IMG/VR virus record: IMGVR_UViG_3300016471_001002
Location: 128,001 to 192,000 of that record
DNA from: a virus
Lineage: Duplodnaviria > Caudoviricetes
Length of the DNA stretch: 64,000 nucleotides
Reading direction: 5' to 3' (one strand)
Part shown: piece after piece, positions 1-64,000 of the stretch
Layout: every line of letters begins with the position of its first letter
Position numbering within the stretch: position 1 is the first letter of the stretch
The notes under the pieces: generated by a model
The model's input: only the letters and a program-made list of their open reading frames with translations
Database searches by the model: none
Told to the model about the DNA's origin: nothing
Made by a program: the position numbers and the translations under genes

Positions 1-80
1 GAGTGTGATTGTATCGTTTTCTGGAACGAAGATTTCATTCCTTTCATATGGGAAAACCTAACACTCCTCTCGGAGGTACC

Positions 81-272
81 ATGAAACGGGGTGATCTGGT
101 AAAAATCACCCATCAAAAAACAGGAGAGGGTGAGGTGGTGGTGTGTTACAAACCGGAGGTAATCAGGTGTTTCAATCACTATGGTTCTTATCATGGAATC
201 CAGATGATCAATTCCAACGGAACCATTGTTTGTTACCCGGTGGATCGTTGGAGTTTTGAGGTGATCCGGTGA
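81..272 (+). CDS. small SH3/KOW-like protein
   Basis: ATG at 81 after GGAGG; MKRGDLVKI start typical of the paralog family. Confidence 0.7.
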   Translation: MKRGDLVKITHQKTGEGEVVVCYKPEVIRCFNHYGSYHGIQMINSNGTIVCYPVDRWSFEVIR

Positions 273-472
273 GAGTTGGAGATCTAGTTCGTTTCCGAAC
301 CGGGAGGAAACTAATCACCAGGGATATCACCTGGGATACAGGATTGATACTTGAGATATTCCTCGATGATTTTGATGGGGGAGATAAGTGCAAAATTCTG
401 GATTCCAGTGGTAGAATTAAATGGATTCGTTCCCATGGAACCGAGGTATTGAACCACAATGAAACCTGGTGA
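269..472 (+). CDS. small SH3/KOW-like protein
   Basis: VGDLVRF...KILDSSGRIKW; overlapping start/stop. Confidence 0.7.
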   Translation: MRVGDLVRFRTGRKLITRDITWDTGLILEIFLDDFDGGDKCKILDSSGRIKWIRSHGTEVLNHNETW

Positions 473-707
473 TATGGTTAGTGTGAAGGATGGTGATAAA
501 GGTAACACCTACTGGTTATACCATCCTGAATCCCCAATTACCATTAACCTCATCCCCACCGATATTCGGTTTGGATTCTCAGATACCGGTTTGATATTGG
601 AATCCCATGTGAACACTGGGATGTACCCTTACGCAACCTTCCTCAAGATTCTCACCCCTCGGGGAATCGGTTGGGCAAATGAGAATTGGGTGGAGGTTCT
701 ACTGTGA
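459..707 (+). CDS. small SH3-like protein
   Basis: MKPGDMVSV...KILTPRGIGWANENWVEV. Confidence 0.75.
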   Translation: MKPGDMVSVKDGDKGNTYWLYHPESPITINLIPTDIRFGFSDTGLILESHVNTGMYPYATFLKILTPRGIGWANENWVEVLL

Positions 708-973
708 AACCTGGATCACAAGTTCGTTTAATTCCTGAGTTGGAAGGTAACGAGGATTACAAGATCCTCTGGGATGATCCACCGGATTTCACTTCAATCT
801 ACAGGAAGAACCACACCGGGAGGTTCCGTTACACCGAGGTTGGAATGGTTCTTGAACAAAGATATGTTTCCGATGATAACCTACCTCTTCACGTTCAAAC
901 CACCTGGATCAAGGTTCTATGTTCCTCAGGAATCGGTTGGATTAAAAGATGTGATCTGGAGTTGGTGAGATGA
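704..973 (+). CDS. small SH3-like protein
   Basis: GTG start overlapping upstream stop; KPGSQVRL...KVLCSSGIGWIKRCDLELV. Confidence 0.75.
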   Translation: MKPGSQVRLIPELEGNEDYKILWDDPPDFTSIYRKNHTGRFRYTEVGMVLEQRYVSDDNLPLHVQTTWIKVLCSSGIGWIKRCDLELVR

Positions 974-1176
974 AGATCGGAAATCTTATTCGAATCACTC
1001 GGTTCTTCAAGGATTGGAAGATCAACACCACCACCGGTGTTCTACTACATTTTTGCCCCGTGGAACCAATCAAGGATACCCATAAAAAATCTTTCAATAT
1101 TCGGATGTTGGAAACCAACGGGGAAATTCAGGATTTTATTCTGGTTCCGGAGGATGGGATTGAGGTGTTGGGGTGA
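970..1176 (+). CDS. small SH3/KOW-like protein
   Basis: MKIGNLIRI; translationally coupled. Confidence 0.65.
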   Translation: MKIGNLIRITRFFKDWKINTTTGVLLHFCPVEPIKDTHKKSFNIRMLETNGEIQDFILVPEDGIEVLG

Positions 1177-1370
1177 GAAAACCAGGTGATATGGTTCGAA
1201 TCTCCTCCAAAACCGATGGTGATATTGATGGAAAACTTGCCACCGTTATCGAGCATGTGGATGAGAACCTCCGTTCCGGGAGGATGTGTTACACCAAGGT
1301 TTTCCTCATGATTTCCGGGGTTCCTGTTTTTAGGTACCTCTGCCCGGATTCACTGGAGTTGGTGAGATGA
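1173..1370 (+). CDS. small SH3/KOW-like protein
   Basis: KPGDMVRI...DSLELVR. Confidence 0.7.
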   Translation: MRKPGDMVRISSKTDGDIDGKLATVIEHVDENLRSGRMCYTKVFLMISGVPVFRYLCPDSLELVR

Positions 1371-1594
1371 AAAATAGAACACTTTTATCTCTAGGTGATC
1401 CAGTTATTTGTACCCCTTTCAAATGGGAAAACAATCCTGAAGTGGATTCTCCACCGTTTGTGGGGATGTGGATGGGGAGTAGAAGGAATGAATGGAATCC
1501 ATCCGAATATAATGTTCTCGGCCCGGATGGGTTGGTTTGGTTGTGGAGTAACCGTTGGGCGGTGGAGAGGATCAATGAAACCGAACCTCGGTGA
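1367..1594 (+). CDS. small SH3/KOW-like protein
   Basis: LGDPVIC...YNVLGPDGLVW. Confidence 0.65.
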   Translation: MKNRTLLSLGDPVICTPFKWENNPEVDSPPFVGMWMGSRRNEWNPSEYNVLGPDGLVWLWSNRWAVERINETEPR

Positions 1595-1784
1595 GTTGTG
1601 GATGGTGAGTGATACCGTTAGGGTAACCGTTGGAAACAAGGTTGCAACTTTCCGCCTATCCGGGCCGGGTTTGGTGGTGAAAATCCATGAGAACCGCGAT
1701 GAATACGGAGATTATTACACCGTGTTCTGGGGTGGAAAAACATCGGAACTATTCCGGGATAATTTTGTGGAGAGGATATCTTGA
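1575..1784 (+). CDS. small SH3/KOW-like protein
   Basis: ATG 1575 after GGAG; GPGLVVKI...YTVFWGG. Confidence 0.65.
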   Translation: MKPNLGELWMVSDTVRVTVGNKVATFRLSGPGLVVKIHENRDEYGDYYTVFWGGKTSELFRDNFVERIS

Positions 1785-1981
1785 AATTATCTCCTGGAAA
1801 TCTAATCAGAATCTATCTCCTACCACACCGAGATGAGTTACGGAACGGTGGGATTGTTGTTGGGAAATCCAATGAATTCGGTTCTGATTTCTATGATGTT
1901 CTGGAACTTGGAACCGGGCGGATGATTTATGTTCCAGTGAACAGTATCGGGAAGAAGTATGAGATTGAGGTGTTTGGGTGA
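1781..1981 (+). CDS. small SH3/KOW-like protein
   Basis: PGNLIRI...GIVV...YDVLE. Confidence 0.65.
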   Translation: MKLSPGNLIRIYLLPHRDELRNGGIVVGKSNEFGSDFYDVLELGTGRMIYVPVNSIGKKYEIEVFG

Positions 1982-2241
1982 GTAAATTTAACCCCGGTGA
2001 TTCGGTTCGGATCAGATCTGATCCAAATCACCCAACGGATCAACATCGAATTTACGATTTCCCGGAGAAGATCCGCTGGGCTGGAGAATCCATAGTTCCT
2101 CGGAGTTTCATCGGTAAGGTTCCGGGTGGTTCAATTGGAATCGTGGTGGAGATAAAAGAGGAACAGTGTAAGGTTCTGTTTTTCGGTGGTGAGGTTTTCG
2201 GATGGGTGAGTGAGAACAAATTAGTTGGGGAGGCAGAGTGA
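1978..2241 (+). CDS. small SH3-like protein
   Basis: FNPGDSVRI...KVLFFGGEVFGWVSENKL. Confidence 0.75.
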   Translation: MSKFNPGDSVRIRSDPNHPTDQHRIYDFPEKIRWAGESIVPRSFIGKVPGGSIGIVVEIKEEQCKVLFFGGEVFGWVSENKLVGEAE

Positions 2242-2257
2242 ATCTAGGAAAACTTTT

Positions 2258-3151
2258 TCAACCTTCCCGTTGAAGTTTTTCTAACCTTTTCTTTTCCCGC
2301 CCTAATCTCTGTTTTTCCTTCACCATTGCTCTATATTCAGGATTTTCCCACTGTTTCTTTCTTATTTCACTCATCTTTTTCCTGTGCTCAGGATCCTCCC
2401 ACATTTTCTTACTCGATTCAGAAATCTTTTCTTTATACTCAGGATCCTCCCACTTTTTCTTGCTGGATTCAGAAATCTTTTCTCTATACTCAGGATCCTC
2501 CCACTTTTTTTTATGTGATTCTCTCATCTTTTCTCTATATTCAGGATTTTCCCACTGTTTCTTTACTGATTCGCTTAATTTTCCCCTGCGTTCAGGACCC
2601 TCCCACACCTTCTTTCTAGATTTACTCATCTTTTCCTTGTGCTCAGGATCCTCCCACATTTTCTTTTGAGTTTCGCTCATCTTTTTTCTTTGTTCAGGAT
2701 CTTCACACCTTTTTTTATGTGATTCACGCATCTTTTTTTTGAACATGGGATCTTCCCACATCTTCTTACTTTTTTCCTGATGTTTTTTTCTTTGTTCAGG
2801 ATCTTCGAGCCTTTTTTTATGTGATTCACTCATCTTTTTTTTAACTTCTTCAGTGTACTTGTATCCTGAAACACCATCTCCACCAAGGGTAAAATTCGCT
2901 CCACCTTTTCCATGATGAACATATGTTTGAAGTTCCCCAATGAGTTGAATCTCTTTCTCAAATGATTCTTGCTCACTGCGAGTTTCAAAAACAATTTCTC
3001 TGATGATCCCATGCTTGTTTTTGATTCTTGTGTGAAGATGATTTCTTTCTAGATCTTTAACTCTACTTTCATCACCTTTCCCAACGTAGAAGGGCTTTCT
3101 ATCATCACCTCTGAAATCAACATACACGAAGAATTTCTTCTCAATTTCCAT
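2258..3151 (-). CDS. GIY-YIG-type free-standing homing endonuclease with C-terminal ~14-aa helical repeats
   Basis: FFVYVD..KPFYVGKG..R...E...I...NFTLGGDG; repeats KKxWEDPEYREKMS. Confidence 0.8.
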   Translation of the reverse strand: MEIEKKFFVYVDFRGDDRKPFYVGKGDESRVKDLERNHLHTRIKNKHGIIREIVFETRSEQESFEKEIQLIGELQTYVHHGKGGANFTLGGDGVSGYKYTEEVKKKMSESHKKRLEDPEQRKKHQEKSKKMWEDPMFKKKMRESHKKRCEDPEQRKKMSETQKKMWEDPEHKEKMSKSRKKVWEGPERRGKLSESVKKQWENPEYREKMRESHKKKWEDPEYREKISESSKKKWEDPEYKEKISESSKKMWEDPEHRKKMSEIRKKQWENPEYRAMVKEKQRLGREKKRLEKLQREG

Positions 3152-3214
3152 ATCAATAAATATACTCTAAGTACCTAAAAAGATAACAAAAACAATGGTT
3201 TTTGATAGGTTTTA

Positions 3215-3243
3215 TGTAAATTTAAGGGATCATAGAGTAGAAA
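3215..3243 (+). promoter_or_regulatory. early-type promoter
   Basis: TGTAAA-N17-TAGAAA, matches recurring consensus. Confidence 0.5.
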
Positions 3244-3281
3244 ATTATAAGATTGAGAAGTTATAGTTTGTTCGGAGAAAA

Positions 3282-4922
3282 ATGAAAACCAGCAAAATTT
3301 TTTTGATCATATGTACCCTGGTTTCAGGGGCATTCCTTTCTTACCCGAAGATCCTCCGGTGGCAGGTAGAGAAAAGGTTACCAGGAGTTGAATTCACGGA
3401 TGTAAATCTAGAGTTGTTACCTTTCGTGCTCACCCTATCAGGGGTTACCTTCAACCGTGGGTGGATCTCCGGTGATCTGGAAAGTATAACCTCTGATTTC
3501 CGCGGTGAACATGTTGTTCTGAGGGGTGGAAACCTGACCGTGAACCTGGATGATAAACCAGAAGGGGATGATAAACCGGATGGGTTTACCGTTCAAAAGA
3601 GGGATATTCAACTAAGAAACCTTGGTGTGAAGGTATCCCACACGGGGCACAACATCACCATGGAAGGTGTTCGAACCGATGGCCCCAAGGTGTGTTTCTC
3701 CTCGGCCAGGTTGGAGGTTCCAAACATCACCACCGGGAACGGTTGTTTCAACCGGGAAGATGATAGTTTCACCGTGGGCCGGGCAGAAATGAAGTTGATG
3801 AAGTTCAGAGGTGCTGAGGTAAAGAACCTCACCGCAGAGAACATCACCTTCAACACCAAAACCAAGGTGGCCCAGGTGGATAAGGTAGGGGTTCAGGTAA
3901 CCTTCGAAGGCCAAGAATTCCTCATCGATTCTCACGGTGTGATGGCATCCAGAAAACCCGATACCATCAAGGTTGAATCACTAAAGGTAAAACATCCATG
4001 GTTGGCCGGGGATTGGTTGGAACTAGGAAAGGTGAGTGTTGGCCACGGAGACAGGTGGAGCCTCACCGTTGGGGGTTCCCACATCGGGGTTGAACCAAAA
4101 TCACTTACGATTTCAGGGGAGGAGGAATGCGGAACCTGGATCGATTCACTTCCGCCCAACCTGAAGATCGGCCCACTTTCAGGGGTGAAGATGACAGGTA
4201 AATCCAGTTTTTCCATCGGGTTCCGTCCCAAACCTACCTTCAACCTCAGGTCCGATTGCAGGGCCCGGTGTGATTCACTTCCAAACCTACGGAAGCCATT
4301 CCGCTACACGGCCTATGATCCCAAAGGAAAACCATTCGAGAGGGAGACCGGCCGAGGTACCAGAAGCTGGGTTTCATTGTTGATGACCGGAGATATGCCC
4401 CTGGCCGTAACCACCATGGAGGATCCTGGTTTCGAACATCACCGTGGATTCATTGTTCAGGCCTTCAGCAACAGTTTCCTGGATAACCTAAAACAAGGCC
4501 GTTTTCTCCGAGGTGGAAGTACCATCACAATGCAGTTGGCCAAGAACCTCTGGTTGACCCGAGAAAAAACCTTGGGTAGAAAGGTTCAGGAATTCTTCTT
4601 ATCTCAGGCCCTGGAATCTTGTTATTCCAAGGATGAGATCATGGAGTTGTACCTAAACGTTGTTGAATTTGGCCCTAATCAGTATGGAGTTGGAAACGGT
4701 TCCATGTATTGGTTCCACAAGGGCCCTGGTGAATTGGTACCAACCGAGGCATTTTGGTTGGCCAGTATCCTACCTCGGCCTAGTAGAACACAACCTCCAA
4801 CCGATTCTAGTTTGAAACACGTGGAAGGTTTGATGAAACGTTTGGCCGAGGATGGCCGTATTCCTAATTTCACGGATGATATGGTGGAACCCGAGGAAGT
4901 GCAAAACCCCGAGGAGCCATGA
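3282..4922 (+). CDS. membrane-anchored peptidoglycan glycosyltransferase (GT51 transglycosylase domain, no transpeptidase)
   Basis: N-terminal hydrophobic helix; EDxxFxxHxG, RGGSTITMQLAKNL, RKVQE, ELYLN motifs. Confidence 0.9.
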   Translation: MKTSKIFLIICTLVSGAFLSYPKILRWQVEKRLPGVEFTDVNLELLPFVLTLSGVTFNRGWISGDLESITSDFRGEHVVLRGGNLTVNLDDKPEGDDKPDGFTVQKRDIQLRNLGVKVSHTGHNITMEGVRTDGPKVCFSSARLEVPNITTGNGCFNREDDSFTVGRAEMKLMKFRGAEVKNLTAENITFNTKTKVAQVDKVGVQVTFEGQEFLIDSHGVMASRKPDTIKVESLKVKHPWLAGDWLELGKVSVGHGDRWSLTVGGSHIGVEPKSLTISGEEECGTWIDSLPPNLKIGPLSGVKMTGKSSFSIGFRPKPTFNLRSDCRARCDSLPNLRKPFRYTAYDPKGKPFERETGRGTRSWVSLLMTGDMPLAVTTMEDPGFEHHRGFIVQAFSNSFLDNLKQGRFLRGGSTITMQLAKNLWLTREKTLGRKVQEFFLSQALESCYSKDEIMELYLNVVEFGPNQYGVGNGSMYWFHKGPGELVPTEAFWLASILPRPSRTQPPTDSSLKHVEGLMKRLAEDGRIPNFTDDMVEPEEVQNPEEP

Positions 4923-4928
4923 TAGGAT

Positions 4929-5123
4929 GTGGTTATGGATGTTGGTGATTTGTGTTTTACCAATTTCTTTGGTGAACCACACCGAGCGGGGATAATCCTG
5001 AGAGTTGGGTGGAATTCCTATGGGATTGTATCCTACCTAACCCTCCTCCCTGATGGGAAACAGGTTTATTTCCGCCCGGAACAAATCATCCTCCCCGAGG
5101 AGTTTCAAAAATATCATGAGTGA
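4929..5123 (+). CDS. small SH3/KOW-like protein
   Basis: VGDLCF...AGIILRV. Confidence 0.65.
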   Translation: MVMDVGDLCFTNFFGEPHRAGIILRVGWNSYGIVSYLTLLPDGKQVYFRPEQIILPEEFQKYHE

Positions 5124-5442
5124 AATAAACACGGTATTCATCACCTCCCTCCTCACCCTCGATGGAAAACTACTCGATGAGGTTGATTGGAAAATTGGAG
5201 ATATGGTTCGTTTCCTTTACTCCAGTTCCACCGGAACCATTGTGAGAAAAACCTCCGATAATCAGGTGGAGGTTTTATGGGGTGATTTTTACAATCCCTT
5301 CCACGATACATTGGGGAGGCCCGGAGGTAGGATTAACTACGATCAGGTTGCAAGGAATTTATTCACCGTGGAACCTCTTCCTCAAGGTGCAATTCCTTTC
5401 TACCTGGATATGGTGGAAAAAAGAATGAAGGGTGATGAGTGA
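5116..5442 (+). CDS. hypothetical protein with KOW-like segment
   Basis: WKIGDMVRF...TGTIV...VEVLW. Confidence 0.65.
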   Translation: MSEINTVFITSLLTLDGKLLDEVDWKIGDMVRFLYSSSTGTIVRKTSDNQVEVLWGDFYNPFHDTLGRPGGRINYDQVARNLFTVEPLPQGAIPFYLDMVEKRMKGDE

Positions 5443-5485
5443 AATTCCTCCACCTCATGTGGTACCTTGATCAAGGAGAAGAAGG

Positions 5486-5758
5486 ATGAGCAAAGAAATC
5501 GATACCGAGAAGTGGTTGAGTTGTTTGTTTTCCGAGTTAATCAGGCGTGGGTTGGATAGTGATGAACACCTACATTTTAAAGATTCCCCTCTAGGTGGTT
5601 CTCCTGCCCCGAGCCGGGTAGAGTTGATGGTGGCCCACCTTGGTTACACGGGTGAGTTTCTAACGGAACTTCTCCAGGAACACCTCGAGAGGATCCTCCA
5701 TGATTACGGAAAGTTGGAGGCCGGGTTACATGCACCACCCCCAGGAGATTCGAAGTGA
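5486..5758 (+). CDS. hypothetical protein
   Basis: SD plus upstream TGAAAT-N17-TACCTT promoter. Confidence 0.6.
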   Translation: MSKEIDTEKWLSCLFSELIRRGLDSDEHLHFKDSPLGGSPAPSRVELMVAHLGYTGEFLTELLQEHLERILHDYGKLEAGLHAPPPGDSK

Positions 5759-6081
5759 ATAAATCCCGTTATGAAATTCATCTTGATCCACCACTCGCAC
5801 CGGAACAAGGAATCACCAAGGAAAACCACCAGTTATTGGAATTGTTCTTCCTCGCACCACCTCACATTGGGGAATGGTTTCTAAAACTACCTGATGTTCA
5901 GGATAGAATGGTGGTTAACTTCACCGATTCCAAGTACCACCCGGATTCCTACCGGGAAATGATTGTGGAGCTCCTGGAGGAAATGAACCGAAACCGGTGC
6001 GGTGAGTTTCCAGAGGATCTAAAGGAAGTCATGAAGATCCTAAAGGTTGGTGAGGATGTGCAAAGTTCCGCGGGAGGATGA
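5755..6081 (+). CDS. hypothetical protein
   Basis: coupled ORF in operon. Confidence 0.6.
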   Translation: MNKSRYEIHLDPPLAPEQGITKENHQLLELFFLAPPHIGEWFLKLPDVQDRMVVNFTDSKYHPDSYREMIVELLEEMNRNRCGEFPEDLKEVMKILKVGEDVQSSAGG

Positions 6082-6087
6082 TAAGGT
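6059..6087 (+). promoter_or_regulatory. early-type promoter with TTCCGCGG spacer (copy 1)
   Basis: TGCAAA-gttccgcgggaggatga-TAAGGT. Confidence 0.65.
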
Positions 6088-6093
6088 GGAACC

Positions 6094-6315
6094 ATGAGCA
6101 ACCCCAAGAACATCAATGATGTGATTCATGATCTCGATGTGTTGATCATGGATCTTCAAAAAATTCATGATGAACACTGGATCAAGAGCACCGCAAAGGG
6201 AACCACATCCAAGAGGATCTTAAGGGTTCTTTCTATCCTCAACACCCAGTTCCAGGAACTTGATGATCTTGAAATTCTGGTGAATGATGAGATGAAGGTG
6301 GAGGAGAGCAAGTGA
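6094..6315 (+). CDS. hypothetical helical protein
   Basis: ORF directly after promoter. Confidence 0.6.
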   Translation: MSNPKNINDVIHDLDVLIMDLQKIHDEHWIKSTAKGTTSKRILRVLSILNTQFQELDDLEILVNDEMKVEESK

Positions 6316-6587
6316 GCAATTCCGATAAAAATCCGTGCAAGGAAATCGATCTTGGGGTTCACGATGAAATCGATTACATCTCCAGGAAGATCAGAGAAGC
6401 CCTAGGAACCCAACACATCGGTGAGAATCAATCCCGTGAGATCCTTGAGAAACAGTTTAATAGTGATCGGGAATACATAAGGAACCTGTACGAGAACATC
6501 CTCAAGGAGAAGTGCGTAGAGTTGGGAATCGATCCTGAATCACTTCGTGTGGATTGGGGATCAATGAAGGTGGAGGAGAAACAATGA
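6312..6587 (+). CDS. hypothetical protein
   Basis: coupled ORF. Confidence 0.6.
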   Translation: MSNSDKNPCKEIDLGVHDEIDYISRKIREALGTQHIGENQSREILEKQFNSDREYIRNLYENILKEKCVELGIDPESLRVDWGSMKVEEKQ

Positions 6588-6775
6588 AGAAGATTTGGAT
6601 CGTAGTTCAATCAACTCCGGATCCTGATTATGAGTGTGGTAGGATTAAGTGCCTTAGTGCTCATAGTTCAAAGAAGAAGGCAGAGGTTTGGTTGAACGAT
6701 AACGAAAAGATGTACAAGGAAGATTTTAGTTCATTTCAGATCCAATCGGTTCCTTGGGAGGAGGATAAACCGTGA
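6584..6775 (+). CDS. hypothetical protein
   Basis: ATG 6584 after GGAGG; IWIVV...SAHSSKKKAE. Confidence 0.6.
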   Translation: MKKIWIVVQSTPDPDYECGRIKCLSAHSSKKKAEVWLNDNEKMYKEDFSSFQIQSVPWEEDKP

Positions 6776-6963
6776 AGAAATCAAAATCAAAGTTTTGTTC
6801 CAATTGCGGTGATCTGATTCCTGAAGGAAAGGAATTCATCGAGTTCAAAGGTTCATACTTTCACGATGATAAGGTAACCTGCATCGGAAACCTAAAGGTT
6901 ACGGTTGAAACCCTCAGGAGAAAGTTGATCGAGATCAATTCGATCACCAACGATATCCCATGA
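6772..6963 (+). CDS. small Zn-finger-like protein
   Basis: CSNCG...H....C. Confidence 0.55.
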   Translation: MKKSKSKFCSNCGDLIPEGKEFIEFKGSYFHDDKVTCIGNLKVTVETLRRKLIEINSITNDIP

Positions 6964-7463
6964 AAATCAATCAAGATCTTGTAACCAAAACCTTCCAGTG
7001 TAGGAATGGAACCTCTGGGTTGTACCATGATCCAGGTGATGTGAAGTTTATCCAAGAGGTTCTACAGAGAAACCTTGGTGTTTTTGTTAGTGAATCCGAG
7101 GTGATCGATTTTTGGCACTGGAGATCCAACGAATGGGATTCTTCTTTTCTCTCAATCAATTACCATGATGATGTTGAAATCCTGGAATGGTTCCAAAAAT
7201 TCATTGAATTTGTTGGGGTTGAACCTGATGAGGATGAAGAAAATATTCCTCAACCATCTCCAAGGGTTGGTGTGAAGGTTGTGGTGAAGGATGAGGAAGG
7301 AATCCCATGGGAGATCGAATTGGATCCTGATTATCACTCACAACTTATCCAGGATATTGAATCCCAGATTCCAGAAAATAGTGAAGGTGGATCCGTTCGA
7401 TATTCCTTGGAATATGATCCCAAAAAGATTTGGAACATGAGAAAGTTGGATGAGAAGAAATAA
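6960..7463 (+). CDS. hypothetical protein (putative target of endonuclease cassette 2)
   Basis: 167-aa coupled ORF; internal segment duplicated at 8526-8600. Confidence 0.65.
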   Translation: MKINQDLVTKTFQCRNGTSGLYHDPGDVKFIQEVLQRNLGVFVSESEVIDFWHWRSNEWDSSFLSINYHDDVEILEWFQKFIEFVGVEPDEDEENIPQPSPRVGVKVVVKDEEGIPWEIELDPDYHSQLIQDIESQIPENSEGGSVRYSLEYDPKKIWNMRKLDEKK

Positions 7464-7483
7464 AAGAACAGAGATCTAAAAGA

Positions 7484-8449
7484 TCAATTAGAATCTTTTC
7501 CCTCAGCTTCTTTTTTAAGCTTGTTTAATCTTCTTGTTTCCCAACACTTTTTAAGGTGTTCTTTCTTTTGTTCAGGGGTTCTTTTGCTATGAGCTTCTTT
7601 CATTTTTTTGATTCTTAAATCTCTTATATCAGGATCTTCCCACTGTTTTTTTGCGATCTGTTTGGATCTTTTTTTATATTCAGGTTTGTTTACTGCTTTC
7701 TTTATTGATTCTCTAGTTTTTTCTTTGTAATCAGGATCTTCCCATCTTTTCTTATTTAACTCACTCATCTTTTCTCTGAGCTCAGGATTTTCCCAGGTTT
7801 TCTTCAAAGAATCACTCAACGTTTTTCTAAGCTCAGGATCTTCCCACGCCTTTTTCATAGAAGCTTTTCGAGATGATTTATGCTCAGGATCTTCCCAAAT
7901 CTCTTTTGTTTTTTCACTTATGTTTTTTCTGTACTCTTCATCTTTTCTTGCTTCTATTTGTTTCTCTCTAAATTCATAATTTTCCCATGCTTTTTTTGTT
8001 AAATCAGAAAACTTCGTTCCAAGTTTTTCTCTCGAATCAGAATCATTCCAAATCTCTTGCATTGATTTTTTAATTGATTCACTAGTTTTTCTCTTGTATT
8101 CTTCATCTTCCCATATTGATTTTACGGAGTTTCTTATTTTTTCTTTGCTTTCTTCACTTATCCCAACACAACCTTCTCCACCAAAGGTAAAATTTGATCC
8201 ACCTTTTCCAAAATCAACATGTGTTTCAAGCTCTTGGATAAGCTCAATTTCTCTTTTAAAAGCTTCATTTTCATCAACATGTTCAGAATCAATTTTTCTG
8301 ATTATCCCATGCTTGTTTTTTATTCTTTCATGAAGTTGATTTCGATTTAGATCTTTAATTCTCGATTTAGTTCCTTTTCCTACATAAAAAGGTTTTCCAT
8401 CATCTTCACGATAATCCACATAAACGTAAAACATTCCTCTTATCTCCAT
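7484..8449 (-). CDS. GIY-YIG-type homing endonuclease with helical repeats
   Basis: FYVYVDYREDDGKPFYVGKG; paralog of 2258 and 13366; start placed by ATATTTAT-N4-ATG. Confidence 0.8.
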   Translation of the reverse strand: MEIRGMFYVYVDYREDDGKPFYVGKGTKSRIKDLNRNQLHERIKNKHGIIRKIDSEHVDENEAFKREIELIQELETHVDFGKGGSNFTFGGEGCVGISEESKEKIRNSVKSIWEDEEYKRKTSESIKKSMQEIWNDSDSREKLGTKFSDLTKKAWENYEFREKQIEARKDEEYRKNISEKTKEIWEDPEHKSSRKASMKKAWEDPELRKTLSDSLKKTWENPELREKMSELNKKRWEDPDYKEKTRESIKKAVNKPEYKKRSKQIAKKQWEDPDIRDLRIKKMKEAHSKRTPEQKKEHLKKCWETRRLNKLKKEAEGKDSN

Positions 8450-8489
8450 TACCATAAATATAAGTAAAGATAAGAAAAAAGATTCTTTT

Positions 8490-8518
8490 TGTAAATTTAA
8501 TAGAACCTTTGATATGGT
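8490..8518 (+). promoter_or_regulatory. early-type promoter
   Basis: TGTAAA-N17-TATGGT with TG extension. Confidence 0.65.
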
Positions 8519-8525
8519 TAGAAAT

Positions 8526-8600
8526 ATGAAACATTTAGAATTCTTCTCCGAGTTTCTACAACATGTTGGGGTGGAAATTGATGAGGAGGATGAACCATGA
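8526..8600 (+). pseudogene. 24-aa mini-ORF, displaced homolog of part of 6960-7463
   Basis: MKHLEFFSEFLQHVGVEIDEEDEP vs LEWFQKFIEFVGVEPDEDEE; ATGA-coupled to 8597. Confidence 0.6.
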
Positions 8601-8872
8601 AGAAAGTAACAAAGATCAAAAGATCACCTAGAATTGTTCAAAAGGTTGAGAATGAAGGGTGTGAAACCATCTATTGGATCGGTAATTCCGCATTCATTCA
8701 TTATGAGGATGAGGAAGGTAGTTCAGATAAGAAACATACCATTAGTACCGATGGTAGGTTTTATAGGGAAGTAGGAAGTTCCAGTTCACCAGATTCGGTG
8801 AGCATCACAGTTGTTTCACCAGATTTCACGATTATTAATTACTGCTACGAACCAATCCCTGAGGAACCATGA
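8597..8872 (+). CDS. hypothetical protein
   Basis: SD and coupling. Confidence 0.6.
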   Translation: MKKVTKIKRSPRIVQKVENEGCETIYWIGNSAFIHYEDEEGSSDKKHTISTDGRFYREVGSSSSPDSVSITVVSPDFTIINYCYEPIPEEP

Positions 8873-9090
8873 AGAAACTTAAGGTTGAGAGCATCCAAAC
8901 TGATCACAGGATTGAAAATGAATCTGATCTTGGTATTGCATTGAAACACCATAATCAGATGGCAAGATTGGGAGGATTGGTTCCTGATGCAATTGAACCA
9001 ATTGAGATCAACCTGAAGAATATCAAACTGGATTCTAATGGAAAACCTATTCTAACCATTGAAACGAAGGTGGGAGAAACTAATGAATAA
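8869..9090 (+). CDS. hypothetical protein
   Basis: coupled ORF. Confidence 0.6.
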   Translation: MKKLKVESIQTDHRIENESDLGIALKHHNQMARLGGLVPDAIEPIEINLKNIKLDSNGKPILTIETKVGETNE

Positions 9091-9394
9091 CATTGATCTA
9101 AGCGGTGTGTTTGATGGTGTAAAACCACAGGAGGATAACGTTCTTCCTCGTTTGGTTACCATGATCCAGGTTACGGAACCGATCCAGGAGAAGGATGTTC
9201 CAAAGAGATTGTTGGTAACCGTTAACGGTGGTGAGGTGATCAGGTACCAGAGCCTTTCCCACCTTCCGGTGGAGGTTGTGAGGGTGATCGATACACTTCC
9301 AGGTTTCGTGGGTTTCAATAAGGATATCCTCCTGGAAAAGATCGATAATCTCCGGAACGCGGTGGAGAATCTAAAAGTGGAGGAGGAACCATGA
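9083..9394 (+). CDS. hypothetical protein
   Basis: ATG 9083 after GGAG. Confidence 0.6.
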   Translation: MNNIDLSGVFDGVKPQEDNVLPRLVTMIQVTEPIQEKDVPKRLLVTVNGGEVIRYQSLSHLPVEVVRVIDTLPGFVGFNKDILLEKIDNLRNAVENLKVEEEP

Positions 9395-9783
9395 AGAAGA
9401 TCTTGGTGAATGATGGATTGAGGGAATTTCTTGATCCAAAGGAATTTTTTGTAAAGAGATATGATGAGAACATGAAGGAAGGAAACACCGAGTGTTTTGG
9501 GCTCCGCCAAACCGGGAGAACAACTCGGATGATTATTGAAACAATCCAGAAGGTTGTGGAGAATCCTGAATTAAAGTTCACCATTCTTACCCACAATTGG
9601 GATATGGTTCCTCGGATCATCCATGTGATGAACCACTATGCACACCAAATGGATGTTAAAATCCCAAATGATTCCATTAGTGTTGTTCCTGATGTGGAAC
9701 TTGGTTTCACCGGAGCAACAGTGTTGAGGGATAATGGAATCACCGATGTGAGAATCACCAAGGAATTGAGGGAGAAACCATGA
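9391..9783 (+). CDS. hypothetical protein with degenerate P-loop-like RQTGRTT
   Basis: Walker-A-like motif only. Confidence 0.55.
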   Translation: MKKILVNDGLREFLDPKEFFVKRYDENMKEGNTECFGLRQTGRTTRMIIETIQKVVENPELKFTILTHNWDMVPRIIHVMNHYAHQMDVKIPNDSISVVPDVELGFTGATVLRDNGITDVRITKELREKP

Positions 9784-10031
9784 GCGGAGATAATCAACCA
9801 GAAACAGTTTCGGTTCCTGTAACCCAACAGGATTTCATGGTGATCCGGGCATCACTTCACCACTCGATCTCATTCTGGGGCCATGCCCTGGAAACTGGGG
9901 AATATCCAGAAAACTTTGATGAAGGAAAAGCAAAGGAGATCCTCCAGATGAGCAGGGATGTTATCGAGAAAGTGAACATGATCTTAACCATGAAACCGAT
10001 TTCTTCCCAGAATGTTGGAGTTACACATTGA
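9780..10031 (+). CDS. hypothetical protein
   Basis: coupled ORF. Confidence 0.6.
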   Translation: MSGDNQPETVSVPVTQQDFMVIRASLHHSISFWGHALETGEYPENFDEGKAKEILQMSRDVIEKVNMILTMKPISSQNVGVTH

Positions 10032-10216
10032 ACCCAATCCCTCTATATTCTCCACCCCGATTCCCCAGGTTCTTCCGTTCAAAACCCGGTGAAATTAGTG
10101 AAGGTAGGTGTTGGTGTTGTTCCCACGGTGCTTATCTGTACATCGGAACTTCACTGTGGAACCTCATCTGGATCTTCATCAAAGAGTTTAAATCGGATCG
10201 GCATCTCGTGGGTTAA
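10028..10216 (+). CDS. hypothetical protein
   Basis: coupled ORF, CWCC motif. Confidence 0.55.
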   Translation: MNPIPLYSPPRFPRFFRSKPGEISEGRCWCCSHGAYLYIGTSLWNLIWIFIKEFKSDRHLVG

Positions 10217-10217
10217 G

Positions 10218-10246
10218 TGTAAAGTTCCGCGGGGTGATGATATACT
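10218..10246 (+). promoter_or_regulatory. early-type promoter with TTCCGCGG spacer (copy 2)
   Basis: TGTAAA-gttccgcggggtgatga-TATACT. Confidence 0.7.
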
Positions 10247-10252
10247 AGAACC

Positions 10253-10618
10253 ATGGAAACCAAGAAAACCCCTAAGAAACCAAAACACAAACACTTCTGG
10301 GAGTTTCATTCCTGGGTAAAAGGCCCAAAGAGCCCAAAGGATAACTACCAAACCTGGGATTTCGAGGTTGAATACAGGTGTTCCTGTGGGAAGAACCAAA
10401 AGGTTGAACCCAGTGAGGAAGAACTGAAACAATACATCAAGGATTCCATGTGTGATTACTGCGGTGAACTTCATGAACAACATGAGGATCCTCGTGAATG
10501 TATCACGGTTCTTCGAACCAAGGTGGTTGGGCTAGAGGATCGCCTGGAAAAACTAGAGGATCAAATGGATTCCATCCGAAGGGTGTTCAGGGATTCCGTT
10601 GATCGAGATCGATGGTGA
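10253..10618 (+). CDS. Cys/His-rich hypothetical protein with coiled-coil end
   Basis: CSCG, CDYCG..H. Confidence 0.6.
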   Translation: METKKTPKKPKHKHFWEFHSWVKGPKSPKDNYQTWDFEVEYRCSCGKNQKVEPSEEELKQYIKDSMCDYCGELHEQHEDPRECITVLRTKVVGLEDRLEKLEDQMDSIRRVFRDSVDRDRW

Positions 10619-10621
10619 ACC

Positions 10622-10879
10622 ATGAGGAAGAAGAAGATGGGATTTTACTCAACCAACTTTCAAGATTCGGAAGAGAACAACATCTCGATCCACTACTCAC
10701 CTGAATACAAGCAATTTTCGGTATCCATCACCGATGGGCACGGAGAAAGAACTAATTCAATTGAGATGGGTTATGAGGATCTCCGTTCTCTATTCAAAGA
10801 AGCCGAGAACATCTTCTTTCAACATGAAGGGTTGATTGATGATGAACGGAGTTTCCCAAAACCAAACACAGAGGATTGA
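10622..10879 (+). CDS. hypothetical protein
   Basis: ORF in operon. Confidence 0.6.
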   Translation: MRKKKMGFYSTNFQDSEENNISIHYSPEYKQFSVSITDGHGERTNSIEMGYEDLRSLFKEAENIFFQHEGLIDDERSFPKPNTED

Positions 10880-10882
10880 ATC

Positions 10883-11071
10883 ATGAAAGCCAAAGTTACT
10901 GCTCGATACTGGGATTCTGAACTCCAATCCAGGTTTGGTTCATTTGATTCAATCCATAATTTTCCAAATGATACCGAAACATTCCTGAAGGAAGTTATGA
11001 AGTTCGGTAGGTTTGAAACGAAGTTGGAAGGTGATCTACTCACCCTTGAGTTCCAAAACGATTACGATTGA
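10883..11071 (+). CDS. hypothetical protein
   Basis: ORF in operon. Confidence 0.6.
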   Translation: MKAKVTARYWDSELQSRFGSFDSIHNFPNDTETFLKEVMKFGRFETKLEGDLLTLEFQNDYD

Positions 11072-11247
11072 ATCATGAAACCCGAGAAAAACTTCTTCTT
11101 CTCTGCCAAAAATTCATACGAGATAATGAGATAGGTTGTTCCGAATCCATCTACCAATCGGATAGGATCATCCTAAATTCACCGGATTTCATTCGTGAAA
11201 TTTGTGATCTGGTTGGTTACCATCAATTCGAGGAGGATGAAAAGTGA
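11068..11247 (+). CDS. hypothetical protein (59 aa, below ORF-track cutoff)
   Basis: TTG start overlapping upstream stop; LCQKFIRDNEIGCSESIYQSD; fills the gap exactly. Confidence 0.6.
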   Translation: MNHETREKLLLLCQKFIRDNEIGCSESIYQSDRIILNSPDFIREICDLVGYHQFEEDEK

Positions 11248-11531
11248 TTCTATATAATGATTACGAACAAGTTGAAACCTGGGAAGATCTTGATGATCTT
11301 GTGAAAAGGATGTATGGCCCCGTTCCAATCACCAACCGGATGGTAACACCTCATCTCCCCAAGGAATGGGATGAGAAGAACCAGTACCCCTGGAAGAACG
11401 GTGAACCAGTTCTATTCCTCGGTGAAGTGATTGGTATGCCAGGCCACGGTGTTTTTGTGGGTAAGGATGGCCTAGTGAAGTTTGGGTACCACACAGATTC
11501 CTTCAAGGTTATTCCAAAGGATGAACTATGA
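11244..11531 (+). CDS. conserved phage-type hypothetical protein
   Basis: VLFLGEVIGMPGHGVFVGKDGLVKFGYHTDSF. Confidence 0.65.
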   Translation: MILYNDYEQVETWEDLDDLVKRMYGPVPITNRMVTPHLPKEWDEKNQYPWKNGEPVLFLGEVIGMPGHGVFVGKDGLVKFGYHTDSFKVIPKDEL

Positions 11532-11959
11532 ATCCCGATCAAAAATACCTGATCAAATACAAAGATCCCTTTGATTCCAACACCAAAAACCGATATTGGT
11601 TCAAGGATCATGAGGAATGGATTCCAGATCCAAGTGGAGCAACACTTTTTACTCAGGAAGGTGGTGTAAGAGAGGTTGGTAGGTTACTGGTGGATTATGA
11701 GTGGATCACAAAATTGATTCCCTCGGAGGAAATTCCAAAGGTAAAACCTGTTTCACCTCCAAGCGGGGATTTCATTCTCATTGTTGATTGTGATGGAGAT
11801 CCTCAGGAAGTTTTTGGGGGAAATGTAAACCTTGATCAGGTATTCCAGTTGATCGATAAACTGGATCGTGAATCAGGTTATCATCCACATTCCGCCTGGA
11901 GGAGGTGCGCAGGTGGATTTACTCGGGTGTTTGAAAGAATTGGAAAGGATCCAAAGTGA
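11528..11959 (+). CDS. hypothetical protein
   Basis: coupled ORF. Confidence 0.6.
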   Translation: MNPDQKYLIKYKDPFDSNTKNRYWFKDHEEWIPDPSGATLFTQEGGVREVGRLLVDYEWITKLIPSEEIPKVKPVSPPSGDFILIVDCDGDPQEVFGGNVNLDQVFQLIDKLDRESGYHPHSAWRRCAGGFTRVFERIGKDPK

Positions 11960-12183
11960 AAAACGAATCACTTGATTTTTTGGTGGAGAAGGGAGATATT
12001 GTTTTTTACACCTATGAAAATCTGGATGAGGAAGGTAATCCAGGTGAAGGTGAGTTTAGAAACACCGAGAGGTTAACCCTTCTATTTCCAAGTGGAAATA
12101 ATTTGATCCTGGATACGTGTTGTTCCGGTATGAATCAAAACACTGTTTTGATGATGGAATTATTGAAAGTAGATCCAAAGTGA
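11956..12183 (+). CDS. hypothetical protein
   Basis: coupled ORF. Confidence 0.55.
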   Translation: MKNESLDFLVEKGDIVFYTYENLDEEGNPGEGEFRNTERLTLLFPSGNNLILDTCCSGMNQNTVLMMELLKVDPK

Positions 12184-12452
12184 AACTCGAGCAACTTGGG
12201 AGGGATACCAACGGAGGTATTTCCTCCCTTCCACAAATTAAATCAGGTAAGAACCGTGGTTTTAGAAAACCTGAGGTTGGTGGTAATTGGTTGTGTACCG
12301 GTGGTTATACCCACGATTCTCGGTGGGATGAGAAGAATGCCCACGGCTCATGGCTCACTTCCATGGAGAAAATCGGGTTCCGCACCGGAAAATATGAACT
12401 GGATGGGGTGGTTAACCTATATGTTTGGGTGCAAAATTCCGCGGGGGGATGA
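12180..12452 (+). CDS. hypothetical protein
   Basis: GTG start overlapping upstream stop. Confidence 0.55.
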   Translation: MKLEQLGRDTNGGISSLPQIKSGKNRGFRKPEVGGNWLCTGGYTHDSRWDEKNAHGSWLTSMEKIGFRTGKYELDGVVNLYVWVQNSAGG

Positions 12453-12458
12453 TAGAAT
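12430..12458 (+). promoter_or_regulatory. early-type promoter with TTCCGCGG spacer (copy 3)
   Basis: TGCAAA-attccgcggggggatga-TAGAAT. Confidence 0.7.
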
Positions 12459-12464
12459 AAAAAT

Positions 12465-12752
12465 ATGAACACCACACCAACCCGAATCGATCTGGTTCAA
12501 CTCTGGATGGAAACCCACTTCAAGGGGATTCCCTGTGCTGTTTTCTTCGATCCTCTAGGGGATGGTGATAGAATCTCACTGTTCATCGATAAACTCGGAA
12601 TCTCCTGCGGAACAGGTATGGGGCAAATCATCAACTCCAACTTTCTCATCCTACCATCACCCAACCCAGATTCACTAGTGAACAACCTCAAACAAGACAC
12701 CTGGGGCTTCGCAATGAGCTGGAATGGAAACAATTTCACGAGTGAGAATTAA
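12465..12752 (+). CDS. hypothetical protein
   Basis: ORF after promoter. Confidence 0.6.
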   Translation: MNTTPTRIDLVQLWMETHFKGIPCAVFFDPLGDGDRISLFIDKLGISCGTGMGQIINSNFLILPSPNPDSLVNNLKQDTWGFAMSWNGNNFTSEN

Positions 12753-12768
12753 TAGATATTTAACCTCC

Positions 12769-13068
12769 ATGAAGATATCAATCAATCAACTCCGCAGGAT
12801 TATCAAGGAAGAAGTTCAAACACTCACCGAGGCAGGAGATCCAAACAAAATCAAGTTTGAAGAAATCAAACAATCACTGGTTGATTTCCTCCAATCCAAC
12901 GGTGAACTGGTTTCAGGTGATGTTGTTCTACAAGGAAATACCATCAAGTTCCACATCTATGATCAAGATGCCCCAGATCTTCAATCACAACCCAGAGTTA
13001 AGATAACCCTGGAACTAGAACCCAGCATGGCACAACTTCGAGATGAAAATCCAGAGGTTTTCCTGTGA
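12769..13068 (+). CDS. MKIT-tag family protein
   Basis: MKISINQLRRIIKEEV; TATTTA 6 nt upstream of ATG. Confidence 0.7.
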   Translation: MKISINQLRRIIKEEVQTLTEAGDPNKIKFEEIKQSLVDFLQSNGELVSGDVVLQGNTIKFHIYDQDAPDLQSQPRVKITLELEPSMAQLRDENPEVFL

Positions 13069-13084
13069 GAATTAAAGGATAAAA

Positions 13085-13393
13085 ATGTCGGGAGGAGCCA
13101 TTCACCCACAATACCTGTACTACCAGGTGAACCAATTCGCGGATGAACTTGAGAACCGAATCGAAAACAACAATGTTCCGGATGAATACGGTTATGCCCC
13201 AAACCTCCCGGATGATATCCTCGATTACCTAAAACTCCAGGTTTCCAACCTAAGGAAAATCTCCGAGGTGATGAGAGCAACGGACTATTTATTTGCTGGT
13301 GACCATGGACCCGAAAATTTTCTAAAGATCATTGAGAAAATTGAAAAAAGTATTCAGGCTCTACATCAGGTATTTGACTCAATTTCCTGTTGA
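13085..13393 (+). CDS. conserved phage hypothetical (MSGG... family), putative target of endonuclease cassette 3
   Basis: 3' end overlaps endonuclease stop; tail homolog at 14438. Confidence 0.7.
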   Translation: MSGGAIHPQYLYYQVNQFADELENRIENNNVPDEYGYAPNLPDDILDYLKLQVSNLRKISEVMRATDYLFAGDHGPENFLKIIEKIEKSIQALHQVFDSISC

Positions 13394-14340
13394 AGTTTTT
13401 TTAACCTTCTGGTTTCCCACCCCTTTTTAAGTCTCTCGCTTCTTTGCTCGGGTGTGAGTTCAGCTAATTTCGATTTTATAGATTCACTTGTTTTTTTCTT
13501 ATGTTCAGGATCCTCCCACAATTTTTTTCTTATTTCGCTCATTTTTTCTCTATATTCAGGATCCTCCCACGATTTTTTTCTTATTTCACTCATTTTTTCT
13601 TTGAACTCAGGATCCTCCCATTTCTTTTTGTTGGCTTCGCTTTGTTTTCTTTTGTATTCAGGATCGTTTCGTATTTTTTTCATTTTGTGATCCGGATTTT
13701 CCCAGGATTTTCTAATAGATTCTTTATGCTTTTCCTTGATCTCAGGTTTTTTTAGAGAATCTTTGATAGCTTCGCTGTGCTTCTTTAATAATTCAGGATC
13801 TTCCCAAACTTTTTGTTGTTGTTCACTGCATTTTTTTCTGAGTTCAGGGTCACTCCAAGTTTTCTTAAATGATTCACTCATCCTTTCCTTGAATTCAGGA
13901 TTCTCCCATTTCTTTCTTTTTGTTGCCTTCATTCTTTCTTTTCTATCCTGGTTTTCCCAAGATTTTTTTTGTAATTCACTCATCCTTTCTTTGAACTCAG
14001 GATTTTCCCACTTCTTTTTACAGGCCTCTCTTTGTTCTTCGTTCCATTTGTAGCCTGTTGTTCCATCTCCGCCAAGGGTAAAATTGGCACCACCTTCACC
14101 AAAATCAACATGGGTTTTTAGTTCCTGGATAAGTTCGACTTCTTTATCAAATGCCTCTTGTTGATTGATGGTTTCAAATAGGACTTTCCTAACCATGCCA
14201 TGCTTATTTTTGATTTTGGCGTGAAGAGGATTTCTTTTTGATTTTCTCACTCTACAATCTACACCTTTTCCAACATAAAAAGGTCTTCCATCATCCTCTC
14301 GATAATCAACATAAACAAAGAATTTTTGTTCGGTTTCCAT
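13366..14340 (-). CDS. GIY-YIG-type homing endonuclease with helical repeats
   Basis: FFVYVDYREDDGRPFYVGKG; WEDPE repeats; ATATTTAT-N4-ATG start. Confidence 0.8.
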   Translation of the reverse strand: METEQKFFVYVDYREDDGRPFYVGKGVDCRVRKSKRNPLHAKIKNKHGMVRKVLFETINQQEAFDKEVELIQELKTHVDFGEGGANFTLGGDGTTGYKWNEEQREACKKKWENPEFKERMSELQKKSWENQDRKERMKATKRKKWENPEFKERMSESFKKTWSDPELRKKCSEQQQKVWEDPELLKKHSEAIKDSLKKPEIKEKHKESIRKSWENPDHKMKKIRNDPEYKRKQSEANKKKWEDPEFKEKMSEIRKKSWEDPEYREKMSEIRKKLWEDPEHKKKTSESIKSKLAELTPEQRSERLKKGWETRRLKKLQQEIESNT

Positions 14341-14437
14341 ATCCATAAATATGGAAAAAGATTATAAAAAGCCATATTTTTATATGGTTTCGTGTAAATT
14401 TTCAGATTTTTATATACTGTTTCTACTAATAAAAAGT

Positions 14438-14512
14438 ATGAAGAATATTTCTGGCGATCATAACGAGTTAAGCTTCATGAAAACCATCGGGAAAATCGAG
14501 GCTGAAAAATAA
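14438..14512 (+). pseudogene. 24-aa mini-ORF, displaced native 3' end of 13085 gene
   Basis: SGDHNELSFMKTIGKIE vs AGDHGPENFLKIIEKIE (9/17 identical). Confidence 0.65.
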
Positions 14513-14515
14513 ATC

Positions 14516-14731
14516 ATGGAACTCCGCATCGGTGATCAATGCTCAATTTGGAACGGAAATTCATCCATCTCAGATTCACGAAACTGGCTCATCGGCATCG
14601 TGATGAAAAAGAAGAACCACAAATACTGGAATGAAACTCGATACCAAGTTTTCTGGCACGATTTGTTAAAAGATACTACGTGGTACACTGCGAATGAGAT
14701 CAAATTAGATGAAACTCGGTTCTCTCGTTAA
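14516..14731 (+). CDS. small SH3/KOW-like protein
   Basis: LRIGDQC...IGIV...YQVFW. Confidence 0.7.
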   Translation: MELRIGDQCSIWNGNSSISDSRNWLIGIVMKKKNHKYWNETRYQVFWHDLLKDTTWYTANEIKLDETRFSR

Positions 14732-14900
14732 AATCCACCCAATCGATCATCTTTCACGTGAATTCCGCGGTGAACTTGGAACTCTATTAGATCTAGAGAT
14801 TCACAACTATCTCTCAGAGAAATTCTATTACGCAAAAGTGATGCTCCTCTCAGGGAAGATTATCTTCACCTCCCAAAATTCGCTGGAATTTATCAGTTAA
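14709..14900 (+). CDS. small SH3/KOW-like protein
   Basis: MKLGSLVKI...LGTLLD...AKVML. Confidence 0.7.
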   Translation: MKLGSLVKIHPIDHLSREFRGELGTLLDLEIHNYLSEKFYYAKVMLLSGKIIFTSQNSLEFIS

Positions 14901-14965
14901 AGGTAATAATTACCCCTATGAAGATCACAGTTTCACAACTCCGTAAAATCATCAAGGAAGAAGTT
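14862..14965 (+). repeat. ~104-bp imperfect direct repeat, copy 1 (copy 2 at 15305-15408)
   Basis: atcttcacctcccaaaattc...taataattacccctATGaagat...gaagaagt; offset 443. Confidence 0.85.
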
Positions 14966-15187
14966 TCTAGAATTATTGAAGAGAATATCAACATTGATCG
15001 AATGGTGCTTGATGAACACTATGAGGTTTATCAGGAAACCACTCGTAGTGGTGCAATACTCTACAAGGTGAAGTTCACTGCACCAAAGGATCTTCCACGT
15101 TTCATTTGGGTGAATCCAAATGGTTCCTGGATTGGCAGGAATTCTAAAATGCTAAACGATGATATCGTTGCGAGTGGAAATTTTTGA
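14918..15187 (+). CDS. MKIT-tag family protein
   Basis: MKITVSQLRKIIKEEV; TAATTA-N5-ATG. Confidence 0.75.
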   Translation: MKITVSQLRKIIKEEVSRIIEENINIDRMVLDEHYEVYQETTRSGAILYKVKFTAPKDLPRFIWVNPNGSWIGRNSKMLNDDIVASGNF

Positions 15188-15271
15188 AATATGATGAAGA
15201 TAGATTCCGTAATGCCATCCAAAAGATTGAAGGCAAACTAACCTTTTTAAGGGTGATGAATAATTAATCCC

Positions 15272-15343
15272 ATGAAACTCACAACGGCACAACTCAAACA
15301 AATCATCTTCACCTCCCAAAATTCTCTGGAATTTATCAATTAA
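15272..15343 (+). pseudogene. chimeric mini-ORF (tag fused to tail of 14709 gene)
   Basis: MKLTTAQLKQII+FTSQNSLEFIN*. Confidence 0.6.
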
Positions 15344-15408
15344 AGGTAATAATTACCCCTATGAAGATTACCGTATCGCAACTCCGTAAGATCATCCGTG
15401 AAGAAGTG
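15305..15408 (+). repeat. ~104-bp imperfect direct repeat, copy 2
   Basis: see copy 1. Confidence 0.85.
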
Positions 15409-16107
15409 CAGAGGAACATCTCTGAAGCCAAGTTCAACGTGGGTGATAAGGTAGAGGAAAAAGGAACCGATTCCGGTTGGTGGGAGGTTCTAGAATTAAT
15501 TCCCGATAATAGAACAGGTAAAACCGTTGCCAAATTACAAATGTTTCAACCTGTGGGTGGTAGAACACCAATCACACACGTAACAACGGATAAACTTGCT
15601 AAAGTTAGAGAATCTCTATCACATCCAGGTTCTTCACCCCTGAAGGATGGTGGTGTTGTTAACCGTGAATCCGGAGAGATTCTGGTTATGGATAGTGTTC
15701 CTCCTCAATACCTCGATCACATTGAGGTTGATGAGATGGGTTATACCACACTTCCAAATGATAAGTTTGAGGAACTTCGTGGTGAATTGAAGGGATTATC
15801 CGCAGGGAAACCAAAGAAACAACGATTAGCACCCTTCCAACTCAACAAGGGATCCAAGGGTTTCAATGATTACATCCGGGATGTTGATAGGGATATGCCA
15901 ACCTCATGGGATTCTCCAGATCCTCAGGATGTTCACGATGAATTTCTTAAGTTAAGGGATTATGATGGTGAAGTTCCACTCAAAATGCTAGCGGCCGGCT
16001 TAGGGGTAGAACCCAACCAAATCGATTGGAACGGAACCGGTTTAAGGGTGATGAACGGTGTTGTTACTGAACTCATCGGCGATACCCCCTACAGAACCAA
16101 TAGGTGA
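15361..16107 (+). CDS. MKIT-tag protein with KOW-like domain and possible C-terminal HTH
   Basis: MKITVSQLRKIIREEV; AKFNVGDKV; VPLKMLAAGLGVEP. Confidence 0.7.
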   Translation: MKITVSQLRKIIREEVQRNISEAKFNVGDKVEEKGTDSGWWEVLELIPDNRTGKTVAKLQMFQPVGGRTPITHVTTDKLAKVRESLSHPGSSPLKDGGVVNRESGEILVMDSVPPQYLDHIEVDEMGYTTLPNDKFEELRGELKGLSAGKPKKQRLAPFQLNKGSKGFNDYIRDVDRDMPTSWDSPDPQDVHDEFLKLRDYDGEVPLKMLAAGLGVEPNQIDWNGTGLRVMNGVVTELIGDTPYRTNR

Positions 16108-16119
16108 TCATCAGCACAA

Positions 16120-16150
16120 AAGGTAACCCACATTTAACTTTCGTGCAAAA
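16120..16150 (+). repeat. 31-bp direct repeat (second copy 16598-16628), overlaps -35 of promoter 16144-16172
   Basis: aaggtaacccacattta(a/c)ctttcgtgca(a/c)aa. Confidence 0.8.
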
Positions 16151-16178
16151 TACCTCATGGCGATGTTAAAATACCTCC

Positions 16179-16403
16179 ATGGCTCCACAACTCGGTGATC
16201 TAATCCACATCATAAAAGATACCCACGGCTACCCAGATAACTGGATCCGCGGCACAGATCCAATCAGATTCCCAAACGGCTCCACTGGCATCCTACTGGA
16301 TATCAAACCTTCATCCACAGATGAACCACGAACCTTCTACAAGGTTGCCACCCCACAAGGCACGGTATCCATCTTCGAAGGCTTCACAGAACTCATCAAA
16401 TAA
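16179..16403 (+). CDS. small SH3-like protein
   Basis: LGDLIHI...GILLD...YKVATPQG; after TGCAAA-N17-TAAAAT. Confidence 0.75.
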   Translation: MAPQLGDLIHIIKDTHGYPDNWIRGTDPIRFPNGSTGILLDIKPSSTDEPRTFYKVATPQGTVSIFEGFTELIK

Positions 16404-16415
16404 CGGATCAACACC

Positions 16416-16604
16416 ATGAACATCGGCGATCTTGTTCACGTAAGAAAATCTAACGTGTTTCACCAACTCGGCCTCGGGATCATCCTAGAACTTCACGCCG
16501 AACCCGATCGAACCTACTGCGATGTGTTCTTCCCAGACAGCGGAGAAACCTACGGGATCTTCGATAGAGATCTAGAAAAACTATCGGATCAACACGGAAG
16601 GTAA
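16416..16604 (+). CDS. small SH3/KOW-like protein
   Basis: MNIGDLVHV...GIILE...CDVFF. Confidence 0.75.
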   Translation: MNIGDLVHVRKSNVFHQLGLGIILELHAEPDRTYCDVFFPDSGETYGIFDRDLEKLSDQHGR

Positions 16605-16756
16605 CCCACATTTACCTTTCGTGCACAAAGAATAAACCACACCACTGCATCATACTGGATGCGGGGTTTTCGGAGGACGATGAGTACTTCTACCAGGTTC
16701 TCGCAGGTGAAAAGGTGGTTTGGATACGGGCAGAATACCTCACGGAGGTAAAGTGA
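16568..16756 (+). pseudogene. start-less SH3-like reading frame
   Basis: open frame KVTHIY...CIILD...YQVLAGEKVVWIRAEYLTEVK* with no ATG/GTG/TTG upstream of the domain. Confidence 0.45.
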
Positions 16757-16968
16757 ACCCAGGCGATCTGTGTATGGCCCAGGATTGGGCTCCAGATTAC
16801 AACTTTGTGAGGGGAACAAAACACCCCAATGTCACTACCAAAAAGATCCAACACAAACAGTTGTACATATTCCTAGGAATGGATACAGAAGAACAACACA
16901 TGGGTAGGTACTTACTTCCCGACGGCGGTGTGTGGTTGTCCGACCCAATGTTCATGGAGGTTCTATGA
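16753..16968 (+). CDS. small SH3/KOW-like protein
   Basis: GTG after GGAGG; NPGDLC. Confidence 0.65.
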   Translation: MNPGDLCMAQDWAPDYNFVRGTKHPNVTTKKIQHKQLYIFLGMDTEEQHMGRYLLPDGGVWLSDPMFMEVL

Positions 16969-17192
16969 TGAAACCAAACTCAGGTGACATGATTCTCATC
17001 CCAAAGGGCCGGCACTTCTACGGTCCTTCCTGGAAGGTGGGAGATGACCCACCTAGATTCCAACGAGACACCATCGGGGTGTTTATCGAGGTGATGAAGA
17101 GTGATGTGTACGAAACACGAGAGTTCTGGAGGATCTTCACGGAGATGGGTCCTGGGATCATCAACTCGAAGTTCTGTGAGGCGGTGAGGTGA
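16965..17192 (+). CDS. small SH3-like protein
   Basis: SGDMILI...IGVFIEV...WRIFTEMGPG. Confidence 0.7.
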   Translation: MMKPNSGDMILIPKGRHFYGPSWKVGDDPPRFQRDTIGVFIEVMKSDVYETREFWRIFTEMGPGIINSKFCEAVR

Positions 17193-17419
17193 AGCCCGGT
17201 GATATGGTTCGTCTCAAACGAGACATGGACTTAGAAATTGACGTATATTCGCACTGGGATAAACCTGCTCCTATTTTAGAAGAATTAGGAACGGTATCTC
17301 CTGGTCGGTTGTACCTGGTCCTAGATGTGGGCCGGGATGACCTAAATCTGAAGGGTGTTAAGGTCTTTGACGGTGTCATCGCGGGATGGACCTATGAAGA
17401 GTTCATGGAAGCTGTGTGA
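17189..17419 (+). CDS. small SH3-like protein
   Basis: KPGDMVRL...KVFDGVIAGWTY. Confidence 0.75.
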   Translation: MKPGDMVRLKRDMDLEIDVYSHWDKPAPILEELGTVSPGRLYLVLDVGRDDLNLKGVKVFDGVIAGWTYEEFMEAV

Positions 17420-17435
17420 AGATCAGACGGTGACC

Positions 17436-17657
17436 ATGTACCTCCGCCCCGGTGACCTGATCTGCTACGTACCGGGAGACTCAGAGAATTCACAGCAGAT
17501 GGGCGCGACGGAAGATATTCCTTACGGAACCACAGGGGTTTTTCTGGGATTAGGATCCGGTTGGGAGAAGTTCGTGGCAGGCTGTGAACCTGTCGACGTG
17601 TTGATAGAAGGTAGGGTGATACGGCTCTACATGGATGAGGTTAGGAAAGTTGCTTAA
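17436..17657 (+). CDS. small SH3/KOW-like protein
   Basis: LRPGDLICY...TGVFLG. Confidence 0.65.
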   Translation: MYLRPGDLICYVPGDSENSQQMGATEDIPYGTTGVFLGLGSGWEKFVAGCEPVDVLIEGRVIRLYMDEVRKVA

Positions 17658-17659
17658 AC

Positions 17660-19489
17660 TTATGATAGTTTTTCGATGGAAATGAAATTATTATTATAAC
17701 TTGCTCCCACTATCAAAGTGATTTTCCATGCAATCAAATTTGAAGTATCCATCAACAACCAGGTGTCTGTCGCTCCTGAAGTTTCAAAATTATGACCTGC
17801 TTGAATATATGTTGGAGTTGTCGTAATCGAAACTGGTGATGCTTGGCTAATCGTAGCACCACCAGTTCCATTATATGAATAAACCCCGCTACCATACACA
17901 CTATAAGTTCCAGAAACTGTTGATAATTGTAGACTTCTATTACCGCTAGTGGACATTCTTGCTTTTAAATTTCCAAGAGTAACATCACTGCCGGCGTTCA
18001 CAAATCCGGATGCACTGTTAGTTCCAATTGTAATTGAACCATTTGATCCTGTCGTGACAGTGATGTTATTTCCTGCTTTAAGATATGAAGTTCCATCAGA
18101 TAATTGAGTTAAAGAACCGCTTAATCCTTGATTGAACTTGACAGATTCTGAAAATGTTGTAGCCCCTGCAACTCCGGAGCTTCCTGCTCCCGAAGATCCT
18201 GTAGTTAACAGCCTAACCGTTATGATGTCTTCCGCGTTAAGAGCCGTATTAAAATGTATGACCGTGTTTTCTGGAACTGTGTAATCTTTGTCGTTTCCTG
18301 CAACTAATAGTTGTCCGTTGATATAAACGTCGACGTCTGATTGAGGGTTATATCCGGAAATTAATCTTCCTATTGAAGAAACGTCGATATTTCCTGAAGC
18401 ATCTTGCGATGTTCCATAAAAATATCCTTTCGAATAAATTTGAGATTCTGAAGTATTAGACGATCCTGTAACGGTTGATTCAACAGTAATTGATCCATTG
18501 GATCCTGTAGTTATTCTTATGCCGCTCCCAGCGATAAGATATGACGTTCCATCAGTTAACTTCGTTAATGAACCACTAAGACCAGCAACATGCTTAGTAA
18601 CACCTGTAAAAGTTGAACCGCTGATGGTTGCAACGACTGAATCATCAATTGAAACTGTATAATTACTGCCCGGACCACCGTTTGATGCTCTTAATCCAGT
18701 TCCTACAGTAAAAACTCTTTCTGAAGACAATGATCCCGTCGCAGATAGGACGAGATATTGGGAATCAGAATCTCCGCCGCGGGCGTTTGAATTACTTACT
18801 CCGCTAGATCCTGAACTGATGACCTCTGCGGCCATCTTTCCGACATAAGCAAATGCTCTAGCAAAAGCGGGTATTTTTGTTGCGCTGTAATCTTGTAAAA
18901 ACAAGATGCCGTTGTAGTAATCTACGTTCCAGTCGACGTTGTCTAACAATGGTATTTCATCGCCAACCCCGCCTGATCCGTCATCTTTGTATATTTTTAC
19001 GATGTATGGATTCGGCGCAGTTTGCGAATAAAATGGAGGAACTAATTGTAGTTGTCCTAAAGATTCATGAACTAATTTATTGTTATTAAAAACTCCATTA
19101 CCAATCCTTGAATTGTTTGAAATAGATTGGTAATTTGAAGGAAGAACGAATTTATAAGCATGAGGACCTGCAGACTGCAAGTCTTCTCCTGTATCAGTTC
19201 CTGAACCGCCTCCGGAAACGTTAGCGTCATATGTAGTACCAGTTAACGCAGTTAATACGAACTGAATATATTCGACAGTACCATTGTCTCCAGCAGATGC
19301 GCTTTGGACGAGATATAATGTTTGAGAAGGAGAATTAGGTATCGGTTCTCCGAATATAATGCCTGTCGACGTCTGTATGTTTGACCCTATTACCTCTTCA
19401 CCATCAATTTTTAAGTTGGAGGTATGAGCCTTGCCGAGTAATTTTTTCTGCGCAAAAAGTGTGGCGCTTGTGTCTGTTTTACCGGCCAT
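17660..19489 (-). CDS. virion structural / tail-fibre-like protein
   Basis: 609 aa G/S/T-rich; SGSLTxLxDGTSYL repeats; VDVYINGQLL...DY domain. Confidence 0.65.
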   Translation of the reverse strand: MAGKTDTSATLFAQKKLLGKAHTSNLKIDGEEVIGSNIQTSTGIIFGEPIPNSPSQTLYLVQSASAGDNGTVEYIQFVLTALTGTTYDANVSGGGSGTDTGEDLQSAGPHAYKFVLPSNYQSISNNSRIGNGVFNNNKLVHESLGQLQLVPPFYSQTAPNPYIVKIYKDDGSGGVGDEIPLLDNVDWNVDYYNGILFLQDYSATKIPAFARAFAYVGKMAAEVISSGSSGVSNSNARGGDSDSQYLVLSATGSLSSERVFTVGTGLRASNGGPGSNYTVSIDDSVVATISGSTFTGVTKHVAGLSGSLTKLTDGTSYLIAGSGIRITTGSNGSITVESTVTGSSNTSESQIYSKGYFYGTSQDASGNIDVSSIGRLISGYNPQSDVDVYINGQLLVAGNDKDYTVPENTVIHFNTALNAEDIITVRLLTTGSSGAGSSGVAGATTFSESVKFNQGLSGSLTQLSDGTSYLKAGNNITVTTGSNGSITIGTNSASGFVNAGSDVTLGNLKARMSTSGNRSLQLSTVSGTYSVYGSGVYSYNGTGGATISQASPVSITTTPTYIQAGHNFETSGATDTWLLMDTSNLIAWKITLIVGASYNNNFISIEKLS

Positions 19490-19490
19490 T

Positions 19491-22400
19491 TTAACTCCAG
19501 GTTATACTAATCCTATCTAAATAGCCAGTCCAGTCTTCAGATGCTGAAATTTTTACTACGATGTATTCAGCTCCTGATATTGTACCATCTGCTGTCGCAC
19601 CATTGAATGTGCACGTATTAGTCACACCGCTGACTGTCACTGTAGAATTTAAATCTCCACTTAAACAACCATCTCCTTCATTGAAATTTCCTGAACCTGC
19701 CGACGGCTTTCCTAAATCCAACAACCCTGTTTTTCCTGGTATACCAACTTCTACGAAAACATTCTTATTTGCCCCAAGAACCGCCGCGTTTGCTCCGGTT
19801 TTTCCAACAATTGTTGCGTCTCCGAATAATGTAACTTGAACGCTGGGTCTGTCATTTACAGTGTTGTTTAAAAATCCTCTAAAATAATTTCTTGTGGAAT
19901 TTGTTAATGAACTATAGTTAACGTTTCCAGCAGGAGACTCTATTGATCCACCCTCAATATGATTCCTGAAATCTCCATCAACTCCACCATCTTTAGGCGC
20001 TAATAGATAAGTGTCATACACCAGCAATCCCGTAGCGTAGGTTGGGTTTCCAACTTGATCGTCCATGCTTATGGTAGAATCCCAAGTTTTTGTACCGCCT
20101 GTTATATCTGATTGAGCAGTATAAGATCCACTTGTGAGTCTGTACGTTTCACTCGTAAAGTATTCATCTGTATTAGCATTGCTCGTGTTTACAGGGGTCC
20201 ACACTAACATATTTGTTGTAAGCTGAGAGGACAAAGTAAGAGTAGATTTTAGAGGGTGTAAAAACACCATTGCTCCGCCACAACTATACGCTGTTGTATA
20301 ATTTCCAGGTAAAGATTTTGTTCGCGTAAAGTTTATAGTTCCGCTAACGTGTAACAATTCATTTTGGCTATCTAAGTTTGTATTCAACGTTTGAAGACTG
20401 TCTGTTGTAGCATTTGTAGTCTTCGTCGAAGATAATCCAGAACCTGACTGGATAATTTGGGCTGCAGTTGCATTTGTTAGACTTGCGAAAGAAATTGCAG
20501 TTGAGCTATTGGAATAAACGTTCTTATAAATGTTCGATATTCTAGTTCTTATGCTTCCTGATGGGGAATTAAAGAACTTAACTCCGCTCATGTATGAGAA
20601 TGAATCATCACCAAATATTGACAGTCCATTGCCGGCAGAAGAAAGAGCATTTGAATCGGGATCATTAACCCACTCGACATAATTGGTTGTTCTGTTAACG
20701 CCGTTTACTGTGTGATATACACGTAAGTAATTCCAACCAGTTCTTTGATTGGCGGGTACGACTCTGTACCTGGCAGTTCTCTGTATTTCTGAATATCTTG
20801 GGACACCATTGTCAAACAAACCTGGGCCCCACGTGCTTAAAGCGATGAAACCTGAACCATTTGCATTTAAACTTGTACCTGTTCCTGCACCTGGCGATCC
20901 GACCCCTACGAGGTTATAAGATCCGGTTAATTCGACAGCATGTATTACGCTTCCGTTTACTTCGAGACTAATGCTTCCACTGTTGGCATCTGAAAATGCG
21001 TTTGCGACGTAGTCCTGACCTGGTGACGTCACATCTTCATTTAAATCACCTTCCATGGTTGTCGCGCCGGCGAATACTGCTCTTCGAAGATTTGCACCTG
21101 ATGTTGCAACTTGATATATTGCGTTAAGATCCGCCGCAGAGAATCCTGCGTCTGTCGAAGAATTCGTGTATCCCGTTATAGATTTCGAAGAACCGAAAGA
21201 AAGTCTTGCAGTCGTCCCAGTGTTGTCAGAATCTATATTGTCTAAATCAGGGACTGGTGTTAAAGTTCCAGTACCCGCGCCGAAGTCTACAGTGATAGAA
21301 GAAACGTTACCTGTCCAAGAAGCGTCTGCTAGTATCTTTAAGACGACATACTCATTGTTGTCTACTGAAACATTTCCAAAGTTTAAATAGTTTGTAGCGT
21401 TTAAAGTACTGTCAAAACTTAGTAAGGCATTAGAAACATACGCACCGGCTCCTTCTTGCACGTTATCTAATACGAAAGGTAGCGCCACGTCCATCCAGCC
21501 CGTTTTACCAGGTATTTTAATAAAACACTTGATTCTTGACGCGTTGAACGCTGTCGCATTAGAGACTATAGTCGATGATCCATTCATCGCCAAAGACAGG
21601 TCGTATTGTGCCCCAGATGTGTTTTTAAACCATCTATAAAATGTTCTTGTGCCTGTTATACCAGAATAATTTGGATTTTCATTAGGACCTCCTGAGAATA
21701 CGGAGAAGTTACCTCCATTCACAGCGTTCTTTGGAGATACCAGAGTCGTGTTATAGAATTGTAGTCCGTCAGAGTGGCCTCCATTTGAAGAAGTCATGAA
21801 AACTTGTGAGTTCCAAACATTCGATGCATTAATGACATCGGCCTGAGCGTCATATGATCCTGATACTATTCTGTAGTTTTCTCTTCTAAATGTTTCAACT
21901 AGTTCAGTCGATGTATTCGCATAATTGTATGCTAATATTTGAGAAGTTGTTGCTTGTCCACCATTAGATAAATTTGACTTAAGAGGATGAGTAACATTGA
22001 CCCCTGCAGTTATTGACCCACTGACCAAATAATCTACGTTGATTGCTGCAGATGAAGTTATATGTAAAGATTTGGAATGATTTTCTCCTGCAGCAGTATT
22101 GATTGTCGGTTTAGCCTGGTTTGCAAAACTAAAGTTTAATCCTGAACTTGCGGCAGATGAATTGGACGTCGTAAAGCTAATTGCAGTGGTGTCATAAACG
22201 TATTTGTAAGCGTTATCAACTTTAACTTTGTAGGTTAATGTTCCGCTTTGGAAATATTCGACGCCAGAAAGATGTATGGATCCTGAACCAGTAAAGGATA
22301 ATGAGCTATTGCTTGCAGATAAAGCGTTAGCATTGTTATCGTTAACCCATTCGACATAGTTCGTTTGAACTTGTGATGATCCTTTATTGTGTATGACTTG

Positions 22401-24716
22401 AAGATAATTCCATCCGTTTCTTTGGTCTGCGGTGTGAACTAGATACTTACCTGTTCTGTGTTGGAATGGTGAAAATTCCATTCCATTAGATTGCAATGCG
22501 CTACCTGTTTGTGAGAGATTTGTAAATCCAGATCCGTTTGCGTTAAGCTGCGATTTGGTTCCAGATCCAGGAACTCCAGTTCCTGCAGAGCTAGTTGTTA
22601 AATCTATGCTGTGAATTAAAGATCCGTTGACATAAAGATTTAAAGTTCCTTGGTTTGCATTTCCAAATGCGTTTGCTACGTAGTTCGTTACACCGGTATT
22701 GTGTACGTATGATGAAACATCTTCGTTTAAATCTCCAGATACGTTCGTTGTTCCAGTATAGATTCCTTTTCTAATATTGTTTCCTGATGTAGAAGCAGAA
22801 TAAGATCCGTTAACATCAACTGCTGAAAATCCTGCAGTCGTATTGCTAGAAACGTATGCAGGAGACGAAGAAGATTGATCATTGCTAGATCCAAATGAAA
22901 GATATGCAGTCGTTCCAGCTGCTGCATCACAATCTAAATTATCTAAATCTGGAGCTGGGGAAGGTGCTAAAGACAGTAATAATTCGTTGAATCTATCAAT
23001 TGCAGTTCCTATCGGGGTAGACGGAGTGAAATCAGTAAAAATGCCGTCTGTGTACGTACCGTCTTCCGGATCTCCGATTGTTCCTGAAGATCCACCCCCA
23101 CCAGTATCTCCAGTTGAAGATATGATTATAGAACCATTTGATTGGGATGTTATTTGAATACCAGATCCGGCAACAAGATATGATGTTCCATCGGTCAGCT
23201 GAGTTAATGATCCAGAAAATCCTGAATTAGCCTCTATTACATTTCCTGATATATCAGCTGCTCTTAAATTAGAATATGAAGAAATAGGAATAGGGAGAGA
23301 TCCTGTAGCACTGTTCGTAGTCTTAGCAAATGCAAATTCTTCAGCAGAATCATCCCAAAACGCTGCGACATTTTCTCCTCCGGAAATTCCTCCAATCCAC
23401 CCTCTATCTCCCGATGTTTCCGCAATTGTTCCAGAAGAAAATCCTAATCCTATGATTGAATCTTTAATTTCTAGATTTGTCGTGTTAATTGTAGTTGTGA
23501 CGCCATCAACTATTAAATCGCCTGAAATTACTACATCGCCACCAATGATAACATCATTAGATACGCTTAACCCAGAACTGCCAGTAATCGATAAGTCATT
23601 AAACTGATTATTTGTGCCTTTTGAAAATATGCTATCTTGAACTTCTAAATTGCCTTGTACGGCTGCATCATTAGAGATTGTAATTTCGTAAAAAGATCCA
23701 GTTACTCCTGACAACGTGCTGGTCATCTTGTCATATGCAAGACCTTCACTTCCCCCGAAAGAACCTCCGTCATTAAATTGAACTTGAGTATTTGATCCTC
23801 CTGGAGAGGATACTGCTGTTGATGAAATGGTGACTGAACCATTAGACGCAGATGAAATTGTTATATTATCGCCCGCAACTAAATATGATGTTCCATCTGC
23901 AAGAGTTGTGAGAGAACCTGAAAATCCGAGGATCGATTTTAGAGTACCAGATGCTACAACATCTCCGCTAAATACTGATTTATATCCGTCGCCAGGGGAT
24001 CCTGAAACGAAAAAGAATGTGTCCGATCCTACGGTTATTGTCTCTGGATGAGGAGAGAAAACGATCGTTCCTGGTTCATTCTCAACTCTAATGTATGCAG
24101 ATGCTTGTCCTAAAGCCAAAGATCCGCTGATTCTGACGTCGCCTCCAAAAACAGCCTTAGATCCGTCTAGTATCGATCCGCTGACATAGAAGAAAACGTC
24201 TGTTCCTTTGTCACGAGGAGAATCAATTCCAGGTTCGCCTCCAGTAAAAGCTACAGCCCCTGTTGTAAATGCTGCGCCCGTCGTCGTTGAAACAAAGAAA
24301 TTATCTCCACCACCTCCTGCAGAAGAAATCTGAATAGCTCCATTAGAAGTCGTAAGAAGAGTAATGTTGCTTCCAGCTATGAGGTAGTCCGTTCCATCTG
24401 TTAATTTTGTTAATGAACCTGATATTTTGTTAGAAATTAAATTTTGTGCAGAAACTCCAGCTAACGTCGTACTACCTGTAGCGCTGAAATTGTTTATATT
24501 CAATGTTCCTGTAAACATTGAATTAATCTCATAAAGATCTAACGCTGGATTGTCTACCCAAGTACCTTCCGGATTTAACAATCTTCTTATCTGCGTTCTC
24601 AGGCTATTGAGATCATCCGTGAGGTCACGATTCGCTAATGTAAGATCGCGATTATCATCAACATCACTCCCAAATGAGGCAGTAATTTGATTTTGAAATA
24701 CCGAGGTTTTTCCCAT
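19491..24716 (-). CDS. very large tail-fibre/baseplate-like protein with ~570-aa internal duplication
   Basis: 1741 aa; PDLDN...GDLNEDV...YVANAF...TNYVEWVND module occurs twice; TATTTA-N6-ATG. Confidence 0.7.
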   Translation of the reverse strand: MGKTSVFQNQITASFGSDVDDNRDLTLANRDLTDDLNSLRTQIRRLLNPEGTWVDNPALDLYEINSMFTGTLNINNFSATGSTTLAGVSAQNLISNKISGSLTKLTDGTDYLIAGSNITLLTTSNGAIQISSAGGGGDNFFVSTTTGAAFTTGAVAFTGGEPGIDSPRDKGTDVFFYVSGSILDGSKAVFGGDVRISGSLALGQASAYIRVENEPGTIVFSPHPETITVGSDTFFFVSGSPGDGYKSVFSGDVVASGTLKSILGFSGSLTTLADGTSYLVAGDNITISSASNGSVTISSTAVSSPGGSNTQVQFNDGGSFGGSEGLAYDKMTSTLSGVTGSFYEITISNDAAVQGNLEVQDSIFSKGTNNQFNDLSITGSSGLSVSNDVIIGGDVVISGDLIVDGVTTTINTTNLEIKDSIIGLGFSSGTIAETSGDRGWIGGISGGENVAAFWDDSAEEFAFAKTTNSATGSLPIPISSYSNLRAADISGNVIEANSGFSGSLTQLTDGTSYLVAGSGIQITSQSNGSIIISSTGDTGGGGSSGTIGDPEDGTYTDGIFTDFTPSTPIGTAIDRFNELLLSLAPSPAPDLDNLDCDAAAGTTAYLSFGSSNDQSSSSPAYVSSNTTAGFSAVDVNGSYSASTSGNNIRKGIYTGTTNVSGDLNEDVSSYVHNTGVTNYVANAFGNANQGTLNLYVNGSLIHSIDLTTSSAGTGVPGSGTKSQLNANGSGFTNLSQTGSALQSNGMEFSPFQHRTGKYLVHTADQRNGWNYLQVIHNKGSSQVQTNYVEWVNDNNANALSASNSSLSFTGSGSIHLSGVEYFQSGTLTYKVKVDNAYKYVYDTTAISFTTSNSSAASSGLNFSFANQAKPTINTAAGENHSKSLHITSSAAINVDYLVSGSITAGVNVTHPLKSNLSNGGQATTSQILAYNYANTSTELVETFRRENYRIVSGSYDAQADVINASNVWNSQVFMTSSNGGHSDGLQFYNTTLVSPKNAVNGGNFSVFSGGPNENPNYSGITGTRTFYRWFKNTSGAQYDLSLAMNGSSTIVSNATAFNASRIKCFIKIPGKTGWMDVALPFVLDNVQEGAGAYVSNALLSFDSTLNATNYLNFGNVSVDNNEYVVLKILADASWTGNVSSITVDFGAGTGTLTPVPDLDNIDSDNTGTTARLSFGSSKSITGYTNSSTDAGFSAADLNAIYQVATSGANLRRAVFAGATTMEGDLNEDVTSPGQDYVANAFSDANSGSISLEVNGSVIHAVELTGSYNLVGVGSPGAGTGTSLNANGSGFIALSTWGPGLFDNGVPRYSEIQRTARYRVVPANQRTGWNYLRVYHTVNGVNRTTNYVEWVNDPDSNALSSAGNGLSIFGDDSFSYMSGVKFFNSPSGSIRTRISNIYKNVYSNSSTAISFASLTNATAAQIIQSGSGLSSTKTTNATTDSLQTLNTNLDSQNELLHVSGTINFTRTKSLPGNYTTAYSCGGAMVFLHPLKSTLTLSSQLTTNMLVWTPVNTSNANTDEYFTSETYRLTSGSYTAQSDITGGTKTWDSTISMDDQVGNPTYATGLLVYDTYLLAPKDGGVDGDFRNHIEGGSIESPAGNVNYSSLTNSTRNYFRGFLNNTVNDRPSVQVTLFGDATIVGKTGANAAVLGANKNVFVEVGIPGKTGLLDLGKPSAGSGNFNEGDGCLSGDLNSTVTVSGVTNTCTFNGATADGTISGAEYIVVKISASEDWTGYLDRISITWS

Positions 24717-24787
24717 CGAATTTAAATATACGGCTTATGAGTATATGGCAACAATGACTTTATAAACGTATTAAATAATACAAAAGA

Positions 24788-26335
24788 TCACTGATCTTCG
24801 AACCAGCCCACAGATACTGCCGCGGTGTCGATATCACTACTACCTGCCCTGACGGCCGCTACGGTTATAGTCTCTCCATTCCCCACGTAGAAGTTTTCAT
24901 CTTCGATCTTTAGAGTCACGGAAATATTCGCGCCGATGATGACTTCCTTTAAAAGCTGTGTGTTTGATCCTATCGAGACCGTCGTGGCAGCTGTATCTGT
25001 CGCGACCATAGAATGTGTTGAGTCTATGTGTTGGAAGTTGACCGGTCCTCCCAGCACCGCATTTTTATAGAGGATTATCTTTAAGATCTTACCGCTACTG
25101 GAATTACCAGTTTCGCAACCGAAAGAAGCATTGAATAGTTGTATTTCTCCGTAGTTGGATTGGTTGTTAAACACCCTGTTCACACGAAGGGTTACGACAG
25201 GAACTATCGTGCTGCTCACGCTAGACTTCGTAGCTCCTTTCGCGTACGCGACGCCGACGTTCCTTTGGACCAACCCTTCGTTGAATATCGCGGCCGAAGC
25301 GCCCTTTATTGTGACGTTAGAAGCCGAAGATCCGCTGTTGATGGCTTCCCATCTGGCGCTGGTCGCTGGGTCTCTTAGGACCAGAGTGTCTCTCACGTTC
25401 GTGTTTTGGATCTTGTGAACGTCGGTCAGGAATCCAGATTCTGGGTTTTCTATAGAGAACACTGCGTCTCCGAACCCGAGGTACTGGTAACCTACCCCAT
25501 AGACGTTACCTTTAGAGGTATTGAGCGTGGTTCTGGATGGTCCGTTTCCGTCCATCGTGTCTAGGTTCCATAGTGATTGTGTGGTGAACGTCTCGATGGG
25601 CAGCTCACCGACCTGAAGGGTCGAAGTCGTGGACACGATGGATACACCTCCCACCGTGATGCTAAAAGTTCCTCCAAATGGTCCTGGGATGTCGGATATG
25701 AAGTACACGGTACCGTCTATCGACTCTGCTTTCCACCCAGAACCTATATTCGAATAATCTTGTTGAGAGATGAGATATGATGTTTGATTGGCGTTTGTCC
25801 CGCCATTGATAGCGAAGGACGTTGACTCTCCGTTGAGGGTGACAACAACAGTGACGGCACCTTGAGCGGTGATGGAAAATGACCTGATTTCACGTTTGGA
25901 CCTGGACCTGTGTAGGATTCCAAAGTCTGTACCGTTCTTACAGAAGAAATAACCAGATTCTCTGTTTCCGATGCCGGCTAATTGTCTTGTGTCGGTTTGT
26001 CCTGGACCAAACATAGAAGTAAGTCTGCACATCACTCCTTGTCCGGCTCTGTACTTTATGTGTCGTGACAGCCTCACTGATGAAGAACCTGACACCGAAT
26101 TCCCTGAAGAACACGACATGATTCCCTCGGAGACGGAGACCGAAGCCCCGATTCCGTTTGAGGATGTGACCCACAGTAACTTGTGCGGGGCCGTTCCGCG
26201 GGCAAAAGTGGCTTGAGCGGCAGGAGTCATGTTAGAAACCAGCGTCGTTCCGAATGGACCTACGCCGTTCGCATTTGAACCATTGGAACCACCACCGCCT
26301 GCTGTTCTTTTACCTAAAGACGTAAATCCTGACAT
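24788..26335 (-). CDS. putative virion structural protein (beta-rich)
   Basis: 515 aa, adjacent to fibre genes, TACTTA promoter. Confidence 0.55.
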   Translation of the reverse strand: MSGFTSLGKRTAGGGGSNGSNANGVGPFGTTLVSNMTPAAQATFARGTAPHKLLWVTSSNGIGASVSVSEGIMSCSSGNSVSGSSSVRLSRHIKYRAGQGVMCRLTSMFGPGQTDTRQLAGIGNRESGYFFCKNGTDFGILHRSRSKREIRSFSITAQGAVTVVVTLNGESTSFAINGGTNANQTSYLISQQDYSNIGSGWKAESIDGTVYFISDIPGPFGGTFSITVGGVSIVSTTSTLQVGELPIETFTTQSLWNLDTMDGNGPSRTTLNTSKGNVYGVGYQYLGFGDAVFSIENPESGFLTDVHKIQNTNVRDTLVLRDPATSARWEAINSGSSASNVTIKGASAAIFNEGLVQRNVGVAYAKGATKSSVSSTIVPVVTLRVNRVFNNQSNYGEIQLFNASFGCETGNSSSGKILKIILYKNAVLGGPVNFQHIDSTHSMVATDTAATTVSIGSNTQLLKEVIIGANISVTLKIEDENFYVGNGETITVAAVRAGSSDIDTAAVSVGWFEDQ

Positions 26336-26399
26336 TTAATCCTCGATATTTGATAAGTATTGTAGAACTTATTTACTTTTAAAAGTATATTTAATTACG

Positions 26400-26798
26400 A
26401 TGTCTATCAATTGGCCTGCAAACGGAGAATACGCATCACCTGCGTATCAGATATCCGCATTACCTTACCTATCTTCCTCGCTCATCTCGCAGGGCCAGGT
26501 TCACAAGTATGAATTTCCTTATGTCACGAAGTTCATCAACATCGTCAACAGAGGTTCAGTAGCGACGGACAAGATAACGTTGGCCTTCACGGAAAGAGGT
26601 TTGCAGTCTTCGGTTGGGAATTATATAACTCTTGATCAAGGAGACACGGTCCATGAAGAAATCAGAACCACTGTTCTTTTCATTTCGTGTTCGCAAGGTT
26701 CTTCTGTAGATTATCAAGTTTTTTGTGGTTTGACGAATATCCCGGCGAAAAATTTCTTGATCCTTACCGGATCTAACGGTCATCCTGGCGTAGGTTAG
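26400..26798 (+). CDS. conserved phage structural-type hypothetical protein
   Basis: PAYQISALPYLSSS motif; TATTTA-N6-ATG. Confidence 0.6.
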   Translation: MSINWPANGEYASPAYQISALPYLSSSLISQGQVHKYEFPYVTKFINIVNRGSVATDKITLAFTERGLQSSVGNYITLDQGDTVHEEIRTTVLFISCSQGSSVDYQVFCGLTNIPAKNFLILTGSNGHPGVG

Positions 26799-26827
26799 TG
26801 AAAACCTCGCGTTTTTTGTTGTATGAT
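26799..26827 (+). promoter_or_regulatory. early-type promoter
   Basis: TGAAAA-N17-TATGAT. Confidence 0.6.
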
Positions 26828-26838
26828 ACAATGATAGG

Positions 26839-27162
26839 GTGTCTTGCAAGAAACTAAAGAAGGGTCGACCAAAGAGATTTCGCAAAGGAAATCTTGTTAA
26901 GTTGTCGATTCCGAAGCTGTCGTTGTGTAGGGATATGACTTCAATTTCTATGTGGAATAAACATCCTGAGTTTGATCATGAAATCAACTCTTATACGTGG
27001 AAAGGATTCCCTAAGGTCATCGGCAACATGTTAAAAAACAAATTATATGTTGTGGTTTTTGTCCACAATTTCCCTCATCCTAGCAAAGATCAATATTGTT
27101 TTTTATTTGGAAACGGAGAAAAAGGGTGGGTCAACTCTCAAAACCTAGAGAAAATTTCATGA
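26839..27162 (+). CDS. SH3-like protein
   Basis: FRKGNLVKL...FLFGNGEKGWVNSQNLEKI. Confidence 0.7.
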   Translation: MSCKKLKKGRPKRFRKGNLVKLSIPKLSLCRDMTSISMWNKHPEFDHEINSYTWKGFPKVIGNMLKNKLYVVVFVHNFPHPSKDQYCFLFGNGEKGWVNSQNLEKIS

Positions 27163-27386
27163 AACCCGGAGATCTTGTAGCTGGAAAACTTCCTAAAAAA
27201 AAGTTTGGATATAATGTAACTTCGCTCGTTGGCATGTTGATCGAGATTAAACAGATTTGGAACGTGAAAGTAAGACAAGGGAAATGGGACGAGCACGTAG
27301 AAGACCGTCGGTTGTGGTCCGTCCTGACCGTCCACGGGCTGGTCGAAGAGCTAGAGTCCAGGATGGAGATCATACGTGAATCCTAG
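27159..27386 (+). CDS. small SH3/KOW-like protein
   Basis: MKPGDLVAG. Confidence 0.7.
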   Translation: MKPGDLVAGKLPKKKFGYNVTSLVGMLIEIKQIWNVKVRQGKWDEHVEDRRLWSVLTVHGLVEELESRMEIIRES

Positions 27387-27585
27387 GGTCGACAGAATGG
27401 AGGTGGGCGACCTGGTGGTCTGGAACGTGACACGGGGCTACAACTATTTTGACGATAGCTTGAGAAGAATCGGAATTCTTGTCAAAAAGATAGACGAGTT
27501 TGAGCATTGGATCTACGCCGATGTGGTGAATGAACAAGGTAAGTTCGATAGAGTAATGTTATACAAGAAGGATAATCCTCTATGA
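27376..27585 (+). CDS. small SH3/KOW-like protein
   Basis: MEVGDLVVW...IGILV. Confidence 0.65.
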   Translation: MNPRVDRMEVGDLVVWNVTRGYNYFDDSLRRIGILVKKIDEFEHWIYADVVNEQGKFDRVMLYKKDNPL

Positions 27586-27830
27586 AGCCAGGAGATATGG
27601 TAATTCTTCGTGCCGACAGGGTCGCAGTACAGCTTCTCAGTGATTCAATTGAGAACAGCACGAACGTTAGATCTGTTACTTACGGAAAGATTGGAGATTC
27701 CACATCTTTTCGTAGAGGAGATACCGGTACTGTAGTAGAGGTTAACGCAGAAAATACCGCTCGAGTGAAGATTCTATATAAATCTTCGATGTGGTGGGGA
27801 AACGTTTCTGATCTATTAGTTATAAGTTAG
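27582..27830 (+). CDS. small SH3-like protein
   Basis: MKPGDMVIL...GDTGTVVEV...VKILY. Confidence 0.7.
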   Translation: MKPGDMVILRADRVAVQLLSDSIENSTNVRSVTYGKIGDSTSFRRGDTGTVVEVNAENTARVKILYKSSMWWGNVSDLLVIS

Positions 27831-27839
27831 AACTGTGAC

Positions 27840-28079
27840 ATGAGCTGTGACATGAGTTGGGATTATAGAGTTTTTAAAAAGAAAATTGGTAATGACTTTG
27901 TTTATGAAGTTCACGAAGTTTATTACAACCTAGACGGTAGCATCAGGTCGTGGACAGAAAATCCAATTAATCCTACCGGTGGAACCTCCGAAGAATTAAA
28001 AAAAGATTTTTATAGGCAGCTGGATGCCTTTGATAAGCCGATTTTAGATTACGATCAGCTACCTTTGAGGCGTTCGTGA
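27840..28079 (+). CDS. conserved phage hypothetical protein
   Basis: WDYRV...EVHEVYY...WTENP. Confidence 0.65.
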   Translation: MSCDMSWDYRVFKKKIGNDFVYEVHEVYYNLDGSIRSWTENPINPTGGTSEELKKDFYRQLDAFDKPILDYDQLPLRRS

Positions 28080-28294
28080 AAAAAGGCGATTTAGTCAGGT
28101 TCGAATACCTCTCTCGACATTCATCTGGCGTTGGATGGGAATTCCACAGGGGTGTGGGGGTCATCGTAAAGCACGACTTGAAAGAAGATTCATACGCGAT
28201 CATGACGAAGAGCGGTAACATGATCGAGAGGCTCGACATTCAGCTAGAGTTGATTTCAGAAAACAGCGAAAATGTTGAGAAGAACGAAGGTTAA
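28076..28294 (+). CDS. small SH3/KOW-like protein
   Basis: KKGDLVRF...GVGVIV. Confidence 0.7.
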   Translation: MKKGDLVRFEYLSRHSSGVGWEFHRGVGVIVKHDLKEDSYAIMTKSGNMIERLDIQLELISENSENVEKNEG

Positions 28295-28535
28295 AATTGG
28301 GTCCATGGTCGTGTTAGCAAAGGGTTTACCTGATGATCCAATGTATCAAACGTCATTGTGGGAAACAGACCTTCATTTCCTTAGGGATCCTTTTACTTTA
28401 AAAATTTCTGGCGTCTGGATCGAACAGCGAGACATTTGTATCGTCATCGATAGAATCGGTACTGGGTTTGTTCTTTTAACTCCGCGAGGAGAAATTGGGT
28501 GGATCGGCAAAGAAAGAATGGAGATTGTTAGGTGA
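28272..28535 (+). CDS. small SH3-like protein
   Basis: KIGSMVVL...VLLTPRGEIGWI. Confidence 0.7.
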   Translation: MLRRTKVKIGSMVVLAKGLPDDPMYQTSLWETDLHFLRDPFTLKISGVWIEQRDICIVIDRIGTGFVLLTPRGEIGWIGKERMEIVR

Positions 28536-28744
28536 ATAAAAAAGTTTATTTATCTCTTTTGCAAAAAAATAATAATGATGTAAAAATCCTTGGCGTCTAT
28601 TCAACGGAAGAAAAAGCTATAAATCGTTGTTTAAAAGAACCATGCTTTTCCCACCAAGGATGGAGGAAAGAATCCATAGAAAAGAATCACTGGCATAATG
28701 GATATGGTCTTTATACGAAGGTATTAGAATCAGCAATAGAATAG
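28532..28744 (+). CDS. hypothetical protein
   Basis: ILGVYSTEEKA motif. Confidence 0.6.
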   Translation: MNKKVYLSLLQKNNNDVKILGVYSTEEKAINRCLKEPCFSHQGWRKESIEKNHWHNGYGLYTKVLESAIE

Positions 28745-28813
28745 ATGTTATGAACAAGAAATAAAAATGATGTAAAATAAAAAGTATCCCTTTCGGGCAG
28801 AAAGAAAAATAAA

Positions 28814-29032
28814 ATGAGTGATGAAACAACGACAGTCGGTCCTGATCCAAGCACAATTCTTTGCAGAGTAGTTGATGTCAATTCTGCAATACAAAACGCT
28901 TTTACAAAATTCCTAGAATCTGAAAGCAAGACTCTTGAAGATCTTGCAACTTCTTTACGCGATGAGATGTCTCAAATCGAATTGTTCGTTCCAAACATGT
29001 CAGCTGCTGAGCAAACAGACCAGACCGGCTGA
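28814..29032 (+). CDS. hypothetical protein
   Basis: 72-aa ORF before terminator. Confidence 0.55.
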   Translation: MSDETTTVGPDPSTILCRVVDVNSAIQNAFTKFLESESKTLEDLATSLRDEMSQIELFVPNMSAAEQTDQTG

Positions 29033-29053
29033 TCACAATGATCATTTGAAATT

Positions 29054-29081
29054 AAAAGGCTTCTTCATTGAAGCCTTTTTT
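29054..29081 (+). terminator. intrinsic terminator
   Basis: AAAAGGCTTC-ttcatt-GAAGCCTTTT plus T run. Confidence 0.75.
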
Positions 29082-29114
29082 GTATAATTTAAAAGCAGGA
29101 AATAGGATATCAAT

Positions 29115-29414
29115 ATGCCAAAAGCTACTAGTAAAGAAAAAGAAAAAACAACGTTTTATCCTGAACAAGGAACAGCATTTTGCGACAAGAGTTCAACTCA
29201 AAAACTTTTGATTGTTGAATCTCAAGAAAATCTCGCTGTAATTAATGATTTAGAAGATGGTTTCGTTGCCGTTTATTCTTTAGAAAGCGGTCACGAAGAT
29301 TTTGCTAATTGGTTGCAATCTGTAAAAGATGGTAAAATCGAAGTCGTGTGGTGTCCAGTGATGAAAAGAGTTGAAAACAACAAGGATTATTTAAAGCACT
29401 GGAAGCTTTCATGA
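29115..29414 (+). CDS. hypothetical protein
   Basis: TG-TATAAT and SD upstream. Confidence 0.6.
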   Translation: MPKATSKEKEKTTFYPEQGTAFCDKSSTQKLLIVESQENLAVINDLEDGFVAVYSLESGHEDFANWLQSVKDGKIEVVWCPVMKRVENNKDYLKHWKLS

Positions 29415-29614
29415 AACGCATCGGTGTTTCTGCAACAATACGTTTGGACGCTTATAAAATCATTGATGAGGTTATAGATCGAGCCATTCGATACGGATAT
29501 CGTCGTGCACATAAACATGTGAACAATCCCTCTGAAGAATCTTTGATAATGGAAATCCATAATTCAGTCATGAATGATTTAAATGACGTTTTAAAGTTCG
29601 ATGAAGAGTCTTGA
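29411..29614 (+). CDS. hypothetical protein
   Basis: coupled ORF. Confidence 0.6.
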   Translation: MKRIGVSATIRLDAYKIIDEVIDRAIRYGYRRAHKHVNNPSEESLIMEIHNSVMNDLNDVLKFDEES

Positions 29615-29738
29615 AAAAGAATCTAACGGTTCGGTTTTTATAATCCTTCAATTATTGTTGATGTTTCTTCCAATTTCTGTCTTTTTTATCCCAGCACTTT
29701 TAACAATTTTCTTTAATGAAAAAAAAGAGAATGAAGAG

Positions 29739-29767
29739 TGTAAATAGAAAGATATTGAAGTTATATT
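29739..29767 (+). promoter_or_regulatory. early-type promoter for tRNA-Ile(UAU)
   Basis: TGTAAA-N17-TATATT. Confidence 0.65.
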
Positions 29768-29781
29768 AACAATATAAACAC

Positions 29782-29856
29782 CCGCCTGTAGGGCCGGTTG
29801 CCCTAGGAGTTCTTATAAAGCTCCGTTGCCTGGTTCAACTCCAGGCAGGCGGACCA
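29782..29856 (+). tRNA. tRNA-Ile(UAU), atypical D-arm
   Basis: acceptor CCGCCTG/CAGGCGG, loop CTTATAA, T-arm CCTGG-TTCAACT-CCAGG, encoded CCA. Confidence 0.8.
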
Positions 29857-29874
29857 GACCAGCCAAGAGGAAAA

Positions 29875-30186
29875 ATGAATCTTCAATTAAATCCTAATCA
29901 ACTTCTTGCACTGTATGAATTAGTTGTTCATGCTACGTCTACTTCTTCTGACTCTAAAAAGAAATCTACTTTTATTGAATTAAAAGAGAAGCTTCATGAC
30001 ACCATATCAAACTCTTTAAACCAAGTGAATGATGAGAAAAATAAAGAAAAACTCTCTGCGTGGTTAGGAAAAGAAGAACAAAAAATTAATCAATTAAATG
30101 ATGAGCTTTCAAAGCTGCGTCAAACTAGAATTGACAGTTCAAAAGAACCAGACGATGGTCTTTATTTTCGTCCCGAAAAGAAGTAG
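29875..30186 (+). CDS. hypothetical coiled-coil protein
   Basis: GAGG SD, 103 aa. Confidence 0.6.
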   Translation: MNLQLNPNQLLALYELVVHATSTSSDSKKKSTFIELKEKLHDTISNSLNQVNDEKNKEKLSAWLGKEEQKINQLNDELSKLRQTRIDSSKEPDDGLYFRPEKK

Positions 30187-30202
30187 ATGATAAATAATTT
30201 TA

Positions 30203-31510
30203 GTGCTAATTTCTATCTTTACTCCAACAAATAATACTTCTTGGTTACCAGAAGTCTGGTTATCATTATCAGATCAAGACGTCCATTTTGAATGGATTAT
30301 TGGGTTGAATGGCAGAGCGGATAGAAAAAACATTCCACAAGATGAAAGGATCAAAATCATTGAGACCGGCGCTTGGGATGGCGTTGGTGATGCTAAAAAG
30401 AAGCTTTGCGAAGCTTCCTCAGGTGAAATCCTTCTTGAATTAGATCATGATGATATCCTTGCAGAAGGCGCCTTAAAAGAGGTCCTCGAATCTTTTTCAG
30501 ACCCTCTTGTAGGGTTTGTCTATTCTGATTGTGCTGAATGGATAGAGTCCACGGGTCAACCTTTTACGTATTCCAAAGATTATGGATGGGAATCATATCC
30601 TTGTGAGATCCGCGGGAAAAAGCTACTAGCTACAAAATCATTTCAACCCTCTGCAAGATCTATTTGCCAGATTCTATACGCACCTAATCACTTGAGAGCT
30701 TGGAGAAAGTCCGTCTATCTCGAAGTCGGTGGTCATGATTCATCTCTAAAGGTAGCAGATGATTTTGATCTAATCGCTAGGACATACCTCATCACAAAAT
30801 TCAAACATATCCAGAAGCCACTCTATTGTTACAGACGTAGGTCTGATGGTGGAAACACATGGCTTCAAAATGTGAATGAAATCCAAAGGCTTTGTGGACA
30901 AGGAGCTGATTTATCTATTCCAGCAGAATCGCAACCGATGCTCCTGAGAGACAAGTACCTCCATAAGCTTGTTGAAAGAGAGTGCGACTTAAAAGAGTTG
31001 CCTAAAATTGACATCGGCGGAGGAATATTTGGCGCGCCTGGGTGGAAGACGCTTGATGTATCTGGACATCCTGATATTCAACACGACGTCTTTGGTTCTA
31101 AAAAGCTTCCATTCAAAGACAATTCCATTGGAGCTTTTCGAGCCTTTGATTTCTTGGAGCACGGACATGATGAAGATGCATTTTGGCTGATGGATGAAAT
31201 CTATCGCTGTTTAGTTCCAGGAGGGTGGTTCTTATCTTATACTCCTCATGCATTAGGAATAGGAGCTTCATGTGATCCATCTCACAAAGCAAGATGGGAT
31301 GAAAGAAGATTTCTATACTGGTGTCATTCAGGATTGAGACCATTCCTAGAATCAGCTTACCCTCTAGCAAAGGCAAAATTTCAAGCAGTCAGGCTTTATA
31401 AGGAACTGAGAAAAATGGGACCGCATCCATATTCTTATGATATTCCTTATCTAGTTGCAGACTTGTGCGCACTAAAAGGACAACGCCAACCCGGGGCCAA
31501 GTATATTTAG
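30203..31510 (+). CDS. GT2 glycosyltransferase fused to class I SAM-methyltransferase-like domain
   Basis: ISIFTPT...LELDHDD; KIDIGGG...AFDFLEH...YRCLVPGG. Confidence 0.8.
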   Translation: MLISIFTPTNNTSWLPEVWLSLSDQDVHFEWIIGLNGRADRKNIPQDERIKIIETGAWDGVGDAKKKLCEASSGEILLELDHDDILAEGALKEVLESFSDPLVGFVYSDCAEWIESTGQPFTYSKDYGWESYPCEIRGKKLLATKSFQPSARSICQILYAPNHLRAWRKSVYLEVGGHDSSLKVADDFDLIARTYLITKFKHIQKPLYCYRRRSDGGNTWLQNVNEIQRLCGQGADLSIPAESQPMLLRDKYLHKLVERECDLKELPKIDIGGGIFGAPGWKTLDVSGHPDIQHDVFGSKKLPFKDNSIGAFRAFDFLEHGHDEDAFWLMDEIYRCLVPGGWFLSYTPHALGIGASCDPSHKARWDERRFLYWCHSGLRPFLESAYPLAKAKFQAVRLYKELRKMGPHPYSYDIPYLVADLCALKGQRQPGAKYI

Positions 31511-31620
31511 CCATATGAGCATTAAAGGTTTAGTGACGTTCATCGTCCTTGCAACTCCATGGACGTTTGTGATACCAGGCATCTTGTATCTTTATAAGAC
31601 ATTAAAAAATAAAAAAAAAT

Positions 31621-31647
31621 AAAGCCGAGGTTTCCCCCGGCTTTTTT
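31621..31647. terminator. bidirectional intrinsic terminator
   Basis: A run-AAAGCCG..CGGCTTT-T run between convergent units. Confidence 0.75.
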
Positions 31648-31778
31648 ATTTCAATTTATTCAAGAAGATTCTTGTTCAAGTAACTTCAATCTTTCTTTTT
31701 CTTCACGCTTACACTTTTAAAGTTAGTAACTAATAATGTAAGGTAAACTAACGTGATGCATCTAAGTAGTTGAAATCA

Positions 31779-33713
31779 TTAAGAGTCCCGCCATAAATTA
31801 TTTGAAGCAAAGACTAGGATCTCCTCCGCAGATTCTGCTGAATACCCATATTCTTTCATAAGAGTCTCCACCATGTCTGAGTATTTCTTTTGTTGATCCT
31901 CGTCGCGGGTCTTTGACTTGGTCACTATACGAGCCATTGACCTGACTGAAGAGATCAAGTATGATTCAATTGCATTCTTAAGGGGCTCATAGGTCTTGAA
32001 AGAGACCGTCTCGCCGCGCCTCATTTTTGCAAACATGTAGGCGGTGACGTCTGAACGGAATCCGTCTCGTGACGAGCCGGTAACTCCGATTTGTTCTTCG
32101 ATTGAGGCCATGAATCCTTCGTCTGGTTTTCGCTCTTCTTTTGTAACTCTATCCTTGAGTTTTGCACGTGTTGTATAAGCCTCAGCATTATCAAGATAAG
32201 AATCAAATAAAGCTTGAGCTTGTTCTTCATACGCTGAGATAAACGCCTTTGCGATTTCATTCTCAAGTATCTTTAAGTACTCTTCTCTGATCGTTTTCTG
32301 GAGAAGCTCTAGGCATTTTGACTTGAGGGCTTCATCGATCAATTGCTCTTTGACCATCTTCGTCAATGAGTCAAGGACAGAGATGGGTGTGATCATGTTC
32401 TTATCTGATGCAGTGAGAGCGTTGTCAAGAGCCTTGGTGATGAAACGAGTTGAGATGCCGTCCATTCCCTCGTGCTTGGCTTCTTCACGAAGATCCTTGA
32501 TGTCTACCTTACGAACGCGGCCTTTCTCGAGGACTTCCTCACCATTGTAGATCTTCATCTTGGTGAGAAGGTCACACTTGGCAGAATCCTTGAGACGTGA
32601 CATGACAGAGAACATGGATGCTACCTTGAGGGTGTGTGGGGCGATGTGGGCCTTGAACTCAGACTTGCCTAACATCTTCTCATAGATCTTGACTTCTTGA
32701 TTCAATTCAAGACAGTAAGGAACTGAGATCTTGACGATACGATCCATGATGGCTTCGTTGGTGTGTTCAGACTGGAATCGATTCCATTCTGCCTCGTTGC
32801 AGTGTGCTAGGATGACACCGTCGAAGTGTAACATGTCTGATTTGCCGGGAGATGGAACTCTCTTTTCCTGGGTGGCGGTGATGATGGTGTGAAGGAATTC
32901 AATTTCATTCTTGAAGACCTCGACGAGTTCCACGATACCGCGGTTACCGACGTTGAATGCACCGTTGAGCGATAGAGCTCTTGGATCATCCTCGGCAAAC
33001 TTATCTAATTTAGAAATATCAACAGATCCGATGAGGACTGAGACGTCTTGGGAGTTTGCATCCATTGGAGGAACGGAAGCTACACCACGACGAGCTCGTT
33101 GCGAAAATGTGACTTCTTCAACTTCAAAGTCTTCGTACTTTCCAGCATAGTCGTTGAGAAGTTTGTGGCGGGCGACGGGAGAAATGTCACCGTCAATCTT
33201 AACCCCAAGCGATTCTTCTACGGATTTTCGAAGAGAACGTGGGATTAATTGTAAAGGTTCACCACGGTGTGGATCGCCTTTCAATGCAAAGTACTTCTTC
33301 TGCTCTAGAGCCTTCTTGATGTGCTCAGTAAGTGCAGATTTACCAGCTCCAACTGGACCCATGAGAAGAAGAACCTGACGAGATTCTTCACCTTTGTGAG
33401 CTGCGGATGACAAGAAGCTCATGACTTTTTCGATGACGTTCTCCATTCCGAAGAACTCGCCTTCAAAGTACTTGTGAATCTTTATTTGTTCGCCGTCGAA
33501 AACCTTAAATTTTCTTGAATCAGAATCCGGCATCACGTAAGATCCATGCTCTTCTATTGCATCGTGGAGTCTTTTGTGCGCTGATTTGACGATAGAAGGA
33601 TCTTTCTCCACCATCTCGATGTAGTCCATTAGATTGCCAGAGAATTTCTTCTTCTTGCTTGATTCTTCGCGTTGTGCCTTGATCTGTTGGAGAAGTTGCT
33701 TTTTGATGCTCAT
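31779..33713 (-). CDS. prkA: PrkA/YeaG family AAA+ ATPase ('serine kinase')
   Basis: LLMGPVGAGKS, ANRGI-like NRGIVELVEVFK, vPYcL motifs; 644 aa. Confidence 0.92.
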   Translation of the reverse strand: MSIKKQLLQQIKAQREESSKKKKFSGNLMDYIEMVEKDPSIVKSAHKRLHDAIEEHGSYVMPDSDSRKFKVFDGEQIKIHKYFEGEFFGMENVIEKVMSFLSSAAHKGEESRQVLLLMGPVGAGKSALTEHIKKALEQKKYFALKGDPHRGEPLQLIPRSLRKSVEESLGVKIDGDISPVARHKLLNDYAGKYEDFEVEEVTFSQRARRGVASVPPMDANSQDVSVLIGSVDISKLDKFAEDDPRALSLNGAFNVGNRGIVELVEVFKNEIEFLHTIITATQEKRVPSPGKSDMLHFDGVILAHCNEAEWNRFQSEHTNEAIMDRIVKISVPYCLELNQEVKIYEKMLGKSEFKAHIAPHTLKVASMFSVMSRLKDSAKCDLLTKMKIYNGEEVLEKGRVRKVDIKDLREEAKHEGMDGISTRFITKALDNALTASDKNMITPISVLDSLTKMVKEQLIDEALKSKCLELLQKTIREEYLKILENEIAKAFISAYEEQAQALFDSYLDNAEAYTTRAKLKDRVTKEERKPDEGFMASIEEQIGVTGSSRDGFRSDVTAYMFAKMRRGETVSFKTYEPLKNAIESYLISSVRSMARIVTKSKTRDEDQQKKYSDMVETLMKEYGYSAESAEEILVFASNNLWRDS

Positions 33714-33744
33714 GATCTATATGTATTCTTTCTTTTTCTTGAAG

Positions 33745-35052
33745 TTAATCGATTTCCCACGGTTCTTCTTCGAGAAGCGTATAAAATCTCACCGGTCCAC
33801 CCCAAAGATATTTAATATGCTCGACGACTTCGTTTGCGTGTTTTATTTCTAGATCTCTGCCGTCGTGCTCGTGACGTACTACTAACATTCCGTCTCTCTT
33901 CATTTCATCAACGTAGACCACCGGGATTGATCCGCCTGCCACGTTCTTGATCAGTTCATCTTTAACTTTTTCCCACCCTATCTCGTCGGAGACATCGTCG
34001 ATCGAAACTCCCGCTTTTTTCTTTGATGAATACGAGAAAAGGTTGAGCTCAACGCAGTCTTCTTCTGTCAAGTACTGTCGTAGGAATGATGCATCATAGC
34101 AGACCTCACGTGCCAAGAAGCATTCATCAATGCCATGACGTTCTTTGATCTTCTGGAATAGATGGAATCCAAGATGGTATGGATTAATTCCGCCGACATG
34201 TGGACGAACAACTGCGTTGTGCATCTTGACGATGGGTAAATGAAGTCCATCTGGAAGTTCTAATTCGTGGCACAACGTGTAGTGCCAGTAAGAGGCCCAA
34301 CCTTCATTCATTATCTTGGTTTGGATCTGGGGCCAGAAGTATTGACCTTCTTCACGACAGACATGTATGATGTCTCGTTTCCATTCCGGGATCTTTGCAT
34401 TTTCTTCTATGAAGCCTAGTAGATCATAGTCTGGTTCGATCGGAACCATGTCTATGTTGAAGTTTTTATATCTGCCGTCCTTGTCGTTGTTGATCAATTC
34501 GACATATTCAGCTTTAATTTCAGCATGGGGACGCCTTACCTGTCCGTACTTCGTCGTTTGAAATTGAAGAGCCTGACACGCGTCGATGGTTCTTTCAACA
34601 ACTTCAATTCCGATGTGCTGATTTTCTACGTACCCCTGGATCCTCTTCTTTGCAGACCTCAGACGCTGGATGACCGATTCTGGTCTGGTGTTCTTGAACA
34701 TCCTGTTATTCTTGAAGAAATCGCTATGACCAACGCAGTGGGCCATGATGAGTATCTGGAGGTAGAGGGGGTTTTCTCTCATCAGGTAGGCAAGAGAAGG
34801 ATCAGAATTGATGATGAGTTCGTAGGGAAGACCTTCCATACCGACGTTGTATCGTCTCATGGTCTGTTCGAAAGACTTGCCAAAAGACCAATGAGAATAC
34901 ATGGAAGGCATACCGTGGTGCACCATGGCGCCGATCATTTCATGGTAATCAATGACTTCATAGTCTAGCTCATACCAGTCAAGGTTGTGCTTCTTGGCAA
35001 GAGCGACGATCTTTTCATCCCATTCTTTTAGATCTTCTAGTTTATAATCCAT
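33745..35052 (-). CDS. spoVR: SpoVR family protein
   Basis: HWSFGK, YELIINSDP, AHCVGHSDFFKNN, KIMNEGWASYWH, NPYHLG. Confidence 0.92.
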   Translation of the reverse strand: MDYKLEDLKEWDEKIVALAKKHNLDWYELDYEVIDYHEMIGAMVHHGMPSMYSHWSFGKSFEQTMRRYNVGMEGLPYELIINSDPSLAYLMRENPLYLQILIMAHCVGHSDFFKNNRMFKNTRPESVIQRLRSAKKRIQGYVENQHIGIEVVERTIDACQALQFQTTKYGQVRRPHAEIKAEYVELINNDKDGRYKNFNIDMVPIEPDYDLLGFIEENAKIPEWKRDIIHVCREEGQYFWPQIQTKIMNEGWASYWHYTLCHELELPDGLHLPIVKMHNAVVRPHVGGINPYHLGFHLFQKIKERHGIDECFLAREVCYDASFLRQYLTEEDCVELNLFSYSSKKKAGVSIDDVSDEIGWEKVKDELIKNVAGGSIPVVYVDEMKRDGMLVVRHEHDGRDLEIKHANEVVEHIKYLWGGPVRFYTLLEEEPWEID

Positions 35053-35053
35053 G

Positions 35054-36217
35054 TCACTCCTCCGTTTGTGTTCCGCCCATGAGGCTCAAAAATGCCGGCC
35101 AAACATCTTCACGCTTGTTGATCCTGACTTCTTTTAGTCTAGGTCCCTGGTGCGGTCTAAGAAGCTGGTACAGCTTTCCAGGATCTGATATCCAGCTAAT
35201 TTCTGGTTCGATTTCACAGTAACCATACAGCTGGGCAACAGAGGTTAACTTTGCTGTTTCTTCTAGAAATTTTTCATTGTCTTCTGGGAAGTTGTCACCG
35301 TCAGAGCACTGGAACATATAGATGTTCCAAGATGAAGGATGGAAACGCTTTTGTATGATGTCATTGACCATGACTAGAGCAGAAGATGCCTTCGTTCCAC
35401 CAGTGGAAGCCTTTTCGAAAAAGTCTTTTTCTTCAACTTCTTGAGCCTCTGTGTCGTGGGAGATGAACACAATCTCTATTGTTTCATACTTGAGACGTAG
35501 GAACTGATAAAGAAGGAAGAAGAAAGACCTTGCAAGGAACTTCTTTTCTTGGCTCATGGATCCGCTGACGTCCATGACGAAGAAGATGACAGCATTCGTG
35601 CAAGGCTTCTTTGTGACTTTGTAGTGGCGATACTTTAGATCATCTTCATGAAAAGAGAATGTCTCGCCTTCTTCTGCTTTTTCTGGATCAAACCCTGCGG
35701 CTTTCATTCGCTTGATACGAGCGATAGCGGATTTTTTTCTATCCAGACGGGGCATAATTCCCTGCGGACGGTAGCCCTTACGCTTCATCTTTTCTGTATC
35801 GATGTTGCTTAGGCGTTTCTTTTGAAGTTCTGGGAGTTGCAGTTCAGCAAAGAGATACTGGGCTAATTCTTCATGGGTGATTTCTACGTCATAGTATTCT
35901 TCACCCTTATCGCCACCGGCCTTATTAGGCTGACCACCCTGCTGTTGCTGTTGATCTCCTATCTTTTGTCCACGCTTAATATCTTTTCCAGGCGCAGAGC
36001 CGACCTGCTTTCCGTTATCACCATAAACAAATCGATATTCTTTTATTCCCCTAACTGGAATTCTATATTTTTGTTTTCCATCTTTTGAGATGATGCTTTC
36101 ATCTGCAACGATGTGGTGGATGCCGTCTCGAATGGCTTTTTCGATTTTTTGCTTATGCCTTCTGCGGTCTGACGCAGTTCGGTCAGCGACTGTTTTATGT
36201 TCACGAAAAATGCTCAT
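35054..36217 (-). CDS. yeaH: YeaH/YhbH (DUF444, vWA) family protein
   Basis: AVIFFVMDVSGSM, GGTKASSA, NIYMFQCSDGDN, YGYCEI. Confidence 0.92.
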   Translation of the reverse strand: MSIFREHKTVADRTASDRRRHKQKIEKAIRDGIHHIVADESIISKDGKQKYRIPVRGIKEYRFVYGDNGKQVGSAPGKDIKRGQKIGDQQQQQGGQPNKAGGDKGEEYYDVEITHEELAQYLFAELQLPELQKKRLSNIDTEKMKRKGYRPQGIMPRLDRKKSAIARIKRMKAAGFDPEKAEEGETFSFHEDDLKYRHYKVTKKPCTNAVIFFVMDVSGSMSQEKKFLARSFFFLLYQFLRLKYETIEIVFISHDTEAQEVEEKDFFEKASTGGTKASSALVMVNDIIQKRFHPSSWNIYMFQCSDGDNFPEDNEKFLEETAKLTSVAQLYGYCEIEPEISWISDPGKLYQLLRPHQGPRLKEVRINKREDVWPAFLSLMGGTQTEE

Positions 36218-36270
36218 GATCTTTGATTATAAGTACACATTAACTCTGCATATCTTCAAAAGATAAATGA

Positions 36271-36423
36271 TTAATTCCAAAAATGAAAATCATCTGGAAA
36301 GTCTAGGTTCCTGCTGCTTGATAATGAAGGTTTTGGAATGGATCCATTCTTTATTCTTAACGTTCCAATGAATAAACTTATGCTGATAGCTGCAATAGCA
36401 GCGTGACAAATTAATATCGCCAT
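36271..36423 (-). CDS. small membrane protein (50 aa)
   Basis: hydrophobic N-terminus; TATTTA just upstream. Confidence 0.4.
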   Translation of the reverse strand: MAILICHAAIAAISISLFIGTLRIKNGSIPKPSLSSSRNLDFPDDFHFWN

Positions 36424-36456
36424 ATAAATAAACCTTTTATTTTTATTTAATTCAAA

Positions 36457-36861
36457 TCAAACGTCTAGAGTTTTTGGATATCCTTTTTGTCCTGGCTTCA
36501 GTTTAGGTTTTCCTGCTTTTCTTCTTGCTCTTATGTTTGCCCAAAGACCCTTTTGGCCTTTTTTCTTTTTTGCTTCTTGAACCATCGCATGATCTAAGTC
36601 GACGATCATCATTCCATCATCATCACAAGGAATATTATGAGATTTTGATTCTATGTACCCAAATAGGTCAGACATATCATTATATGCACGTCCTAATTTG
36701 TATTGAACCCACCCGGGTAATTCATCATTTTCTCCAATGATATTTAACAACATGTTTGCCATGTCAGATATTCTATGTAATTGAGAAGTAGCCATTTCAC
36801 CTTCATGATCTGGGTGCCCTTCGTTCCAATCTCGACCGTTGTGGGTTAAATCTTTATGCAT
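36457..36861 (-). CDS. phage hypothetical protein with basic C-terminus
   Basis: EGEMA.SQL...LPGWVQ.K; GLWANIRARR. Confidence 0.65.
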   Translation of the reverse strand: MHKDLTHNGRDWNEGHPDHEGEMATSQLHRISDMANMLLNIIGENDELPGWVQYKLGRAYNDMSDLFGYIESKSHNIPCDDDGMMIVDLDHAMVQEAKKKKGQKGLWANIRARRKAGKPKLKPGQKGYPKTLDV

Positions 36862-36896
36862 ATCTTCTACCTTATGGGATATATATCAAATATCAT

Positions 36897-37076
36897 ATGA
36901 AGATAACTGTAAGACAATTACGAGAATTAATTAAAGAGGTCTTGGGACAAATTAATTATCCTCCCGGGCGTTATGAACCGTCCACCGGTGAACCAGTAGA
37001 CAACCCAGAAGAGTTATACTACGATGGATTTCCTGACGGAATTGAAGAAGAAGATTCTAAGGAAGATGAAACATGA
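36897..37076 (+). CDS. MKIT-tag acidic peptide (59 aa, not in ORF track)
   Basis: MKITVRQLRELIKEV; ATGA-coupled to 37073. Confidence 0.65.
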   Translation: MKITVRQLRELIKEVLGQINYPPGRYEPSTGEPVDNPEELYYDGFPDGIEEEDSKEDET

Positions 37077-37477
37077 AAATTACACCTGGAATTCTTAAAG
37101 AAATTATAGAAGAAGCTGTCATGCTTGAAGCCCTTGGCGTTTTAGATCAGTTTGAGCTTGATTTTGAAACTATTTCAGAAGAAGTTATCTTAGAAGCAGA
37201 GTATAAAGGTAGGGAAGTTTCTCTAGGAAAACCGATGCGTGGCGACGTAAAAAAATACAAAGTTTATGTCAAAGATGAAAAAACTGGTAATGTGAAAAAA
37301 GTCGAATTCGGAGATCCTAACATGGAAATTCGTAGAGATAATCCAAAGGCAAGAAAATCTTTTAGAGCCAGACATGGATGCGGTACTCCCAGAGCTTCAG
37401 ATAGAACAAAAGCAGCATATTGGTCATGCCGCATGTGGTCTACAAAACCTGTTTCTAAAATTCTTAAAGGAAAGTGA
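37073..37477 (+). CDS. MKIT-tag protein with conserved basic phage domain
   Basis: MKITPGILKEIIEEAV; EAEYKG..KPMR..FGDP..RKSFRARHGC..YWSCRMW. Confidence 0.75.
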   Translation: MKITPGILKEIIEEAVMLEALGVLDQFELDFETISEEVILEAEYKGREVSLGKPMRGDVKKYKVYVKDEKTGNVKKVEFGDPNMEIRRDNPKARKSFRARHGCGTPRASDRTKAAYWSCRMWSTKPVSKILKGK

Positions 37478-37563
37478 TTTAACTTTCTTAGTATAAACAT
37501 TCTTGATGTCGTGATATAATCGTTGATAACATCTTTCATTAGATGGTATCGAAAGGTTATAAA

Positions 37564-37833
37564 ATGTCAAAGAAAGTATTGTCAATTTTTTGTGTTGCGG
37601 CTTTTGTCTTCGGTTGCGAGGACAAGAAGTCAGAGACAGGGTCAACGTCCGCGAGCGTGACTGTCACTTCATCAGCTACTGGGGGTCAAGGAGGCTCAGG
37701 TGGTGAGGGTGGTCTTGGCGGCGCAGGAGGAGACGGTGGCTCTTCTGACTCAGCCGGCGGATCAAAGGGTACCGGTGGGCAAGGCGGATCTACTTCATCT
37801 GTCGGCGGCGCTGGCGGTCAAGGCGGAAACTGA
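37564..37833 (+). CDS. Gly/Ser-rich low-complexity lipoprotein
   Basis: lipobox VFGC; GGQGGSGGEGG repeats; TATAAA-N17-TATAAT upstream. Confidence 0.7.
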   Translation: MSKKVLSIFCVAAFVFGCEDKKSETGSTSASVTVTSSATGGQGGSGGEGGLGGAGGDGGSSDSAGGSKGTGGQGGSTSSVGGAGGQGGN

Positions 37834-37857
37834 TTTTTAATTTAGTTTATACGAATG

Positions 37858-37883
37858 AGGCTCTGGGAAACCAGGGCCTTTTT
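37858..37883. terminator. intrinsic terminator
   Basis: AGGCTCTGG-GAAA-CCAGGGCCT-TTTT. Confidence 0.75.
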
Positions 37884-38190
37884 ATTTTTGTATTAAGTTA
37901 ATTTCAGTAGGGCATCCTACATAAAAATCTGCGTGAGGATCGCATTGAAGAGGTATTTCTTTACTTATCAATTCTCCATCAGGTCCTTCAATTACGATCC
38001 ATTCTGATCCGCAATCCCAATAATTTTCATTTTCTTCAGGATAAGATTCGTTTGAATTAATCGATGGATATGGTCCGTATTCTTCTACGCCATCAACGTT
38101 TTGTGCAGCTTCATCAACTTTTTCTATTTTCATTGCGCACGATATTCCTACCAACAGCAATAAAAAACTAATAAGGTGATAGTTTTTCAT
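37882..38190 (-). CDS. putative lipoprotein
   Basis: signal peptide ending VGISC. Confidence 0.6.
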   Translation of the reverse strand: MKNYHLISFLLLLVGISCAMKIEKVDEAAQNVDGVEEYGPYPSINSNESYPEENENYWDCGSEWIVIEGPDGELISKEIPLQCDPHADFYVGCPTEINLIQK

Positions 38191-38219
38191 TAGTTCACAC
38201 CTTAAACATAAGTATTGTT

Positions 38220-38432
38220 ATGGACAAAGAAGAACTAACATTAAGAAAGTTAATCAGAGAATTTGTTAAAGCTCATGATATTAAATCAGGATCTCATCCT
38301 GAAGAAAGCTATGATAAAGAACTTTTAGATGACTCTTCTTTTAATGACGGAAGCGTGTACGTACCTGACGATATAAAAAAGAAAATCAAAAAATGGGCAA
38401 AAGACATGGGGCTCTCAACGAGCAAGAAATAA
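38220..38432 (+). CDS. tag-variant hypothetical protein
   Basis: LRKLIREFV. Confidence 0.6.
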   Translation: MDKEELTLRKLIREFVKAHDIKSGSHPEESYDKELLDDSSFNDGSVYVPDDIKKKIKKWAKDMGLSTSKK

Positions 38433-38439
38433 TTAGACC

Positions 38440-39327
38440 ATGCCTTATACGATAAGAAAACAAAAATGTAAGCAATCTGATGGTGATAGCGGTACGTACG
38501 TTTTGTCATACACGGACAAAAAAGGAAAAAAGCACCGTAATTGCCATACATCCAAAAAGAAAGCAAGAGGGCAGATTGCAGCAATTGAAGCAGAAAGCGT
38601 TGAGAGGAATGAAACCATGAAAATAAACTTGTCTGAATTACGCAAGTTGATTAGAGAAACAGTGACAACGTTAATGAGTCCCGAAGGAAAAGAAGCTGCA
38701 TTCAAGGCTGCTCCTACTTCAAGAGACGGAAAATTATTTCTCAGCAAAGACGGCTTGGAAGATCACATATTTGCAATTCAAGGTGGAATAGATGACATGG
38801 TTTTATATGATACCTTAGAAAACATGTTGAAGCGAGATGATAATCTTAGCGATGATCATCCCTTAAAACTAGATCCAGAATTTAGAAGATACATCGAAGA
38901 AAAAGTTACTGAATGGCATCTTATGGTCGATCCTGGAAGAGGAGAAAGTCCTGAAGATGAGCCAAAGTTGAAACAAATGATTGATGATACTCTTGATGGA
39001 TTATATGCAAAGAAAGCAGAAGATCCTTCAAAATACATTGCAGGATATAAATCTATGCAAGCACCCAAAGTTGATCCTTCAATGTATATGGCCAGAGGTG
39101 TTAAATCAGCCGCATCAAAATTTGGTGAATCTTCTGACATCAATAAATTAAAAAAAGTAATAAGAGAATTTATCCTTGATGAGTTAAAAGAAGAAGAAAA
39201 TAAAAAAGAAGACATGGATGGAGACGGTGACACCGATTCTGCAGATTATAAAATGAAAGTTTATATGGCAGGAGGAATAAAAAAAGACAAAGCTCTAAAA
39301 ATGTCCAGGAAATATGATAAAAAATAA
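38440..39327 (+). CDS. putative prohead-core/internal protein with two tag-like helices and DxDGDGD motif
   Basis: internal MKINLSELRKLIRETV (ATG 38617), LKKVIREFIL, DMDGDGDTD. Confidence 0.6.
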   Translation: MPYTIRKQKCKQSDGDSGTYVLSYTDKKGKKHRNCHTSKKKARGQIAAIEAESVERNETMKINLSELRKLIRETVTTLMSPEGKEAAFKAAPTSRDGKLFLSKDGLEDHIFAIQGGIDDMVLYDTLENMLKRDDNLSDDHPLKLDPEFRRYIEEKVTEWHLMVDPGRGESPEDEPKLKQMIDDTLDGLYAKKAEDPSKYIAGYKSMQAPKVDPSMYMARGVKSAASKFGESSDINKLKKVIREFILDELKEEENKKEDMDGDGDTDSADYKMKVYMAGGIKKDKALKMSRKYDKK

Positions 39328-39412
39328 TTTTTCAGTTTTGTGTAATTACAGTAAGTGTTGAATTAGATTATAATCATCTTTAATAGAAATTGAAGATGGA
39401 GAATTAATGTAA

Positions 39413-39739
39413 ATGTTCGGACCAAAGCCTACTTATGATCAACAAGCTCTAGAAAACAACAAGCTTAAAATGCGAACTAGAGGTACTACCGGACAAAATA
39501 CAACTTTAGAGTCATGCACTGAGTTTACATTGCATGTTACTCAACAAAATTTTTCATCTTCAAAAAAGAGAAATTTGATCGATTATTCTGCATGCAGATT
39601 AAAAAGATATATTGATACCGTCAATGACCCTCAACAAAAGATGGTATTAGTTGCATTACTTCATGACTACAAAAAAGGTGATGTTGCAATTGCTTGGCGC
39701 CGAGGGCAACCAGTATACGTTAAAGTTACGAAAGAATAA
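39413..39739 (+). CDS. hypothetical protein
   Basis: 108-aa ORF with TATAAT and GGAG upstream. Confidence 0.6.
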   Translation: MFGPKPTYDQQALENNKLKMRTRGTTGQNTTLESCTEFTLHVTQQNFSSSKKRNLIDYSACRLKRYIDTVNDPQQKMVLVALLHDYKKGDVAIAWRRGQPVYVKVTKE

Positions 39740-39789
39740 CGTTTCATAACGTATGTACATTTTTGCTATTGATCTTAATATGATGACAT

Positions 39790-41406
39790 ATGTCATCTGA
39801 ACAAGAGCAAAGTAATGTTGGGATTGTCTTTTCAAAAGACGCAAGAAAGAAGCTTTACAACGGTCTAAGATTAGCTGCTGAAGCCGTAAGCTGCACTTTA
39901 GGCCCGAATGGAAAAACAGTTTTAATTCAAAACGGTAATAATTCTCCAATCATAACCAAAGACGGAGTAACTGTAAGCAAATCAATCAAGCTTCCAGATC
40001 CTTTGGAAATGATGGGAGCCCAGCTGCTAAGAGAAGCTGCTTCTCAAACCAACGATGTCGCTGGAGATGGAACGACAACATCGACTGTTTTAACTCATGC
40101 TTTGGTAAAAGAAGGCGTCAAATTACTTGATGCTGGATACAATTCAAAAAAGCTTTGTGAAGGATTTGATCTAGCTTCCAAGACTATTACGAGCTTTCTG
40201 TCGATGATGTCTACTCCGGTTGAATCATCAGAAAAAATAAAACAAATCGGAACGATTAGCGCAAACGGTGATGAAAAAATTGGTGAAATCATTGCTGCAG
40301 CGATGGATAAGGTTGGAAAAGATGGAATCATAACAGTTGAAGACGCAAAAGGAACTGCAACTAGCTTTGATGTTGTCGACGGCATGCAATTTGACAGAGG
40401 ATATCTTTCTCCTTACTTCGTTACAAATAACGAAAAAATGCATTCAATGTATAATGATGCATACGTTTTAGTTACAGACAAGAAGATTTCTACGATAAAG
40501 GAAATTCTTCAAATTCTTGAAAGAATTGTTGAAGTAAGAAAACCTCTGTTGATCGTCGCAGATGATGTTGAAGGAGAAGCTTTACAGGGGTTGGTTTTAA
40601 ATAGAGTTAAAACTCAATTACAGGTTGTTGCAATCAAAGCACCTGGATTTGGCCCATCAAGAACCGACTATTTGAATGATATTTGCGTTCTAACCGGTGC
40701 TACATTAATTTCAAGCATTAATGGAATCACTTTAGACAAAGCTACGTTGAATGAGCTTGGTAAAACAAAGAAGATTGTAGTAGATGCAAAATCTACGACC
40801 ATTGTTGGAACAGAATCTTCTCAAGAAAAAGTAAGTTCACATGTAGAAGATTTGAGAACACGAGCTACTGACATTACGTTGGGTCATGAAGAATTGTCTG
40901 CATTAAAAATGAGAATTGCAAGATTATCTTCGGGTGTTGCAATCATTAAGGTTGGAGGTGCAACTGAAATTGAAATGATCGAACGAAAGTACAGAATAGA
41001 AGATGCCCTTCATGCAACTCGAGCTGCAGCAGAAGATGGAATCGTTCCCGGAGGAGGTTCAGCATTGTTCTATGCTGCAGAAGAATCAAAAGCTGTTCTT
41101 CTTAGTGCAGATCATGATAGAGATGTCCTTGCAGGAATTGAGGTCGTTCTAAAAGCTTGCAAGGCTCCGTTGAGAAGAATCGTAGAAAATTCAGATAAAT
41201 CATCTGACGTTGTTGAAGATGAAATGCTAAGAAATAAGGGTCAAAAATTAGGATATGATGCATCAACTGGAAGGTTTATCGATTTAATTGCAGCAGGTAT
41301 AATTGATCCAGCCAAAGTGACAAAAACGGCCCTAAAAAATTCAACTTCTGTAGCAAAGTTGTTTATGACTTTGGACGCCGTCGTTTTAAATGACTCCAAG
41401 GTATAA
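39790..41406 (+). CDS. groL: chaperonin GroEL homolog
   Basis: TLGPNG, TKDGVTV, GDGTTT, GMQFDRGYLSPYF, KAPGFG, GIIDPAKV; lacks GGM tail. Confidence 0.95.
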   Translation: MSSEQEQSNVGIVFSKDARKKLYNGLRLAAEAVSCTLGPNGKTVLIQNGNNSPIITKDGVTVSKSIKLPDPLEMMGAQLLREAASQTNDVAGDGTTTSTVLTHALVKEGVKLLDAGYNSKKLCEGFDLASKTITSFLSMMSTPVESSEKIKQIGTISANGDEKIGEIIAAAMDKVGKDGIITVEDAKGTATSFDVVDGMQFDRGYLSPYFVTNNEKMHSMYNDAYVLVTDKKISTIKEILQILERIVEVRKPLLIVADDVEGEALQGLVLNRVKTQLQVVAIKAPGFGPSRTDYLNDICVLTGATLISSINGITLDKATLNELGKTKKIVVDAKSTTIVGTESSQEKVSSHVEDLRTRATDITLGHEELSALKMRIARLSSGVAIIKVGGATEIEMIERKYRIEDALHATRAAAEDGIVPGGGSALFYAAEESKAVLLSADHDRDVLAGIEVVLKACKAPLRRIVENSDKSSDVVEDEMLRNKGQKLGYDASTGRFIDLIAAGIIDPAKVTKTALKNSTSVAKLFMTLDAVVLNDSKV

Positions 41407-41409
41407 AGT

Positions 41410-41616
41410 TTGCTAAATAAGATTAACAACGGAGACCTAGTTTATCACATCTTTAAAACAAAGTGTGGTATAGTTGTATGTTCTAAACCATCAAACAGCT
41501 ATCCTAGTAAACACGTAGAAAATGTTTCTGAAAGCTATCATTTGAATCATTATGTTCTTTTTGAAGATTTAATAGAAGGACCTTTTCTTTCAAGCGAGCT
41601 ATCTAAGGTAAGTTAA
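41410..41616 (+). CDS. small KOW-like protein
   Basis: NGDLVYHI...GIVV. Confidence 0.55.
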   Translation: MLNKINNGDLVYHIFKTKCGIVVCSKPSNSYPSKHVENVSESYHLNHYVLFEDLIEGPFLSSELSKVS

Positions 41617-42023
41617 TGATTGAAAATAGTTCTTCATATTCAATTTCAGGAAATTGTGAATTTGATCTTCCGAATTTCATGAATACGATTGAATCGTTTT
41701 ATGATGATGGATCAATTTCTATCGTTTCTTGTGGCATTCATCCAAAAACAAAAGAGCTGATCATTTTAACATCTAGTTGTATATTAAAAGAATTAAATCT
41801 AGATCATTTCTTTCATTCTAAAAAAAATATTCTAAATGTCTATCCAATTCATAATGGATCAATTTTAGAATTTATTTTTGATGATATGATCGTCACTGTT
41901 GATGCGGAAGATATTTTAAGTTTATCGAAAGAATTACAACTCATGAACCTCGAAATAGGTATGAATCATGAAGATAACAATGTTGGCCCTGAGAAAAATG
42001 ATCAGGGAAGAAATGGAACGTAA
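41616..42023 (+). CDS. hypothetical protein
   Basis: coupled ORF. Confidence 0.5.
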   Translation: MIENSSSYSISGNCEFDLPNFMNTIESFYDDGSISIVSCGIHPKTKELIILTSSCILKELNLDHFFHSKKNILNVYPIHNGSILEFIFDDMIVTVDAEDILSLSKELQLMNLEIGMNHEDNNVGPEKNDQGRNGT

Positions 42024-42183
42024 TCTTAGATGGACTGCAGGAATTGCAATGAATGGTGCTAGGTTAAGTCAACCAGGCAGAGGCATAACATACGGAGTTC
42101 CACCAGGACTTGGAAAAGATTCTGGTGATGAAATTGAAGAAAAGGAGAATGAAGAGTTAGTTTATGAAGAAGAATCGTCATGA
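41968..42183 (+). CDS. MKIT-tag family protein
   Basis: MKITMLALRKMIREEM. Confidence 0.7.
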   Translation: MKITMLALRKMIREEMERNLRWTAGIAMNGARLSQPGRGITYGVPPGLGKDSGDEIEEKENEELVYEEESS

Positions 42184-42184
42184 T

Positions 42185-42403
42185 ATGAATGATCGCGAAG
42201 ATAGAATGGAATTAATCGGTAAAGTAGTTGAGTCGCTTCCTGGAACGTTGTTTGAAGTTAAAACTACAACAGGACAAACTGTTTTAGCAACATTATCAGG
42301 TAAGATGAGACAAAACCACATTATGGTTTTGCCCGGCGATGAGGTTATCATTGAGGTGTCGCCTTACGATACTACGCGGGGACGCATTATGCGGCGAAGA
42401 TGA
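42185..42403 (+). CDS. infA: translation initiation factor IF-1
   Basis: GKVVESLPG..F.V...VLATLSGKMRQNHIMVLPGDEV..EVSPYD..RGRI. Confidence 0.92.
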   Translation: MNDREDRMELIGKVVESLPGTLFEVKTTTGQTVLATLSGKMRQNHIMVLPGDEVIIEVSPYDTTRGRIMRRR

Positions 42404-42597
42404 TACCTACAACATACTTAATAATATAAAAAAACAAAAAAGAGGAGAACTAAAATGTTCCAAAATTGGATTGAACAACATCCTTACATTTTTGCGTTTT
42501 TAGTTTTTTATGGAATTACATCAATATGTCATTCGGTAGTAAAGACCTCAGCATATAAATACAATAAAAACTTTCATGAATAAGATAGTTAATCTTG

Positions 42598-42912
42598 ATG
42601 AATAGCTCAAAAGATTTTATCTTAAGACATTATATACGTTGCATTTTGCAAGAAGCATATTATAGCAACGTAGATGGTCCTCATCTAACAAATTTAATGT
42701 CTCCTCATCTTTCTCAAAGAGATGAAATTCCTTATTTAGGAAAGAAGAGAAAAAAAGAAGAAGATGAAATTTCAGCTCATTTAATGGAACCAGAGTTTGA
42801 CATGGAAGATTGCTATGGACCGGTTCCTCCACTTGCTCAAGAGCCAGGGGTGTTCATCGATCCGTACACACAAAATTGGCATGTTACTCCTAAAGCCGAC
42901 CATCGTAGATAA
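42598..42912 (+). CDS. tag-variant hypothetical protein
   Basis: ILRHYIRCILQEA; TAGTTA-N6-ATG. Confidence 0.6.
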   Translation: MNSSKDFILRHYIRCILQEAYYSNVDGPHLTNLMSPHLSQRDEIPYLGKKRKKEEDEISAHLMEPEFDMEDCYGPVPPLAQEPGVFIDPYTQNWHVTPKADHRR

Positions 42913-42915
42913 TCA

Positions 42916-43314
42916 ATGTTTCTAGCTTTACGACACAAGTTACGAGTCTTTACATCGAAGATTCGAGAAAAGAAGAAAGAAAAACGAAGATCGAAAGATT
43001 GGTCTGAAGTAAGAGATAATTTTCTTTCTTTGAATCCAACATGTGCTGCATGCGGAGGAACTGAAAAATTGCAGGTTCACCATATAATTCCTTTTCATGT
43101 GAATGAAAAATTGGAACTTGACGAAAATAATCTCATAACTTTATGCATGGGAAAAGATGAATGTCATCTTGCAATTGGTCACGGAGATTCTTGGAAATGT
43201 TATAACCCTCGTGTGGAAAGAGACGCAAGAAAATATTTGTCTTCTGATGAAGGTCATAGACGATTTTTGATAGAAGAAATTAAATCAAAAAGATTTCATT
43301 CTTCAAAGGCATGA
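42916..43314 (+). CDS. HNH endonuclease
   Basis: CAACG...VHHIIP...NLITLC...CH. Confidence 0.85.
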   Translation: MFLALRHKLRVFTSKIREKKKEKRRSKDWSEVRDNFLSLNPTCAACGGTEKLQVHHIIPFHVNEKLELDENNLITLCMGKDECHLAIGHGDSWKCYNPRVERDARKYLSSDEGHRRFLIEEIKSKRFHSSKA

Positions 43315-43568
43315 GAAACATTCCACCAATCTGTCCATCCTGTTCCCGAAGGCGTCATGATTTTAATCATAACTTGTCCTATGCTGTCCATATCAACTTT
43401 TATTTCTAAAATAACGCCTGAAGAACCTATGGGCCAAGAGGGGCATGTTTCCCAATCTGACATCCACTCATATGCGTTTTTTCGCAACATGATAGGATGA
43501 AACTTTTTTACAGGTATGACAATATCTCCAATTCGGAACTTAAGTCCCGAATGTTGATCATCTCTCAT
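43296..43568 (-). CDS. small SH3-like protein
   Basis: FRIGDIVI...SGVILE...KIMTPSGTGW; TACTTA-N5-ATG. Confidence 0.7.
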   Translation of the reverse strand: MRDDQHSGLKFRIGDIVIPVKKFHPIMLRKNAYEWMSDWETCPSWPIGSSGVILEIKVDMDSIGQVMIKIMTPSGTGWTDWWNVSHAFEE

Positions 43569-43580
43569 ATTGTTAAGTAT

Positions 43581-43994
43581 CTAAGACAACGATTCCCAAG
43601 CGATTTTAAACATTGATTTATGATATGCTAAAAGTTGGCAAATCATCGGCGGATTTGATTTTAACATTTCAAGTCCAAACACTTGTGTTTCATCCACAAT
43701 TAGTTGTTTTAATTCTAAAATAACATGTGGATCATTATCAGAAGTATTTTCTAAAAATTTACAGTCAGGCACCGTGAACAAGTAAGGACCATATTTGTGA
43801 GGAATAAACATGTCACCAGGGTTTGAACATCCTATGATCATGAAAACATCTTGTTCGTTTGGATTTTCTGCAAAAAATCCCCAACAATTCATGATATCTG
43901 ACCAAACCCTGGATTTATTATCTTCTTGCTTTATTTTTTCTTGCGCTGCTCGTCTTATTAAATCTAAGCCGTGTACTTCAGATAAATTTCGCAT
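43581..43994 (-). CDS. hypothetical protein
   Basis: 137-aa ORF. Confidence 0.55.
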   Translation of the reverse strand: MRNLSEVHGLDLIRRAAQEKIKQEDNKSRVWSDIMNCWGFFAENPNEQDVFMIIGCSNPGDMFIPHKYGPYLFTVPDCKFLENTSDNDPHVILELKQLIVDETQVFGLEMLKSNPPMICQLLAYHKSMFKIAWESLS

Positions 43995-44012
43995 GGAAGA
44001 TATTCTGACCTA

Positions 44013-44981
44013 TTAAGTCTGCAATTTGTAAAGATAAGCTTCTGTTTCTTGTCCAAATCCATTTGTTGCAGTTGAATTAAGACGTATCGACGTTAGATTA
44101 TTTGTAGTATTTGACCAATCAAGATAACCTTGATATGTATAATAAGTCTGTGTTCCAGTTGTCACACCAGTAGATGTTGAATATCTCGTATATTCAAAGT
44201 GCACCATTCTTCTTGGCCTTGCTGCCCAGATGTGCATTGTTATTTCCCAAGTATCATATGTGCTGGACCCAGCGTATTCTCCTGAATTTGCGCTTGAAGC
44301 TCCAACAGTCCCATTTGAAGCCTGTCCGGCGTTGACTACTATAGTTAGACCGGTAGAACTTCCATTTGGATAGAAATTATATGCAGAATTTGTGTTGTTT
44401 TTCACTAATCTGTGCTTGAGAACGTAGATTCTATCACTGTCACCATCGAGTCCAGAAAAATCTATGTTTGTTCTTGTTGATCCAGCTGTACTGCTAGCAA
44501 CAAGAATTAAGCTACTACCTCCTGAACTGCTTCCTGAAGCCCCTTGAGAGCCAGCACTTCCTTGAGCTCCTTGAGAACCTTTGCCTCCTTGTGGTCCTTG
44601 GCTTCCTTGTGAACCTTGAGATCCTTGCAAACCTTGGGGACCAATCCCTGCTGCCCCTTGTGGTCCTTGTGATCCTTGTGAACCTTGGGTTCCTTGAGGA
44701 CCAGATGCTCCTGGATTACCTTGGGTTCCTTGGGGTCCGATGGCTCCTTGAGCCCCTTGTGGTCCTGAACCTCCTTCTGAAGCTCCTGATGAAGAAATAG
44801 CGGGTTTTACATTTGAATATGTTTGAAGAAGAACCCAACTAGTTCCTCCTTGACATTCATACACGCTTCCATTCGTGTGCTTTGCAAGAGACTTTGCCGT
44901 TGAAGAAACAACACCGTTTGGGTTTGAATTAACCTTTAAAATTTCTACAGACCCTAAATTTTTTCTTGATAAGATTGCCAT
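44013..44981 (-). CDS. collagen-repeat fibre/adhesin paralog 3
   Basis: ILSRKN..VEIL N-terminus; GPQ/GAQ/GSQ triplets; FSGLDGD domain. Confidence 0.75.
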   Translation of the reverse strand: MAILSRKNLGSVEILKVNSNPNGVVSSTAKSLAKHTNGSVYECQGGTSWVLLQTYSNVKPAISSSGASEGGSGPQGAQGAIGPQGTQGNPGASGPQGTQGSQGSQGPQGAAGIGPQGLQGSQGSQGSQGPQGGKGSQGAQGSAGSQGASGSSSGGSSLILVASSTAGSTRTNIDFSGLDGDSDRIYVLKHRLVKNNTNSAYNFYPNGSSTGLTIVVNAGQASNGTVGASSANSGEYAGSSTYDTWEITMHIWAARPRRMVHFEYTRYSTSTGVTTGTQTYYTYQGYLDWSNTTNNLTSIRLNSTATNGFGQETEAYLYKLQT

Positions 44982-44983
44982 GA

Positions 44984-45928
44984 CTATACCTCATACCTGT
45001 AAAGATGAAATGAACTACCAGATGCAATGACTGATTGAACTGAATTATTTGACCCAAGATAACTTGCGATTTGTAAGGATGTCAAATTATCTGTAGTGTT
45101 ATTCCATCTACCGGCTCCTTCCGCACAAAAAGTAGTAGGTCCTCCCACCGTGTATCCACACCATCTGTCATTTGTATATCTTGCATATGAGCTTGATGCT
45201 TTGATTTCTACTTTAGAAAAATAGTAGCTTGTACCGCCGGCAGAACCTAACCAATATCTGCTATTCCTATTAGCAAATCCGTGAGTTCCTGTCCTAAGAG
45301 TTGAACGATATACTTGTGTGACATTTGCATCAGATTCAGTACCATTGAAGTTTAATTGCATGGTATAAGACGTTGAAGTACTTCCTGCAAATGTAAATCT
45401 AGAAAATAGAACATAATGTTTATCGGCGTTTCCATCTAATCCCGAGAAAGTAACTGATGAAGTTGTGTTAGTGACATATTTGCTTTCTATAAGAACTAAT
45501 CCGCCTCCTGATGAAAAAACGCCTTGGGAACCTTGCGCTCCTTGAACTCCTTGGTCTCCTTGGTCTCCTTGTGATCCTTGTGGACCTTGTGGACCTTCTA
45601 ATCCTTGAGTTCCTTGTGGACCTTCTAATCCTTGAGATCCTTGAGAACCTTGTGCTCCTTGGGGGCCTTGTGCACCTTGAGCTCCTTGTGGGCCTTGGTT
45701 TCCTGCTGCTCCTTGTGGTCCTGTATTTCCTTGTGATCCTTGAGCGCCGGTCGGACCGGAACCAGATTGAGATGCAAGGAATGACCATGTTGATCCGTCT
45801 AATGTCTTATATGTCGCCCCGCTGGGTGATAATTTTGCAAGAGATCCAGGAAGCGCCGTGACGCCAGACAAGGAACTGACCTTTAAGATTTCTATATTAT
45901 TAAAGTTTCTTCTAGATAATATCGTCAT
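44984..45928 (-). CDS. collagen-repeat fibre/adhesin paralog 2
   Basis: same architecture. Confidence 0.75.
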
Positions 45929-45930
45929 GA

Positions 45931-46926
45931 TCAAACCTCATATTTGTAAAGATAAAATTCACTACCGACCCCTATTGCATTCTCCGACGTGGCGTTGTTG
46001 GACATGGTGTCGATTACTAGAGAAGTAATATTTGTTGAAGAGTCAAGCAAGTTTCCCATCCACCTAAAAGATCTCAATGCGCCAGCACCAGGCTCTTTAG
46101 CTGTAGAATCGATTTTAAAAGTTCTCTTAGCACCTGATCTTGCCCCAATCTCAACAAATGAAATTCCTTCAACGCCAGCTGTTCCTTGTAGTATTTGTAT
46201 TACAGCTGTGGCGCCCACCACGCCCGAACTTTGAGTCGAACCATTCTGGACATAATATGCATTTCTATGATTTGAAGTACTTCCATTCGGTTTTAAATTG
46301 ACATACACTGGCAAGGAACCAGCTGTTACATTTCTGATAAAACACCTTAGATAATAATTTTTATCTACGTCGCCATCTAATCCAGAGAATGTCACTGAAG
46401 TTACCGCAGAACCTGTGATGACTTGACTAGAAATTAAAGTAAGCCCTGCTCCACCGCCTACACCACTTGAAGCCCCTTGAGAGCCTTGAGGGCCTTGTAA
46501 TCCCTGAGCACCTGCGTGTCCCGATGAACCTTGTTGGCCTTGTGAACCGACATGTCCAACCTGACCTTGAGCGCCAGGCGTACCGTTATGTCCGATTGGA
46601 CCTTGAGCTCCTTGGGGTCCTACATCCCCTGTTGGGCCTTGTAATAAGCTAGATATACCTTGAGATCCTTGAGAACCTTGTGCTCCTTGTGGGCCTTGTG
46701 CACCCTGAGCTCCATTTTCCCCTGAGGAGCCTCCTGATATTTGAGAAACGTTAATAATGCTGGAAGAAACTAACATCCAAGAAGTTCCCCCAACACTTTG
46801 GTAAACAGCATTTGTGTTTGTGTTTTTTGCCAATGAACCAGCAGCAGCTGACACGCTACCATTCGGGTTGCTAGAGACTCTTAATATCTCTACATTCCCA
46901 AAATTACGTCTAGATAATACAGCCAT
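45931..46926 (-). CDS. collagen-repeat fibre/adhesin paralog 1
   Basis: same architecture. Confidence 0.75.
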
Positions 46927-47102
46927 GATCAAAATCCTTTCTAGAAATACAGATCATGCTCGGCGCGCAGCAACATCCGCACACCAAACTATGCCAGAAA
47001 TATTTATTTCACGGTTTACAAATTCTTTGTAGAATTTTAATTTTCTTTTATTAAAAATTACTATAATCGATGCATCAATATTAGAAGATCTTGGCGTTCT
47101 TA

Positions 47103-49190
47103 TTATGATACTATGAATTTTATTTTAAATGTTCCATTTATTGAGCTGGAACTGTGTGAATTAATTATTCTAATGTTAAAAGATCCGTTGGTTATTGAAT
47201 CTACATGAATATATGGATGTCCGTTGGTTCCAAACGTGCCTGAATAGTCTCCAATAGAAGCAACAACGACTGAAGTCGAAGTCACGACATTGTTGTTTAC
47301 CGTAAAACTTTGCGAGTTGTTTGAACCTATAGAAGCATTCACGGTCGTTATGACCCCAGAAGCAGAATTGACAGTAACAGAAGACGTCAAGCTACCTGTT
47401 TGAGTCACTGAAGCTCGTCCTATGTTAAAGCTATAACCTTTTGCTACTTCGAAGCTTCCGCTAACTGTAACTGCTCCCGTAAAAGTAGCACCAGTTGAAA
47501 CTGAAAGTTCACCATCAACATTAATATCGTCTAAGACATTAAGAGTTCCTAGAATTGCAGCATCTCCAGACACAATTGCATTTCCAGTCGCAGACAATCC
47601 ACCTGCGCTATTTAAGGATCCTGATACTATAACATCACCGCCAAATAGAGAAATTTTAGGAGAAGATATCGAACCCAAGGTTCCGCTGACGTAGAAGAAA
47701 ACATCTTGCCCTTTTTCTGCAGGTGAGCTAATCGGTTCTTGTCCTCTTAAAGCCAAAGAACCCGTTGTTATAATCGATGCGCTCGTTAAGCTAGAAAAGA
47801 AATTATCTCCGTTATTTCCTTGTGAACCTTGAAGACCTTGTTGCCCTGTTGATCCTTGGCTTCCTTGTGTGCCCTGAGGACCGGAAGATCCAGTTTCACC
47901 TTGATACCCTTGGTGTCCTTGAAAACCTTGGGATCCTTGCTGTCCTATTTGACCTTGCCATCCTTGAGGACCAGCCTCTCCTTGTGCTCCTATAACGCCT
48001 TGGTTACCTTGAGACCCTTGACTTCCTTGTGCGCCTTGAACACCTTGTTGCCCTGTTAATCCTTGTGAACCTTGGTTTCCTTGAAGACCTTGTGGTCCTT
48101 GTGGCCCTTGGTACCCTTGAGAACCCTGCAACCCGGTTTCTCCTTGCGGTCCTTGGTTTCCTTGAAGACCTTGTGGTCCTGTGGACCCCATTTCTCCTTG
48201 AGGGCCTTGCGAACCAGTACTTCCTTGAAGGCCTTGATTTCCCATAACGCCTTGAAGACCAGTTTCGCCTTGGTATCCTTGAGGTCCAGCATAGCCTTGA
48301 GGACCCTGAGAACCAATCAACCCTTGGGGCCCTTGGTTTCCTGTGGCACCTTGCGATCCTACTGACCCTACTTCTCCTTGAGGACCTTGCGGCCCTGTGA
48401 GACCCGTCACACCAATTTCTCCTTGAGCGCCTTGTGAACCAGTACTTCCTTGGACGCCTTGTGGTCCTTGAAATCCTTCAGGCACATTCGATGAAATTGT
48501 GATTGATCCATTAGATCCCGTAGTTATAGCTACGTTTGGACCTGCTATAAGATATGAAGATCCATCGATTAAATTTGTCAGTGATCCGCTCAATCCGTTG
48601 ACAAATTTAACAGATCCTGTTACGTCTGCACCTGAAGAAATGTTAATTTTTCCTTCAACATTTACGTCGTCTAGAACCGTTAATGTTCCTAGAAACGCTC
48701 CATCTCCAGAGATCACAGAGTTTCCTGTTACAGATAATCCGCCTGCTGAATTTAATGAACCAGAGACTACAACGTCTCCTCCAAATAATGAAATTTTGGG
48801 AGAAGACGAACCGCCTAGCGTTCCGCTAACATAGAAGAAAACATCTTGTCCCTTTGCGGATGGAGAACTTATTTGTTCTTGTCCACGAAGTGCGACAGAT
48901 CCAGTTGTGATGATGGAATTAGTCGTTGCGCTAGAAAAGAAATCTTGTCCTGAAGACCCGCCACCAGAAGCAGATCCAGATATTGCAAGATATTGAATTG
49001 ATCCTGATGAACCAACTATGTTGATCGTTATATTATCTCCAGCAAGGATCTTTGATGATAAGAACCCTGACGAAGAATCATTGATTGAAATCCTAGATTT
49101 AGTGAAGTCTTTTTCAAGATCATCATCAATATCTGCCGACTTGATCGTACCGTCTTGTATCTGGCTGCCTTTTATTTGCGTAGTGCTCAC
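47103..49190 (-). CDS. collagen-repeat tail fibre protein
   Basis: GTG start; long Gly-X-Y block (~47815-48475) flanked by duplicated KGQDVFFYVSG domain. Confidence 0.75.
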   Translation of the reverse strand: MSTTQIKGSQIQDGTIKSADIDDDLEKDFTKSRISINDSSSGFLSSKILAGDNITINIVGSSGSIQYLAISGSASGGGSSGQDFFSSATTNSIITTGSVALRGQEQISSPSAKGQDVFFYVSGTLGGSSSPKISLFGGDVVVSGSLNSAGGLSVTGNSVISGDGAFLGTLTVLDDVNVEGKINISSGADVTGSVKFVNGLSGSLTNLIDGSSYLIAGPNVAITTGSNGSITISSNVPEGFQGPQGVQGSTGSQGAQGEIGVTGLTGPQGPQGEVGSVGSQGATGNQGPQGLIGSQGPQGYAGPQGYQGETGLQGVMGNQGLQGSTGSQGPQGEMGSTGPQGLQGNQGPQGETGLQGSQGYQGPQGPQGLQGNQGSQGLTGQQGVQGAQGSQGSQGNQGVIGAQGEAGPQGWQGQIGQQGSQGFQGHQGYQGETGSSGPQGTQGSQGSTGQQGLQGSQGNNGDNFFSSLTSASIITTGSLALRGQEPISSPAEKGQDVFFYVSGTLGSISSPKISLFGGDVIVSGSLNSAGGLSATGNAIVSGDAAILGTLNVLDDINVDGELSVSTGATFTGAVTVSGSFEVAKGYSFNIGRASVTQTGSLTSSVTVNSASGVITTVNASIGSNNSQSFTVNNNVVTSTSVVVASIGDYSGTFGTNGHPYIHVDSITNGSFNIRIINSHSSSSINGTFKIKFIVS

Positions 49191-49249
49191 GAGAATATGT
49201 ATCAACAATATAAAAAAGATATATTGATACAATAGTTATGACAAATAAA

Positions 49250-49627
49250 ATGAGCAAAATTGATCCAAAAATCGTTGTTTTAAGACAGCTGATAAGAGAA
49301 ATTATTGAATCTTCTTTATTAAACGAAGATAGCACACCAGGCGGAGGATTGACTGATTTTGGCGCAAAATTTAGAATTGAAAAATCCGGAGCAATTTCGG
49401 ATGCAATGAAAGCTTTAGCTGCAACCGGTGGAGATGCTACTAAAGCAGCAAAATCTTTAGGAGTCAGTACAAGAAGAATGTACGATTACATCTCTATGTC
49501 GCCGAAGCTCGACACAGCTCAAGATAAATTTCAAGATGAAGAAAGAAAAGAAAAAGAGACAGAAAAAAGATTATCCAAAGATAAAGATTCTGATGATGAC
49601 GAATCTTTAGAAGATGAAAAATTATAG
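49250..49627 (+). CDS. tag-variant protein with Fis-type HTH
   Basis: LRQLIREIIE..LLNE; ALAATGGDATKAAKSLGVSTRRMY. Confidence 0.7.
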   Translation: MSKIDPKIVVLRQLIREIIESSLLNEDSTPGGGLTDFGAKFRIEKSGAISDAMKALAATGGDATKAAKSLGVSTRRMYDYISMSPKLDTAQDKFQDEERKEKETEKRLSKDKDSDDDESLEDEKL

Positions 49628-50311
49628 AAGCTTTAGCTTTTCAATTAGCTTCGCCAAAGATTCTTTATTCATTTTTTCTGAAAGTTTTACTTCACCTTGT
49701 TTTCCTCCTCCGAACCAAGTTCCTTTGGGACAAATAGAGAACCATGTAGACATGGTTCGAGGATCAGAAGCTGGAAATCCTTGCCAGCAATTTTCCGTCG
49801 CAACAAATAGGAACACAAAATCTTTATTGATTCCAACGCTTTCAAAAATTTTAATTCTTTCGTTGAAAGAATTTTCCCATTCATTTCTGGCTCTTCCGAG
49901 GCTGGTTTTACATTCAATCACTCCGATGATCCTGTCATCCCTCCAAATTGCCACATCTGGTTTAACATATTTTCCTTTATCAATTTTTATGTTATTTTCT
50001 GATGTCACCTTAAGGCCTTTATGAATGAAATCTTTTGACCTCAACACAGCATCAATCATCATGATTGTGCATTCTGTAAAAACTTCAGAAATTGAAGGTT
50101 CTTTGATTCTATTGATGACTTCAGAAAGTGATCTTGATCGTCTCGCAGATTGATCAAGATATTTGCACATTCCAAGTTGAAGTTCTTCTGCAGAAATTGT
50201 TCCATCAGCATAAGAGTCACATGCAATTGCATATGTGATCATCTCTTGAGTAGGAGACAATCCATCACACATCATTGTGCTTGAAATTCTTGAAAGCAAA
50301 TTTGTACTCAT
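49622..50311 (-). CDS. PD-(D/E)XK nuclease-like protein
   Basis: KPDVAI...IGVIECK. Confidence 0.65.
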   Translation of the reverse strand: MSTNLLSRISSTMMCDGLSPTQEMITYAIACDSYADGTISAEELQLGMCKYLDQSARRSRSLSEVINRIKEPSISEVFTECTIMMIDAVLRSKDFIHKGLKVTSENNIKIDKGKYVKPDVAIWRDDRIIGVIECKTSLGRARNEWENSFNERIKIFESVGINKDFVFLFVATENCWQGFPASDPRTMSTWFSICPKGTWFGGGKQGEVKLSEKMNKESLAKLIEKLKLL

Positions 50312-50358
50312 GAATTTATCATATCATGAGATGTTAAAGTTTTATATTTTAAAAATCT

Positions 50359-51093
50359 TTATTGATTTTGTTTATATAGTTCTCTGAACTTCTTTGTTGT
50401 GATTCCGTAATCCAACAAAACCAGGCATCCTTCATCTGTAATTCCCCAAGAAGACAACTTCGCAAGATCCCCTGGTAACATGTCTTTGTACCTTTCCATG
50501 AAGGAAGAAATTGCAGATAAAAAGTCATTGCCGGTCATGCAGTTTTCTCTTCCCACGGGTTGAACTCGTTGTGCAACCCCAGGTTTTTGTCCTCCCACAG
50601 GTGCAGTGGCATCATATTCTGATCTTGCAGATAGTCCCATCATTTTTCTTACTTCATTCCACGGAACTCCTATAATTTTTTCCGCTTTAGAAACTTCTGC
50701 ATCATGAAGAGGGATGACTTTTTTTGAAACGACCCAATAAAATTCTGGATCATAATCTAATACTCCAGAAATGATCGATTCTACTTGAGGATCTCTTCCC
50801 GCCGTGACTTCAAGTTCATTTTGTGCCAGACCTTTTTCATCTCTAGCCAATTTAACTACTGAATTTCCGTCAAGCTCAAACACTAATCGTGAACTTCCTT
50901 CTCCGATTTGCTTTAATCCAAATTTGCTCAATGCTTTAAGCATTGCCTCAAAAGGAGTTTTTGATTCCCATTCTTCTGGGCTTTGGTATGCAGCAGTTAT
51001 CCAATCAAGCGGATCAGAAGACGTTTCAACGTCTTCCATCGCTATTTCATTGATCAATTCTCTGATATAAGCTTTCAATAAATTTTTTTTCAT
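50359..51093 (-). CDS. tag-variant protein kinase-like protein
   Basis: IGEGSSRLV, VVKLA, QNELE, GDL, LVLLDYG. Confidence 0.75.
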   Translation of the reverse strand: MKKNLLKAYIRELINEIAMEDVETSSDPLDWITAAYQSPEEWESKTPFEAMLKALSKFGLKQIGEGSSRLVFELDGNSVVKLARDEKGLAQNELEVTAGRDPQVESIISGVLDYDPEFYWVVSKKVIPLHDAEVSKAEKIIGVPWNEVRKMMGLSARSEYDATAPVGGQKPGVAQRVQPVGRENCMTGNDFLSAISSFMERYKDMLPGDLAKLSSWGITDEGCLVLLDYGITTKKFRELYKQNQ

Positions 51094-51119
51094 ATCTCAT
51101 TATAATTAACTCAGTAATC

Positions 51120-51341
51120 ATGAAAATTAAATTAAATGAGCTTAGAAAAATTATTAGAGAAATAATTGAAGAAGATTCCATTGATCAAGGACATGAACAA
51201 TCAGGAGATCCCGAATTGGTCCAATTAAACCACCAAGGTGACGGAAGCGAATACGATCAAATGGGAAATGAGGAAAATAATCAATCATTCGTTTCTACAC
51301 TCTTAAGCCAGATGAACTTATCAAAAGCTCCCTTTTCGTGA
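51120..51341 (+). CDS. MKIT-tag acidic peptide
   Basis: MKIKLNELRKIIREIIEE. Confidence 0.65.
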   Translation: MKIKLNELRKIIREIIEEDSIDQGHEQSGDPELVQLNHQGDGSEYDQMGNEENNQSFVSTLLSQMNLSKAPFS

Positions 51342-51616
51342 CGCTTTCGTTTCGTTTTTAAATCTAAATCAGCATCGATAAAACCGTGTTGATATACCAA
51401 CGCCAACAAAACCTCGTAAACGTCTGCAGCTTCTTCTAGAAATTCATTCGCGTCTTTCGAAGTAGAAGCTTCGATAAGCTCATCGACTTCTTCTCTGAGT
51501 TTGTCTACCAGCGCGGGAATCCTTTGTTCCTTGACAACGCTAACCCACTTGGCTTCCTTACCAGATTTTTTGATTAATTCAGGAATATTGTCTCGAACGA
51601 GTTTATTTGTTTTCAT
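51281..51616 (-). CDS. MazG-like nucleoside triphosphate pyrophosphohydrolase
   Basis: KLVRDNIP...KLREEVDE...EEAADVYE...KGAF. Confidence 0.8.
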   Translation of the reverse strand: MKTNKLVRDNIPELIKKSGKEAKWVSVVKEQRIPALVDKLREEVDELIEASTSKDANEFLEEAADVYEVLLALVYQHGFIDADLDLKTKRKRHEKGAFDKFIWLKSVETND

Positions 51617-52277
51617 TTGCAGTTGACTCCAGTGCGCTATAATCTTCGATATTTCCTTCTTGAACGTCTACCACTTTCATATCGCGAGGGTTGATAATCG
51701 TATGAAGAGGCGTGGCAAAAGCTGATGAAATTGAGAAGGTAAAATTCGGATCTACTCCTACTGCAATATCGATTAATCCGTATTGCGATTTCCACTGAAA
51801 TGTAGAAGAAGCTGTTGGTGGTCCATTTGCTTCACTGTTTGTCGTCATTAAAACTACAATTTTAATTCCCAACCCTTGCGAAGACCAGTCTTCTGCCAAA
51901 TTTTGTAGTTGTTTCGCCTCGGAAGCGCAAGCAGAGCATTCGTATTTTGAAGTGATGACCAAAACAGCATTAATACTCTTGCTCCCATCGGGGTCGTACC
52001 ATTGATGAGGACTTAACGTATTCAATTGTGATGTATTCGGATCTCCCTCTAGATATCCTGGCCATGTTAAGGATTCTGAAATGGTTTGACCAACGTTGTA
52101 ACCAACATTTTCTTGGGGCCATGTGGGTTGTCCGTCACCTGATGAAGTTGATGAGACCGATGAAGTAACTGTCACGCCAACAGACGTTTGAGAACCAAAG
52201 ATGTTTTTTCCTTCAAAGTCCCTGTTAGGTCCACACCCGACGAGAAGACTAATGAGACCAATCAAACTTTTCTTCAT
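51603..52277 (-). CDS. lipoprotein with thioredoxin-like CxxC domain
   Basis: lipobox LVGC; YDPDGSK; ECSACASEA. Confidence 0.7.
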   Translation of the reverse strand: MKKSLIGLISLLVGCGPNRDFEGKNIFGSQTSVGVTVTSSVSSTSSGDGQPTWPQENVGYNVGQTISESLTWPGYLEGDPNTSQLNTLSPHQWYDPDGSKSINAVLVITSKYECSACASEAKQLQNLAEDWSSQGLGIKIVVLMTTNSEANGPPTASSTFQWKSQYGLIDIAVGVDPNFTFSISSAFATPLHTIINPRDMKVVDVQEGNIEDYSALESTANENK

Positions 52278-52837
52278 GACTTTCTCCTGCGCTTAGAGCT
52301 CACGTAATCGTGCATTGCAATCGAAGCAGCTGCTCCGACATTCATACTTCGAACAGAACCGTAGTTTGGAATCTCAACAAACTTGTCGCATAGACTCAAC
52401 ACTTCTTGTGGAATTCCATTGCATTCTTCGCCGACGACGATGCAGGGCGGCTTTTCAAAGTTCCAGTTAAAATCGTATAAAGACACGGTTTCGGAAATGT
52501 TGTTCTCAAGGGCGACTAATGTGTAATTCTTTTTGATTTCAAAGACGCCATCGATATCATCGATAAATTGCATCTTTGTGTAGTTGTGAACGCCAACGCA
52601 ACCTCTTCGATCGAATTTCTTTCTTCCTAAATAATAGAAATCCCGCGCACCGTGGAAGTTTGCAGATCGCAACACTGTTCCAATGTTAAAGTCACCGCTG
52701 ATGTGCGTCATCAGGATTGCAAATTCGTTTGAGCGTTGATCCAAACGTTGGTTGATTTCTTCGTTCGTCAATCCCTTAAATTCATCGATGACATTTCGTG
52801 TCCACTGGCAAAATGGGCTTTCTGGATCATAGGGCAT
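52274..52837 (-). CDS. SpoU/TrmH family RNA 2'-O-methyltransferase
   Basis: FNIGTVLRSA, VVGEECNGI, VEIP.YGSVRSMNVGAA. Confidence 0.85.
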   Translation of the reverse strand: MPYDPESPFCQWTRNVIDEFKGLTNEEINQRLDQRSNEFAILMTHISGDFNIGTVLRSANFHGARDFYYLGRKKFDRRGCVGVHNYTKMQFIDDIDGVFEIKKNYTLVALENNISETVSLYDFNWNFEKPPCIVVGEECNGIPQEVLSLCDKFVEIPNYGSVRSMNVGAAASIAMHDYVSSKRRRKS

Positions 52838-52843
52838 GATATG

Positions 52844-52872
52844 ATCATATCAATTTAATTGTTACATTTGCA
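52844..52872 (-). promoter_or_regulatory. early-type promoter
   Basis: TGCAAA-N17-TATGAT. Confidence 0.65.
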
Positions 52873-52916
52873 CTTATTTCCGTTGAATACACTTTCTTGA
52901 ACGAATACGTATTCAT

Positions 52917-53489
52917 ATGCGAAGTTCAACTAGCAAAGTTGTCGCTTCTTTACTGATGTTGTTGATGATGATTACGACGTCGATCAGCCCATCTGCATGT
53001 GGTCCAACGGTCATATATACAGGCGGTAATAGAGATGTTTTAAATGAGTCAGAGAAAGCAGAAGTTTGTGTCGACGTAAATAAGAAATATTTGCCAGAAG
53101 TACTGGATGCAATTTATGCTTGGGATTCAGCGATAAGAAACTGGAAGCACCTAGTTCCCAGGTTAGGTCCAGACTTTGATGATTGCAATTACATAATAAA
53201 AGAGGTCGATCCAGACGATGATACCGGTCCAAGGACTCTTGGCGCGACTTCAAGATTGTTTGGAAGAGAAATTAAACTATACCGTGGAAGATATGAGATC
53301 GATCCGTTGTCAATTACTCTTCATGAAATAGGTCATGCTTTAGGTGCAAGACACATGCCAGGTACTATGATGAATGATGAGATCATTTATTTTAAATACA
53401 GGTGTCCTGACGCTGCTACTGTTGCTCAAGTTGCCGTAGCAAATGGAATCGACCCAAGCACTCTTTCGTGGTGTAGGCAATCTTTTTAA
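52917..53489 (+). CDS. secreted metzincin (matrixin-like) zinc metalloprotease
   Basis: signal peptide; HEIGHALGARH plus Met-turn. Confidence 0.8.
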   Translation: MRSSTSKVVASLLMLLMMITTSISPSACGPTVIYTGGNRDVLNESEKAEVCVDVNKKYLPEVLDAIYAWDSAIRNWKHLVPRLGPDFDDCNYIIKEVDPDDDTGPRTLGATSRLFGREIKLYRGRYEIDPLSITLHEIGHALGARHMPGTMMNDEIIYFKYRCPDAATVAQVAVANGIDPSTLSWCRQSF

Positions 53490-54368
53490 TCATCCGTACA
53501 ATGACATATACCGTTCGCCTCTATCGCACAACATAGTTACAACAATTCCGTCGGGTTTGTTTGCGTCTATCCATCGTTCTGAAGCCACAAGGTTTGCCCC
53601 TGAACTAATCCCGACGAGCAAACCAGTTTCTTTTGCAAACCGTTTGGCTCTTTCAATTGCCTCTTCTGTCTTCACGATGATGGTTTCATCCATGTCGGCT
53701 TGCTTCGCCAAAAAATCCCTTCCGTCTCCAATGCCTTGAATCCCGTGCGGCGACTCGGCGGGGATGACCATACAAACTTTGACATGACCATTGTCTTTCA
53801 AGAATCCAGATTCATTACGAACATATTGTCTAATACCTTCGATTGTTCCACCTGTCCCAGACCCATGGATGAATGCAGACCACTTCACTCCCATCAACCA
53901 AGTCTTCATGGATATTTCTGGCGCTGTTATCGTACGATGGCACTCAACGTTGTCAGGGTTACTAAACTGCATCGGAGACCATGACCCAGGATTCGCTACA
54001 ATAAATTCGTCTCTCATCTTTATAGCCGCTTCAAAGTCGCTGGGAGGCGCCTCGACAATCTCAGCTCCATAAACGCGCATCATCTGCTTTCGTTCTTCAG
54101 ACATGTTACTCGGCATGAAGATGACGCATCTGGAACTAAGACTCGCAGCTAATGCGCTTAAAGATATACCTGAATTTCCGCTTGTCGCTTCGCACAAGAC
54201 AGTACCAGACTTGACGTGACCAGATTCGATTGCTTTACACAGCACATAGGCAATCATTCTGTCCTTCACAGACCCGGCAGGATTAAATGTTTCTAATTTG
54301 GCATATAGTTTATCTGAAATCTTTATCAGGGGAGTATTTCCACATGCTTTCTTGAATTCTTCAGACAT
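53490..54368 (-). CDS. cysK: cysteine synthase family PLP enzyme
   Basis: GNTPL, KLETFNPAGSVKDR, EATSGNSG, GSGTGGT, IQGIG, GISSGA, DRGERY. Confidence 0.88.
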   Translation of the reverse strand: MSEEFKKACGNTPLIKISDKLYAKLETFNPAGSVKDRMIAYVLCKAIESGHVKSGTVLCEATSGNSGISLSALAASLSSRCVIFMPSNMSEERKQMMRVYGAEIVEAPPSDFEAAIKMRDEFIVANPGSWSPMQFSNPDNVECHRTITAPEISMKTWLMGVKWSAFIHGSGTGGTIEGIRQYVRNESGFLKDNGHVKVCMVIPAESPHGIQGIGDGRDFLAKQADMDETIIVKTEEAIERAKRFAKETGLLVGISSGANLVASERWIDANKPDGIVVTMLCDRGERYMSLYG

Positions 54369-54378
54369 ACGTAAGTAA

Positions 54379-54636
54379 CTATACTCCTTGAAGGTCTAAT
54401 TTTTTTAACCTGCTAATAAATGTCCATCCGACTTTTCCGCATGATGAGACAACCTTTATCGAATAATCTCTAGAAGATGATTTTTCATCAATCTCGATGA
54501 CGACCAAAAGTCCATCCGGATGTACATGACCGATGTCTGCAGAAATATTCATTCCTGATTGAGGTCTTAACCAAATTCCACCATTATACCCAGGGTCGAT
54601 GCCTGTAAGTTCTCCAACCTTAAACCCGGATCTCAT
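54379..54636 (-). CDS. SH3b-like protein
   Basis: IWLRPQ...IGHV..DGLLVVIE...IKVVSSCGKVGW. Confidence 0.75.
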   Translation of the reverse strand: MRSGFKVGELTGIDPGYNGGIWLRPQSGMNISADIGHVHPDGLLVVIEIDEKSSSRDYSIKVVSSCGKVGWTFISRLKKLDLQGV

Positions 54637-54695
54637 TTATAGAGATTATATCTTTTAATTCAAAAGATTAATTTATACTTTATTTTAAGCTGCTT

Positions 54696-55949
54696 ATGAA
54701 ACAAATACCAACACCAGAACAAATCAAACAACTTCAACAAAACTGTTATAACATCCAGGAATGGCTCGATCATGTGCATGGGTTTTGCCAAGATATTATT
54801 AACGAAGCTTACTTCAAGCTTTCGCAAGATGGCAAGACAGATCCCACTCAAAAATGGGTATCTGGTATCATGGACGTTGCTATGGCCGTTCTAGCTGACA
54901 TCGATTTTCCAGGTGCTGCAATCACTGGTTATGCGATACAGGGTCTTGTTGGATCTTTCTCTAGCGACACCCCTGAATCTCTCAATAAGGCTTTCGGTGA
55001 CGTGTGGGGCAGATTTTCAGCCACTTTCCAAACGATGCAAGATTCCTTCGGCGATTATGCTACTAACCCAGAGGAAAACTGGGATAAGACGATCAACGAT
55101 CCTTTCACAGGAAAGACTTTTACAGTGAGCGACTTGGGTCGAGGCGACGTGTTCTTCCCCAGTAGAAATCCTCAGGTGGTAGACCAGAGGTTTTATAACC
55201 CAGCAAAATACGACGAAGCGTCAGACAAAACCGTAGCAGCTTTCAAATACAATCTCGTCAAGAACGTGATCGGTAAGAAGTGGAACATTCTTCATTCTCC
55301 AAAGAATGACTTCTGGGATGGCTGGTCTGACGACGATGCTCGAAAGTTTGCAAAGGATCAAACGAATTCCAATAGAGACATCATAGTTCTATGGTGGCCT
55401 GACCAAGATGGATCTTGTGCCGGATGCCCAAACAATGGTATGTCAGTGACGGAACCACGTCTGGGAGTAGGTGATTGGTACTCTAGCTGGGACTATTACC
55501 ATGGAGAAAGCGCATCAAAGGATATGTGCGATTGGCTCATGCAAGATGATGGTTACGGTACCATACTCAATCCTGACGCTATCACAACTCGACACGATGT
55601 ATTCTACAATTGGCCTATGGAGGGTAATTTGACAGATCATCCAGAGGGTCGAACGGGGGTTAGTAAAGACCTACCGCCAGTTACAGAAGAGAGTCGAGAA
55701 AGAGCTAGGGATTGGCATAACCTCTTTTCAAATGTTTCTCGTAGTGAGTTAGAGGCTGGACTTGTACAAAAAACGATAGATGATCCATCATTCAAGGCTA
55801 ATTTGGTTCGTAATCCAAAGGAAGCAATAGAAAATTACCTTGGATTGAAGATCCCAGAAGAAGTCAAATTAGAAGTGATCTTGGAAAAACCAGGCGATTA
55901 CAAGTTGGTGCTTCCCTATGTCGGTAGACCAAAAAAATCCGGTCATTAG
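54696..55949 (+). CDS. hypothetical protein with C-terminal NHLP (nitrile hydratase leader-like) domain
   Basis: SRSELEAGLVQK..DDPSFKANL..NPKEAIE..LG.KIPE...LVLP. Confidence 0.7.
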   Translation: MKQIPTPEQIKQLQQNCYNIQEWLDHVHGFCQDIINEAYFKLSQDGKTDPTQKWVSGIMDVAMAVLADIDFPGAAITGYAIQGLVGSFSSDTPESLNKAFGDVWGRFSATFQTMQDSFGDYATNPEENWDKTINDPFTGKTFTVSDLGRGDVFFPSRNPQVVDQRFYNPAKYDEASDKTVAAFKYNLVKNVIGKKWNILHSPKNDFWDGWSDDDARKFAKDQTNSNRDIIVLWWPDQDGSCAGCPNNGMSVTEPRLGVGDWYSSWDYYHGESASKDMCDWLMQDDGYGTILNPDAITTRHDVFYNWPMEGNLTDHPEGRTGVSKDLPPVTEESRERARDWHNLFSNVSRSELEAGLVQKTIDDPSFKANLVRNPKEAIENYLGLKIPEEVKLEVILEKPGDYKLVLPYVGRPKKSGH

Positions 55950-56236
55950 TATCTACGGTTTATGCTTCCGCTGGGATACATTTGAATGTCTAATGCATAA
56001 TACGGTAGAGTTGTTTCACCTAGTCTTCCAGCAACCCTGTAAGCAAATTTTGTTCCATTTACTTTCATTTCTTCAAGAACAACGACTAATTCATTCATCC
56101 AAATTGGTCCACCGATCGGTAAAACTCTAGCTAAACAACCAACTTCGACAGGCAACCAAACAGTAGGTTGCGCCCATGATGGCGTTTCTACTTTCCATTC
56201 TCCCAAGCTACTGCTGGGTATGATGGACCATGCCAT
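55946..56236 (-). CDS. hypothetical protein
   Basis: TATTTA-N5-ATG. Confidence 0.55.
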   Translation of the reverse strand: MAWSIIPSSSLGEWKVETPSWAQPTVWLPVEVGCLARVLPIGGPIWMNELVVVLEEMKVNGTKFAYRVAGRLGETTLPYYALDIQMYPSGSINRRY

Positions 56237-56288
56237 GACAATAAATATTCGTCATGGAATTAATTCTGAAATTCTTCTTATAGAAGAA

Positions 56289-56753
56289 TCAAGTTCCTAG
56301 CGAACCGCCTTTTCCGCCTAAAAACTCAACCGGTTGACCTGTACGAGTATCAATCACTTGACTTCTTGAACGGCCATACTGAACGTCACGTTCAGATGTT
56401 ACATCTGCTTCTTTGAAGAATCCTTTCAGTTTTTCGTAATCGTTGTGCATTTCTTCAACTTGATCACGGTTCACATCCATGTTGAAATACATGTCTATGT
56501 AATTTGGCATCGCTTTTGGAGCTTTTTCCTTGACTGCATCAAAAAAACGATAGTAGTCGCCTTGAGCTTCTTCTTTTAACGCATCGATGTTTGGAATTTT
56601 TGATACAAGCTGTAACCAAAGACCAAGATGCTTTTGCCCTTCTTTGAACTTTGCATAATCTTTTGCGGATTGTTCTGGCGTTACATTTTCAGAAATAACT
56701 CTAGAAACTTCTTCTTTAATGATGCTACGTAATTGTCCGACAGTAATCTTCAT
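56289..56753 (-). CDS. MKIT-tag family protein
   Basis: MKITVGQLRSIIKEEVSRVISEN; TAGTTA-N6-ATG. Confidence 0.75.
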   Translation of the reverse strand: MKITVGQLRSIIKEEVSRVISENVTPEQSAKDYAKFKEGQKHLGLWLQLVSKIPNIDALKEEAQGDYYRFFDAVKEKAPKAMPNYIDMYFNMDVNRDQVEEMHNDYEKLKGFFKEADVTSERDVQYGRSRSQVIDTRTGQPVEFLGGKGGSLGT

Positions 56754-56782
56754 GGGATATAACTATACCTTATTAGAGAAAA

Positions 56783-57325
56783 TTATTTCTCCCAATACAC
56801 TGTTTCTCCCCTACGATAATATTTCATATTCAATTTTGCGTCATCGCTTGTGAAGTGTTTATCTTTAAATGTAACAAAGTTATTTGGTAACAATCCGAAT
56901 TGTCCGCAAGATAATTCAATCAAATTTAAAGGTTTATGTTCTTGAGGGTATCTGCTGTATCCATCTGACCAATCAATTATGATCCCAGTATGTCTACCTT
57001 CATACTTCGAAGGACGAATGATTTCGCACTCCAATCCCTCTAAATATTTTGCGTGAAAAGTTTGAATATCGTCTCCCATGCAAGACCAAGGCATTAAGTT
57101 TTCTATCTTCTCATCAAAATAGTCAAAAGTCGATAATGCGTGCAATGGAAGACCACTCCAGTTTGCCCCAGATTCCAACATCACGTGACACAATAAAACC
57201 TGATGTGGTCTTGAATAAACTCCATACCAAATTCCCGATGTACACCCACTAGGCATTGAAGGTCCAAGAAATTCATTTTTCACGTTAACATAAAGATGAA
57301 ACGGAAGATTTTCATTTCTACCCAT
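56783..57325 (-). CDS. conserved phage hypothetical protein
   Basis: NLPF..YV.NEFL...LLESGA.W..LPLHA...PNN. Confidence 0.65.
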   Translation of the reverse strand: MGRNENLPFHLYVNVKNEFLGPSMPSGCTSGIWYGVYSRPHQVLLCHVMLESGANWSGLPLHALSTFDYFDEKIENLMPWSCMGDDIQTFHAKYLEGLECEIIRPSKYEGRHTGIIIDWSDGYSRYPQEHKPLNLIELSCGQFGLLPNNFVTFKDKHFTSDDAKLNMKYYRRGETVYWEK

Positions 57326-57341
57326 AAAGCCTCTTTCTAAT

Positions 57342-57566
57342 TTAAGATCTTTTCTTCTTTTTCTGCAATTCGCGATCAACAGCAGAATGCCATTCAGATA
57401 ATGTCCATCCCACCTGAGGTAGCAATTCAGTAAAAGCTTTAGAAGTCATGTTAGCTCGAAGATCTGCATTCTCAACGTGCTCCAACGAATCAAATATCGC
57501 ATACCACGCTAACGCTAATTCTTCGTAACTAATCTTCGGCGCACTTTTCGTACTCTTCGACGACAT
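57342..57566 (-). CDS. hypothetical protein
   Basis: TACATA-N5-ATG. Confidence 0.55.
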   Translation of the reverse strand: MSSKSTKSAPKISYEELALAWYAIFDSLEHVENADLRANMTSKAFTELLPQVGWTLSEWHSAVDRELQKKKKRS

Positions 57567-57676
57567 ACAAATATGTATGCGAACTTAATAAAAAATTCTG
57601 AAGAGAACTATAAAGAAGAAAAATAAAAAGTGGACTTTTCTGGACAAAACTTAAGAAGTATTATACAATCTTCACT

Positions 57677-58180
57677 ATGTTAGTGTACGTCTCTCTATTC
57701 ATGTCGATTAATGCAATAGCGTTATCAATTTATTCATTAAATCTATTGAACAAATTAAAAAGAATCCCAGGACCACAAGGAATCCCAGGAATAAAAGGTG
57801 AACAAGGACCTCAAGGAATTCCTGGGGTGCAGGGGATACAAGGACCTCAAGGACTTAAGGGAGAAATTGGGCCGAAAGGAGAAATAGGACCGCAAGGCCC
57901 ACAAGGATATGAAGGACCAAAGGGTAACAAAGGGAATAAAGGAGATAAAGGAGATAAAGGAGATCCTGGAACAAAAGGAGAAATAGGACCGCAAGGCCAA
58001 CCAGGACCGGTTGGTATAAAAGGAGATCCTGGAACAAAAGGAGAAATGGGACCGCAAGGTCCGCAAGGTATCCCTGGGCTACAAGGTCCTCCAGGACTTA
58101 AAGGAGACAGCGGGGGACCTGCAGATCGAGAACTAATAGCTAAATGGGCAAATAAATCTCTTAAATTACCTCAAGAATAA
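57677..58180 (+). CDS. membrane-anchored collagen-like protein
   Basis: N-terminal TM then ~40 Gly-X-Y triplets; TGGACA-N17-TACAAT promoter. Confidence 0.75.
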
Positions 58181-58325
58181 CTTTCATAAATTTCTCTTAT
58201 GGTCTTCATCACTTCTTGAAGTTCTTTCGCTTCTTCGTTACGATTTTGGATCCTCAAAAGATATATGATGTCTTGAAGTTGAGATAATACGTTCTCGTAA
58301 TTTTCTATCATGTCCATTGTTCTTT

Positions 58326-58547
58326 TTACCGTTGAACAATACGATTCAAATTATTTCTATGCACAAAACCTATGATGCCGTTTTGCGTTGCAACTTGAGT
58401 CCATCCGCTGTCATTTTCGCATGAAATGACGATGACAAAACCTCGACCATTGATTGAATCAACTGCATTATTGAGATCTTCGTCCCACACGGTTGTTCCA
58501 AAGTAATGCTCTTTTGTCATGAGCAATTCGCCCTTTTTGAATCTCAC
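58326..58547 (-). CDS. SH3b-like protein
   Basis: FKKGELL...SGWTQVATQNGIIGFVHRNNL. Confidence 0.75.
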   Translation of the reverse strand: MRFKKGELLMTKEHYFGTTVWDEDLNNAVDSINGRGFVIVISCENDSGWTQVATQNGIIGFVHRNNLNRIVQR

Positions 58548-58876
58548 ATACGACCCTTGTGGTTCGTGGCAGTGGACTGCGTCACCGTCTTGAACTTGAC
58601 GTTCGGGGTTCGCTTCTGATACCCCAACTGGCAACTTTTTCCAACCATCATTCCACTATTGACCCACCACGCTTGCCGGTACTCCTCACGGTCCTCATGC
58701 GAATCAAACTTGAGGATGGTGACACCAGCCTGCTTCCCGTCGCCGGCGGACAGACCCAGGTACCTGACAGCGGGTTCCTCAGAACAGTCAGGACACGTGT
58801 TGATCCGACCGCCGGCGAGCCGCTTCGCTAGCGAATTTGAGTCGAAAGAACCACCACAAGAAACGCATTCTCGCAC
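58544..58876 (-). CDS. Zn-finger phage hypothetical protein
   Basis: CVSCG...CPDC. Confidence 0.65.
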   Translation of the reverse strand: MRECVSCGGSFDSNSLAKRLAGGRINTCPDCSEEPAVRYLGLSAGDGKQAGVTILKFDSHEDREEYRQAWWVNSGMMVGKSCQLGYQKRTPNVKFKTVTQSTATNHKGRM

Positions 58877-58903
58877 GTTGATCTCCTTAATTCGATGTTG
58901 AAC

Positions 58904-58978
58904 TGGTGGGTCGCCTGTGAGTCGAACACAGTTCAGAAGGTTAAAAGCCTACTGCATCACCACTAATGCTTGCAACCC
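58904..58978 (-). tRNA. tRNA-Lys(UUU)
   Basis: GGGTTGC/GCGACCC, loop CTTTTAA, TTCGACT, CCA; A8 and U-U in anticodon stem. Confidence 0.88.
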
Positions 58979-58990
58979 ATTGATATTGTT

Positions 58991-59019
58991 AATATATCAT
59001 ACTAAGTTAAGACTTTACA
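58991..59019 (-). promoter_or_regulatory. early-type promoter for tRNA-Lys
   Basis: TGTAAA-N17-TATATT. Confidence 0.7.
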
Positions 59020-59023
59020 CGCT

Positions 59024-59695
59024 CTAGAGCTTTTTTATTTCATCCAAACACTTTCTATAGAACTTGCGTCCGATATCCTTTTCGGTAATCCAGAGATGTT
59101 CATGTTTGGATAAAAGTTTCTTTTTTGCTTCTTGCGTAGAAATATAAGTTTTCCATTTATCAGAAAGCTTATCACCAACGTAAGGAGAAGTGTATTTTAC
59201 TTCAACGATAATCTTCCCGTCAATAATGAAATCAGGTTGGTACTTAATACCTTCCCCCTCAAGATAACCCTTGAATCTTTCAATTTTTGAATTTGGATGT
59301 TGTTCGAGGTACCATTTCAAAAAGGCATACTCTAAAGCAGAGTCGCATCGAATTCCTTCATACGACGTTTTTATGCCGTATCCGATGTTTCCCTTTTCGA
59401 TTTCTTTTAATCTAGAAACTCTCCATTTTTCTAGAACAGTTGGATCGGAATGCTGATGATTGATAGCACATTGACAGGAGCAAAACTTTTTATGCTTCTT
59501 TTTTGTAGAAAATTTCTTTTCACATTGTTTACAGGTTTTTTCGTATGGGTCAAGTGTTAACGTCTTACTAACTTTTTCGTTAATCTCTTTTCTTTTAGAC
59601 TTTGTAGAAAAACCTCTCGAACATCCCTTAGAACAAAATCTTCCAGAACCATAAGAGCCATCATTGTCAGAACCGCAGTATTCGCATTGTTTCAT
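59024..59695 (-). CDS. Zn-finger plus PD-(D/E)XK homing-type endonuclease
   Basis: CEYCG, FCSKGC, CKQC, FCSCQC; DSALE, YQPDFII, VEVK; TAGTTA-N5-ATG. Confidence 0.75.
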   Translation of the reverse strand: MKQCEYCGSDNDGSYGSGRFCSKGCSRGFSTKSKRKEINEKVSKTLTLDPYEKTCKQCEKKFSTKKKHKKFCSCQCAINHQHSDPTVLEKWRVSRLKEIEKGNIGYGIKTSYEGIRCDSALEYAFLKWYLEQHPNSKIERFKGYLEGEGIKYQPDFIIDGKIIVEVKYTSPYVGDKLSDKWKTYISTQEAKKKLLSKHEHLWITEKDIGRKFYRKCLDEIKKL

Positions 59696-59953
59696 GTAAA
59701 TAACTATTGGGCTCCAACAAATCGAACCTACAAACAATCGGTTATTTTCTAAAACTTTTTTTCATCGTGCGATATATTGATATCATGCCGAGAAACAAAA
59801 AGACAGCATCGTTAAAAGCCGGGATAACCTTTCTTAGTTTCTTATCCCAACTTGCTTCAATTCAAGAAGATAAAGGGAAAAAGAAAGAAATCGATAACAC
59901 AAACAGGTTATTAAAAGCCCTAAGATATCTTCTAGGAATTGAAAGATAAACTG

Positions 59954-60190
59954 TCAATCCTCTGATGCTCGTCTTGATGCATGGATAAAAGAAATTACCA
60001 TTGCGCAGATGATATGCCATCCTAAAGAGGATCGACTAAAACTAGCCCATGGCCAATTAAAAGCCGCACCCAAAATCCAAAAACCTATTCCAAAAAATAA
60101 TCCTGCAAGAGGTGCAGTGCATCCATAAACTAATACCTTAGGATAAAACACTATCATGCAGACAACAAAAATAATCCACAAAATAGGCAT
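59954..60190 (-). CDS. small membrane protein
   Basis: three hydrophobic segments. Confidence 0.6.
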   Translation of the reverse strand: MPILWIIFVVCMIVFYPKVLVYGCTAPLAGLFFGIGFWILGAAFNWPWASFSRSSLGWHIICAMVISFIHASRRASED

Positions 60191-60210
60191 ATTGTTTTCC
60201 TAACAATATT

Positions 60211-60408
60211 TCAAAACTTTTTTTCAATTACCGTAAGAGTGTCTGGATCAACAAAATCGAAGACTTTAGGATCACCCACCTTACAAATACGAGCCTGAAT
60301 GACGTCGAGCTCATAGTTCTTGGCAATCTTTGTGATCATCCACGATCCTTCAAATCCATCGCGGGTGACAAAATCTCCTGTGATTACTCGCTTCTTCTTC
60401 TTTTCCAT
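60211..60408 (-). CDS. small KOW-like protein
   Basis: ITGDFVT; TGTAAA-N17-TATGTT promoter at 60416-60444. Confidence 0.6.
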   Translation of the reverse strand: MEKKKKRVITGDFVTRDGFEGSWMITKIAKNYELDVIQARICKVGDPKVFDFVDPDTLTVIEKKF

Positions 60409-60452
60409 GTTCCCCAACATACCACCTTGTCTATCTACTTTACACAACTTTG

Positions 60453-60526
60453 TGGGCCATCCCCGTCCTGCCCGGGGGACCTCCACTTTATCAGAGTGGC
60501 TATCTAACTAACTGATATAATGGCCC
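60453..60526 (-). tRNA. tRNA-Ile(GAU), non-canonical elbow
   Basis: GGGCCAT/ATGGCCC, TATC/GATA, CCACT-CTGATAA-AGTGG, CCCCG-GGCAGGA-CGGGG; no CCA. Confidence 0.85.
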
Positions 60527-60546
60527 TTGTATTCTTACGTTTTATC

Positions 60547-60623
60547 TGGCGGGATAGATGGGGTTCGAACCCACGACCTTCGCAGTGACAGTGCGATATT
60601 CTAACCAACTGAACTACTATCCC
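60547..60623 (-). tRNA. tRNA-Asp(GUC)
   Basis: canonical cloverleaf, G73, CCA. Confidence 0.92.
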
Positions 60624-61429
60624 AGTCTTGATATATATTTCTCATTCCACCATTTAATCTTTTCTTGTAACTGTTCAAGCGTCATTCCACATTTTTTGCC
60701 TTTGGACACATTTAAGTTGTGAACCATTAATCTACAATTTGCTGGATGAGAAATTATGCTTGGGTCTATGTTGTTTTCAAATCCATATTTTACGGATATG
60801 ATGTGATCTCTTGAAACACCGTCGAGATTATTTCCGCGATTTTTTGCAGAATACCAACCATACTTTTCTATCAAAGTAAAGTCGAATTCTTCGGGATAAT
60901 CGGCTAAATTAAACTTAAAACAACAAAGAGTTCTATAATATTTTAGTCCTGCTTTGTCAAGAAGCGGGTATCGAATCTTCGTGCTGCATTCAACTGAACA
61001 ACATTTTTGATGAGGATGCTTTGAACTAACAACAAATCCGTTATTACATCCTTGACAAATTTTCGTGATTCTTTCAGAGATTATTCTTCCAGAAAGTTTC
61101 TTTCTTACTTTTTCTTTAAAGACTTCTGATCTAGGTCCTCTACTGTTTGCACAAGACCTTGAGCAGAAATAAATGTCTCTTTCTGGATGTCTCTTTTCTC
61201 TTTCTTTAACAAAGAAGTGAACATAACAACGTTCACATGTCACATCATATTCTCTTACTTCTCCAAATTCATTTTTATAACGTTCAATGGTTTTTTGAGA
61301 ACACTTTGATGCGCCCTTGTCACCGTTTGTAAGGTTTTTATCACACCATCTTACATGATTTGCAAACACTTTTCCTTCCTCGTTTGGAAAAAAAGTGTTG
61401 CAGTACTTACACGTTCTATCTTGTCTCAT
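60617..61429 (-). CDS. Zn-finger HNH homing endonuclease
   Basis: multiple CxxC; RDHII...ANC...N.SK; TACTTA-N5-ATG. Confidence 0.8.
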   Translation of the reverse strand: MRQDRTCKYCNTFFPNEEGKVFANHVRWCDKNLTNGDKGASKCSQKTIERYKNEFGEVREYDVTCERCYVHFFVKEREKRHPERDIYFCSRSCANSRGPRSEVFKEKVRKKLSGRIISERITKICQGCNNGFVVSSKHPHQKCCSVECSTKIRYPLLDKAGLKYYRTLCCFKFNLADYPEEFDFTLIEKYGWYSAKNRGNNLDGVSRDHIISVKYGFENNIDPSIISHPANCRLMVHNLNVSKGKKCGMTLEQLQEKIKWWNEKYISRLG

Positions 61430-61473
61430 ACTAATAAGTATGGACCTGCTTTTAATCGAACCTGTTTTATTTG

Positions 61474-61545
61474 TGGAGAATCCCGGCTACGCTCCGGGCA
61501 CTGCTGCGTGCAAGGCAACTGTTTTCCTGAATAAACTAATTCCCC
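61474..61545 (-). tRNA. tRNA-Ala(UGC), non-canonical elbow
   Basis: G3-U70, A73, loop CTTGCAC, T-loop AGCGTAG; no CCA. Confidence 0.85.
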
Positions 61546-61595
61546 GATGAACTACCGGCCCTAACTCTAATAAGTATTAGTCACTTTGCGTTTTG

Positions 61596-61678
61596 TGGAA
61601 CGGGACAGATTCGAACTGCCGTAGACATACGCCAACGCGTTTACAGCGCGTCCCCTTTAGCCACTCGGGCACCGTTCC
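61596..61678 (-). tRNA. tRNA-Tyr(GUA)
   Basis: class II cloverleaf, loop CTGTAAA; no CCA. Confidence 0.9.
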
Positions 61679-61679
61679 G

Positions 61680-61755
61680 TGGAGCCACCTGCCGGAATTG
61701 CACCAGCGACCGGGACTTTACAAGGGTCCTGCTCTGCTAACTGAGCTAAGGTGGC
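61680..61755 (-). tRNA. tRNA-Thr(UGU), non-canonical elbow
   Basis: GCCACCT/AGGTGGC, loop CTTGTAA, T-loop TGCAATT, CCA. Confidence 0.87.
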
Positions 61756-61768
61756 GTAATCTATGTTG

Positions 61769-61963
61769 TCAAGGTGGTAAAATTGTTTGTCCGTCAGAGG
61801 GAGGAATTTGTTTCCATTCCTCACAATTTTCAATGTAAAGATATCTTTCTTGAACTTTTTGTATACATTGCGCAGAAGGATGTTTGATTTTTTTTTGCTT
61901 TTTAGTTGGAAAGCAAGCGCACGTTAGAGCGAGTGCATATAATAATAAAGCTTTTTTTAACAT
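61769..61963 (-). CDS. small putative lipoprotein
   Basis: signal peptide ending TCAC. Confidence 0.55.
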   Translation of the reverse strand: MLKKALLLYALALTCACFPTKKQKKIKHPSAQCIQKVQERYLYIENCEEWKQIPPSDGQTILPP

Positions 61964-62175
61964 TGCTCTCCAAATAGCACGTTAAACTCATCCTCGTACA
62001 TTTTAGAGACTCTGCCCATAAAATCTACTGATTCGATCGTGTCCATTACAATTGATTCATCTCCAATGAACATCTTGATTCGACCGCGGCTGGATACATA
62101 CACACGCAAATTATCCTTGGAGTATGAAAACTTCCAAGTCTCGGCACGATCAAGAAGAGATACGACGTTATTCAT
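61957..62175 (-). CDS. hypothetical protein
   Basis: TGTAAA-N17-TATATT promoter at 62183-62211. Confidence 0.65.
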   Translation of the reverse strand: MNNVVSLLDRAETWKFSYSKDNLRVYVSSRGRIKMFIGDESIVMDTIESVDFMGRVSKMYEDEFNVLFGEQC

Positions 62176-62213
62176 GGTTCTTAATATAAAACAATCAAGT
62201 TAAAGTTTACACT

Positions 62214-62290
62214 TGGTGACCCTACTGGGTGCTGCCCCCAGTTTTTCGCCTTGAAAGGGCGACGACTTAGCTGACGTGGTCGATAGGGCC
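62214..62290 (-). tRNA. tRNA-Glu(UUC), non-canonical elbow
   Basis: GGCCCTA/TAGGGTC, TCGCC-CTTTCAA-GGCGA, CTGGG-GGCAGCA-CCCAG, CCA. Confidence 0.85.
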
Positions 62291-62291
62291 A

Positions 62292-62365
62292 TGGTTGGGG
62301 AACTAGGATTCGAACCTAGATAAAGAGATTCAAAGTCTCTTGTCCTGCCTTTGAACGATTCCCCA
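62292..62365 (-). tRNA. tRNA-Gln(UUG)
   Basis: U1-A72, loop CTTTGAA, TTCGAAT, CCA. Confidence 0.9.
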
Positions 62366-62366
62366 G

Positions 62367-62453
62367 CGGAGAGACAGGGATTCGAACCCTGGGTACCCGT
62401 TAAGATACACAGCATTTCCAATGCTGCTCCATCGGCCTCTCGGACATCTCTCC
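62367..62453 (-). tRNA. tRNA-Ser(GGA)
   Basis: long variable arm, G73, loop TTGGAAA. Confidence 0.9.
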
Positions 62454-62460
62454 AATTTTG

Positions 62461-62539
62461 AGCGGGTGGACGGACTCGAACCGACGATGCTTTCGCGGGA
62501 GGTTGGAAACCTCCTGCCATACCACTAGGCGACACCCGC
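62461..62539 (-). tRNA. tRNA-Gly(UCC) with 12-nt variable region
   Basis: GCGGGTG/CACCCGC, U73, loop TTTCCAA, variable CGCGAAAGCATC. Confidence 0.85.
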
Positions 62540-62616
62540 AAGATTAAGTTATCAACTTATCGATTATATTGTTAAAGACATGAAATGTATTCGTCAACGT
62601 TGAAATTTTAAAAACA

Positions 62617-62988
62617 TTAAATCTTACATGAATCATCGCAACGACCGGTCCACTTCAGCCGATTTTTTGCGAAGATTTTATATCCCCAATCAAGAAGATG
62701 AGAGATTCCTGGCCAACGAGTTACTTTAACAATCCAGCCAAATCCCACTGCTGTATAGAGATGACGGAAAACTTCTACGCCTTCGATCATTGTTCCGTCA
62801 GGGAGTTTACCATTGATTTTGTCCATCAACGCTTGCCATTCGGGAGTTCCTCGTTTATCGTAAAAATCCTGACCAGCAATGTCAGTGAACTTGATCTTGC
62901 TCTTCTTGTCCAACCTTCGCAGCATGTTGATTTCACGGATGCAAAGAGGGCAATCACCATCAAAAAAAACTTCTATATCCCAAGTCAT
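62617..62988 (-). CDS. DCC1-like thiol-disulfide oxidoreductase (DUF393)
   Basis: [14 protein letters not shown]...GVEVF...Y...FAKNR. Confidence 0.85.
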
Positions 62989-63028
62989 GTTTTATTATAC
63001 ACAAATATAAATATCGAATTGAGGATTT

Positions 63029-63790
63029 TCATTCTCTTATTAAACCATTGTCGATGATAATCTTCACGATTTCTTTCGATATAGCCGTGTCAGAAGGATA
63101 ATGAATGCCGACCAACTCTCTACTTCTGGCTATCTTGTCTCCTAGAGCATACAATTCAATTGCAGCATCAGGATACTTCCTGGCATAATATTCGCTCATC
63201 ATGAAACCTGCCATAGCATGACCGCCTGGGTAAGACGCTGACATCGCATCTGTACGCATCAATGGATACAAGGCAAGGCCATAAGACTTGGCTAACTGAT
63301 ATGGTCTTGGACGATTAATGATGTCTTTTAAGTGATAGAGAAGCCCTTCATTCTGGGTCTCGATCTCGAAGAATCTACCCATGTCCTCTTCATGTCCTTT
63401 TTCTGACAACAGGTCGATAAAAGTCTGCGCCAAATTACTCAAATCATCGACGTAACGAGCAAAGGTAATGTCTTCAGACGTCGCTGAATTCACTAATTCC
63501 AAAAGAATGTTTAAATCTTCTCTTGTCGTTTCGCTGTCGTTTGCCGGTGCCGATCGACAAATTTCATCTACCAATCCGTGGTTAATGAACCAGTTCTTGA
63601 TAAAATCTTCAGTGTTTTTGGCAATCTTGTGAAACTCCAGCGGAGGATTTCCGTAATTTACGACGTCGACGTCGCCGACGGGTTCGGCAGGCAAAGTTTT
63701 AGCAACAAAACCTTCGTCAGGCGTGAGGGCCGGCCTCAGCTCGACCTCCTCCCGGATCAACTTCCTCAATTCACTCAATCGTATCTTCAT
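63029..63790 (-). CDS. MKIT-tagged PAP2 family phosphatase/haloperoxidase-like protein
   Basis: MKIRLSELRKLIREEV; K..INRPRP, SYPGGH, SRELVGIHYPSD; TATTTA-N6-ATG. Confidence 0.82.
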   Translation of the reverse strand: MKIRLSELRKLIREEVELRPALTPDEGFVAKTLPAEPVGDVDVVNYGNPPLEFHKIAKNTEDFIKNWFINHGLVDEICRSAPANDSETTREDLNILLELVNSATSEDITFARYVDDLSNLAQTFIDLLSEKGHEEDMGRFFEIETQNEGLLYHLKDIINRPRPYQLAKSYGLALYPLMRTDAMSASYPGGHAMAGFMMSEYYARKYPDAAIELYALGDKIARSRELVGIHYPSDTAISKEIVKIIIDNGLIRE

Positions 63791-63839
63791 AACAGATAAA
63801 TATACCATGTTCCCCCTCTCGGGAGATAAATAAAAGTTC

Positions 63840-63998
63840 TCACTCGACAGGCAAAGGCTTCCAAACAATCTTGTAGACATTAATGTCCCCGAGACCGATA
63901 ACCTCAGCCTCGTCGCTAAATCCTGCAATGTAGTCAAGCTGATACAAGTGTCCGGGACCTGTAACAAACTTATTGGGGTTATCAGCCACCTTGGCGCA
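63840..63998 (-). CDS. 3' end of a gene truncated by the window edge
   Basis: open frame ...YKIVWKPLPVE* followed by a GC hairpin. Confidence 0.45.
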   Translation of the reverse strand, partial: CAKVADNPNKFVTGPGHLYQLDYIAGFSDEAEVIGLGDINVYKIVWKPLPVE

Positions 63999-64000
63999 TA

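What the first reader, a model, noticed from the sequence alone, without database searches (positions are those of the whole stretch)
1..16535. A 16.5-kb block almost completely purged of the 3-bp palindrome GWC (GAC/GTC)
Seen (manual scan): there is no GAC or GTC in 1-2595, 6031-12695 or 14286-16535. Only about 20 sites occur in the whole 16.5 kb. Eight of them lie in the host-like GT51 gene, mostly across codon junctions such as ATG-ACN, and nine lie in the apparently recent endonuclease-3 cassette (13283-14285). Beyond ~16.9 kb the triplets occur roughly every 40-60 bp. The purge depends on position, not gene family: SH3 paralogs and MKIT-tag genes are free of sites inside the block but full of them at 27-28 kb and 56 kb. 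It covers genes on both strands and all codon positions, while GATC, GAWTC, CCGG and GTAC remain present. Established: T5 first-step-transfer DNA enters first and is poor in restriction sites. Inference: this is a first-injected or pre-early segment selected to survive a nuclease or modifier that reads a very short GWC core. That enzyme could be a host defence, or a phage host-DNA-degrading enzyme active before the rest of the genome enters. A target this short would be unlike ordinary 4-6 bp R-M sites.
Basis: partly seen in the sequence, partly recalled or inferred. Interest (0 to 1): 0.9.

Follow-up and report, generated by a model that had tools for sequence, protein, structure and literature searches.

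The report
GAC/GTC-free gene island in huge phages
A 20-kb stretch of small accessory genes inside a huge T4-like freshwater phage has been almost completely cleared of the three-letter words GAC and GTC, at a cost to its proteins; related phages show the same clearance, so something unidentified reads this very short DNA word only in this part of the genome.

Summary
The GAC/GTC-free block runs from 3,966 bases before the window to window 16,535 (20.5 kb). It holds 30 sites where about 480 are expected; the rest of the 211-kb phage contig is normal. Codon usage and protein composition do not explain it. GpC is also depleted, to 0.38x, alanine is 3.5-fold rarer, and Met-Thr/Trp-Thr dipeptides that force a site are avoided.

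At least five related huge-phage genomes and 15 further metagenome loci carry the same bounded purge. Diverged orthologues stay site-free, so selection is ongoing. The same gene families carry normal site numbers outside the block. Recent insertions hold most residual sites.

The block is a T4-type hypervariable island of small cassettes with sigma-70-like leaderless promoters and Seg-like homing endonucleases.

It is not excluded. No phage methylase, TET, TGT or T7-type primase was found.

Best reading: position-specific DNA-level selection against an unidentified short-motif nuclease, nickase or modifier. Other first-stage notes on this genome had already flagged this stretch.

The parts
1..16535 (.). 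Window part of the GAC/GTC-free, GpC-poor block. The whole block is genome 124,034-144,535, so it begins 3,966 bases before the window.
   Evidence: 21 sites in the window part and 30 in the whole block, against about 480 expected. Null models.
16536..16921 (.). Right transition zone: 3 sites in about 390 bp, then normal density.
   Evidence: Site positions 16536, 16676, 16831, then dense from 16921. Contigs from two other metagenomes lose homology at 16,595.
16110..16181 (+). Stem-loop followed by a sigma-70-like extended -10 promoter and a leaderless ATG, resembling a T4-type PeSL cassette junction.
   Evidence: Repeat families D4 and D14, motif search, promoter regex.
16596..16670 (+). Second copy of the stem-loop motif (GGAAGGTAACCCACATTTACCTTTC), then a 7-bp hairpin with a TTTT tail. 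It marks the right edge of the block.
   Evidence: Fold -26.9 kcal/mol, z = -2.8. The consensus terminator scan did not call it.
388..423 (+). Cassette promoter of the type GTGCAAA-N-TGnTAnnnT-N-ATG.
   Evidence: Regex hits.
4899..4941 (+). Cassette promoter of the same type.
6058..6096 (+). Cassette promoter of the same type.
10217..10255 (+). Cassette promoter of the same type.
12429..12467 (+). Cassette promoter of the same type.
2258..3151 (-). Seg-like GIY-YIG homing endonuclease paralogue 1, with 17-residue tandem repeats. 1 GWC site.
   Evidence: phrog_314, E 1.6e-20. tblastn hits to T4-like Seg-like genes. 51-nt repeats.
7484..8455 (-). Seg-like homing endonuclease paralogue 2. 0 GWC sites.
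   Evidence: phrog_314, E 4.4e-10.
13366..14346 (-). Seg-like homing endonuclease paralogue 3. 6 GWC sites, so the least purged; probably the most recent arrival.
   Evidence: phrog_314, E 8.9e-20. Site list.
3282..4922 (+). 545-residue protein with a C-terminal GT51 transglycosylase domain. It belongs to a conserved huge-phage gene family. 8 GWC sites.
   Evidence: PF00912, E 1.4e-41. 1,177 homologues of the same length on phage contigs of up to 421 kb. Orthologues outside a block carry 17-88 sites.
6960..7463 (+). Acidic 167-residue cassette protein (pI 4.5), the most widely shared block gene. 0 GWC sites.
   Evidence: Homologues in G001 and in 16 metagenome loci, of which 15 are purged. pI.
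15361..16107 (+). 248-residue protein with an N-terminal MKITVSQLRKIIREEV tag, present in all four genomes compared. 0 GWC sites.

Best explanation
The block is a T4-type hyperplastic island. It is an array of small accessory genes, most of them short single-gene cassettes, some with a sigma-70-like leaderless promoter, and it is interspersed with Seg-like homing endonucleases. Continuing purifying selection keeps its DNA free of GAC/GTC and poor in GpC. The most likely reason is that each GAC/GTC is a target for a factor that reads a very short word in the DNA (G-W-C on the duplex, or one of the two triplets on either strand). That factor could be a frequent-cutting nuclease or nickase, or a short-context DNA modifier, and it could come from the host or be delivered by the phage. 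A hit matters only in this island because these genes must work from the single incoming genome copy before protection, repair or replication is in place. Shown: the purge, its position dependence, its conservation, the ongoing selection and the protein-level cost. Inferred: that the signal is read at DNA level, that the genes are early, and the nature and origin of the factor.
For: Size of the effect: 30 against 480 sites in G000; pooled over four genomes 70 against 1,368. A fifth genome (L099) and 15 of 16 further metagenome loci are purged too.

Not codon usage: observed 33 against 372 +/- 16 and 215 +/- 10 under two protein-preserving null models.

Protein-level cost: Met-Thr plus Trp-Thr occur 3 times against 15.6 expected in the block, and 122 against 124 in the rest of the genome. 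Alanine is 1.9% against 6.7%.

Position, not family: paralogues carry 0-2.5 sites/kb inside and 19-27/kb outside. The GT51 orthologue carries 8-13 sites inside blocks and 17-88 outside.

Ongoing selection: block orthologues are only 57-94% identical in DNA, and 32% of their conserved codons have changed synonymously, yet they hold 0-2 sites.

Recent insertions hold the residual sites: a TnpB/IS605 element in G001 carries 26 sites in 1.2 kb, and the third endonuclease in G000 carries 6.

DNA-level reading: depletion is alike for GAC and GTC and for each GpC-containing triplet and its reverse complement on the sense strand. It covers minus-strand genes and intergenic DNA. A central W is the natural degeneracy of a palindromic duplex site.

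Early or accessory character: small cassettes; sigma-70-like extended -10 promoters 6 nt before the ATG; gene content that turns over between relatives; capsid-targeting-like tags.

Precedent for very short targets (literature): chlorovirus nickases such as Nt.CviPII (PMC7019647, PMC3017599) and phage T-dioxygenases that prefer NTC or NTG (PMC13229309).
Against: No nuclease, methylase or modifier with this specificity was identified. There is no C5, N4/N6, TET/JBP or TGT gene in G000, nor in the complete relative G001 apart from a weak Dam-like hit.

The GC-rich cassette array at genome 205-211 kb uses the same promoter type but is rich in GWC. Promoter class alone therefore does not define the purged set.

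The left edge lies between two adjacent, same-strand paralogues. That would also fit a recombination junction.

If the genome enters all at once, as expected for a T4-type terminase, a double-strand cutter would kill the phage wherever it cuts. The factor would then have to make non-lethal lesions (nicks, adducts, roadblocks), which is an added assumption.

Expression timing was not measured.
Confidence: 0.4

Rival explanations
1. First reader's model. The block is a first-injected (T5-like first-step-transfer) segment, exposed alone in the cell while a GWC-reading nuclease is active.
For: The size (7-20 kb, about 6% of an estimated 325-kb genome) and the content (small sigma-70-driven genes) resemble T5 pre-early DNA. 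The edges are sharp. Three of five contigs end inside the block, which could hint at a physical end.
Against: The terminase is T4 gp17-type. The block is internal in a complete circular assembly. Its neighbours differ between relatives. Depth is not doubled. T5's first-step DNA shows no comparable purge. Contig ends inside the block are equally explained by population-level cassette variation, seen as many joints and short contigs.
Confidence: 0.15
2. Modification-free island. The phage modifies its own DNA after replication in a short context (T in GTC, C in GpC). The island avoids those contexts so that it stays unmodified, for example so that host RNA polymerase can read it or modification-dependent restriction cannot see it.
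For: Metavirome phages are known to make short-context post-replicative modifications: T-dioxygenases that prefer NTC or NTG (PMC13229309), and TET pathways for which I recall GpC-specific methylases (PMC8256090; the GpC detail rests on my own knowledge and was not read here). This genome carries ThyA-like, ThyX, Tmk, TK, sugar-nucleotide and glycosyltransferase genes.
Against: Neither G000 nor the complete G001 has a TET/JBP, C5-methylase or TGT gene. Pool-level substitution would modify the island as well.
Confidence: 0.15
3. Warfare between phages. GAC/GTC is the cleavage motif of the Seg-like GIY-YIG homing endonucleases that live in this island, or of another phage nuclease. Purging it makes the island immune, and lets it survive and spread by recombination in mixed infections.
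For: One to three Seg-like endonucleases lie in the blocks of G000, G002, G003 and L099. Some island genes are 71-92% identical between phages whose terminases are 64% identical. Island cassettes occur at 85-99% identity and in shuffled order in metagenomes from other studies, while the flank does not. The island's position in the genome varies. GIY-YIG domains are known to need a short cleavage motif (I-TevI, CNNNG; my own knowledge).
Against: The homing enzymes characterised so far are reported to cut near a long binding site and not across 20 kb (own knowledge). G001 showed no detectable homologue of the G000 endonucleases in the BLAST table. The flank that is not shared is a tail-fibre-like gene, which is expected to vary anyway.
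Confidence: 0.12
4. RNA-level avoidance. Early transcripts avoid the cleavage motif of an endoribonuclease, such as a toxin-antitoxin RNase, that is active until a phage inhibitor accumulates.
For: It would explain region-specificity without ordered DNA entry. Short RNase motifs are known.
Against: GAC and GUC are both purged, which would be an odd A/U degeneracy for RNA recognition. Reverse-complement symmetry holds for all GpC-containing triplets. Intergenic DNA and minus-strand genes are purged alike. Cassettes with the same promoter at 205-211 kb are not purged.
Confidence: 0.05
5. Small-molecule DNA binders or crosslinkers with 2-3-bp preference (GpC intercalators, 5'-GNC crosslinkers) block transcription of the single incoming template.
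For: The motif is the size of a drug-binding site. GpC and G-N-C are classic sites (own knowledge).
Against: The apparent sparing of GGCC disappears under a first-order model inside the block. GGC/GCC is far less depleted than GWC, unlike what I recall for GNC crosslinkers (own knowledge).
Confidence: 0.05
6. Passive relic or mutational bias. The island came from a donor with genome-wide avoidance, or it is shaped by context-specific mutation, with no present selection.
For: Its codon usage differs from most of the genome (C-ending codons 0.52-0.61 against 0.2-0.35). The left edge is sharp and lies between paralogues.
Against: Orthologues with substantial synonymous divergence (32% of conserved codons changed) remain site-free. 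Forced dipeptides are avoided. GT51 is purged only where it lies in an island. None of the 20-odd contigs examined is GWC-free throughout. The amino-acid shifts do not match a simple deamination signature.
Confidence: 0.03

Closest known systems
Phage T5 first-step-transfer (pre-early) DNA
   Same: A block of about 10-20 kb of small genes driven by host-type promoters. The T5 literature reports it as poor in some restriction sites (per the finding; PMC10644984 and preprint 10.1101/866236 were listed but not read here).
   Different: T5's block lies in a terminal repeat at a fixed genome end and has an injection stop signal. Here the terminase is T4-like, the block is internal, and its depth is not doubled. 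T5's block shows no near-complete 3-mer purge.
Hyperplastic regions of T4-type phages, shuffled through promoter-early/stem-loop (PeSL) cassettes (PMC2839356, PMC4122927)
   Same: T4-like core genes, arrays of small ORFs with variable content, repeated stem-loop-plus-early-promoter junctions, and Seg-like endonucleases.
   Different: As far as my searches show, no oligonucleotide purge has been described for such regions. Another cassette array in this same genome is not purged.
Restriction-site avoidance in the early-injected region of T7-like phages (PMC12455610)
   Same: The presence or absence of a motif in one early region decides exposure to a DNA-targeting defence.
   Different: There the targets are bipartite Type I sites and entry is ordered. 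Here the target is 3 bp and ordered entry is unsupported.
Chlorovirus frequent cutters and nickases with 2-4-base sites, such as Nt.CviPII (CCD) and CviJI (RGCY) (PMC7019647, PMC3017599)
   Same: Virus-associated nucleases with very short targets exist. According to the literature, as I recall it (not read here), they degrade host DNA early in infection.
   Different: Chloroviruses protect themselves by genome-wide methylation with cognate methylases. No such methylase or nuclease was found here, and protection is by regional motif loss.
Post-replicative short-context phage DNA hypermodification (PMC13229309, PMC8256090)
   Same: Sequence contexts of 2-3 bases (NTC, NTG, GpC) define where phage DNA is modified.
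   Different: No TET/JBP or C5-methylase homologue occurs in these genomes. No regional avoidance has been reported for those systems.

Membership tests
T5-type first-step-transfer / pre-early segment | Lies in a long terminal repeat at a fixed physical genome end. | tested here: not met
   The block is internal in the 211-kb contig and in a complete circular assembly. K-mer depth is about 4.5 in the block and about 5.4 outside (low coverage, contig-level depth). True termini were not mapped.
T5-type first-step-transfer / pre-early segment | Terminase and packaging type that give fixed ends. | tested here: not met
   The large terminase is T4 gp17-like (PF03237; best cultured hits 41%, then T4-like cyano- and coliphages). 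That this type means headful packaging is inferred from established knowledge.
T5-type first-step-transfer / pre-early segment | Injection stop signal: a large non-coding repeat region at the inner edge. | tested here: not met
   The edges are ordinary intergenic spacers of 15-120 bp carrying a promoter or stem-loop.
T5-type first-step-transfer / pre-early segment | Small genes behind host-type promoters. | tested here: met
   58 ORFs, most of 50-170 residues; sigma-70-like extended -10 promoters.
T4-type hyperplastic region with PeSL cassettes | T4-like core genome. | tested here: met
   T4-like terminase, Seg-like GIY-YIG genes, a weak DnaG/gp61-type primase zinc ribbon in G001.
T4-type hyperplastic region with PeSL cassettes | Small ORFs whose content varies between relatives, flanked by repeated promoter or stem-loop motifs. 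| tested here: met
   Few orthologues are shared between G000 and G001-G003. The promoter occurs 8 times within the block, plus one copy at its left edge and one about 1.3 kb upstream. Stem-loop-plus-promoter composites. Cassette-skipping joints in other metagenomes.
Classical restriction-site avoidance (Type II R-M) | Target is a 4-8-bp site. | tested here: not met
   All eight NGWC/GWCN contexts are depleted to 0.01-0.08x, so the minimal motif is 3 bp.
Classical restriction-site avoidance (Type II R-M) | Avoidance is genome-wide. | tested here: not met
   It is confined to one 7-20-kb block per genome.
Virus frequent-cutter plus cognate methylase (chlorovirus type) | A cognate DNA methyltransferase is encoded. 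| tested here: not met
   PF00145, PF01555 and PF02086 are absent from G000. PF00145 is absent from G001-G003. G001 has only a weak D12-type hit.
Virus frequent-cutter plus cognate methylase (chlorovirus type) | A nuclease with the matching short specificity. | not testable with these tools
   The candidates (clade-specific 176-residue HNH; Seg-like enzymes; tagged virion proteins) have unknown specificity.
Short-context post-replicative hypermodification (TET / 5mYOX pathways) | A TET/JBP-family dioxygenase, with a methylase for the cytosine pathway. | tested here: not met
   No PF12851 hit at E <= 0.05 in G000-G003. No C5 methylase.
T7-type primase recognition (5'-GTC-3') | gp4-type primase zinc ribbon. 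| tested here: not met
   PF08273 is absent from G000 and G001.

The most novel reading that the evidence does not exclude
A clade of T4-like huge freshwater phages is exposed to a DNA-acting factor with only 3 bp of specificity (GAC/GTC), and its action is confined in space or time to one 7-20-kb accessory-gene island. That would imply an unknown regional process: ordered or two-step genome entry in a T4-type phage, regionally targeted cleavage or modification, or a nuclease-proof gene island that spreads between phages.
Probability: 0.5. Interest if true: 0.9.

Novelty: new variant of a known kind. Interest (0 to 1): 0.8.

Why it matters
Motif avoidance is one of the few ways to read, from sequence alone, which enzymes a virus has to survive. 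Here the signal is extreme. A 3-bp word is lost by about 95% over 20 kb. The loss is paid for in protein sequence, it is sharply bounded, and selection maintains it in many uncultured huge phages. No known restriction, modification or primase system explains it.

Finding the agent would reveal one of three things: a new class of very-short-motif nuclease or modifier, which would also be of practical interest as an enzyme; an unexpected ordered-entry or regional-protection mechanism in T4-type phages; or a new kind of selfish, nuclease-proof gene island. It also gives a simple computable marker, a k-mer desert, for locating early or anti-defence islands in metagenomic phage genomes.

Tried and rejected
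- **Codon-usage or amino-acid artefact:** rejected by two protein-preserving null models.
- **Assembly or sequencing artefact:** rejected. The same purge appears in independent JGI, ENA and Logan assemblies from several studies.
- **Donor with genome-wide avoidance:** every contig examined has normal flanks. More distant relatives G004-G007 (terminase 57% identical) and L100-L105 show no desert of any 2-5-mer apart from A-rich words in GC-rich patches.
- **Neighbours of the 609-residue flanking gene (L001-L033):** no purge within 10 kb, so this search led nowhere.
- **Actinomycin-like GpC context rule (GGCC spared):** vanished under a first-order model.
- **Phage-encoded enzymes:** methylase, TET, TGT and T7-type primase were all absent.
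- **PurZ (Z-genome) lead:** the 330-residue PurA-family protein keeps GD in its GDSGKGK motif and matches PurA far better than PurZ (E 6e-54 against 3e-17). It has no evident link to the motif.
- **Host identification through GT51:** failed, because the gene belongs to a phage family.
- **Structure of the 167-residue cassette protein:** the model was poor (pLDDT 68), so no fold search was made.
- **Termini and modification status:** only assembled contigs of older runs were available, so these could not be read.
- **Extending locus L119:** the record is not held.
- **Literature searches:** none found a prior description of a regional 3-mer purge.

Full report
**1. The observation**

The window is bases 128,001-192,000 of a single 211,097-bp IMG/VR virus contig, judged about 65% complete. 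On the whole contig the site-poor stretch begins at 124,034 and ends at 144,535, which is 20.5 kb. It holds 30 sites against about 480 at the rate of the rest of the genome.

Every other 2-kb window of the contig is normal. The longest gap, 6,668 bp, is by far the strongest k-mer desert among all 2-5-mers (log10 E = -58).

The left edge is very sharp. One gene, 123,724-124,005, has 12 sites. The next gene, 15 bp further on and a paralogue on the same strand, has one. The right edge takes about 400 bp.

**2. It is not chance, codon usage or protein composition**

I kept every block protein and redrew synonymous codons from the genome's usage. That gives 372 +/- 16 sites against 33 observed. Keeping the block's own codon usage as well and only permuting synonymous codons still gives 215 +/- 10. 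All three codon phases are purged.

- GAC is 3% of Asp codons, against 31% elsewhere.
- GTC is 1% of Val codons, against 23% elsewhere. This is despite a general shift of the block towards C-ending codons.
- Dipeptides that force a site (Met-Thr, Trp-Thr) occur 3 times against 15.6 expected in the block, but 122 against 124 elsewhere.

A second, weaker signal goes with it. GpC is 0.38x (318 against 832) and alanine falls from 6.7% to 1.9%. Dipeptides that force GpC are also rare: 10 observed against 34 expected. The GpC-poor zone (121-146 kb) is a little wider than the GWC-free zone. Its apparent context dependence (GGCC spared) disappears under a first-order model.

Depletion is alike for GAC and GTC, and for each GpC-containing triplet and its reverse complement on the sense strand. 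It also covers minus-strand genes and spacers.

**3. Position, not gene family**

Paralogue families with members on both sides carry 0-2.5 sites/kb inside and 19-27/kb outside. MKIT-tagged genes behave the same way.

The GT51-domain gene is not host-like. It belongs to a family of more than 1,000 proteins of about 545 residues, encoded on phage contigs of up to 421 kb. Orthologues that lie outside any block carry 63-88 sites (L100, L101) or 17-34 sites (L102-L105). Those inside blocks carry 8 (this genome) and 13 (L099).

**4. Conservation and ongoing selection**

Homologues of block genes led to the following relatives.

- G001: a complete, circularly assembled 297,894-bp relative, with its block at 56,235-69,935.
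- G002: block from contig start to 11,990.
- G003: block from contig start to 6,039.
- L099: a 254-kb ENA contig with the same left edge as G000.
- 16 metagenome loci, of which 15 are purged and one is intermediate.

Block lengths range from 7 kb (L115) to more than 18.5 kb (L119). Pooled over four genomes there are 70 sites against 1,368 expected. G000 and G001 are distant: their terminases are 64% identical and shared proteins average 57%.

Block orthologues are 57-94% identical in DNA, and 32% of their conserved codons have changed synonymously. Both copies still hold 0-2 sites. Selection against new sites is therefore continuing.

Recent arrivals are the exceptions. A TnpB/IS605 element in G001's block has a normal density of 26 sites in 1.2 kb. 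In G000, the third endonuclease gene and its neighbour hold 11 of the 30 residual sites.

More distant relatives have no desert of any kind. These are G004-G007 (terminase 57% identical) and the phages of L100-L105. The trait belongs to one sub-clade, or to the hosts of that sub-clade.

**5. What the block is**

It holds 58 ORFs, mostly 50-170 residues and on the plus strand, and many are SH3/KOW-like paralogues. It also holds three minus-strand Seg-like GIY-YIG homing endonucleases with 17-residue tandem repeats, the GT51 protein, and several proteins with an N-terminal MKITVSQLRxIIxEEV tag. That tag recalls T4 capsid-targeting sequences; the comparison rests on my own knowledge.

A promoter-like element, GTGCAAA-N13-TGnTAnnnT-N6-ATG, has a sigma-70-like extended -10 and predicts leaderless mRNA. 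It occurs 8 times within the block, once exactly at its left edge, and once about 1.3 kb upstream. At the right edge a 9-bp stem-loop precedes such a promoter twice.

Gene content turns over almost completely between relatives. Contigs from estuary, sediment and freshwater metagenomes of other studies carry block cassettes at 85-99% identity with cassette-sized deletions, and two of them lose homology at window 16,595.

Together with the T4-like terminase, this matches the hyperplastic regions of T4-type phages, which are shuffled through promoter/stem-loop cassettes (PMC2839356, PMC4122927).

**6.

A T5-like first-step-transfer segment should sit in a terminal repeat at a fixed end. The evidence here is as follows.

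- The terminase is of the T4 gp17 type. From established knowledge this means headful packaging and permuted ends.
- The block is internal, also in the complete relative.
- It neighbours different core genes in G000, G001 and G002.
- Contig-level k-mer depth in an independent sample is about 4.5 inside and about 5.4 outside, so it is not doubled.
- T5's own first-step DNA, compared with the next 40 kb, shows nothing stronger than a twofold loss of AGA/TCT.

Three of five contigs end inside the block. The strong population variation seen explains that as well as a physical end would. Ordered entry is therefore unsupported, but it is not excluded, because only assembled contigs of older runs were available.

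**7. Searching for the agent**

- G000 has no C5, N4/N6 or D12 methylase. G001 has only a weak Dam-like hit.
- No TET/JBP and no TGT/DpdA gene was found.
- No T7-type primase zinc ribbon was found, which weakens the link to the T7 primase site GTC. G001 has a weak DnaG/gp61-type ribbon.
- A PurA-family enzyme that PHROGs labels PurZ-like is closer to PurA.
- Genes specific to the block-bearing clade but lying outside the block include ThyX, thymidylate kinase, a metallophosphoesterase, a 176-residue HNH endonuclease and an actin-like (Volactin-family) protein. None can be tied to the motif.

**8. Interpretation**

The data establish DNA-sequence-level purifying selection that is specific to this island. 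A W-centred 3-bp word, or equivalently one asymmetric triplet avoided on both strands, points to something that reads DNA rather than RNA or protein.

Suppose the genome enters all at once, as expected for a T4-type phage. Region-specific benefit then requires that hits elsewhere be tolerable. That fits nicks, adducts, bound proteins or modifications that block expression of genes needed from the single incoming template. It fits lethal double-strand cuts less well.

I therefore favour a short-motif nickase, nuclease or modifier of unknown origin that acts before protection or replication (confidence 0.4). This remains an inference.

The main counter-fact is that the GC-rich cassette array at 205-211 kb shares the promoter type but is rich in GWC.

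The rivals are ordered entry, a modification-free island, immunity to the island's own homing endonucleases or to inter-phage nucleases, RNase avoidance, small-molecule ligands, and a passive relic. They are listed with their evidence in the Rival explanations section.

**9. Novelty**

Motif avoidance in early or first-entering phage DNA is a known kind of phenomenon (T5, T7-like phages; PMC12455610). My literature searches and this scan's index returned no earlier case with all these features:

- a near-total purge of a 3-bp word;
- confined to an internal hyperplastic island of T4-type huge phages;
- strong enough to reshape protein composition;
- conserved across divergent genomes.

Other first-stage notes on this same genome had already seen the GAC/GTC and GpC loss.

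Noticed in passing
genome 114,852-115,844 (L053:852-1844), 12 kb before the window: A 330-residue PurA-family adenylosuccinate synthetase that PHROGs labels PurZ-like. Its motif is GDSGKGK, and it is much closer to PurA (E 6e-54) than to solved PurZ (E 3e-17). A cupin gene lies next to it. Whether the phage makes 2-aminoadenine DNA is open.
   Followed up: partly
genome 76,248-77,252 (L107:16248-17252): An actin-like protein of the Volactin family (PF25216, E 7e-66). It is 82% identical in G001 and absent from the more distant relatives G004-G007. It may be a phage cytoskeletal element.
   Followed up: no
window 2269-2848, 7612-7936, 13437-14049: The three Seg-like homing endonuclease genes contain tandem 51-nt (17-residue) repeats, with up to 8 copies. 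These may form a repeat-type DNA-binding domain.
   Followed up: no
G001 63,651-64,832 (L041:3651-4832): A TnpB/IS605 OrfB-type gene (Cas12f-like TNB domain) is inserted in the relative's GWC-free block and has normal GWC density, so it is a recent insertion.
   Followed up: partly
genome 205,400-211,097 (beyond the window) and window 388-16181: The same leaderless-type promoter, GTGCAAA-N13-TGnTAnnnT-N6-ATG, drives both the purged island and a GC-rich cassette array that is not purged.
   Followed up: partly
window 12769, 14918, 15361; 36897 and 56289-56753 (minus strand): An N-terminal tag, MKITVSQLRxIIxEEV, is shared by unrelated proteins. It looks like a T4 capsid-targeting sequence with an (I/L)xE cleavage motif, so these may be injected internal proteins.
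   Followed up: partly
window 30203-31510 and 31779-33713: A fused GT2 glycosyltransferase/methyltransferase-domain protein (435 residues) lies next to a full-length PrkA-type AAA serine kinase (644 residues, 82-87% identical in relatives). In a relative (L102), SpoVR- and DUF444-family genes lie directly upstream of the PrkA homologue.
   Followed up: no
L116 (metagenome contig Ga0129333_10000401, 1-11,246): A more distant homologue of the 167-residue cassette gene sits in DNA with only intermediate GWC depletion (about 0.3x, graded). This may be an island being purged or decaying.
   Followed up: no
genome 87,726-89,302 and 66,993-68,242: The phage carries both a ThyA-family enzyme (333 residues) with thymidine kinase and a ThyX with thymidylate kinase. 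The ThyX/Tmk pair is specific to the block-bearing clade.
   Followed up: partly

Follow-up and report, generated by a model that had tools for sequence, protein, structure and literature searches.

Why should some 25 otherwise unrelated proteins of one phage share the same 16-residue N-terminal tag? The source is an uncultured freshwater T4-like jumbo phage with a 211-kb genome, over the whole of which these proteins were counted; the window is the 64,000-nt stretch IMGVR_UViG_3300016471_001002:128001-192000. A sequence-only reading of the window had listed 15 starts with the tag or a variant, and took it for a portable label, like the capsid-targeting sequence (CTS) of T4, that loads a cocktail of enzymes into the head. 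In our analysis the reading with the best support is a portable label, akin to the T4 CTS, that the prohead protease removes; judging from sequence, the tag is probably the capsid-targeting propeptide of a distant T4-like jumbo phage, a longer, lineage-specific form of the T4 signal.

A tag shared by unrelated proteins

The tag follows the profile M-K-I/L-T-x-x-x-L-R/K-x-I-I-R/K-E-E-V. The tag HMM matches 14 ORFs of the 211-kb genome at 24.7-37.7 bits, whereas the best scores in codon-shuffled genomes (n = 10) are only 6.4-12.6 bits; about ten weaker variants occur besides. All 14 matches have an N-terminal Met, and in strong matches the start Met lies 1-80 codons past an in-frame stop. A loose version of the tag core occurs 31 times, and in 18 of these it falls at residues 1-20 of a called gene (expected 3.1). 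Codons for Leu, Arg and Ile vary freely among the copies, which argues for selection on the peptide. When the first 22 residues are removed, an all-against-all BLASTP of 24 tagged proteins returns one marginal pair (E = 0.006), in agreement with the earlier claim that the downstream parts are unrelated. The tag was also said to be genome-wide, and seven further copies indeed lie beyond the window (genome positions 10563, 16267, 66624, 69565, 73648, 90920 and 192493).

All 15 listed starts exist: as tags, 11 are strong, two moderate and two weak. The strong ones begin with ORFs of 99 amino acids (12769..13068, +; MKISINQLRRIIKEEV...; 32.8 bits), with a GATATTTA box ending 6 nt upstream of the ATG, and 89 amino acids (14918..15187, +; 37.7 bits), and include a 23 amino acid remnant (15272..15343, +; 10.7 bits). 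The 248 amino acid ORF at 15361..16107 (+; 36.3 bits) has no Pfam or PHROG matches; the sequence-only reading had named a KOW domain, which Pfam did not confirm as KOW/SH3, and a relative's homologue of the 15361 protein is without the SH3-like insert. Two neighboring ORFs encode 59 amino acids with an acidic tail (36897..37076, +; 30.0 bits; net charge of the mature part -12) and 134 amino acids with a basic C-terminal domain, phrog_7595 (37073..37477, +; 26.5 bits). In the 295 amino acid ORF at 38440..39327 (+), a basic 59 amino acid domain, MPY (38440-38616), comes first, and a full tag then starts internally at the ATG at 38617 (29.5 bits). The remaining strong members are a 71 amino acid ORF with an acidic tail (41968..42183, +; 27.6 bits), an acidic 73 amino acid ORF (51120..51341, +; 24.7 bits), a 154 amino acid ORF (56289..56753, -; 34.5 bits), with a TATAGTTA box ending 6 nt upstream of the ATG, and a 253 amino acid PAP2-family phosphatase (63029..63790, -; 27.8 bits).

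The moderate variants, at 38220..38432 (+; MDKEELTLRKLIREFV; 70 amino acids; 11.9 bits) and 49250..49627 (+; N-terminally extended, …VVLRQLIREIIE; 125 amino acids; 10.4 bits), retain an L-R-x-L-I-R-E core behind a longer N-terminus. The weak ones have no HMM match: a very weak variant read from the sequence at 42598..42912 (+; …FILRHYIRCILQE; 104 amino acids), an uncertain member, and a shortened variant in a kinase-like protein (phrog_4301) at 50359..51093 (-; MKKNLLKAYIRELINE; 244 amino acids), which fits the core motif as L-K-A-Y-I-R-E, two residues shorter.

Cleavage motif and head genes

Where would such a tag be cut? In T4, CTSs are N-terminal propeptides of 10-19 residues, and the cleavage motif of gp21 is L/I-X-E (PMC9026906). 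Across a set of 72 unique tags, drawn from this genome and from relatives, M1 and L8 are conserved in 100%, R/K9 in 98%, K2 in 94%, I12 in 97% and E14 in 98%; I12-x-E14 fits the gp21 motif, and its conservation supports capsid targeting. At positions 11-15 of tagged proteins the [LI]xE density reaches 0.32, whereas the genome background is 0.012. The (I/L)-x-E sites to which the sequence-only reading had pointed, downstream of the tag, are present as well (density 0.054 at residues 15-25) and may be back-up cut sites, but to judge from the sequence the most likely cut is the near-invariant I12-x-E14 within the tag. The residue following this proposed cut is Glu in 78%, which is untypical of known T4 sites.

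The genome encodes both a prohead protease (genome 9043-9675; Peptidase_S77, 96 bits; phrog_207, 177 bits) and a gp23-type capsid protein (genome 13426-15315; Gp23, 214 bits; only about 30% identity to T4 gp23), and their presence in the same genome as the tag argues for capsid targeting. The gene order is terminase, a portal-sized 582 amino acid ORF, protease, scaffold-like ORF and capsid. Tagged ORFs at genome 10089 and 10563 occupy the interval from the protease gene to the scaffold-like 651 amino acid gene, and of 48 related loci 37 have an orthologous tagged ORF (MKLT..LLK.IIEEEVAKFGDMED) situated 2.3-3.4 kb upstream of the gene for the capsid protein; a tagged protein within the head-morphogenesis cluster is further support for the capsid. 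The same reading is favored by the clade-wide spread of the tag, which is present in all five large relatives (2-16 copies each, with 16 in a complete 298-kb genome), and by an apparent size limit, since only one of 76 tagged proteins exceeds 350 amino acids, compared with 12% of all genes (binomial p = 6e-4). In the cultured phages T4, RB43, Mel-JY01 and immuto phage, the tag search gave no or weak matches.

Internal tags and a proposed docking helix

The tag region is predicted to be helical, as in the AF2 model of the 38440 ORF (residues 64-79, pLDDT about 80), which is also in line with capsid targeting. We propose that tag residues 1-16 form an amphipathic helix with M1, V5, L8, I11/I12 and V16 on its hydrophobic face. 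The MPY domain that precedes the tag in this ORF is an undescribed, widespread domain of approximately 50 amino acids, found ahead of the tag in many metagenomic phage proteins; at least 175 homologues share MPY plus a tag-like helix, and the domain ends in an invariant A-I-E. In one relative (L104) a single protein has two tag copies. The internal tag at 38617 and the doubled tag suggest a docking helix that can be cleaved, not a signal tied strictly to the N-terminus, and on this point the original description of a portable T4-type label has to be amended; the protease and capsid genes, the 37 loci, an ADP-ribosyltransferase and a repeat (below) uphold its core idea. It is tempting to hypothesize, although this is less likely than not, that tag and MPY form a modular cleavable loading system of large uncultured freshwater and marine T4-related phage groups.

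Could the helix dock elsewhere? It occurs on functionally diverse proteins, including HTH-like, kinase-like and J-domain proteins, and its internal copies act as modules, which would suit docking on another phage or host assembly (scaffold, membrane site, replication or transcription machinery) instead of the capsid, where the tagged proteins would come together in a single complex. We consider this unlikely, as it leaves unexplained the near-invariant I-x-E, the tagged gene that 37 of 48 loci have between the genes for prohead protease and scaffold, and the size ceiling. Still less probable is that the tag, without any packaging, marks proteins for processing or degradation, so that Peptidase_S77 or a host AAA+ protease reading an N-terminal motif would activate them or shorten their lifetime in the cytoplasm. 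The tag does end in a conserved protease-type motif, and ClpX recognizes a class of N-terminal motifs that M-basic-hydrophobic N-termini resemble. However, internal copies without a free N-terminus retain the full motif, the tagged head-module protein speaks for a role in assembly, and T4-family prohead proteases work inside proheads (PMC9026906).

Proposed cargo proteins

Are the cargoes enzymes, as had been supposed? For some the claim holds. The tagged protein at genome 192493(-) has an ADP-ribosyltransferase (ART) fold, the top 50 VIA matches being nearly all ARTs (Z 8.4-4.2); its Foldseek matches are weak (E >= 0.038), and sequence searches of Pfam and PDB gave none. R95, S136-S137-W-T139 and E195-x-E197 are invariant among nine homologues, so that beyond the fold the protein has the catalytic residues (Arg, Ser-x-Ser/Thr and Glu-x-Glu) expected of R-S-E mono-ADP-ribosyltransferases, the class of Alt/ModA/ModB, C3 and Vis. 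T4 Alt is a packaged, gp21-processed ART (PMC9026906), and this parallel is another argument for capsid targeting. The PAP2 assignment of the 63790(-) protein also stands: the superfamily is defined by the Pfam gathering score and the motifs KX6RP, PSGH and SRX5HX3D, and the protein scores 30.7 bits (cut-off 27.2 bits) with all three motifs intact (KDIINRPRP, PGGH and SRELVGIHYPSD). Support was thinner for the Fis-type HTH of the 49250 protein (HTH_8, 19 bits, under the cut-off) and for the kinase at 51093(-), which is a lead only (Atlas T7-kinase family 0.94; kinase/APH folds, TM 0.41-0.48). Tagged J-domain and HAD-like proteins occur in relatives. Many other cargoes are not enzymes but small peptides, acidic or of low complexity, and the net charge of tagged cargo shows no departure from the genome background.

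The window also contains a phage GroEL gene (39790-41406; phrog_5725, E = 1e-150) with tagged ORFs on both sides (36897-38617 and 41968-42598). The N-terminus of T4 gp23 directs fusion proteins to GroEL (PMC3012670), a precedent for reading the tag as a signal that targets proteins to the phage-encoded chaperonin. This seems to us very unlikely: most tagged genes are far from groEL, acidic peptides of 59-73 amino acids scarcely need a chaperonin, the N-terminus of the phage's own capsid protein is unlike the tag (0.9 bits, not significant), and the I-x-E motif would be unexplained. There is next to no likelihood that the tag is a leader for a modifying enzyme, RiPP-like with for example a radical SAM enzyme, since the tag has no match in RB43 and no Radical_SAM (PF04055) is present in this genome or in three relatives (G001-G003), among them the complete 298-kb genome with 16 tags.

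Promoter box and mobile cassette

The sequence-only reading had noted a TANNTA element before most of the ATGs. The element is real, as a (G)TATAnTTA box that ends 5-7 nt before the ATG, at about nine of the 15 starts. These nine or so genes have a -10-only arrangement without a Shine-Dalgarno sequence. Genome-wide the box precedes 16 ORFs, compared with 0-2 in shuffles, and it is also found before homing-endonuclease-like and metabolic-looking genes. A T4 gp55 homologue was not found in this genome by single-sequence search.

A direct repeat of 106 nt carries the upstream ORF 3' end, a TAATAATTA box and 16 tag codons (14859..14964, +), and its second copy (15302..15407, +), again promoter plus tag, is 90% identical. 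Between the two sits the 15272 remnant, which consists of the first 12 tag residues (MKLTTAQLKQII) and a copy of the C-terminal tail of the upstream ORF (FTSQNSLEFIN); it is a recombination scar inside the tag. The duplication indicates that the tag moves between genes, and this portability supports capsid targeting. The leaderless -10 boxes and recombination at the tag might instead suggest a conserved nucleic-acid feature, such as an enhancer that helps leaderless mRNAs to be translated or a handle by which recombination shuffles cassettes, an idea with hardly any probability left: it is largely refuted by the free synonymous codons and by the relatives, where a Shine-Dalgarno sequence precedes 28 of 42 tagged genes and the leaderless box just five, and internal tag copies speak against it too.

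Proposed mechanism

The analysis shows the tag with its conservation and placement, the protease and capsid genes, the syntenic tagged protein of the head module, the ART fold and the duplication; for the proposed capsid-targeting propeptide, we infer core binding, cleavage, packaging and injection of the tagged proteins. Several observations count against this proposal: the lack of the tag in cultured phages, the Glu that usually follows the supposed cut, the poor match of the tag HMM to T4 CTSs and to the N-terminus of the phage's own capsid protein, a -10-only box shared with other kinds of genes, the internal copies, and a cargo charge unlike that of the basic T4 internal proteins. The tag helix would attach the protein to the scaffolding core while the prohead assembles; the T4-type Peptidase_S77 would cut after I12-x-E14, and often at a second [LI]-x-E a few residues on, releasing the cargo within the head. 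Enzyme cargoes (ADP-ribosyltransferase, PAP2 phosphatase, the kinase-like protein and, in a relative, a J-domain protein) would subsequently be delivered into the cell together with the DNA. The small acidic cargoes may be core filler, degraded or expelled, and some may be degraded in the prohead and not injected. New cargo genes could arise when a promoter-plus-tag cassette recombines ahead of other ORFs.

If tag and MPY do form such a shared loading system, the injected protein set of each phage could be read directly from sequence. Here it would comprise an ADP-ribosyltransferase, a soluble PAP2 phosphatase and a T7-kinase-like enzyme, to which relatives would add J-domain and HAD-like proteins. 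A protein that carries two tags, or MPY followed by a tag, would amount to a small polyprotein that is cut apart within the head.

Comparison with known systems

Both the tag and the T4 CTS are short N-terminal peptides on unrelated, mostly small, dispensable-looking proteins, and both begin with M-K/x and finish in [L/I]-x-E. A Peptidase_S77 protease and a gp23 capsid protein are common to the two phages, the cargo here includes an ADP-ribosyltransferase as T4 has Alt, and the first parts of tagged genes are duplicated, comparable to T4 alt.-1/alt.-2. However, the tag is 14-16 residues long and differs in sequence from the MKTYQEFIAE class, so the likeness is one of kind only: the tag HMM finds nothing in T4, where the N-termini of gp24 (MAKINELLRE) and Alt (MELITELFDE), both read from NC_000866, and of gp22 score 0 or fewer bits. 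There are about 25 carriers here, scattered over the genome on both strands, where T4 has a handful; the cargoes are not preferentially basic, whereas T4 internal proteins are; and the tag, known here from sequence alone, also occurs on a conserved head-module protein and sometimes internally.

The jumbo phages phiKZ, 201phi2-1 and SPN3US likewise process many head-internal proteins after Glu with redundant propeptide sites, their inner-body and ejection propeptides being cut at S/A-X-E by a diverged gp21 homologue (PMC9026906). Their propeptides are long, with no single common short tag. The present phage differs in having a protease that clearly matches Peptidase_S77, and I-x-E as its motif; the A-I-E that closes the MPY domain would instead suit the A-X-E type.

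Finally, the ip loci of T-even phages carry CTS-like leaders on variable proteins (PMC9026906, PMC3012670). There too a conserved leader goes with mature parts that are diverse and quickly replaced, read as an arms-race toolkit delivered along with the DNA; the repertoire here is far larger, spread over many loci in an uncultured freshwater clade.

A peptide shared by unrelated phage proteins

All 15 tagged starts listed by the sequence-only reading are found in the sequence, and the profile search that it suggested separates the tag well from background. An HMM built from 14 N-termini identifies 14 ORFs at 24.7-37.7 bits; the further matches in the genome are one ORF at 18.8 bits and then about eight weaker variants, while the best score in ten codon-shuffled genomes is at most 12.6 bits. 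Each strong match opens with a Met that closely follows an in-frame stop codon. A looser core motif has 18 of its 31 occurrences within the first 20 residues (3.1 expected) and recovers divergent variants missed by the HMM, e.g., the one at window 51093 (-). The tag or a variant is present on about 25 genes of the record, 15 of them inside the window. The proteins behind it had been described as unrelated, and they are: 24 of them, compared without their first 22 residues, show no pairwise similarity except for one marginal match. The Leu, Arg, and Ile codons vary freely among the copies, and the conserved entity is therefore the peptide. A leaderless-translation or DNA-level element is rejected because the codons vary and 28 of 42 tagged genes in relatives have a Shine-Dalgarno sequence.

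We calculated residue frequencies from 72 unique tags of this genome and its relatives. Met at position 1 and Leu at position 8 are universal (100% each). Lys occupies position 2 in 94%, Ile or Leu position 3 (60% and 33%), Thr position 4 (66%), Arg or Lys position 9 (98%), and Lys or Arg position 10 (47% and 30%). Position 11 is Ile or Leu (95%), position 12 Ile (97%), position 14 Glu (98%), position 15 Glu (78%), and position 16 Val, Ile, or Leu (51%, 20%, and 14%); position 13 is variable (Arg, Lys, Glu, Ala, or Ser). The region is predicted to be a helix (AlphaFold, 40-sequence alignment; pLDDT about 80), which, judging from the spacing of its hydrophobic residues, would be amphipathic.

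Portability of the tag and its upstream box

A 106-nt direct repeat (90% identical; window 14859-14964 and 15302-15407) contains the last codons of the upstream ORF, the TAATAATTA box, and 16 tag codons. The genes beyond the two copies are unrelated to each other. Between the copies lies a 23-amino-acid ORF (window 15272-15343) that consists of 12 tag residues and then repeats the tail of the upstream ORF; it is thus a scar left where the tag's ATC-ATC codons recombined. The repeat of promoter plus tag is analogous to the alt.-1/alt.-2 duplication of T4. Nearby, a 326-amino-acid ORF (window 13366-14346, -) contains six overlapping 166-nt units (window 13430-14036; 51-nt spacing, 61-73% identity), i.e., a 17-codon tandem repeat within coding sequence.

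A (G)TATAnTTA box ends 5-7 nt before the ATG, without a Shine-Dalgarno sequence, at 16 ORFs, compared with 0-2 in shuffles. These are tagged genes together with the ORFs at window 24716 (-), 26400 (+), 3151 (-), 8449 (-), 54368 (-), and 56236 (-). The box-headed genes include a 1741-amino-acid ORF adjoining a virion-structural-protein homologue and two GIY-YIG-like ORFs (MEI..FYVYVD..PFYVGKG). The GTGCAAAGT element, which the early-looking cassette promoters contain (genome 197-211 kb; genome coordinates refer to the whole record), is missing from the box. We do not use the box to argue for a late promoter, since it also heads GIY-YIG-like and metabolic-looking genes. A single-sequence search for a T4 gp55 homologue in this phage found none.

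Internal tags and the MPY domain

The tag at window 38617 is internal and stands behind a 59-amino-acid basic domain (MPYxIRKQKCKQSDG...GQIAAIE; window 38440-38616), which we call the MPY domain. Its consensus (MPYxIRKQKCKQSDGDxGSYVLSYTDKKGKKHRACHTSKKKAxGQIAAIE) spans 50 amino acids, is basic and highly conserved, and has three invariant residues (C10, C35, and H36). The domain is single-copy in this genome and is found at the N-terminal end of at least 175 metagenomic phage proteins (P0011-P0129 among them), where a tag or tag-like helix follows after 4-18 residues and is itself followed by 100-450 unrelated residues. Those of the tags that have lost Met1 have Leu, Ile, Val, or Thr instead, so that Met1 is a hydrophobic residue of the helix as well as an initiator. 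A 308-amino-acid protein of a relative (L104:143-1066) carries two tags about 85 residues apart. The predicted fold of the domain has three strands and a helix (AF2; pLDDT above 90) and no clear match in PDB (best Z 5.6), and no MPY-domain protein is found in 50,697 GenBank phage records. The MPY domain is undescribed.

The head module and the putative capsid signal

The window covers bases 128001-192000 of an IMG/VR virus record (211,097 bp, 40% G+C, judged about 65% complete). The phage is distantly placed within the T4 superfamily and encodes a Gp23-family major capsid protein (genome 13426-15315; Pfam, 214 bits), which is about 30% identical to T4 gp23 over the aligned regions and 36-47% identical to the capsid proteins of Microcystis phage Mel-JY01 and Flavobacterium immuto phages; at least 598 relatives of this protein are found in IMG/VR. 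The prohead protease belongs to Peptidase_S77 (genome 9043-9675; 96 bits; phrog_207, 177 bits). The head-module genes are ordered terminase, 582 amino acids (portal-sized, and a candidate portal from its position only), 285 amino acids, protease, 137, 139, 100, and 164 amino acids, a 651-amino-acid scaffold-like protein (genome 11418-13373), and capsid. An ORF for a TnsA-like or restriction-fold endonuclease with a zinc-finger-like N-terminus (genome 15419-16234, +) separates the capsid gene from the tagged ORF at genome 16267; the corresponding place in T4, after gene 23, is taken by segD. The N-terminus of the capsid protein itself (MKQFTLDQLAQGIRE) looks strikingly tag-like by eye, yet it scores 0.9 bits and its Glu is often Asp in relatives, so we dropped it as evidence.

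Is the tag cleaved? Its I12-x-E14 fits the L/I-X-E specificity of gp21, the T4 prohead protease, and the residue following the putative cut is usually the Glu of position 15. The further (I/L)-x-E sites noticed downstream of the tag are borne out: residues 15-25 contain a second [LI]-x-E 4.6 times as often as background (0.054 versus 0.012). Asp, Glu, and Ala are enriched in the 30 residues behind the tag. In T4, the propeptides of the internal proteins (10-19 residues) are capsid targeting sequences, in which the N-terminal part is responsible for targeting and residues 8 and 10 for processing (PMC9026906).

Two tagged ORFs (genome 10089, MGITKGQLKAIVKECLVEILAEG; genome 10563, 100 amino acids, MKLTSTVLKRIIAEEV) lie within the head-morphogenesis cluster, directly 3' of the protease gene, and a third (genome 16267) lies a short way 3' of the capsid gene. 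Of 48 related loci spanning the region, 37 have a tagged ORF (consensus MKLT..LLK.IIEEEVAKFGDMED) 2.3-3.4 kb upstream of the capsid gene, and the arrangement is retained in relatives with a capsid identity as low as about 65%. Apart from this one conserved gene, the relatives' tags are no denser within 10 kb of the capsid gene than genome-wide. The counterpart cluster of T4 contains prohead components only, among which gp67 and gp68, two small core proteins, are cleaved by gp21 (PMC9026906).

From its sequence and gene context, the tag is probably a capsid-targeting signal. The synteny of the head module is the best discriminator between a capsid role and other docking helices, and a helix that docks to some partner outside the capsid, which we consider unlikely, would not explain the I-x-E motif together with the head-module gene. 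A signal for processing in the cytoplasm, less probable still, leaves the same pair of observations not jointly accounted for. Chaperonin targeting is very improbable: the phage does encode a GroEL (window 39790-41406), but this reading too fails to cover both motif and gene. A radical-SAM/RiPP leader is rejected, as this genome and three relatives lack a radical-SAM gene.

The putative capsid signal is widespread among relatives. Five of five large related records contain it (2-16 matches each), including a complete 298-kb genome with terminal repeats that has 16 tags. Searches of T4 and RB43 gave no match, which also rejects identity with the RB43 tag, and searches of Mel-JY01 and immuto gave weak partial matches only. 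The tag is thus clade-specific and present in no cultured phage.

Tagged proteins

Several tagged proteins are acidic peptides of 59-73 amino acids. Among the larger ones, the proposed PAP2 phosphatase (window 63790, -) belongs to the PAP2 family, with all three catalytic motifs present. The proposed kinase fold (window 51093, -) does show a likeness to T7-type protein kinases but is a lead only, and the Fis-type HTH at window 49250 is matched, if weakly. Tagged small ORFs flank the GroEL gene (+; phrog_5725, E = 1e-150) on both sides. Relatives add a tagged DnaJ plus WGR protein (L064:10663-11760) and a tagged HAD-like (DUF2608) protein (L110:14-922). Only one of 76 tagged proteins exceeds 350 amino acids, compared with 12% of genes, although orthologues make these samples non-independent; such a small size would suit passage through the portal. 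Net charge does not differ from background.

Here we give an example that recalls a packaged T4 enzyme. A tagged protein of 217 amino acids (genome 191840-192493, -; locus L009), 493 bases past the window end, has an ADP-ribosyltransferase fold. Nearly all structural matches to its AlphaFold model (pLDDT 70, and above 80 in the core) are ADP-ribosyltransferases (Vis, Arr, TreX, pertussis-like toxins, C3, and iota-like; VIA-align, Z 8.4-4.2), and the invariant Arg, Ser-Ser-Trp-Thr, and Glu-x-Glu are retained. A sequence search of PDB found nothing, and Foldseek gave weak matches only. Homologues of this protein in other contigs share its tag but have, between tag and catalytic domain, an extra 130 residues that are absent in this phage, which shows a modular build. 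In T4, Alt is a packaged ADP-ribosyltransferase processed by gp21 (PMC9026906).

Implications and comparison with T4

Should the tag prove to load proteins into the capsid, searching with a simple profile would be enough to list the proteins that uncultured freshwater jumbo phages of this large clade deliver to the host along with their DNA. Delivered proteins act before phage gene expression and would thus be prime candidates for anti-defence and host takeover. The tag could also serve as a second, longer label for loading foreign proteins into phage heads. The novelty lies in this specific tag, its large repertoire, its position within the head module, and its association with the MPY domain. 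In sequence, the tag shows no similarity to the capsid targeting sequences of T4. If it is a capsid signal, it would mean that the T4 targeting principle arose long ago and is common throughout the T4 superfamily, with peptides specific to each lineage.

Follow-up and report, generated by a model that had tools for sequence, protein, structure and literature searches.

Evidence for a mobile homing-endonuclease cassette that sits, without an intron, within the reading frame of a small conserved phage gene

The window analyzed here is a 64,000-nucleotide stretch of DNA from an uncultured freshwater giant phage that is T4-like. Three open reading frames (ORFs) were called at the locus of interest: 13085–13393 on the + strand (102 aa), 13366–14346 on the − strand (326 aa), and 14438–14512 on the + strand (24 aa, MKNISGDHNELSFMKTIGKIEAEK). 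The first-pass annotation, made from the sequence alone, had described 13085–14512 as a gene whose 3′ end was replaced by an incoming endonuclease unit, with the displaced native tail re-started behind it. That observation is real, and our analysis confirmed it.

The first ORF is a composite. Codons 1–66 (13085–13282, + strand) form the body of the target gene, and codons 67–87 (13283–13345, + strand) are a replacement 3′ end borne by the cassette, which we call T1. T1 encodes the end of helix 2, a GDHG loop, and helix 3. The annotation had the ORF stopping at the residues KIE, but it actually continues for 15 further codons (KSIQALHQVFDSISC) and a stop codon into cassette DNA (13346–13393, + strand), an incidental read-through. 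The frame of this extension varies among cassette-bearing loci, with small indels near the A-run that follows the KIE codons (approximately 13343–13348); a +A form of the run was seen in sequencing run X5.

The 326-aa ORF is a free-standing GIY-YIG homing-endonuclease gene (13366–14346, − strand), convergent with the target gene and overlapping it by 28 nt at 13366–13393. Upstream of its start lies a region that we call regulatory (14347–14437), common by alignment to all three cassettes in the window, with the boxes TGTAAATTT at 14393–14401 and TATACT at 14413–14418. The cassette then supplies the restart codons ATG AAG AAT ATT (MKNI), which together with a junction codon occupy 14438–14452 on the + strand. 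They open onto a displaced remnant of the gene end, T2 (14453–14500, + strand, codons 72–87, GDHNELSFMKTIGKIE), recognized by its similarity to cassette-free tails. The last codons of this mini-ORF (AEK and stop, 14501–14512, + strand) come from the junction that precedes a 71-aa gene in relatives, as seen in the alignment to L010 165–300. A further displaced remnant of a third type, T3, lies at 15196–15267 on the + strand (beginning EDRFRNAIQKIEGK) and is followed by the native downstream junction. Positions 13283–14452 are one mobile unit made of T1, the antisense endonuclease, the conserved upstream region, and a re-opening ATG.

The target is a small conserved phage protein with a predicted three-helix structure. 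Its family includes 50 close homologs of 75–108 aa and 185 cluster representatives at E ≤ 1e-3, and the homolog alignments end at target residue 87. The AlphaFold2 model (pLDDT 95) places helices at residues 11–27, 43–71, and 76–89. The protein had no hit in NCBIfam, and the one Pfam match, a sub-threshold hit to PhoU_div (E 0.002), is not credible. Fold searches gave no functional match, their sole hits being uncharacterized phage proteins in BFVD.

The endonuclease divides into a nuclease domain (14017–14346, − strand) and approximately 11 lysine-rich repeats of the W-E-D-P-E type (13366–14016, − strand). It matched phrog_314, annotated as “homing endonuclease”, at E 9e-20. The AlphaFold2 model of residues 1–110 (pLDDT 84) has the order beta-beta-alpha-alpha-beta-alpha, with a three-stranded sheet and flanking helices. 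In a Foldseek search of the PDB with this domain, ranks 1–16 were all GIY-YIG proteins (PD-T4-3, the UvrC N-domain, I-TevI) at probabilities of 0.91–1.0 and TM scores of up to 0.63 by target length, with weak E-values (best 8e-3). The two family motifs, which GIY-YIG nucleases space 10–11 residues apart, are V-Y-V at residues 11–13 and Y-V-G at 24–26, and Y12, R32, E69, and N88 are invariant too among 31 homologs. The Pfam GIY-YIG model (PF01541) did not hit the endonuclease at E ≤ 0.1 and is absent from the precomputed Pfam annotations of all 82 homologs; among solved structures, a profile search matched a GIY-YIG protein only weakly (E 0.097), and a single-sequence PDB search returned nothing useful. 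Because the Pfam and sequence-profile matches are absent or weak, membership rests on fold and motifs, and on the modeled structure we assign the enzyme to a divergent branch of the GIY-YIG family.

The charged repeats, which fill the C-terminal two thirds of the protein, match no named DNA-binding family; Pfam and NCBIfam hits to them were rejected as spurious, low-complexity matches. Among more distant relatives of the nuclease domain, NUMOD3 or NUMOD1 is present. Compared with the endonuclease of a relative, L111, dN/dS was 0.14 over 326 codons, repeats included, which shows purifying selection. Separately, one metatranscriptome run contained a single 157-nt contig within the ORF (13461–13617); it holds no strand information and may be DNA carry-over, and we did not count it as expression.

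The two copies of the gene end are related. As the annotation had reported, the 24-aa ORF shares 9 of 17 residues with the end of the upstream gene (residues 71–87), which BLASTP reproduced at a pairwise E of 6e-5. The similarity is not due to chance, because the same ORF matches the tail of a cassette-free homolog, P0047, at 16 of 19 residues (E 2e-10). The differences had been called mostly synonymous, which is imprecise: the 17 codons comprise 2 identical, 7 synonymous, and 8 residue-changing pairs (57% nucleotide identity). At the DNA level, the T2 remnant is 83–84% identical to the tails of the cassette-free loci L024 and L010.

It had been predicted that relatives lacking the cassette would end with the tail type found at 14438. 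This was true of P0047 (L010–15) and P0014 (L024–27), but not of L110, which has the closest gene body and a third tail type, nor of cassette-free P0004, whose tail is similar, though not identical, to the upstream type (GPDNFLKVIQKIE). From the P0004 tail we take the replacement tail to be a naturally occurring allele type and not something exotic.

The cassette was found in at least four gene-body backgrounds (window/L008, L009, L111/L112, and L115), which we compared with the cassette-free loci L010–15, L024–27, L028, L110, and L116. Wherever a locus was read as DNA (L008, L009, L111, L115), the upstream-type tail was linked to the cassette. Among five cassette-bearing loci the tail was 89–98% identical and the bodies 70–98%; since these loci derive from one cassette, their common features are not independent of one another. 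Matched pairs with and without the cassette gave the same picture in two lineages. The window and L110 are 96.5% identical over the body and 66.7% over the tail, and L111 and L116 are 92.9% and 69.8% identical, respectively. Linkage of tail and cassette across backgrounds upholds the earlier proposal of an intron-less mobile unit built from an alternative 3′ gene end and an endonuclease. Cassette 2 of the window has the same layout, with 11 of 20 residues shared between its tail copies.

The remnants come from the recipient, each resembling the cassette-free allele of its own lineage. Over 57 nt, the remnant of L111 and the native tail of L116 have 2 mismatches, with downstream DNA 94–96% identical, and the L009 remnant and the DNA downstream of it match L010. 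The left boundary fell at codon 66/67 in two lineages: homology between the window and L024 ends at 13280, and L111 and L116 first diverge at the wobble base of codon 67. Relative to the L110 allele the boundary lies nearer 13310, because L110 shares the cassette-type codons TAT TTA TTT GCT just before its GDH codons.

These codons in L110, together with the similar tail that P0004 carries on a window-like body, are what would be expected if the upstream tail were native and the remnant were baggage brought with the endonuclease from a previous host, or if the tail had been duplicated in place before an endonuclease landed between the copies. We regard this as very unlikely. The upstream tail is nearly constant over divergent bodies while the remnant follows the native allele of each lineage, and between the window and L111 the dS of the tail (0.53) is far nearer that of the endonuclease (0.79) than that of the body (2.04). 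Base composition also argues for an incoming tail, since an island of GAC/GTC sites starts exactly at T1.

Within 12000–16000, GAC/GTC sites occur at 12696 and 13087, nine times over 13283–14283, and nowhere after; three of the nine are GAC sites of the T1 tail (13283, 13301, and 13308). The density is 9 per kb in the cassette versus approximately 0.8 per kb in the block around it. In the window’s first 16.5 kb there are approximately 21 such sites in total, compared with approximately 25 per kb elsewhere. The cassette of L009 has 10.2 per kb, versus 0.3 outside it, and the island is also present in L008 and L111. The first-pass annotation had read this cluster as a mark of incoming DNA covering the upstream tail and the endonuclease, and we agree: its left edge (13281–13285) coincides with the homology break. 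The cassette is thus a GAC/GTC-bearing island in a motif-purged block, here and in three relatives, and the island is an independent compositional marker.

Presence and absence of the cassette are polymorphic within single samples. JGI sample 3300016472 contains both L020, with the cassette, and L024, without it. In run X3, a bridging contig occurs together with a loose end at 13280 that lacks the cassette, and run X6 yielded both cassette pieces plus a cassette-free contig that joins 13201 to 14456. A metagenome assembly that holds both alleles, with contigs of the two forms beginning at the same point, could raise the suspicion that two strain variants were mis-assembled, or that a self-splicing intron joins the body to the downstream tail. 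Either explanation strains belief. Four assembly sources, JGI, ENA, and Logan among them, supply 15 contigs that encode the identical 102-aa hybrid protein, both junctions are bridged by contigs in other runs, and a contig from another sample covers 13045–14247 without a difference. The same layout recurs in L009, L111, and L112. A cmscan search of 12900–15400 at E ≤ 1 found no group I or group II intron and no RNA family except for one sub-threshold sRNA hit, and the upstream ORF already encodes a complete protein, helix 3 included.

The history of the window involves more than one clean homing event. T2 lacks its 3′ end and the genes behind it are not the native ones, unlike the L009 remnant, which retains the full native end GKTNPT, and another remnant lies downstream. 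This T3 remnant is 90% identical in nucleotides to L110 1795–1907 and matches P0006 at 12 of 14 residues (E 3e-7). L110 itself corresponds to window 13091–13309 joined directly to 15196–15307. The presence of a third remnant suggests that the gene end in the window was probably displaced more than once.

Searching 11500–16200 by blastn against 50,697 phage records produced no match. Scans of viral contigs with the target gene or its neighbor as single proteins, and for the junction patterns, were likewise without a match. An alignment-based scan yielded 80 loci, and in none was the endonuclease beside the target gene, except for one unrelated arrangement (L068).

The annotation had assigned the new ATG to the cassette, and this assignment stands. 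The MKNI codons are identical in L009 and read ATG AAA AAT ATT in L111 and L112, a single synonymous change (AAG to AAA) although the endonuclease gene of the L111 cassette is only 83% identical to that of the window. The promoters assigned to the cassette were not supported. An outward early promoter had been proposed, and the boxes TGTAAA and TATACT resemble those of the phage’s promoters, but they are spaced 14 nt apart rather than 17, a sigma-70 scan found no site in 14347–14437, and the site scored −29 with a matrix from the phage’s own leaderless promoters, versus 34–52 for the sites used to build it. A late promoter for the endonuclease was also claimed; none was found, and the T4-type TATAAATA is absent from the cassette’s upstream region. 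The box TGTAAATTT occurs in the window at the three cassettes and one other site and nowhere else, and the first 58 nt or so of the upstream region are conserved in L111.

Any role for the restart ORF, or for an outward promoter, is putative, and we rate the chance that they have no function at slightly below even. The remnant would then be a leftover recipient homology arm with an incidental in-frame ATG, and the downstream genes would depend on their own start signals and on transcripts reading through from the operon promoter near 12427. The lack of a sigma-70-type site and the poor spacing and matrix score fit this account, as do the lack of a Shine-Dalgarno sequence at the 14438 ATG and of any restart ATG at the T3 remnant at 15196. 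Read-through is possible because there is no terminator-like site on the + strand within the cassette, and by a rough composition estimate an open frame of this length arises by chance about 10% of the time in AT-rich DNA. What speaks for a function, besides the conservation of MKNI, is that remnant ORFs are intact and in frame in all four loci read (window, L009, L111, and L112). Cassette 2 has TGTAAA-N17-TATGGT-N7-ATG, the geometry of the phage’s leaderless promoters, with its analogous ATG three codons ahead of its remnant, and L111 has TGTAAA-N17-TATTAT. The mini-ORF was also said to abut the next gene. Its stop is indeed just 3 nt upstream of the next ATG, which also favors a function, but that gene (14516) is not the native neighbor in relatives.

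We took the anatomy, the predicted GIY-YIG fold, the linkage of tail, enzyme, and restart codons, the recipient origin of the remnants, the polymorphism, and the purifying selection on the enzyme as our firm ground. We consider it highly probable that 13283–14452 is a mobile homing-endonuclease cassette that has no intron and sits within the reading frame of a small conserved phage gene. On cassette-free alleles, the cut made by the enzyme would most likely fall within or close to the conserved D-Y-L-[FY]-A-G-D-H segment (codons 67–74), and the break would be repaired from a co-infecting genome that bears the cassette. Repair on the left side would copy the cassette’s codons 67–87, so that the gene remains complete and owes its last helix to the cassette. 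On the right side, repair would resolve in the recipient’s own tail and leave a short ORF behind the cassette, re-opened by the MKNI ATG. The replacement tail may resist cleavage and so provide immunity. With a DNA identity of only about 57%, the two tail copies are probably too diverged for ready loss of the cassette by recombination between them.

In the usual view, homing endonucleases reach coding sequences mainly via self-splicing introns or inteins, and free-standing phage homing endonucleases are described as intergenic. The locus would represent a third route in a phage population, in which the element carries a replacement for the gene part that it displaces. For an uncultured phage the evidence is unusually complete: it comprises alleles matched with and without the cassette in two lineages, remnants of recipient origin, a common left boundary, an enzyme under selection, and a compositional marker. 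The locus offers a concrete predicted target site and candidate immunity substitutions, and the cassette explains how tail alleles are reassorted relative to gene bodies among relatives. The candidates are synonymous changes specific to the cassette: GAT to GAC at codon 67, GGR to GGT at codon 72, and GATCAT to GACCAT or GATCAC. Annotators should bear in mind that a short ORF lying behind an endonuclease gene may be the displaced end of another gene and not a gene in its own right.

A surrogate gene end plus a restart codon might even be a general phage route into coding sequences without intron or intein, each homing event swapping the C-terminal helix and pushing the previous end downstream. 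We offer this only tentatively and think it rather unlikely. If it were true, the locus would be a stack of readable displaced tails (T1, T2, and T3 here), the endonuclease would be an engine reshuffling tail alleles among related phages, and the helix swap might be selected, for example by changing what a conserved early protein binds.

Among known systems, I-TevI shares the GIY-YIG fold with the enzyme described here (TM 0.56–0.63 for the catalytic domain) and cuts 23–25 nt upstream of its insertion site. The geometry is similar here, in that the tract that is always co-converted (codons 67–72) starts approximately 18 nt upstream of the insertion point. Unlike intron-encoded GIY-YIG enzymes, the cassette has no intron, and a duplicate gene end solves the coding problem instead of splicing.

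The T4-type free-standing endonucleases Seg (GIY-YIG) and Mob (HNH) are known for intronless homing, co-conversion, and marker exclusion (PMC2988022, PMC2330249). The cassette resembles them in being a free-standing GIY-YIG gene of a T4-like phage that is polymorphic in presence between relatives, in the inheritance of flanking sequence with the endonuclease gene, and in the modular layout of a nuclease domain plus a repeat-type region (putatively DNA-binding here). However, Seg and Mob genes are normally intergenic, and their conversion tracts replace the flanks without duplication, whereas this element has inserted within an ORF and includes a replacement gene end as one of its fixed parts. 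The window enzyme also differs in being undetected by the Pfam GIY-YIG model and in having C-terminal repeats outside the named DNA-binding families.

Genes split by endonucleases include Aeh1 nrdA/mobE, T4 genes 39 and 60/mobA, and phage 25 gene 43/seg (PMC2988022). There, as here, an endonuclease cassette interrupts coding sequence, and what lies downstream of it begins anew as an ORF of its own. Those systems need both halves, which are reassembled into one enzyme, whereas here the upstream ORF is complete, with helix 3 from the cassette, and the piece that begins anew is a redundant copy of 16 codons.

Our literature search found no phage report of this layout, although absence is not proof. 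The closest known layout is that of the fungal mitochondrial mORF “gene hybrids” of Glomus atp6, atp9, cox2, and nad3 (PMC3630166). Allomyces macrogynus atp6 is another such hybrid, as cited there (Paquin et al. 1994, in PMC3630166), and partial C-terminal duplications of atp6 and cob flanked by GIY-YIG/LAGLIDADG ORFs occur in fungal mitochondria (PMC6279837). The order is the same: gene body, in-frame foreign C-terminus, endonuclease ORF, and stranded native C-terminus. In both cases, it is the native copy that resembles close relatives and the inserted one that is phylogenetically discordant, DNA divergence between the two is strong, and the carriers include GIY-YIG enzymes. The differences are that the host here is a bacteriophage rather than an organelle, and that the endonuclease is unfused and on the opposite strand, whereas in Glomus atp6 and nad3 it is on the same strand and often an in-phase fusion. 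In addition, the phage cassette re-opens the remnant with an ATG of its own, an older second remnant is found further downstream, and comparison with cassette-free alleles shows in two lineages that the remnant derives from the recipient.

The cassette lies within a block of small plus-strand genes, in a window that represents bases 128001-192000 of a 211-kb IMG/VR virus record with an estimated completeness of 65%. The target-gene ORF (13085-13393, +, 102 aa) converges with an endonuclease ORF (13366-14346, -, 326 aa), and beyond the latter a 24-aa mini-ORF (MKNISGDHNELSFMKTIGKIEAEK; 14438-14512, +) stops 3 nt ahead of the next gene's ATG. The resemblance of this mini-ORF to the end of the upstream gene, pointed out in the first-pass annotation, was confirmed (9/17 identities with residues 71-87 of the upstream protein). 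The same annotation placed the end of the upstream ORF at KIE, but the actual stop is 15 codons later, inside the cassette. This read-through extension consists of 15, 10 or 6 junk residues, depending on the cassette copy, and its frame is shifted by small indels around the A-run after the KIE codons (window ~13343-13348; L009, L111; run X5).

The target gene encodes a widespread small phage protein (185 cluster representatives), predicted to consist of three helices (pLDDT 95). Its tail is one structural element, since residues 72-75 (GDHG) form the loop ahead of helix 3. The alignment of 50 close homologues reaches residue 87 only. Tails among the homologues fall into the types T1 (GPENFLK[IV]IEKIE), T2 (NELSFMKTIGKIEGKTNPT), T3 (GEDSFRNATQKIEGK) and T4 (GTDNFMEVIQKIEKNK), T1 being the replacement tail carried by the cassette and T2 that of the displaced remnant at 14453-14500. 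Cassette-free relatives had been predicted to end with the tail seen at 14438, and T2 tails are indeed present on cassette-free contigs, in P0047 (loci L010-15) and P0014 (L024-27). Homologues P0025, P0032, P0039 and P0042 (102-103 aa) end in two tandem tail-like segments, ...NTVRKIEG then WNSYLKAIEKVEGK, and are directly followed by a plus-strand gene; such tandem tails may have been left by a cassette that was later lost, or may have arisen by in-frame duplication of the tail.

The window is 92% identical to cassette-free L024 up to 13280 and the match resumes at 14453, so 13281-14452 replaces 17 nt of L024. We found the same cassette in L008, L009 (= L114), L111 (= L112 lineage) and L115, where the gene body is only 70-98% identical to that of the window. 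When the five cassette-bearing loci were compared among themselves, identity was 70-98% in the body of the gene (codons 1-66) and 89-98% in the tail (codons 67-87). Against cassette-free L110, the window showed 96.5% identity in the body and 66.7% in the tail; the values for L111 against cassette-free L116 were 92.9% and 69.8%. The cassette-linked tract began at codon 66/67 in both matched pairs. Between the window and L111, dS was 2.04 in the body, against 0.53 in the tail and 0.79 in the endonuclease, and the tail therefore has the history of the endonuclease and not that of the gene. By sequence comparison, the downstream remnant follows the recipient lineage: the L111 remnant (MKNIKSDHGTDNFMDVIQKIEKNK) differs from the native L116 tail at 2/57 nt and the DNA past it is 94-96% identical to L116, while the L009 remnant and the DNA after it match L010. 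The reverse model, in which the upstream tail is native and the remnant imported, predicts a pattern of constancy and variation opposite to the one observed. The restart codons (ATG AAR AAT ATT) belong to the unit, with synonymous differences only between diverged cassettes.

Forms with and without the cassette share samples, as L020 and L024 both come from JGI 3300016472. We mapped contigs of four runs onto the stretch. One sample yielded both a contig that bridges 13045-14247 and, at 13280, a loose end lacking the cassette; a riverine run from a separate study yielded pieces of the cassette together with a contig, free of the cassette, in which 13201 is joined to 14456. Mis-assembly is ruled out by 15 concordant contigs and by bridging contigs from other runs. 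As judged by Rfam, an intron is ruled out as well, and with its complete upstream ORF the locus has no need of one. The cassette is a real and well-delimited element, and it is probably still mobile.

The first 16.5 kb of the window contains about 21 GAC/GTC sites in all, versus about 25 per kb elsewhere. The clustering of these sites in the cassette, also noted in the first pass, was borne out: nine of the ~21 lie at 13283-14283, the first three inside the replacement tail. Both the purge and the cassette island recur in relatives, with densities inside and outside the cassette of 10.2 and 0.3 per kb in L009, 9.9 and 0.7 in L008, and 6.0 and 1.7 in L111; cassette-free L110 has 0 sites in 1.9 kb. 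The motif is nearly missing from the early-gene block (window 1-16535), and likewise from L009, L110, L010 1-2127 and L024 1-969. Cassettes 1 and 2, the window's other endonuclease cassettes, are free of GAC/GTC and cassette 3 is not, so cassette 3 may be the most recent arrival of the three. Codon 67 is GAC in 5/5 cassette-bearing alleles and GAT in 5/5 cassette-free alleles read. This difference is a candidate immunity change, but only a suggestive one because the five cassette-bearing alleles share descent.

The antisense gene encodes a divergent GIY-YIG homing endonuclease. A Pfam search of the 326-aa protein did not detect GIY-YIG; PHROGs returned a homing endonuclease (E 9e-20). The nuclease domain was modeled from 31 homologues (pLDDT 84), and its best 16 PDB fold matches were without exception GIY-YIG domains (PD-T4-3, UvrC, I-TevI). 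No variation is seen at the Y..YVG, Arg, Glu and Asn positions of this domain, and its more distant relatives carry NUMOD3 or NUMOD1 modules. Paralogues in the window (2258-3151 and 7484-8455) are 51% and 45% identical. Between the window and L111, dN/dS was 0.14 for the endonuclease, nuclease domain and repeats alike; in L009 a shortening within the repeats leaves a form of 231 aa. A related endonuclease (~70% nt identity) occupies another locus, L113 (SXGQ01753044.1, 929-1860), without a target-gene remnant, and GTGCAAATTT in its upstream region matches GTGCAAA, with which the -35 box of the phage promoter begins.

L110, the cassette-free locus with the closest body, corresponds to window 13091-13309 fused straight to window 15196-15307, and thus window 15196-15267 is a second displaced remnant. 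It is of T3 type (EDRFRNAIQKIEGK; 12/14 aa versus P0006, E 3e-7), and the downstream junction after it is as in L110 and L010. Three small genes separate the T2 remnant from it, and the last T2 codons (AEK, stop) come from a junction that elsewhere lies ahead of a 71-aa gene. Given the second remnant, the intervening genes and this borrowed end, the 3' end of the target gene has probably been displaced serially, more than once, in the window lineage; no intermediate was found. A 106-nt direct repeat (14859-14964 and 15302-15407, 89.6% identity) spans a gene end, a junction and the start of the MKITVSQLRKII-type leader, and a 23-aa ORF (15272-15343) is chimeric, joining an MKLTTAQLKQII leader to the end of the 63-aa gene. 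Short junctions shared in this way look like recombination points.

The operon apparently begins at a leaderless promoter of phage type, near 12427. We built the promoter motif from 17 sites that stand in register in an array beyond the window (G000:C1:205300-211000); it reads GTGCAAAGT, 15 nt, a GATAKRMT-type -10 box, 6 nt, ATG. Promoter-plus-ATG sites at 6056, 10215, 12427 and 16141 (+) and 52875 (-) probably mark operon starts of the early block. The region from the endonuclease start to the restart ATG is kept in all three cassettes and includes TGTAAATTT, which resembles the -35 box. In cassette 3 this box and TATACT are separated by 14 nt instead of 17, and the outward site failed both promoter scans (sigma-70 and a matrix from the phage's own promoters). 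The geometry is better in L111 (N17-TATTAT) and cassette 2 (N17-TATGGT, 7 nt, ATG), and the cassette 3 site is a possible outward promoter. Cassette 2 (6960-8600; endonuclease 7484-8455) has the same layout as cassette 3. A 24-aa ORF at 8526-8600, which overlaps the start of the following gene (ATGA), repeats residues 75-94 of gene 6960 with 11/20 identities. Ahead of this ORF stands TGTAAA-N17-TATGGT-N7-ATG, spaced as in the leaderless promoters of the phage.

Linkage across backgrounds upholds the earlier proposal of an intron-less mobile unit that joins an alternative gene end to an endonuclease; the late promoter it assigned to the endonuclease is unsupported. Our literature search turned up no account of a phage cassette that carries a replacement gene end. 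T4-type Seg/Mob enzymes are likewise free-standing and subject to co-conversion, but they are located between genes. Known T4-type intragenic endonuclease insertions split a gene into two parts, both needed (PMC2988022), whereas the upstream ORF of cassette 3 is complete alone. Partial duplications of atp6 and cob occur in fungal mitochondria (PMC6279837). In the same organelles, mobile endonuclease ORFs bring in a foreign C-terminus and leave the native one stranded, as in Glomus atp6, atp9, cox2 and nad3 (PMC3630166), and Allomyces atp6 has the same layout according to that citing paper (PMC3630166). The phage cassette has the same architecture as these ORFs and represents a phage version of a type of element known from organelles.
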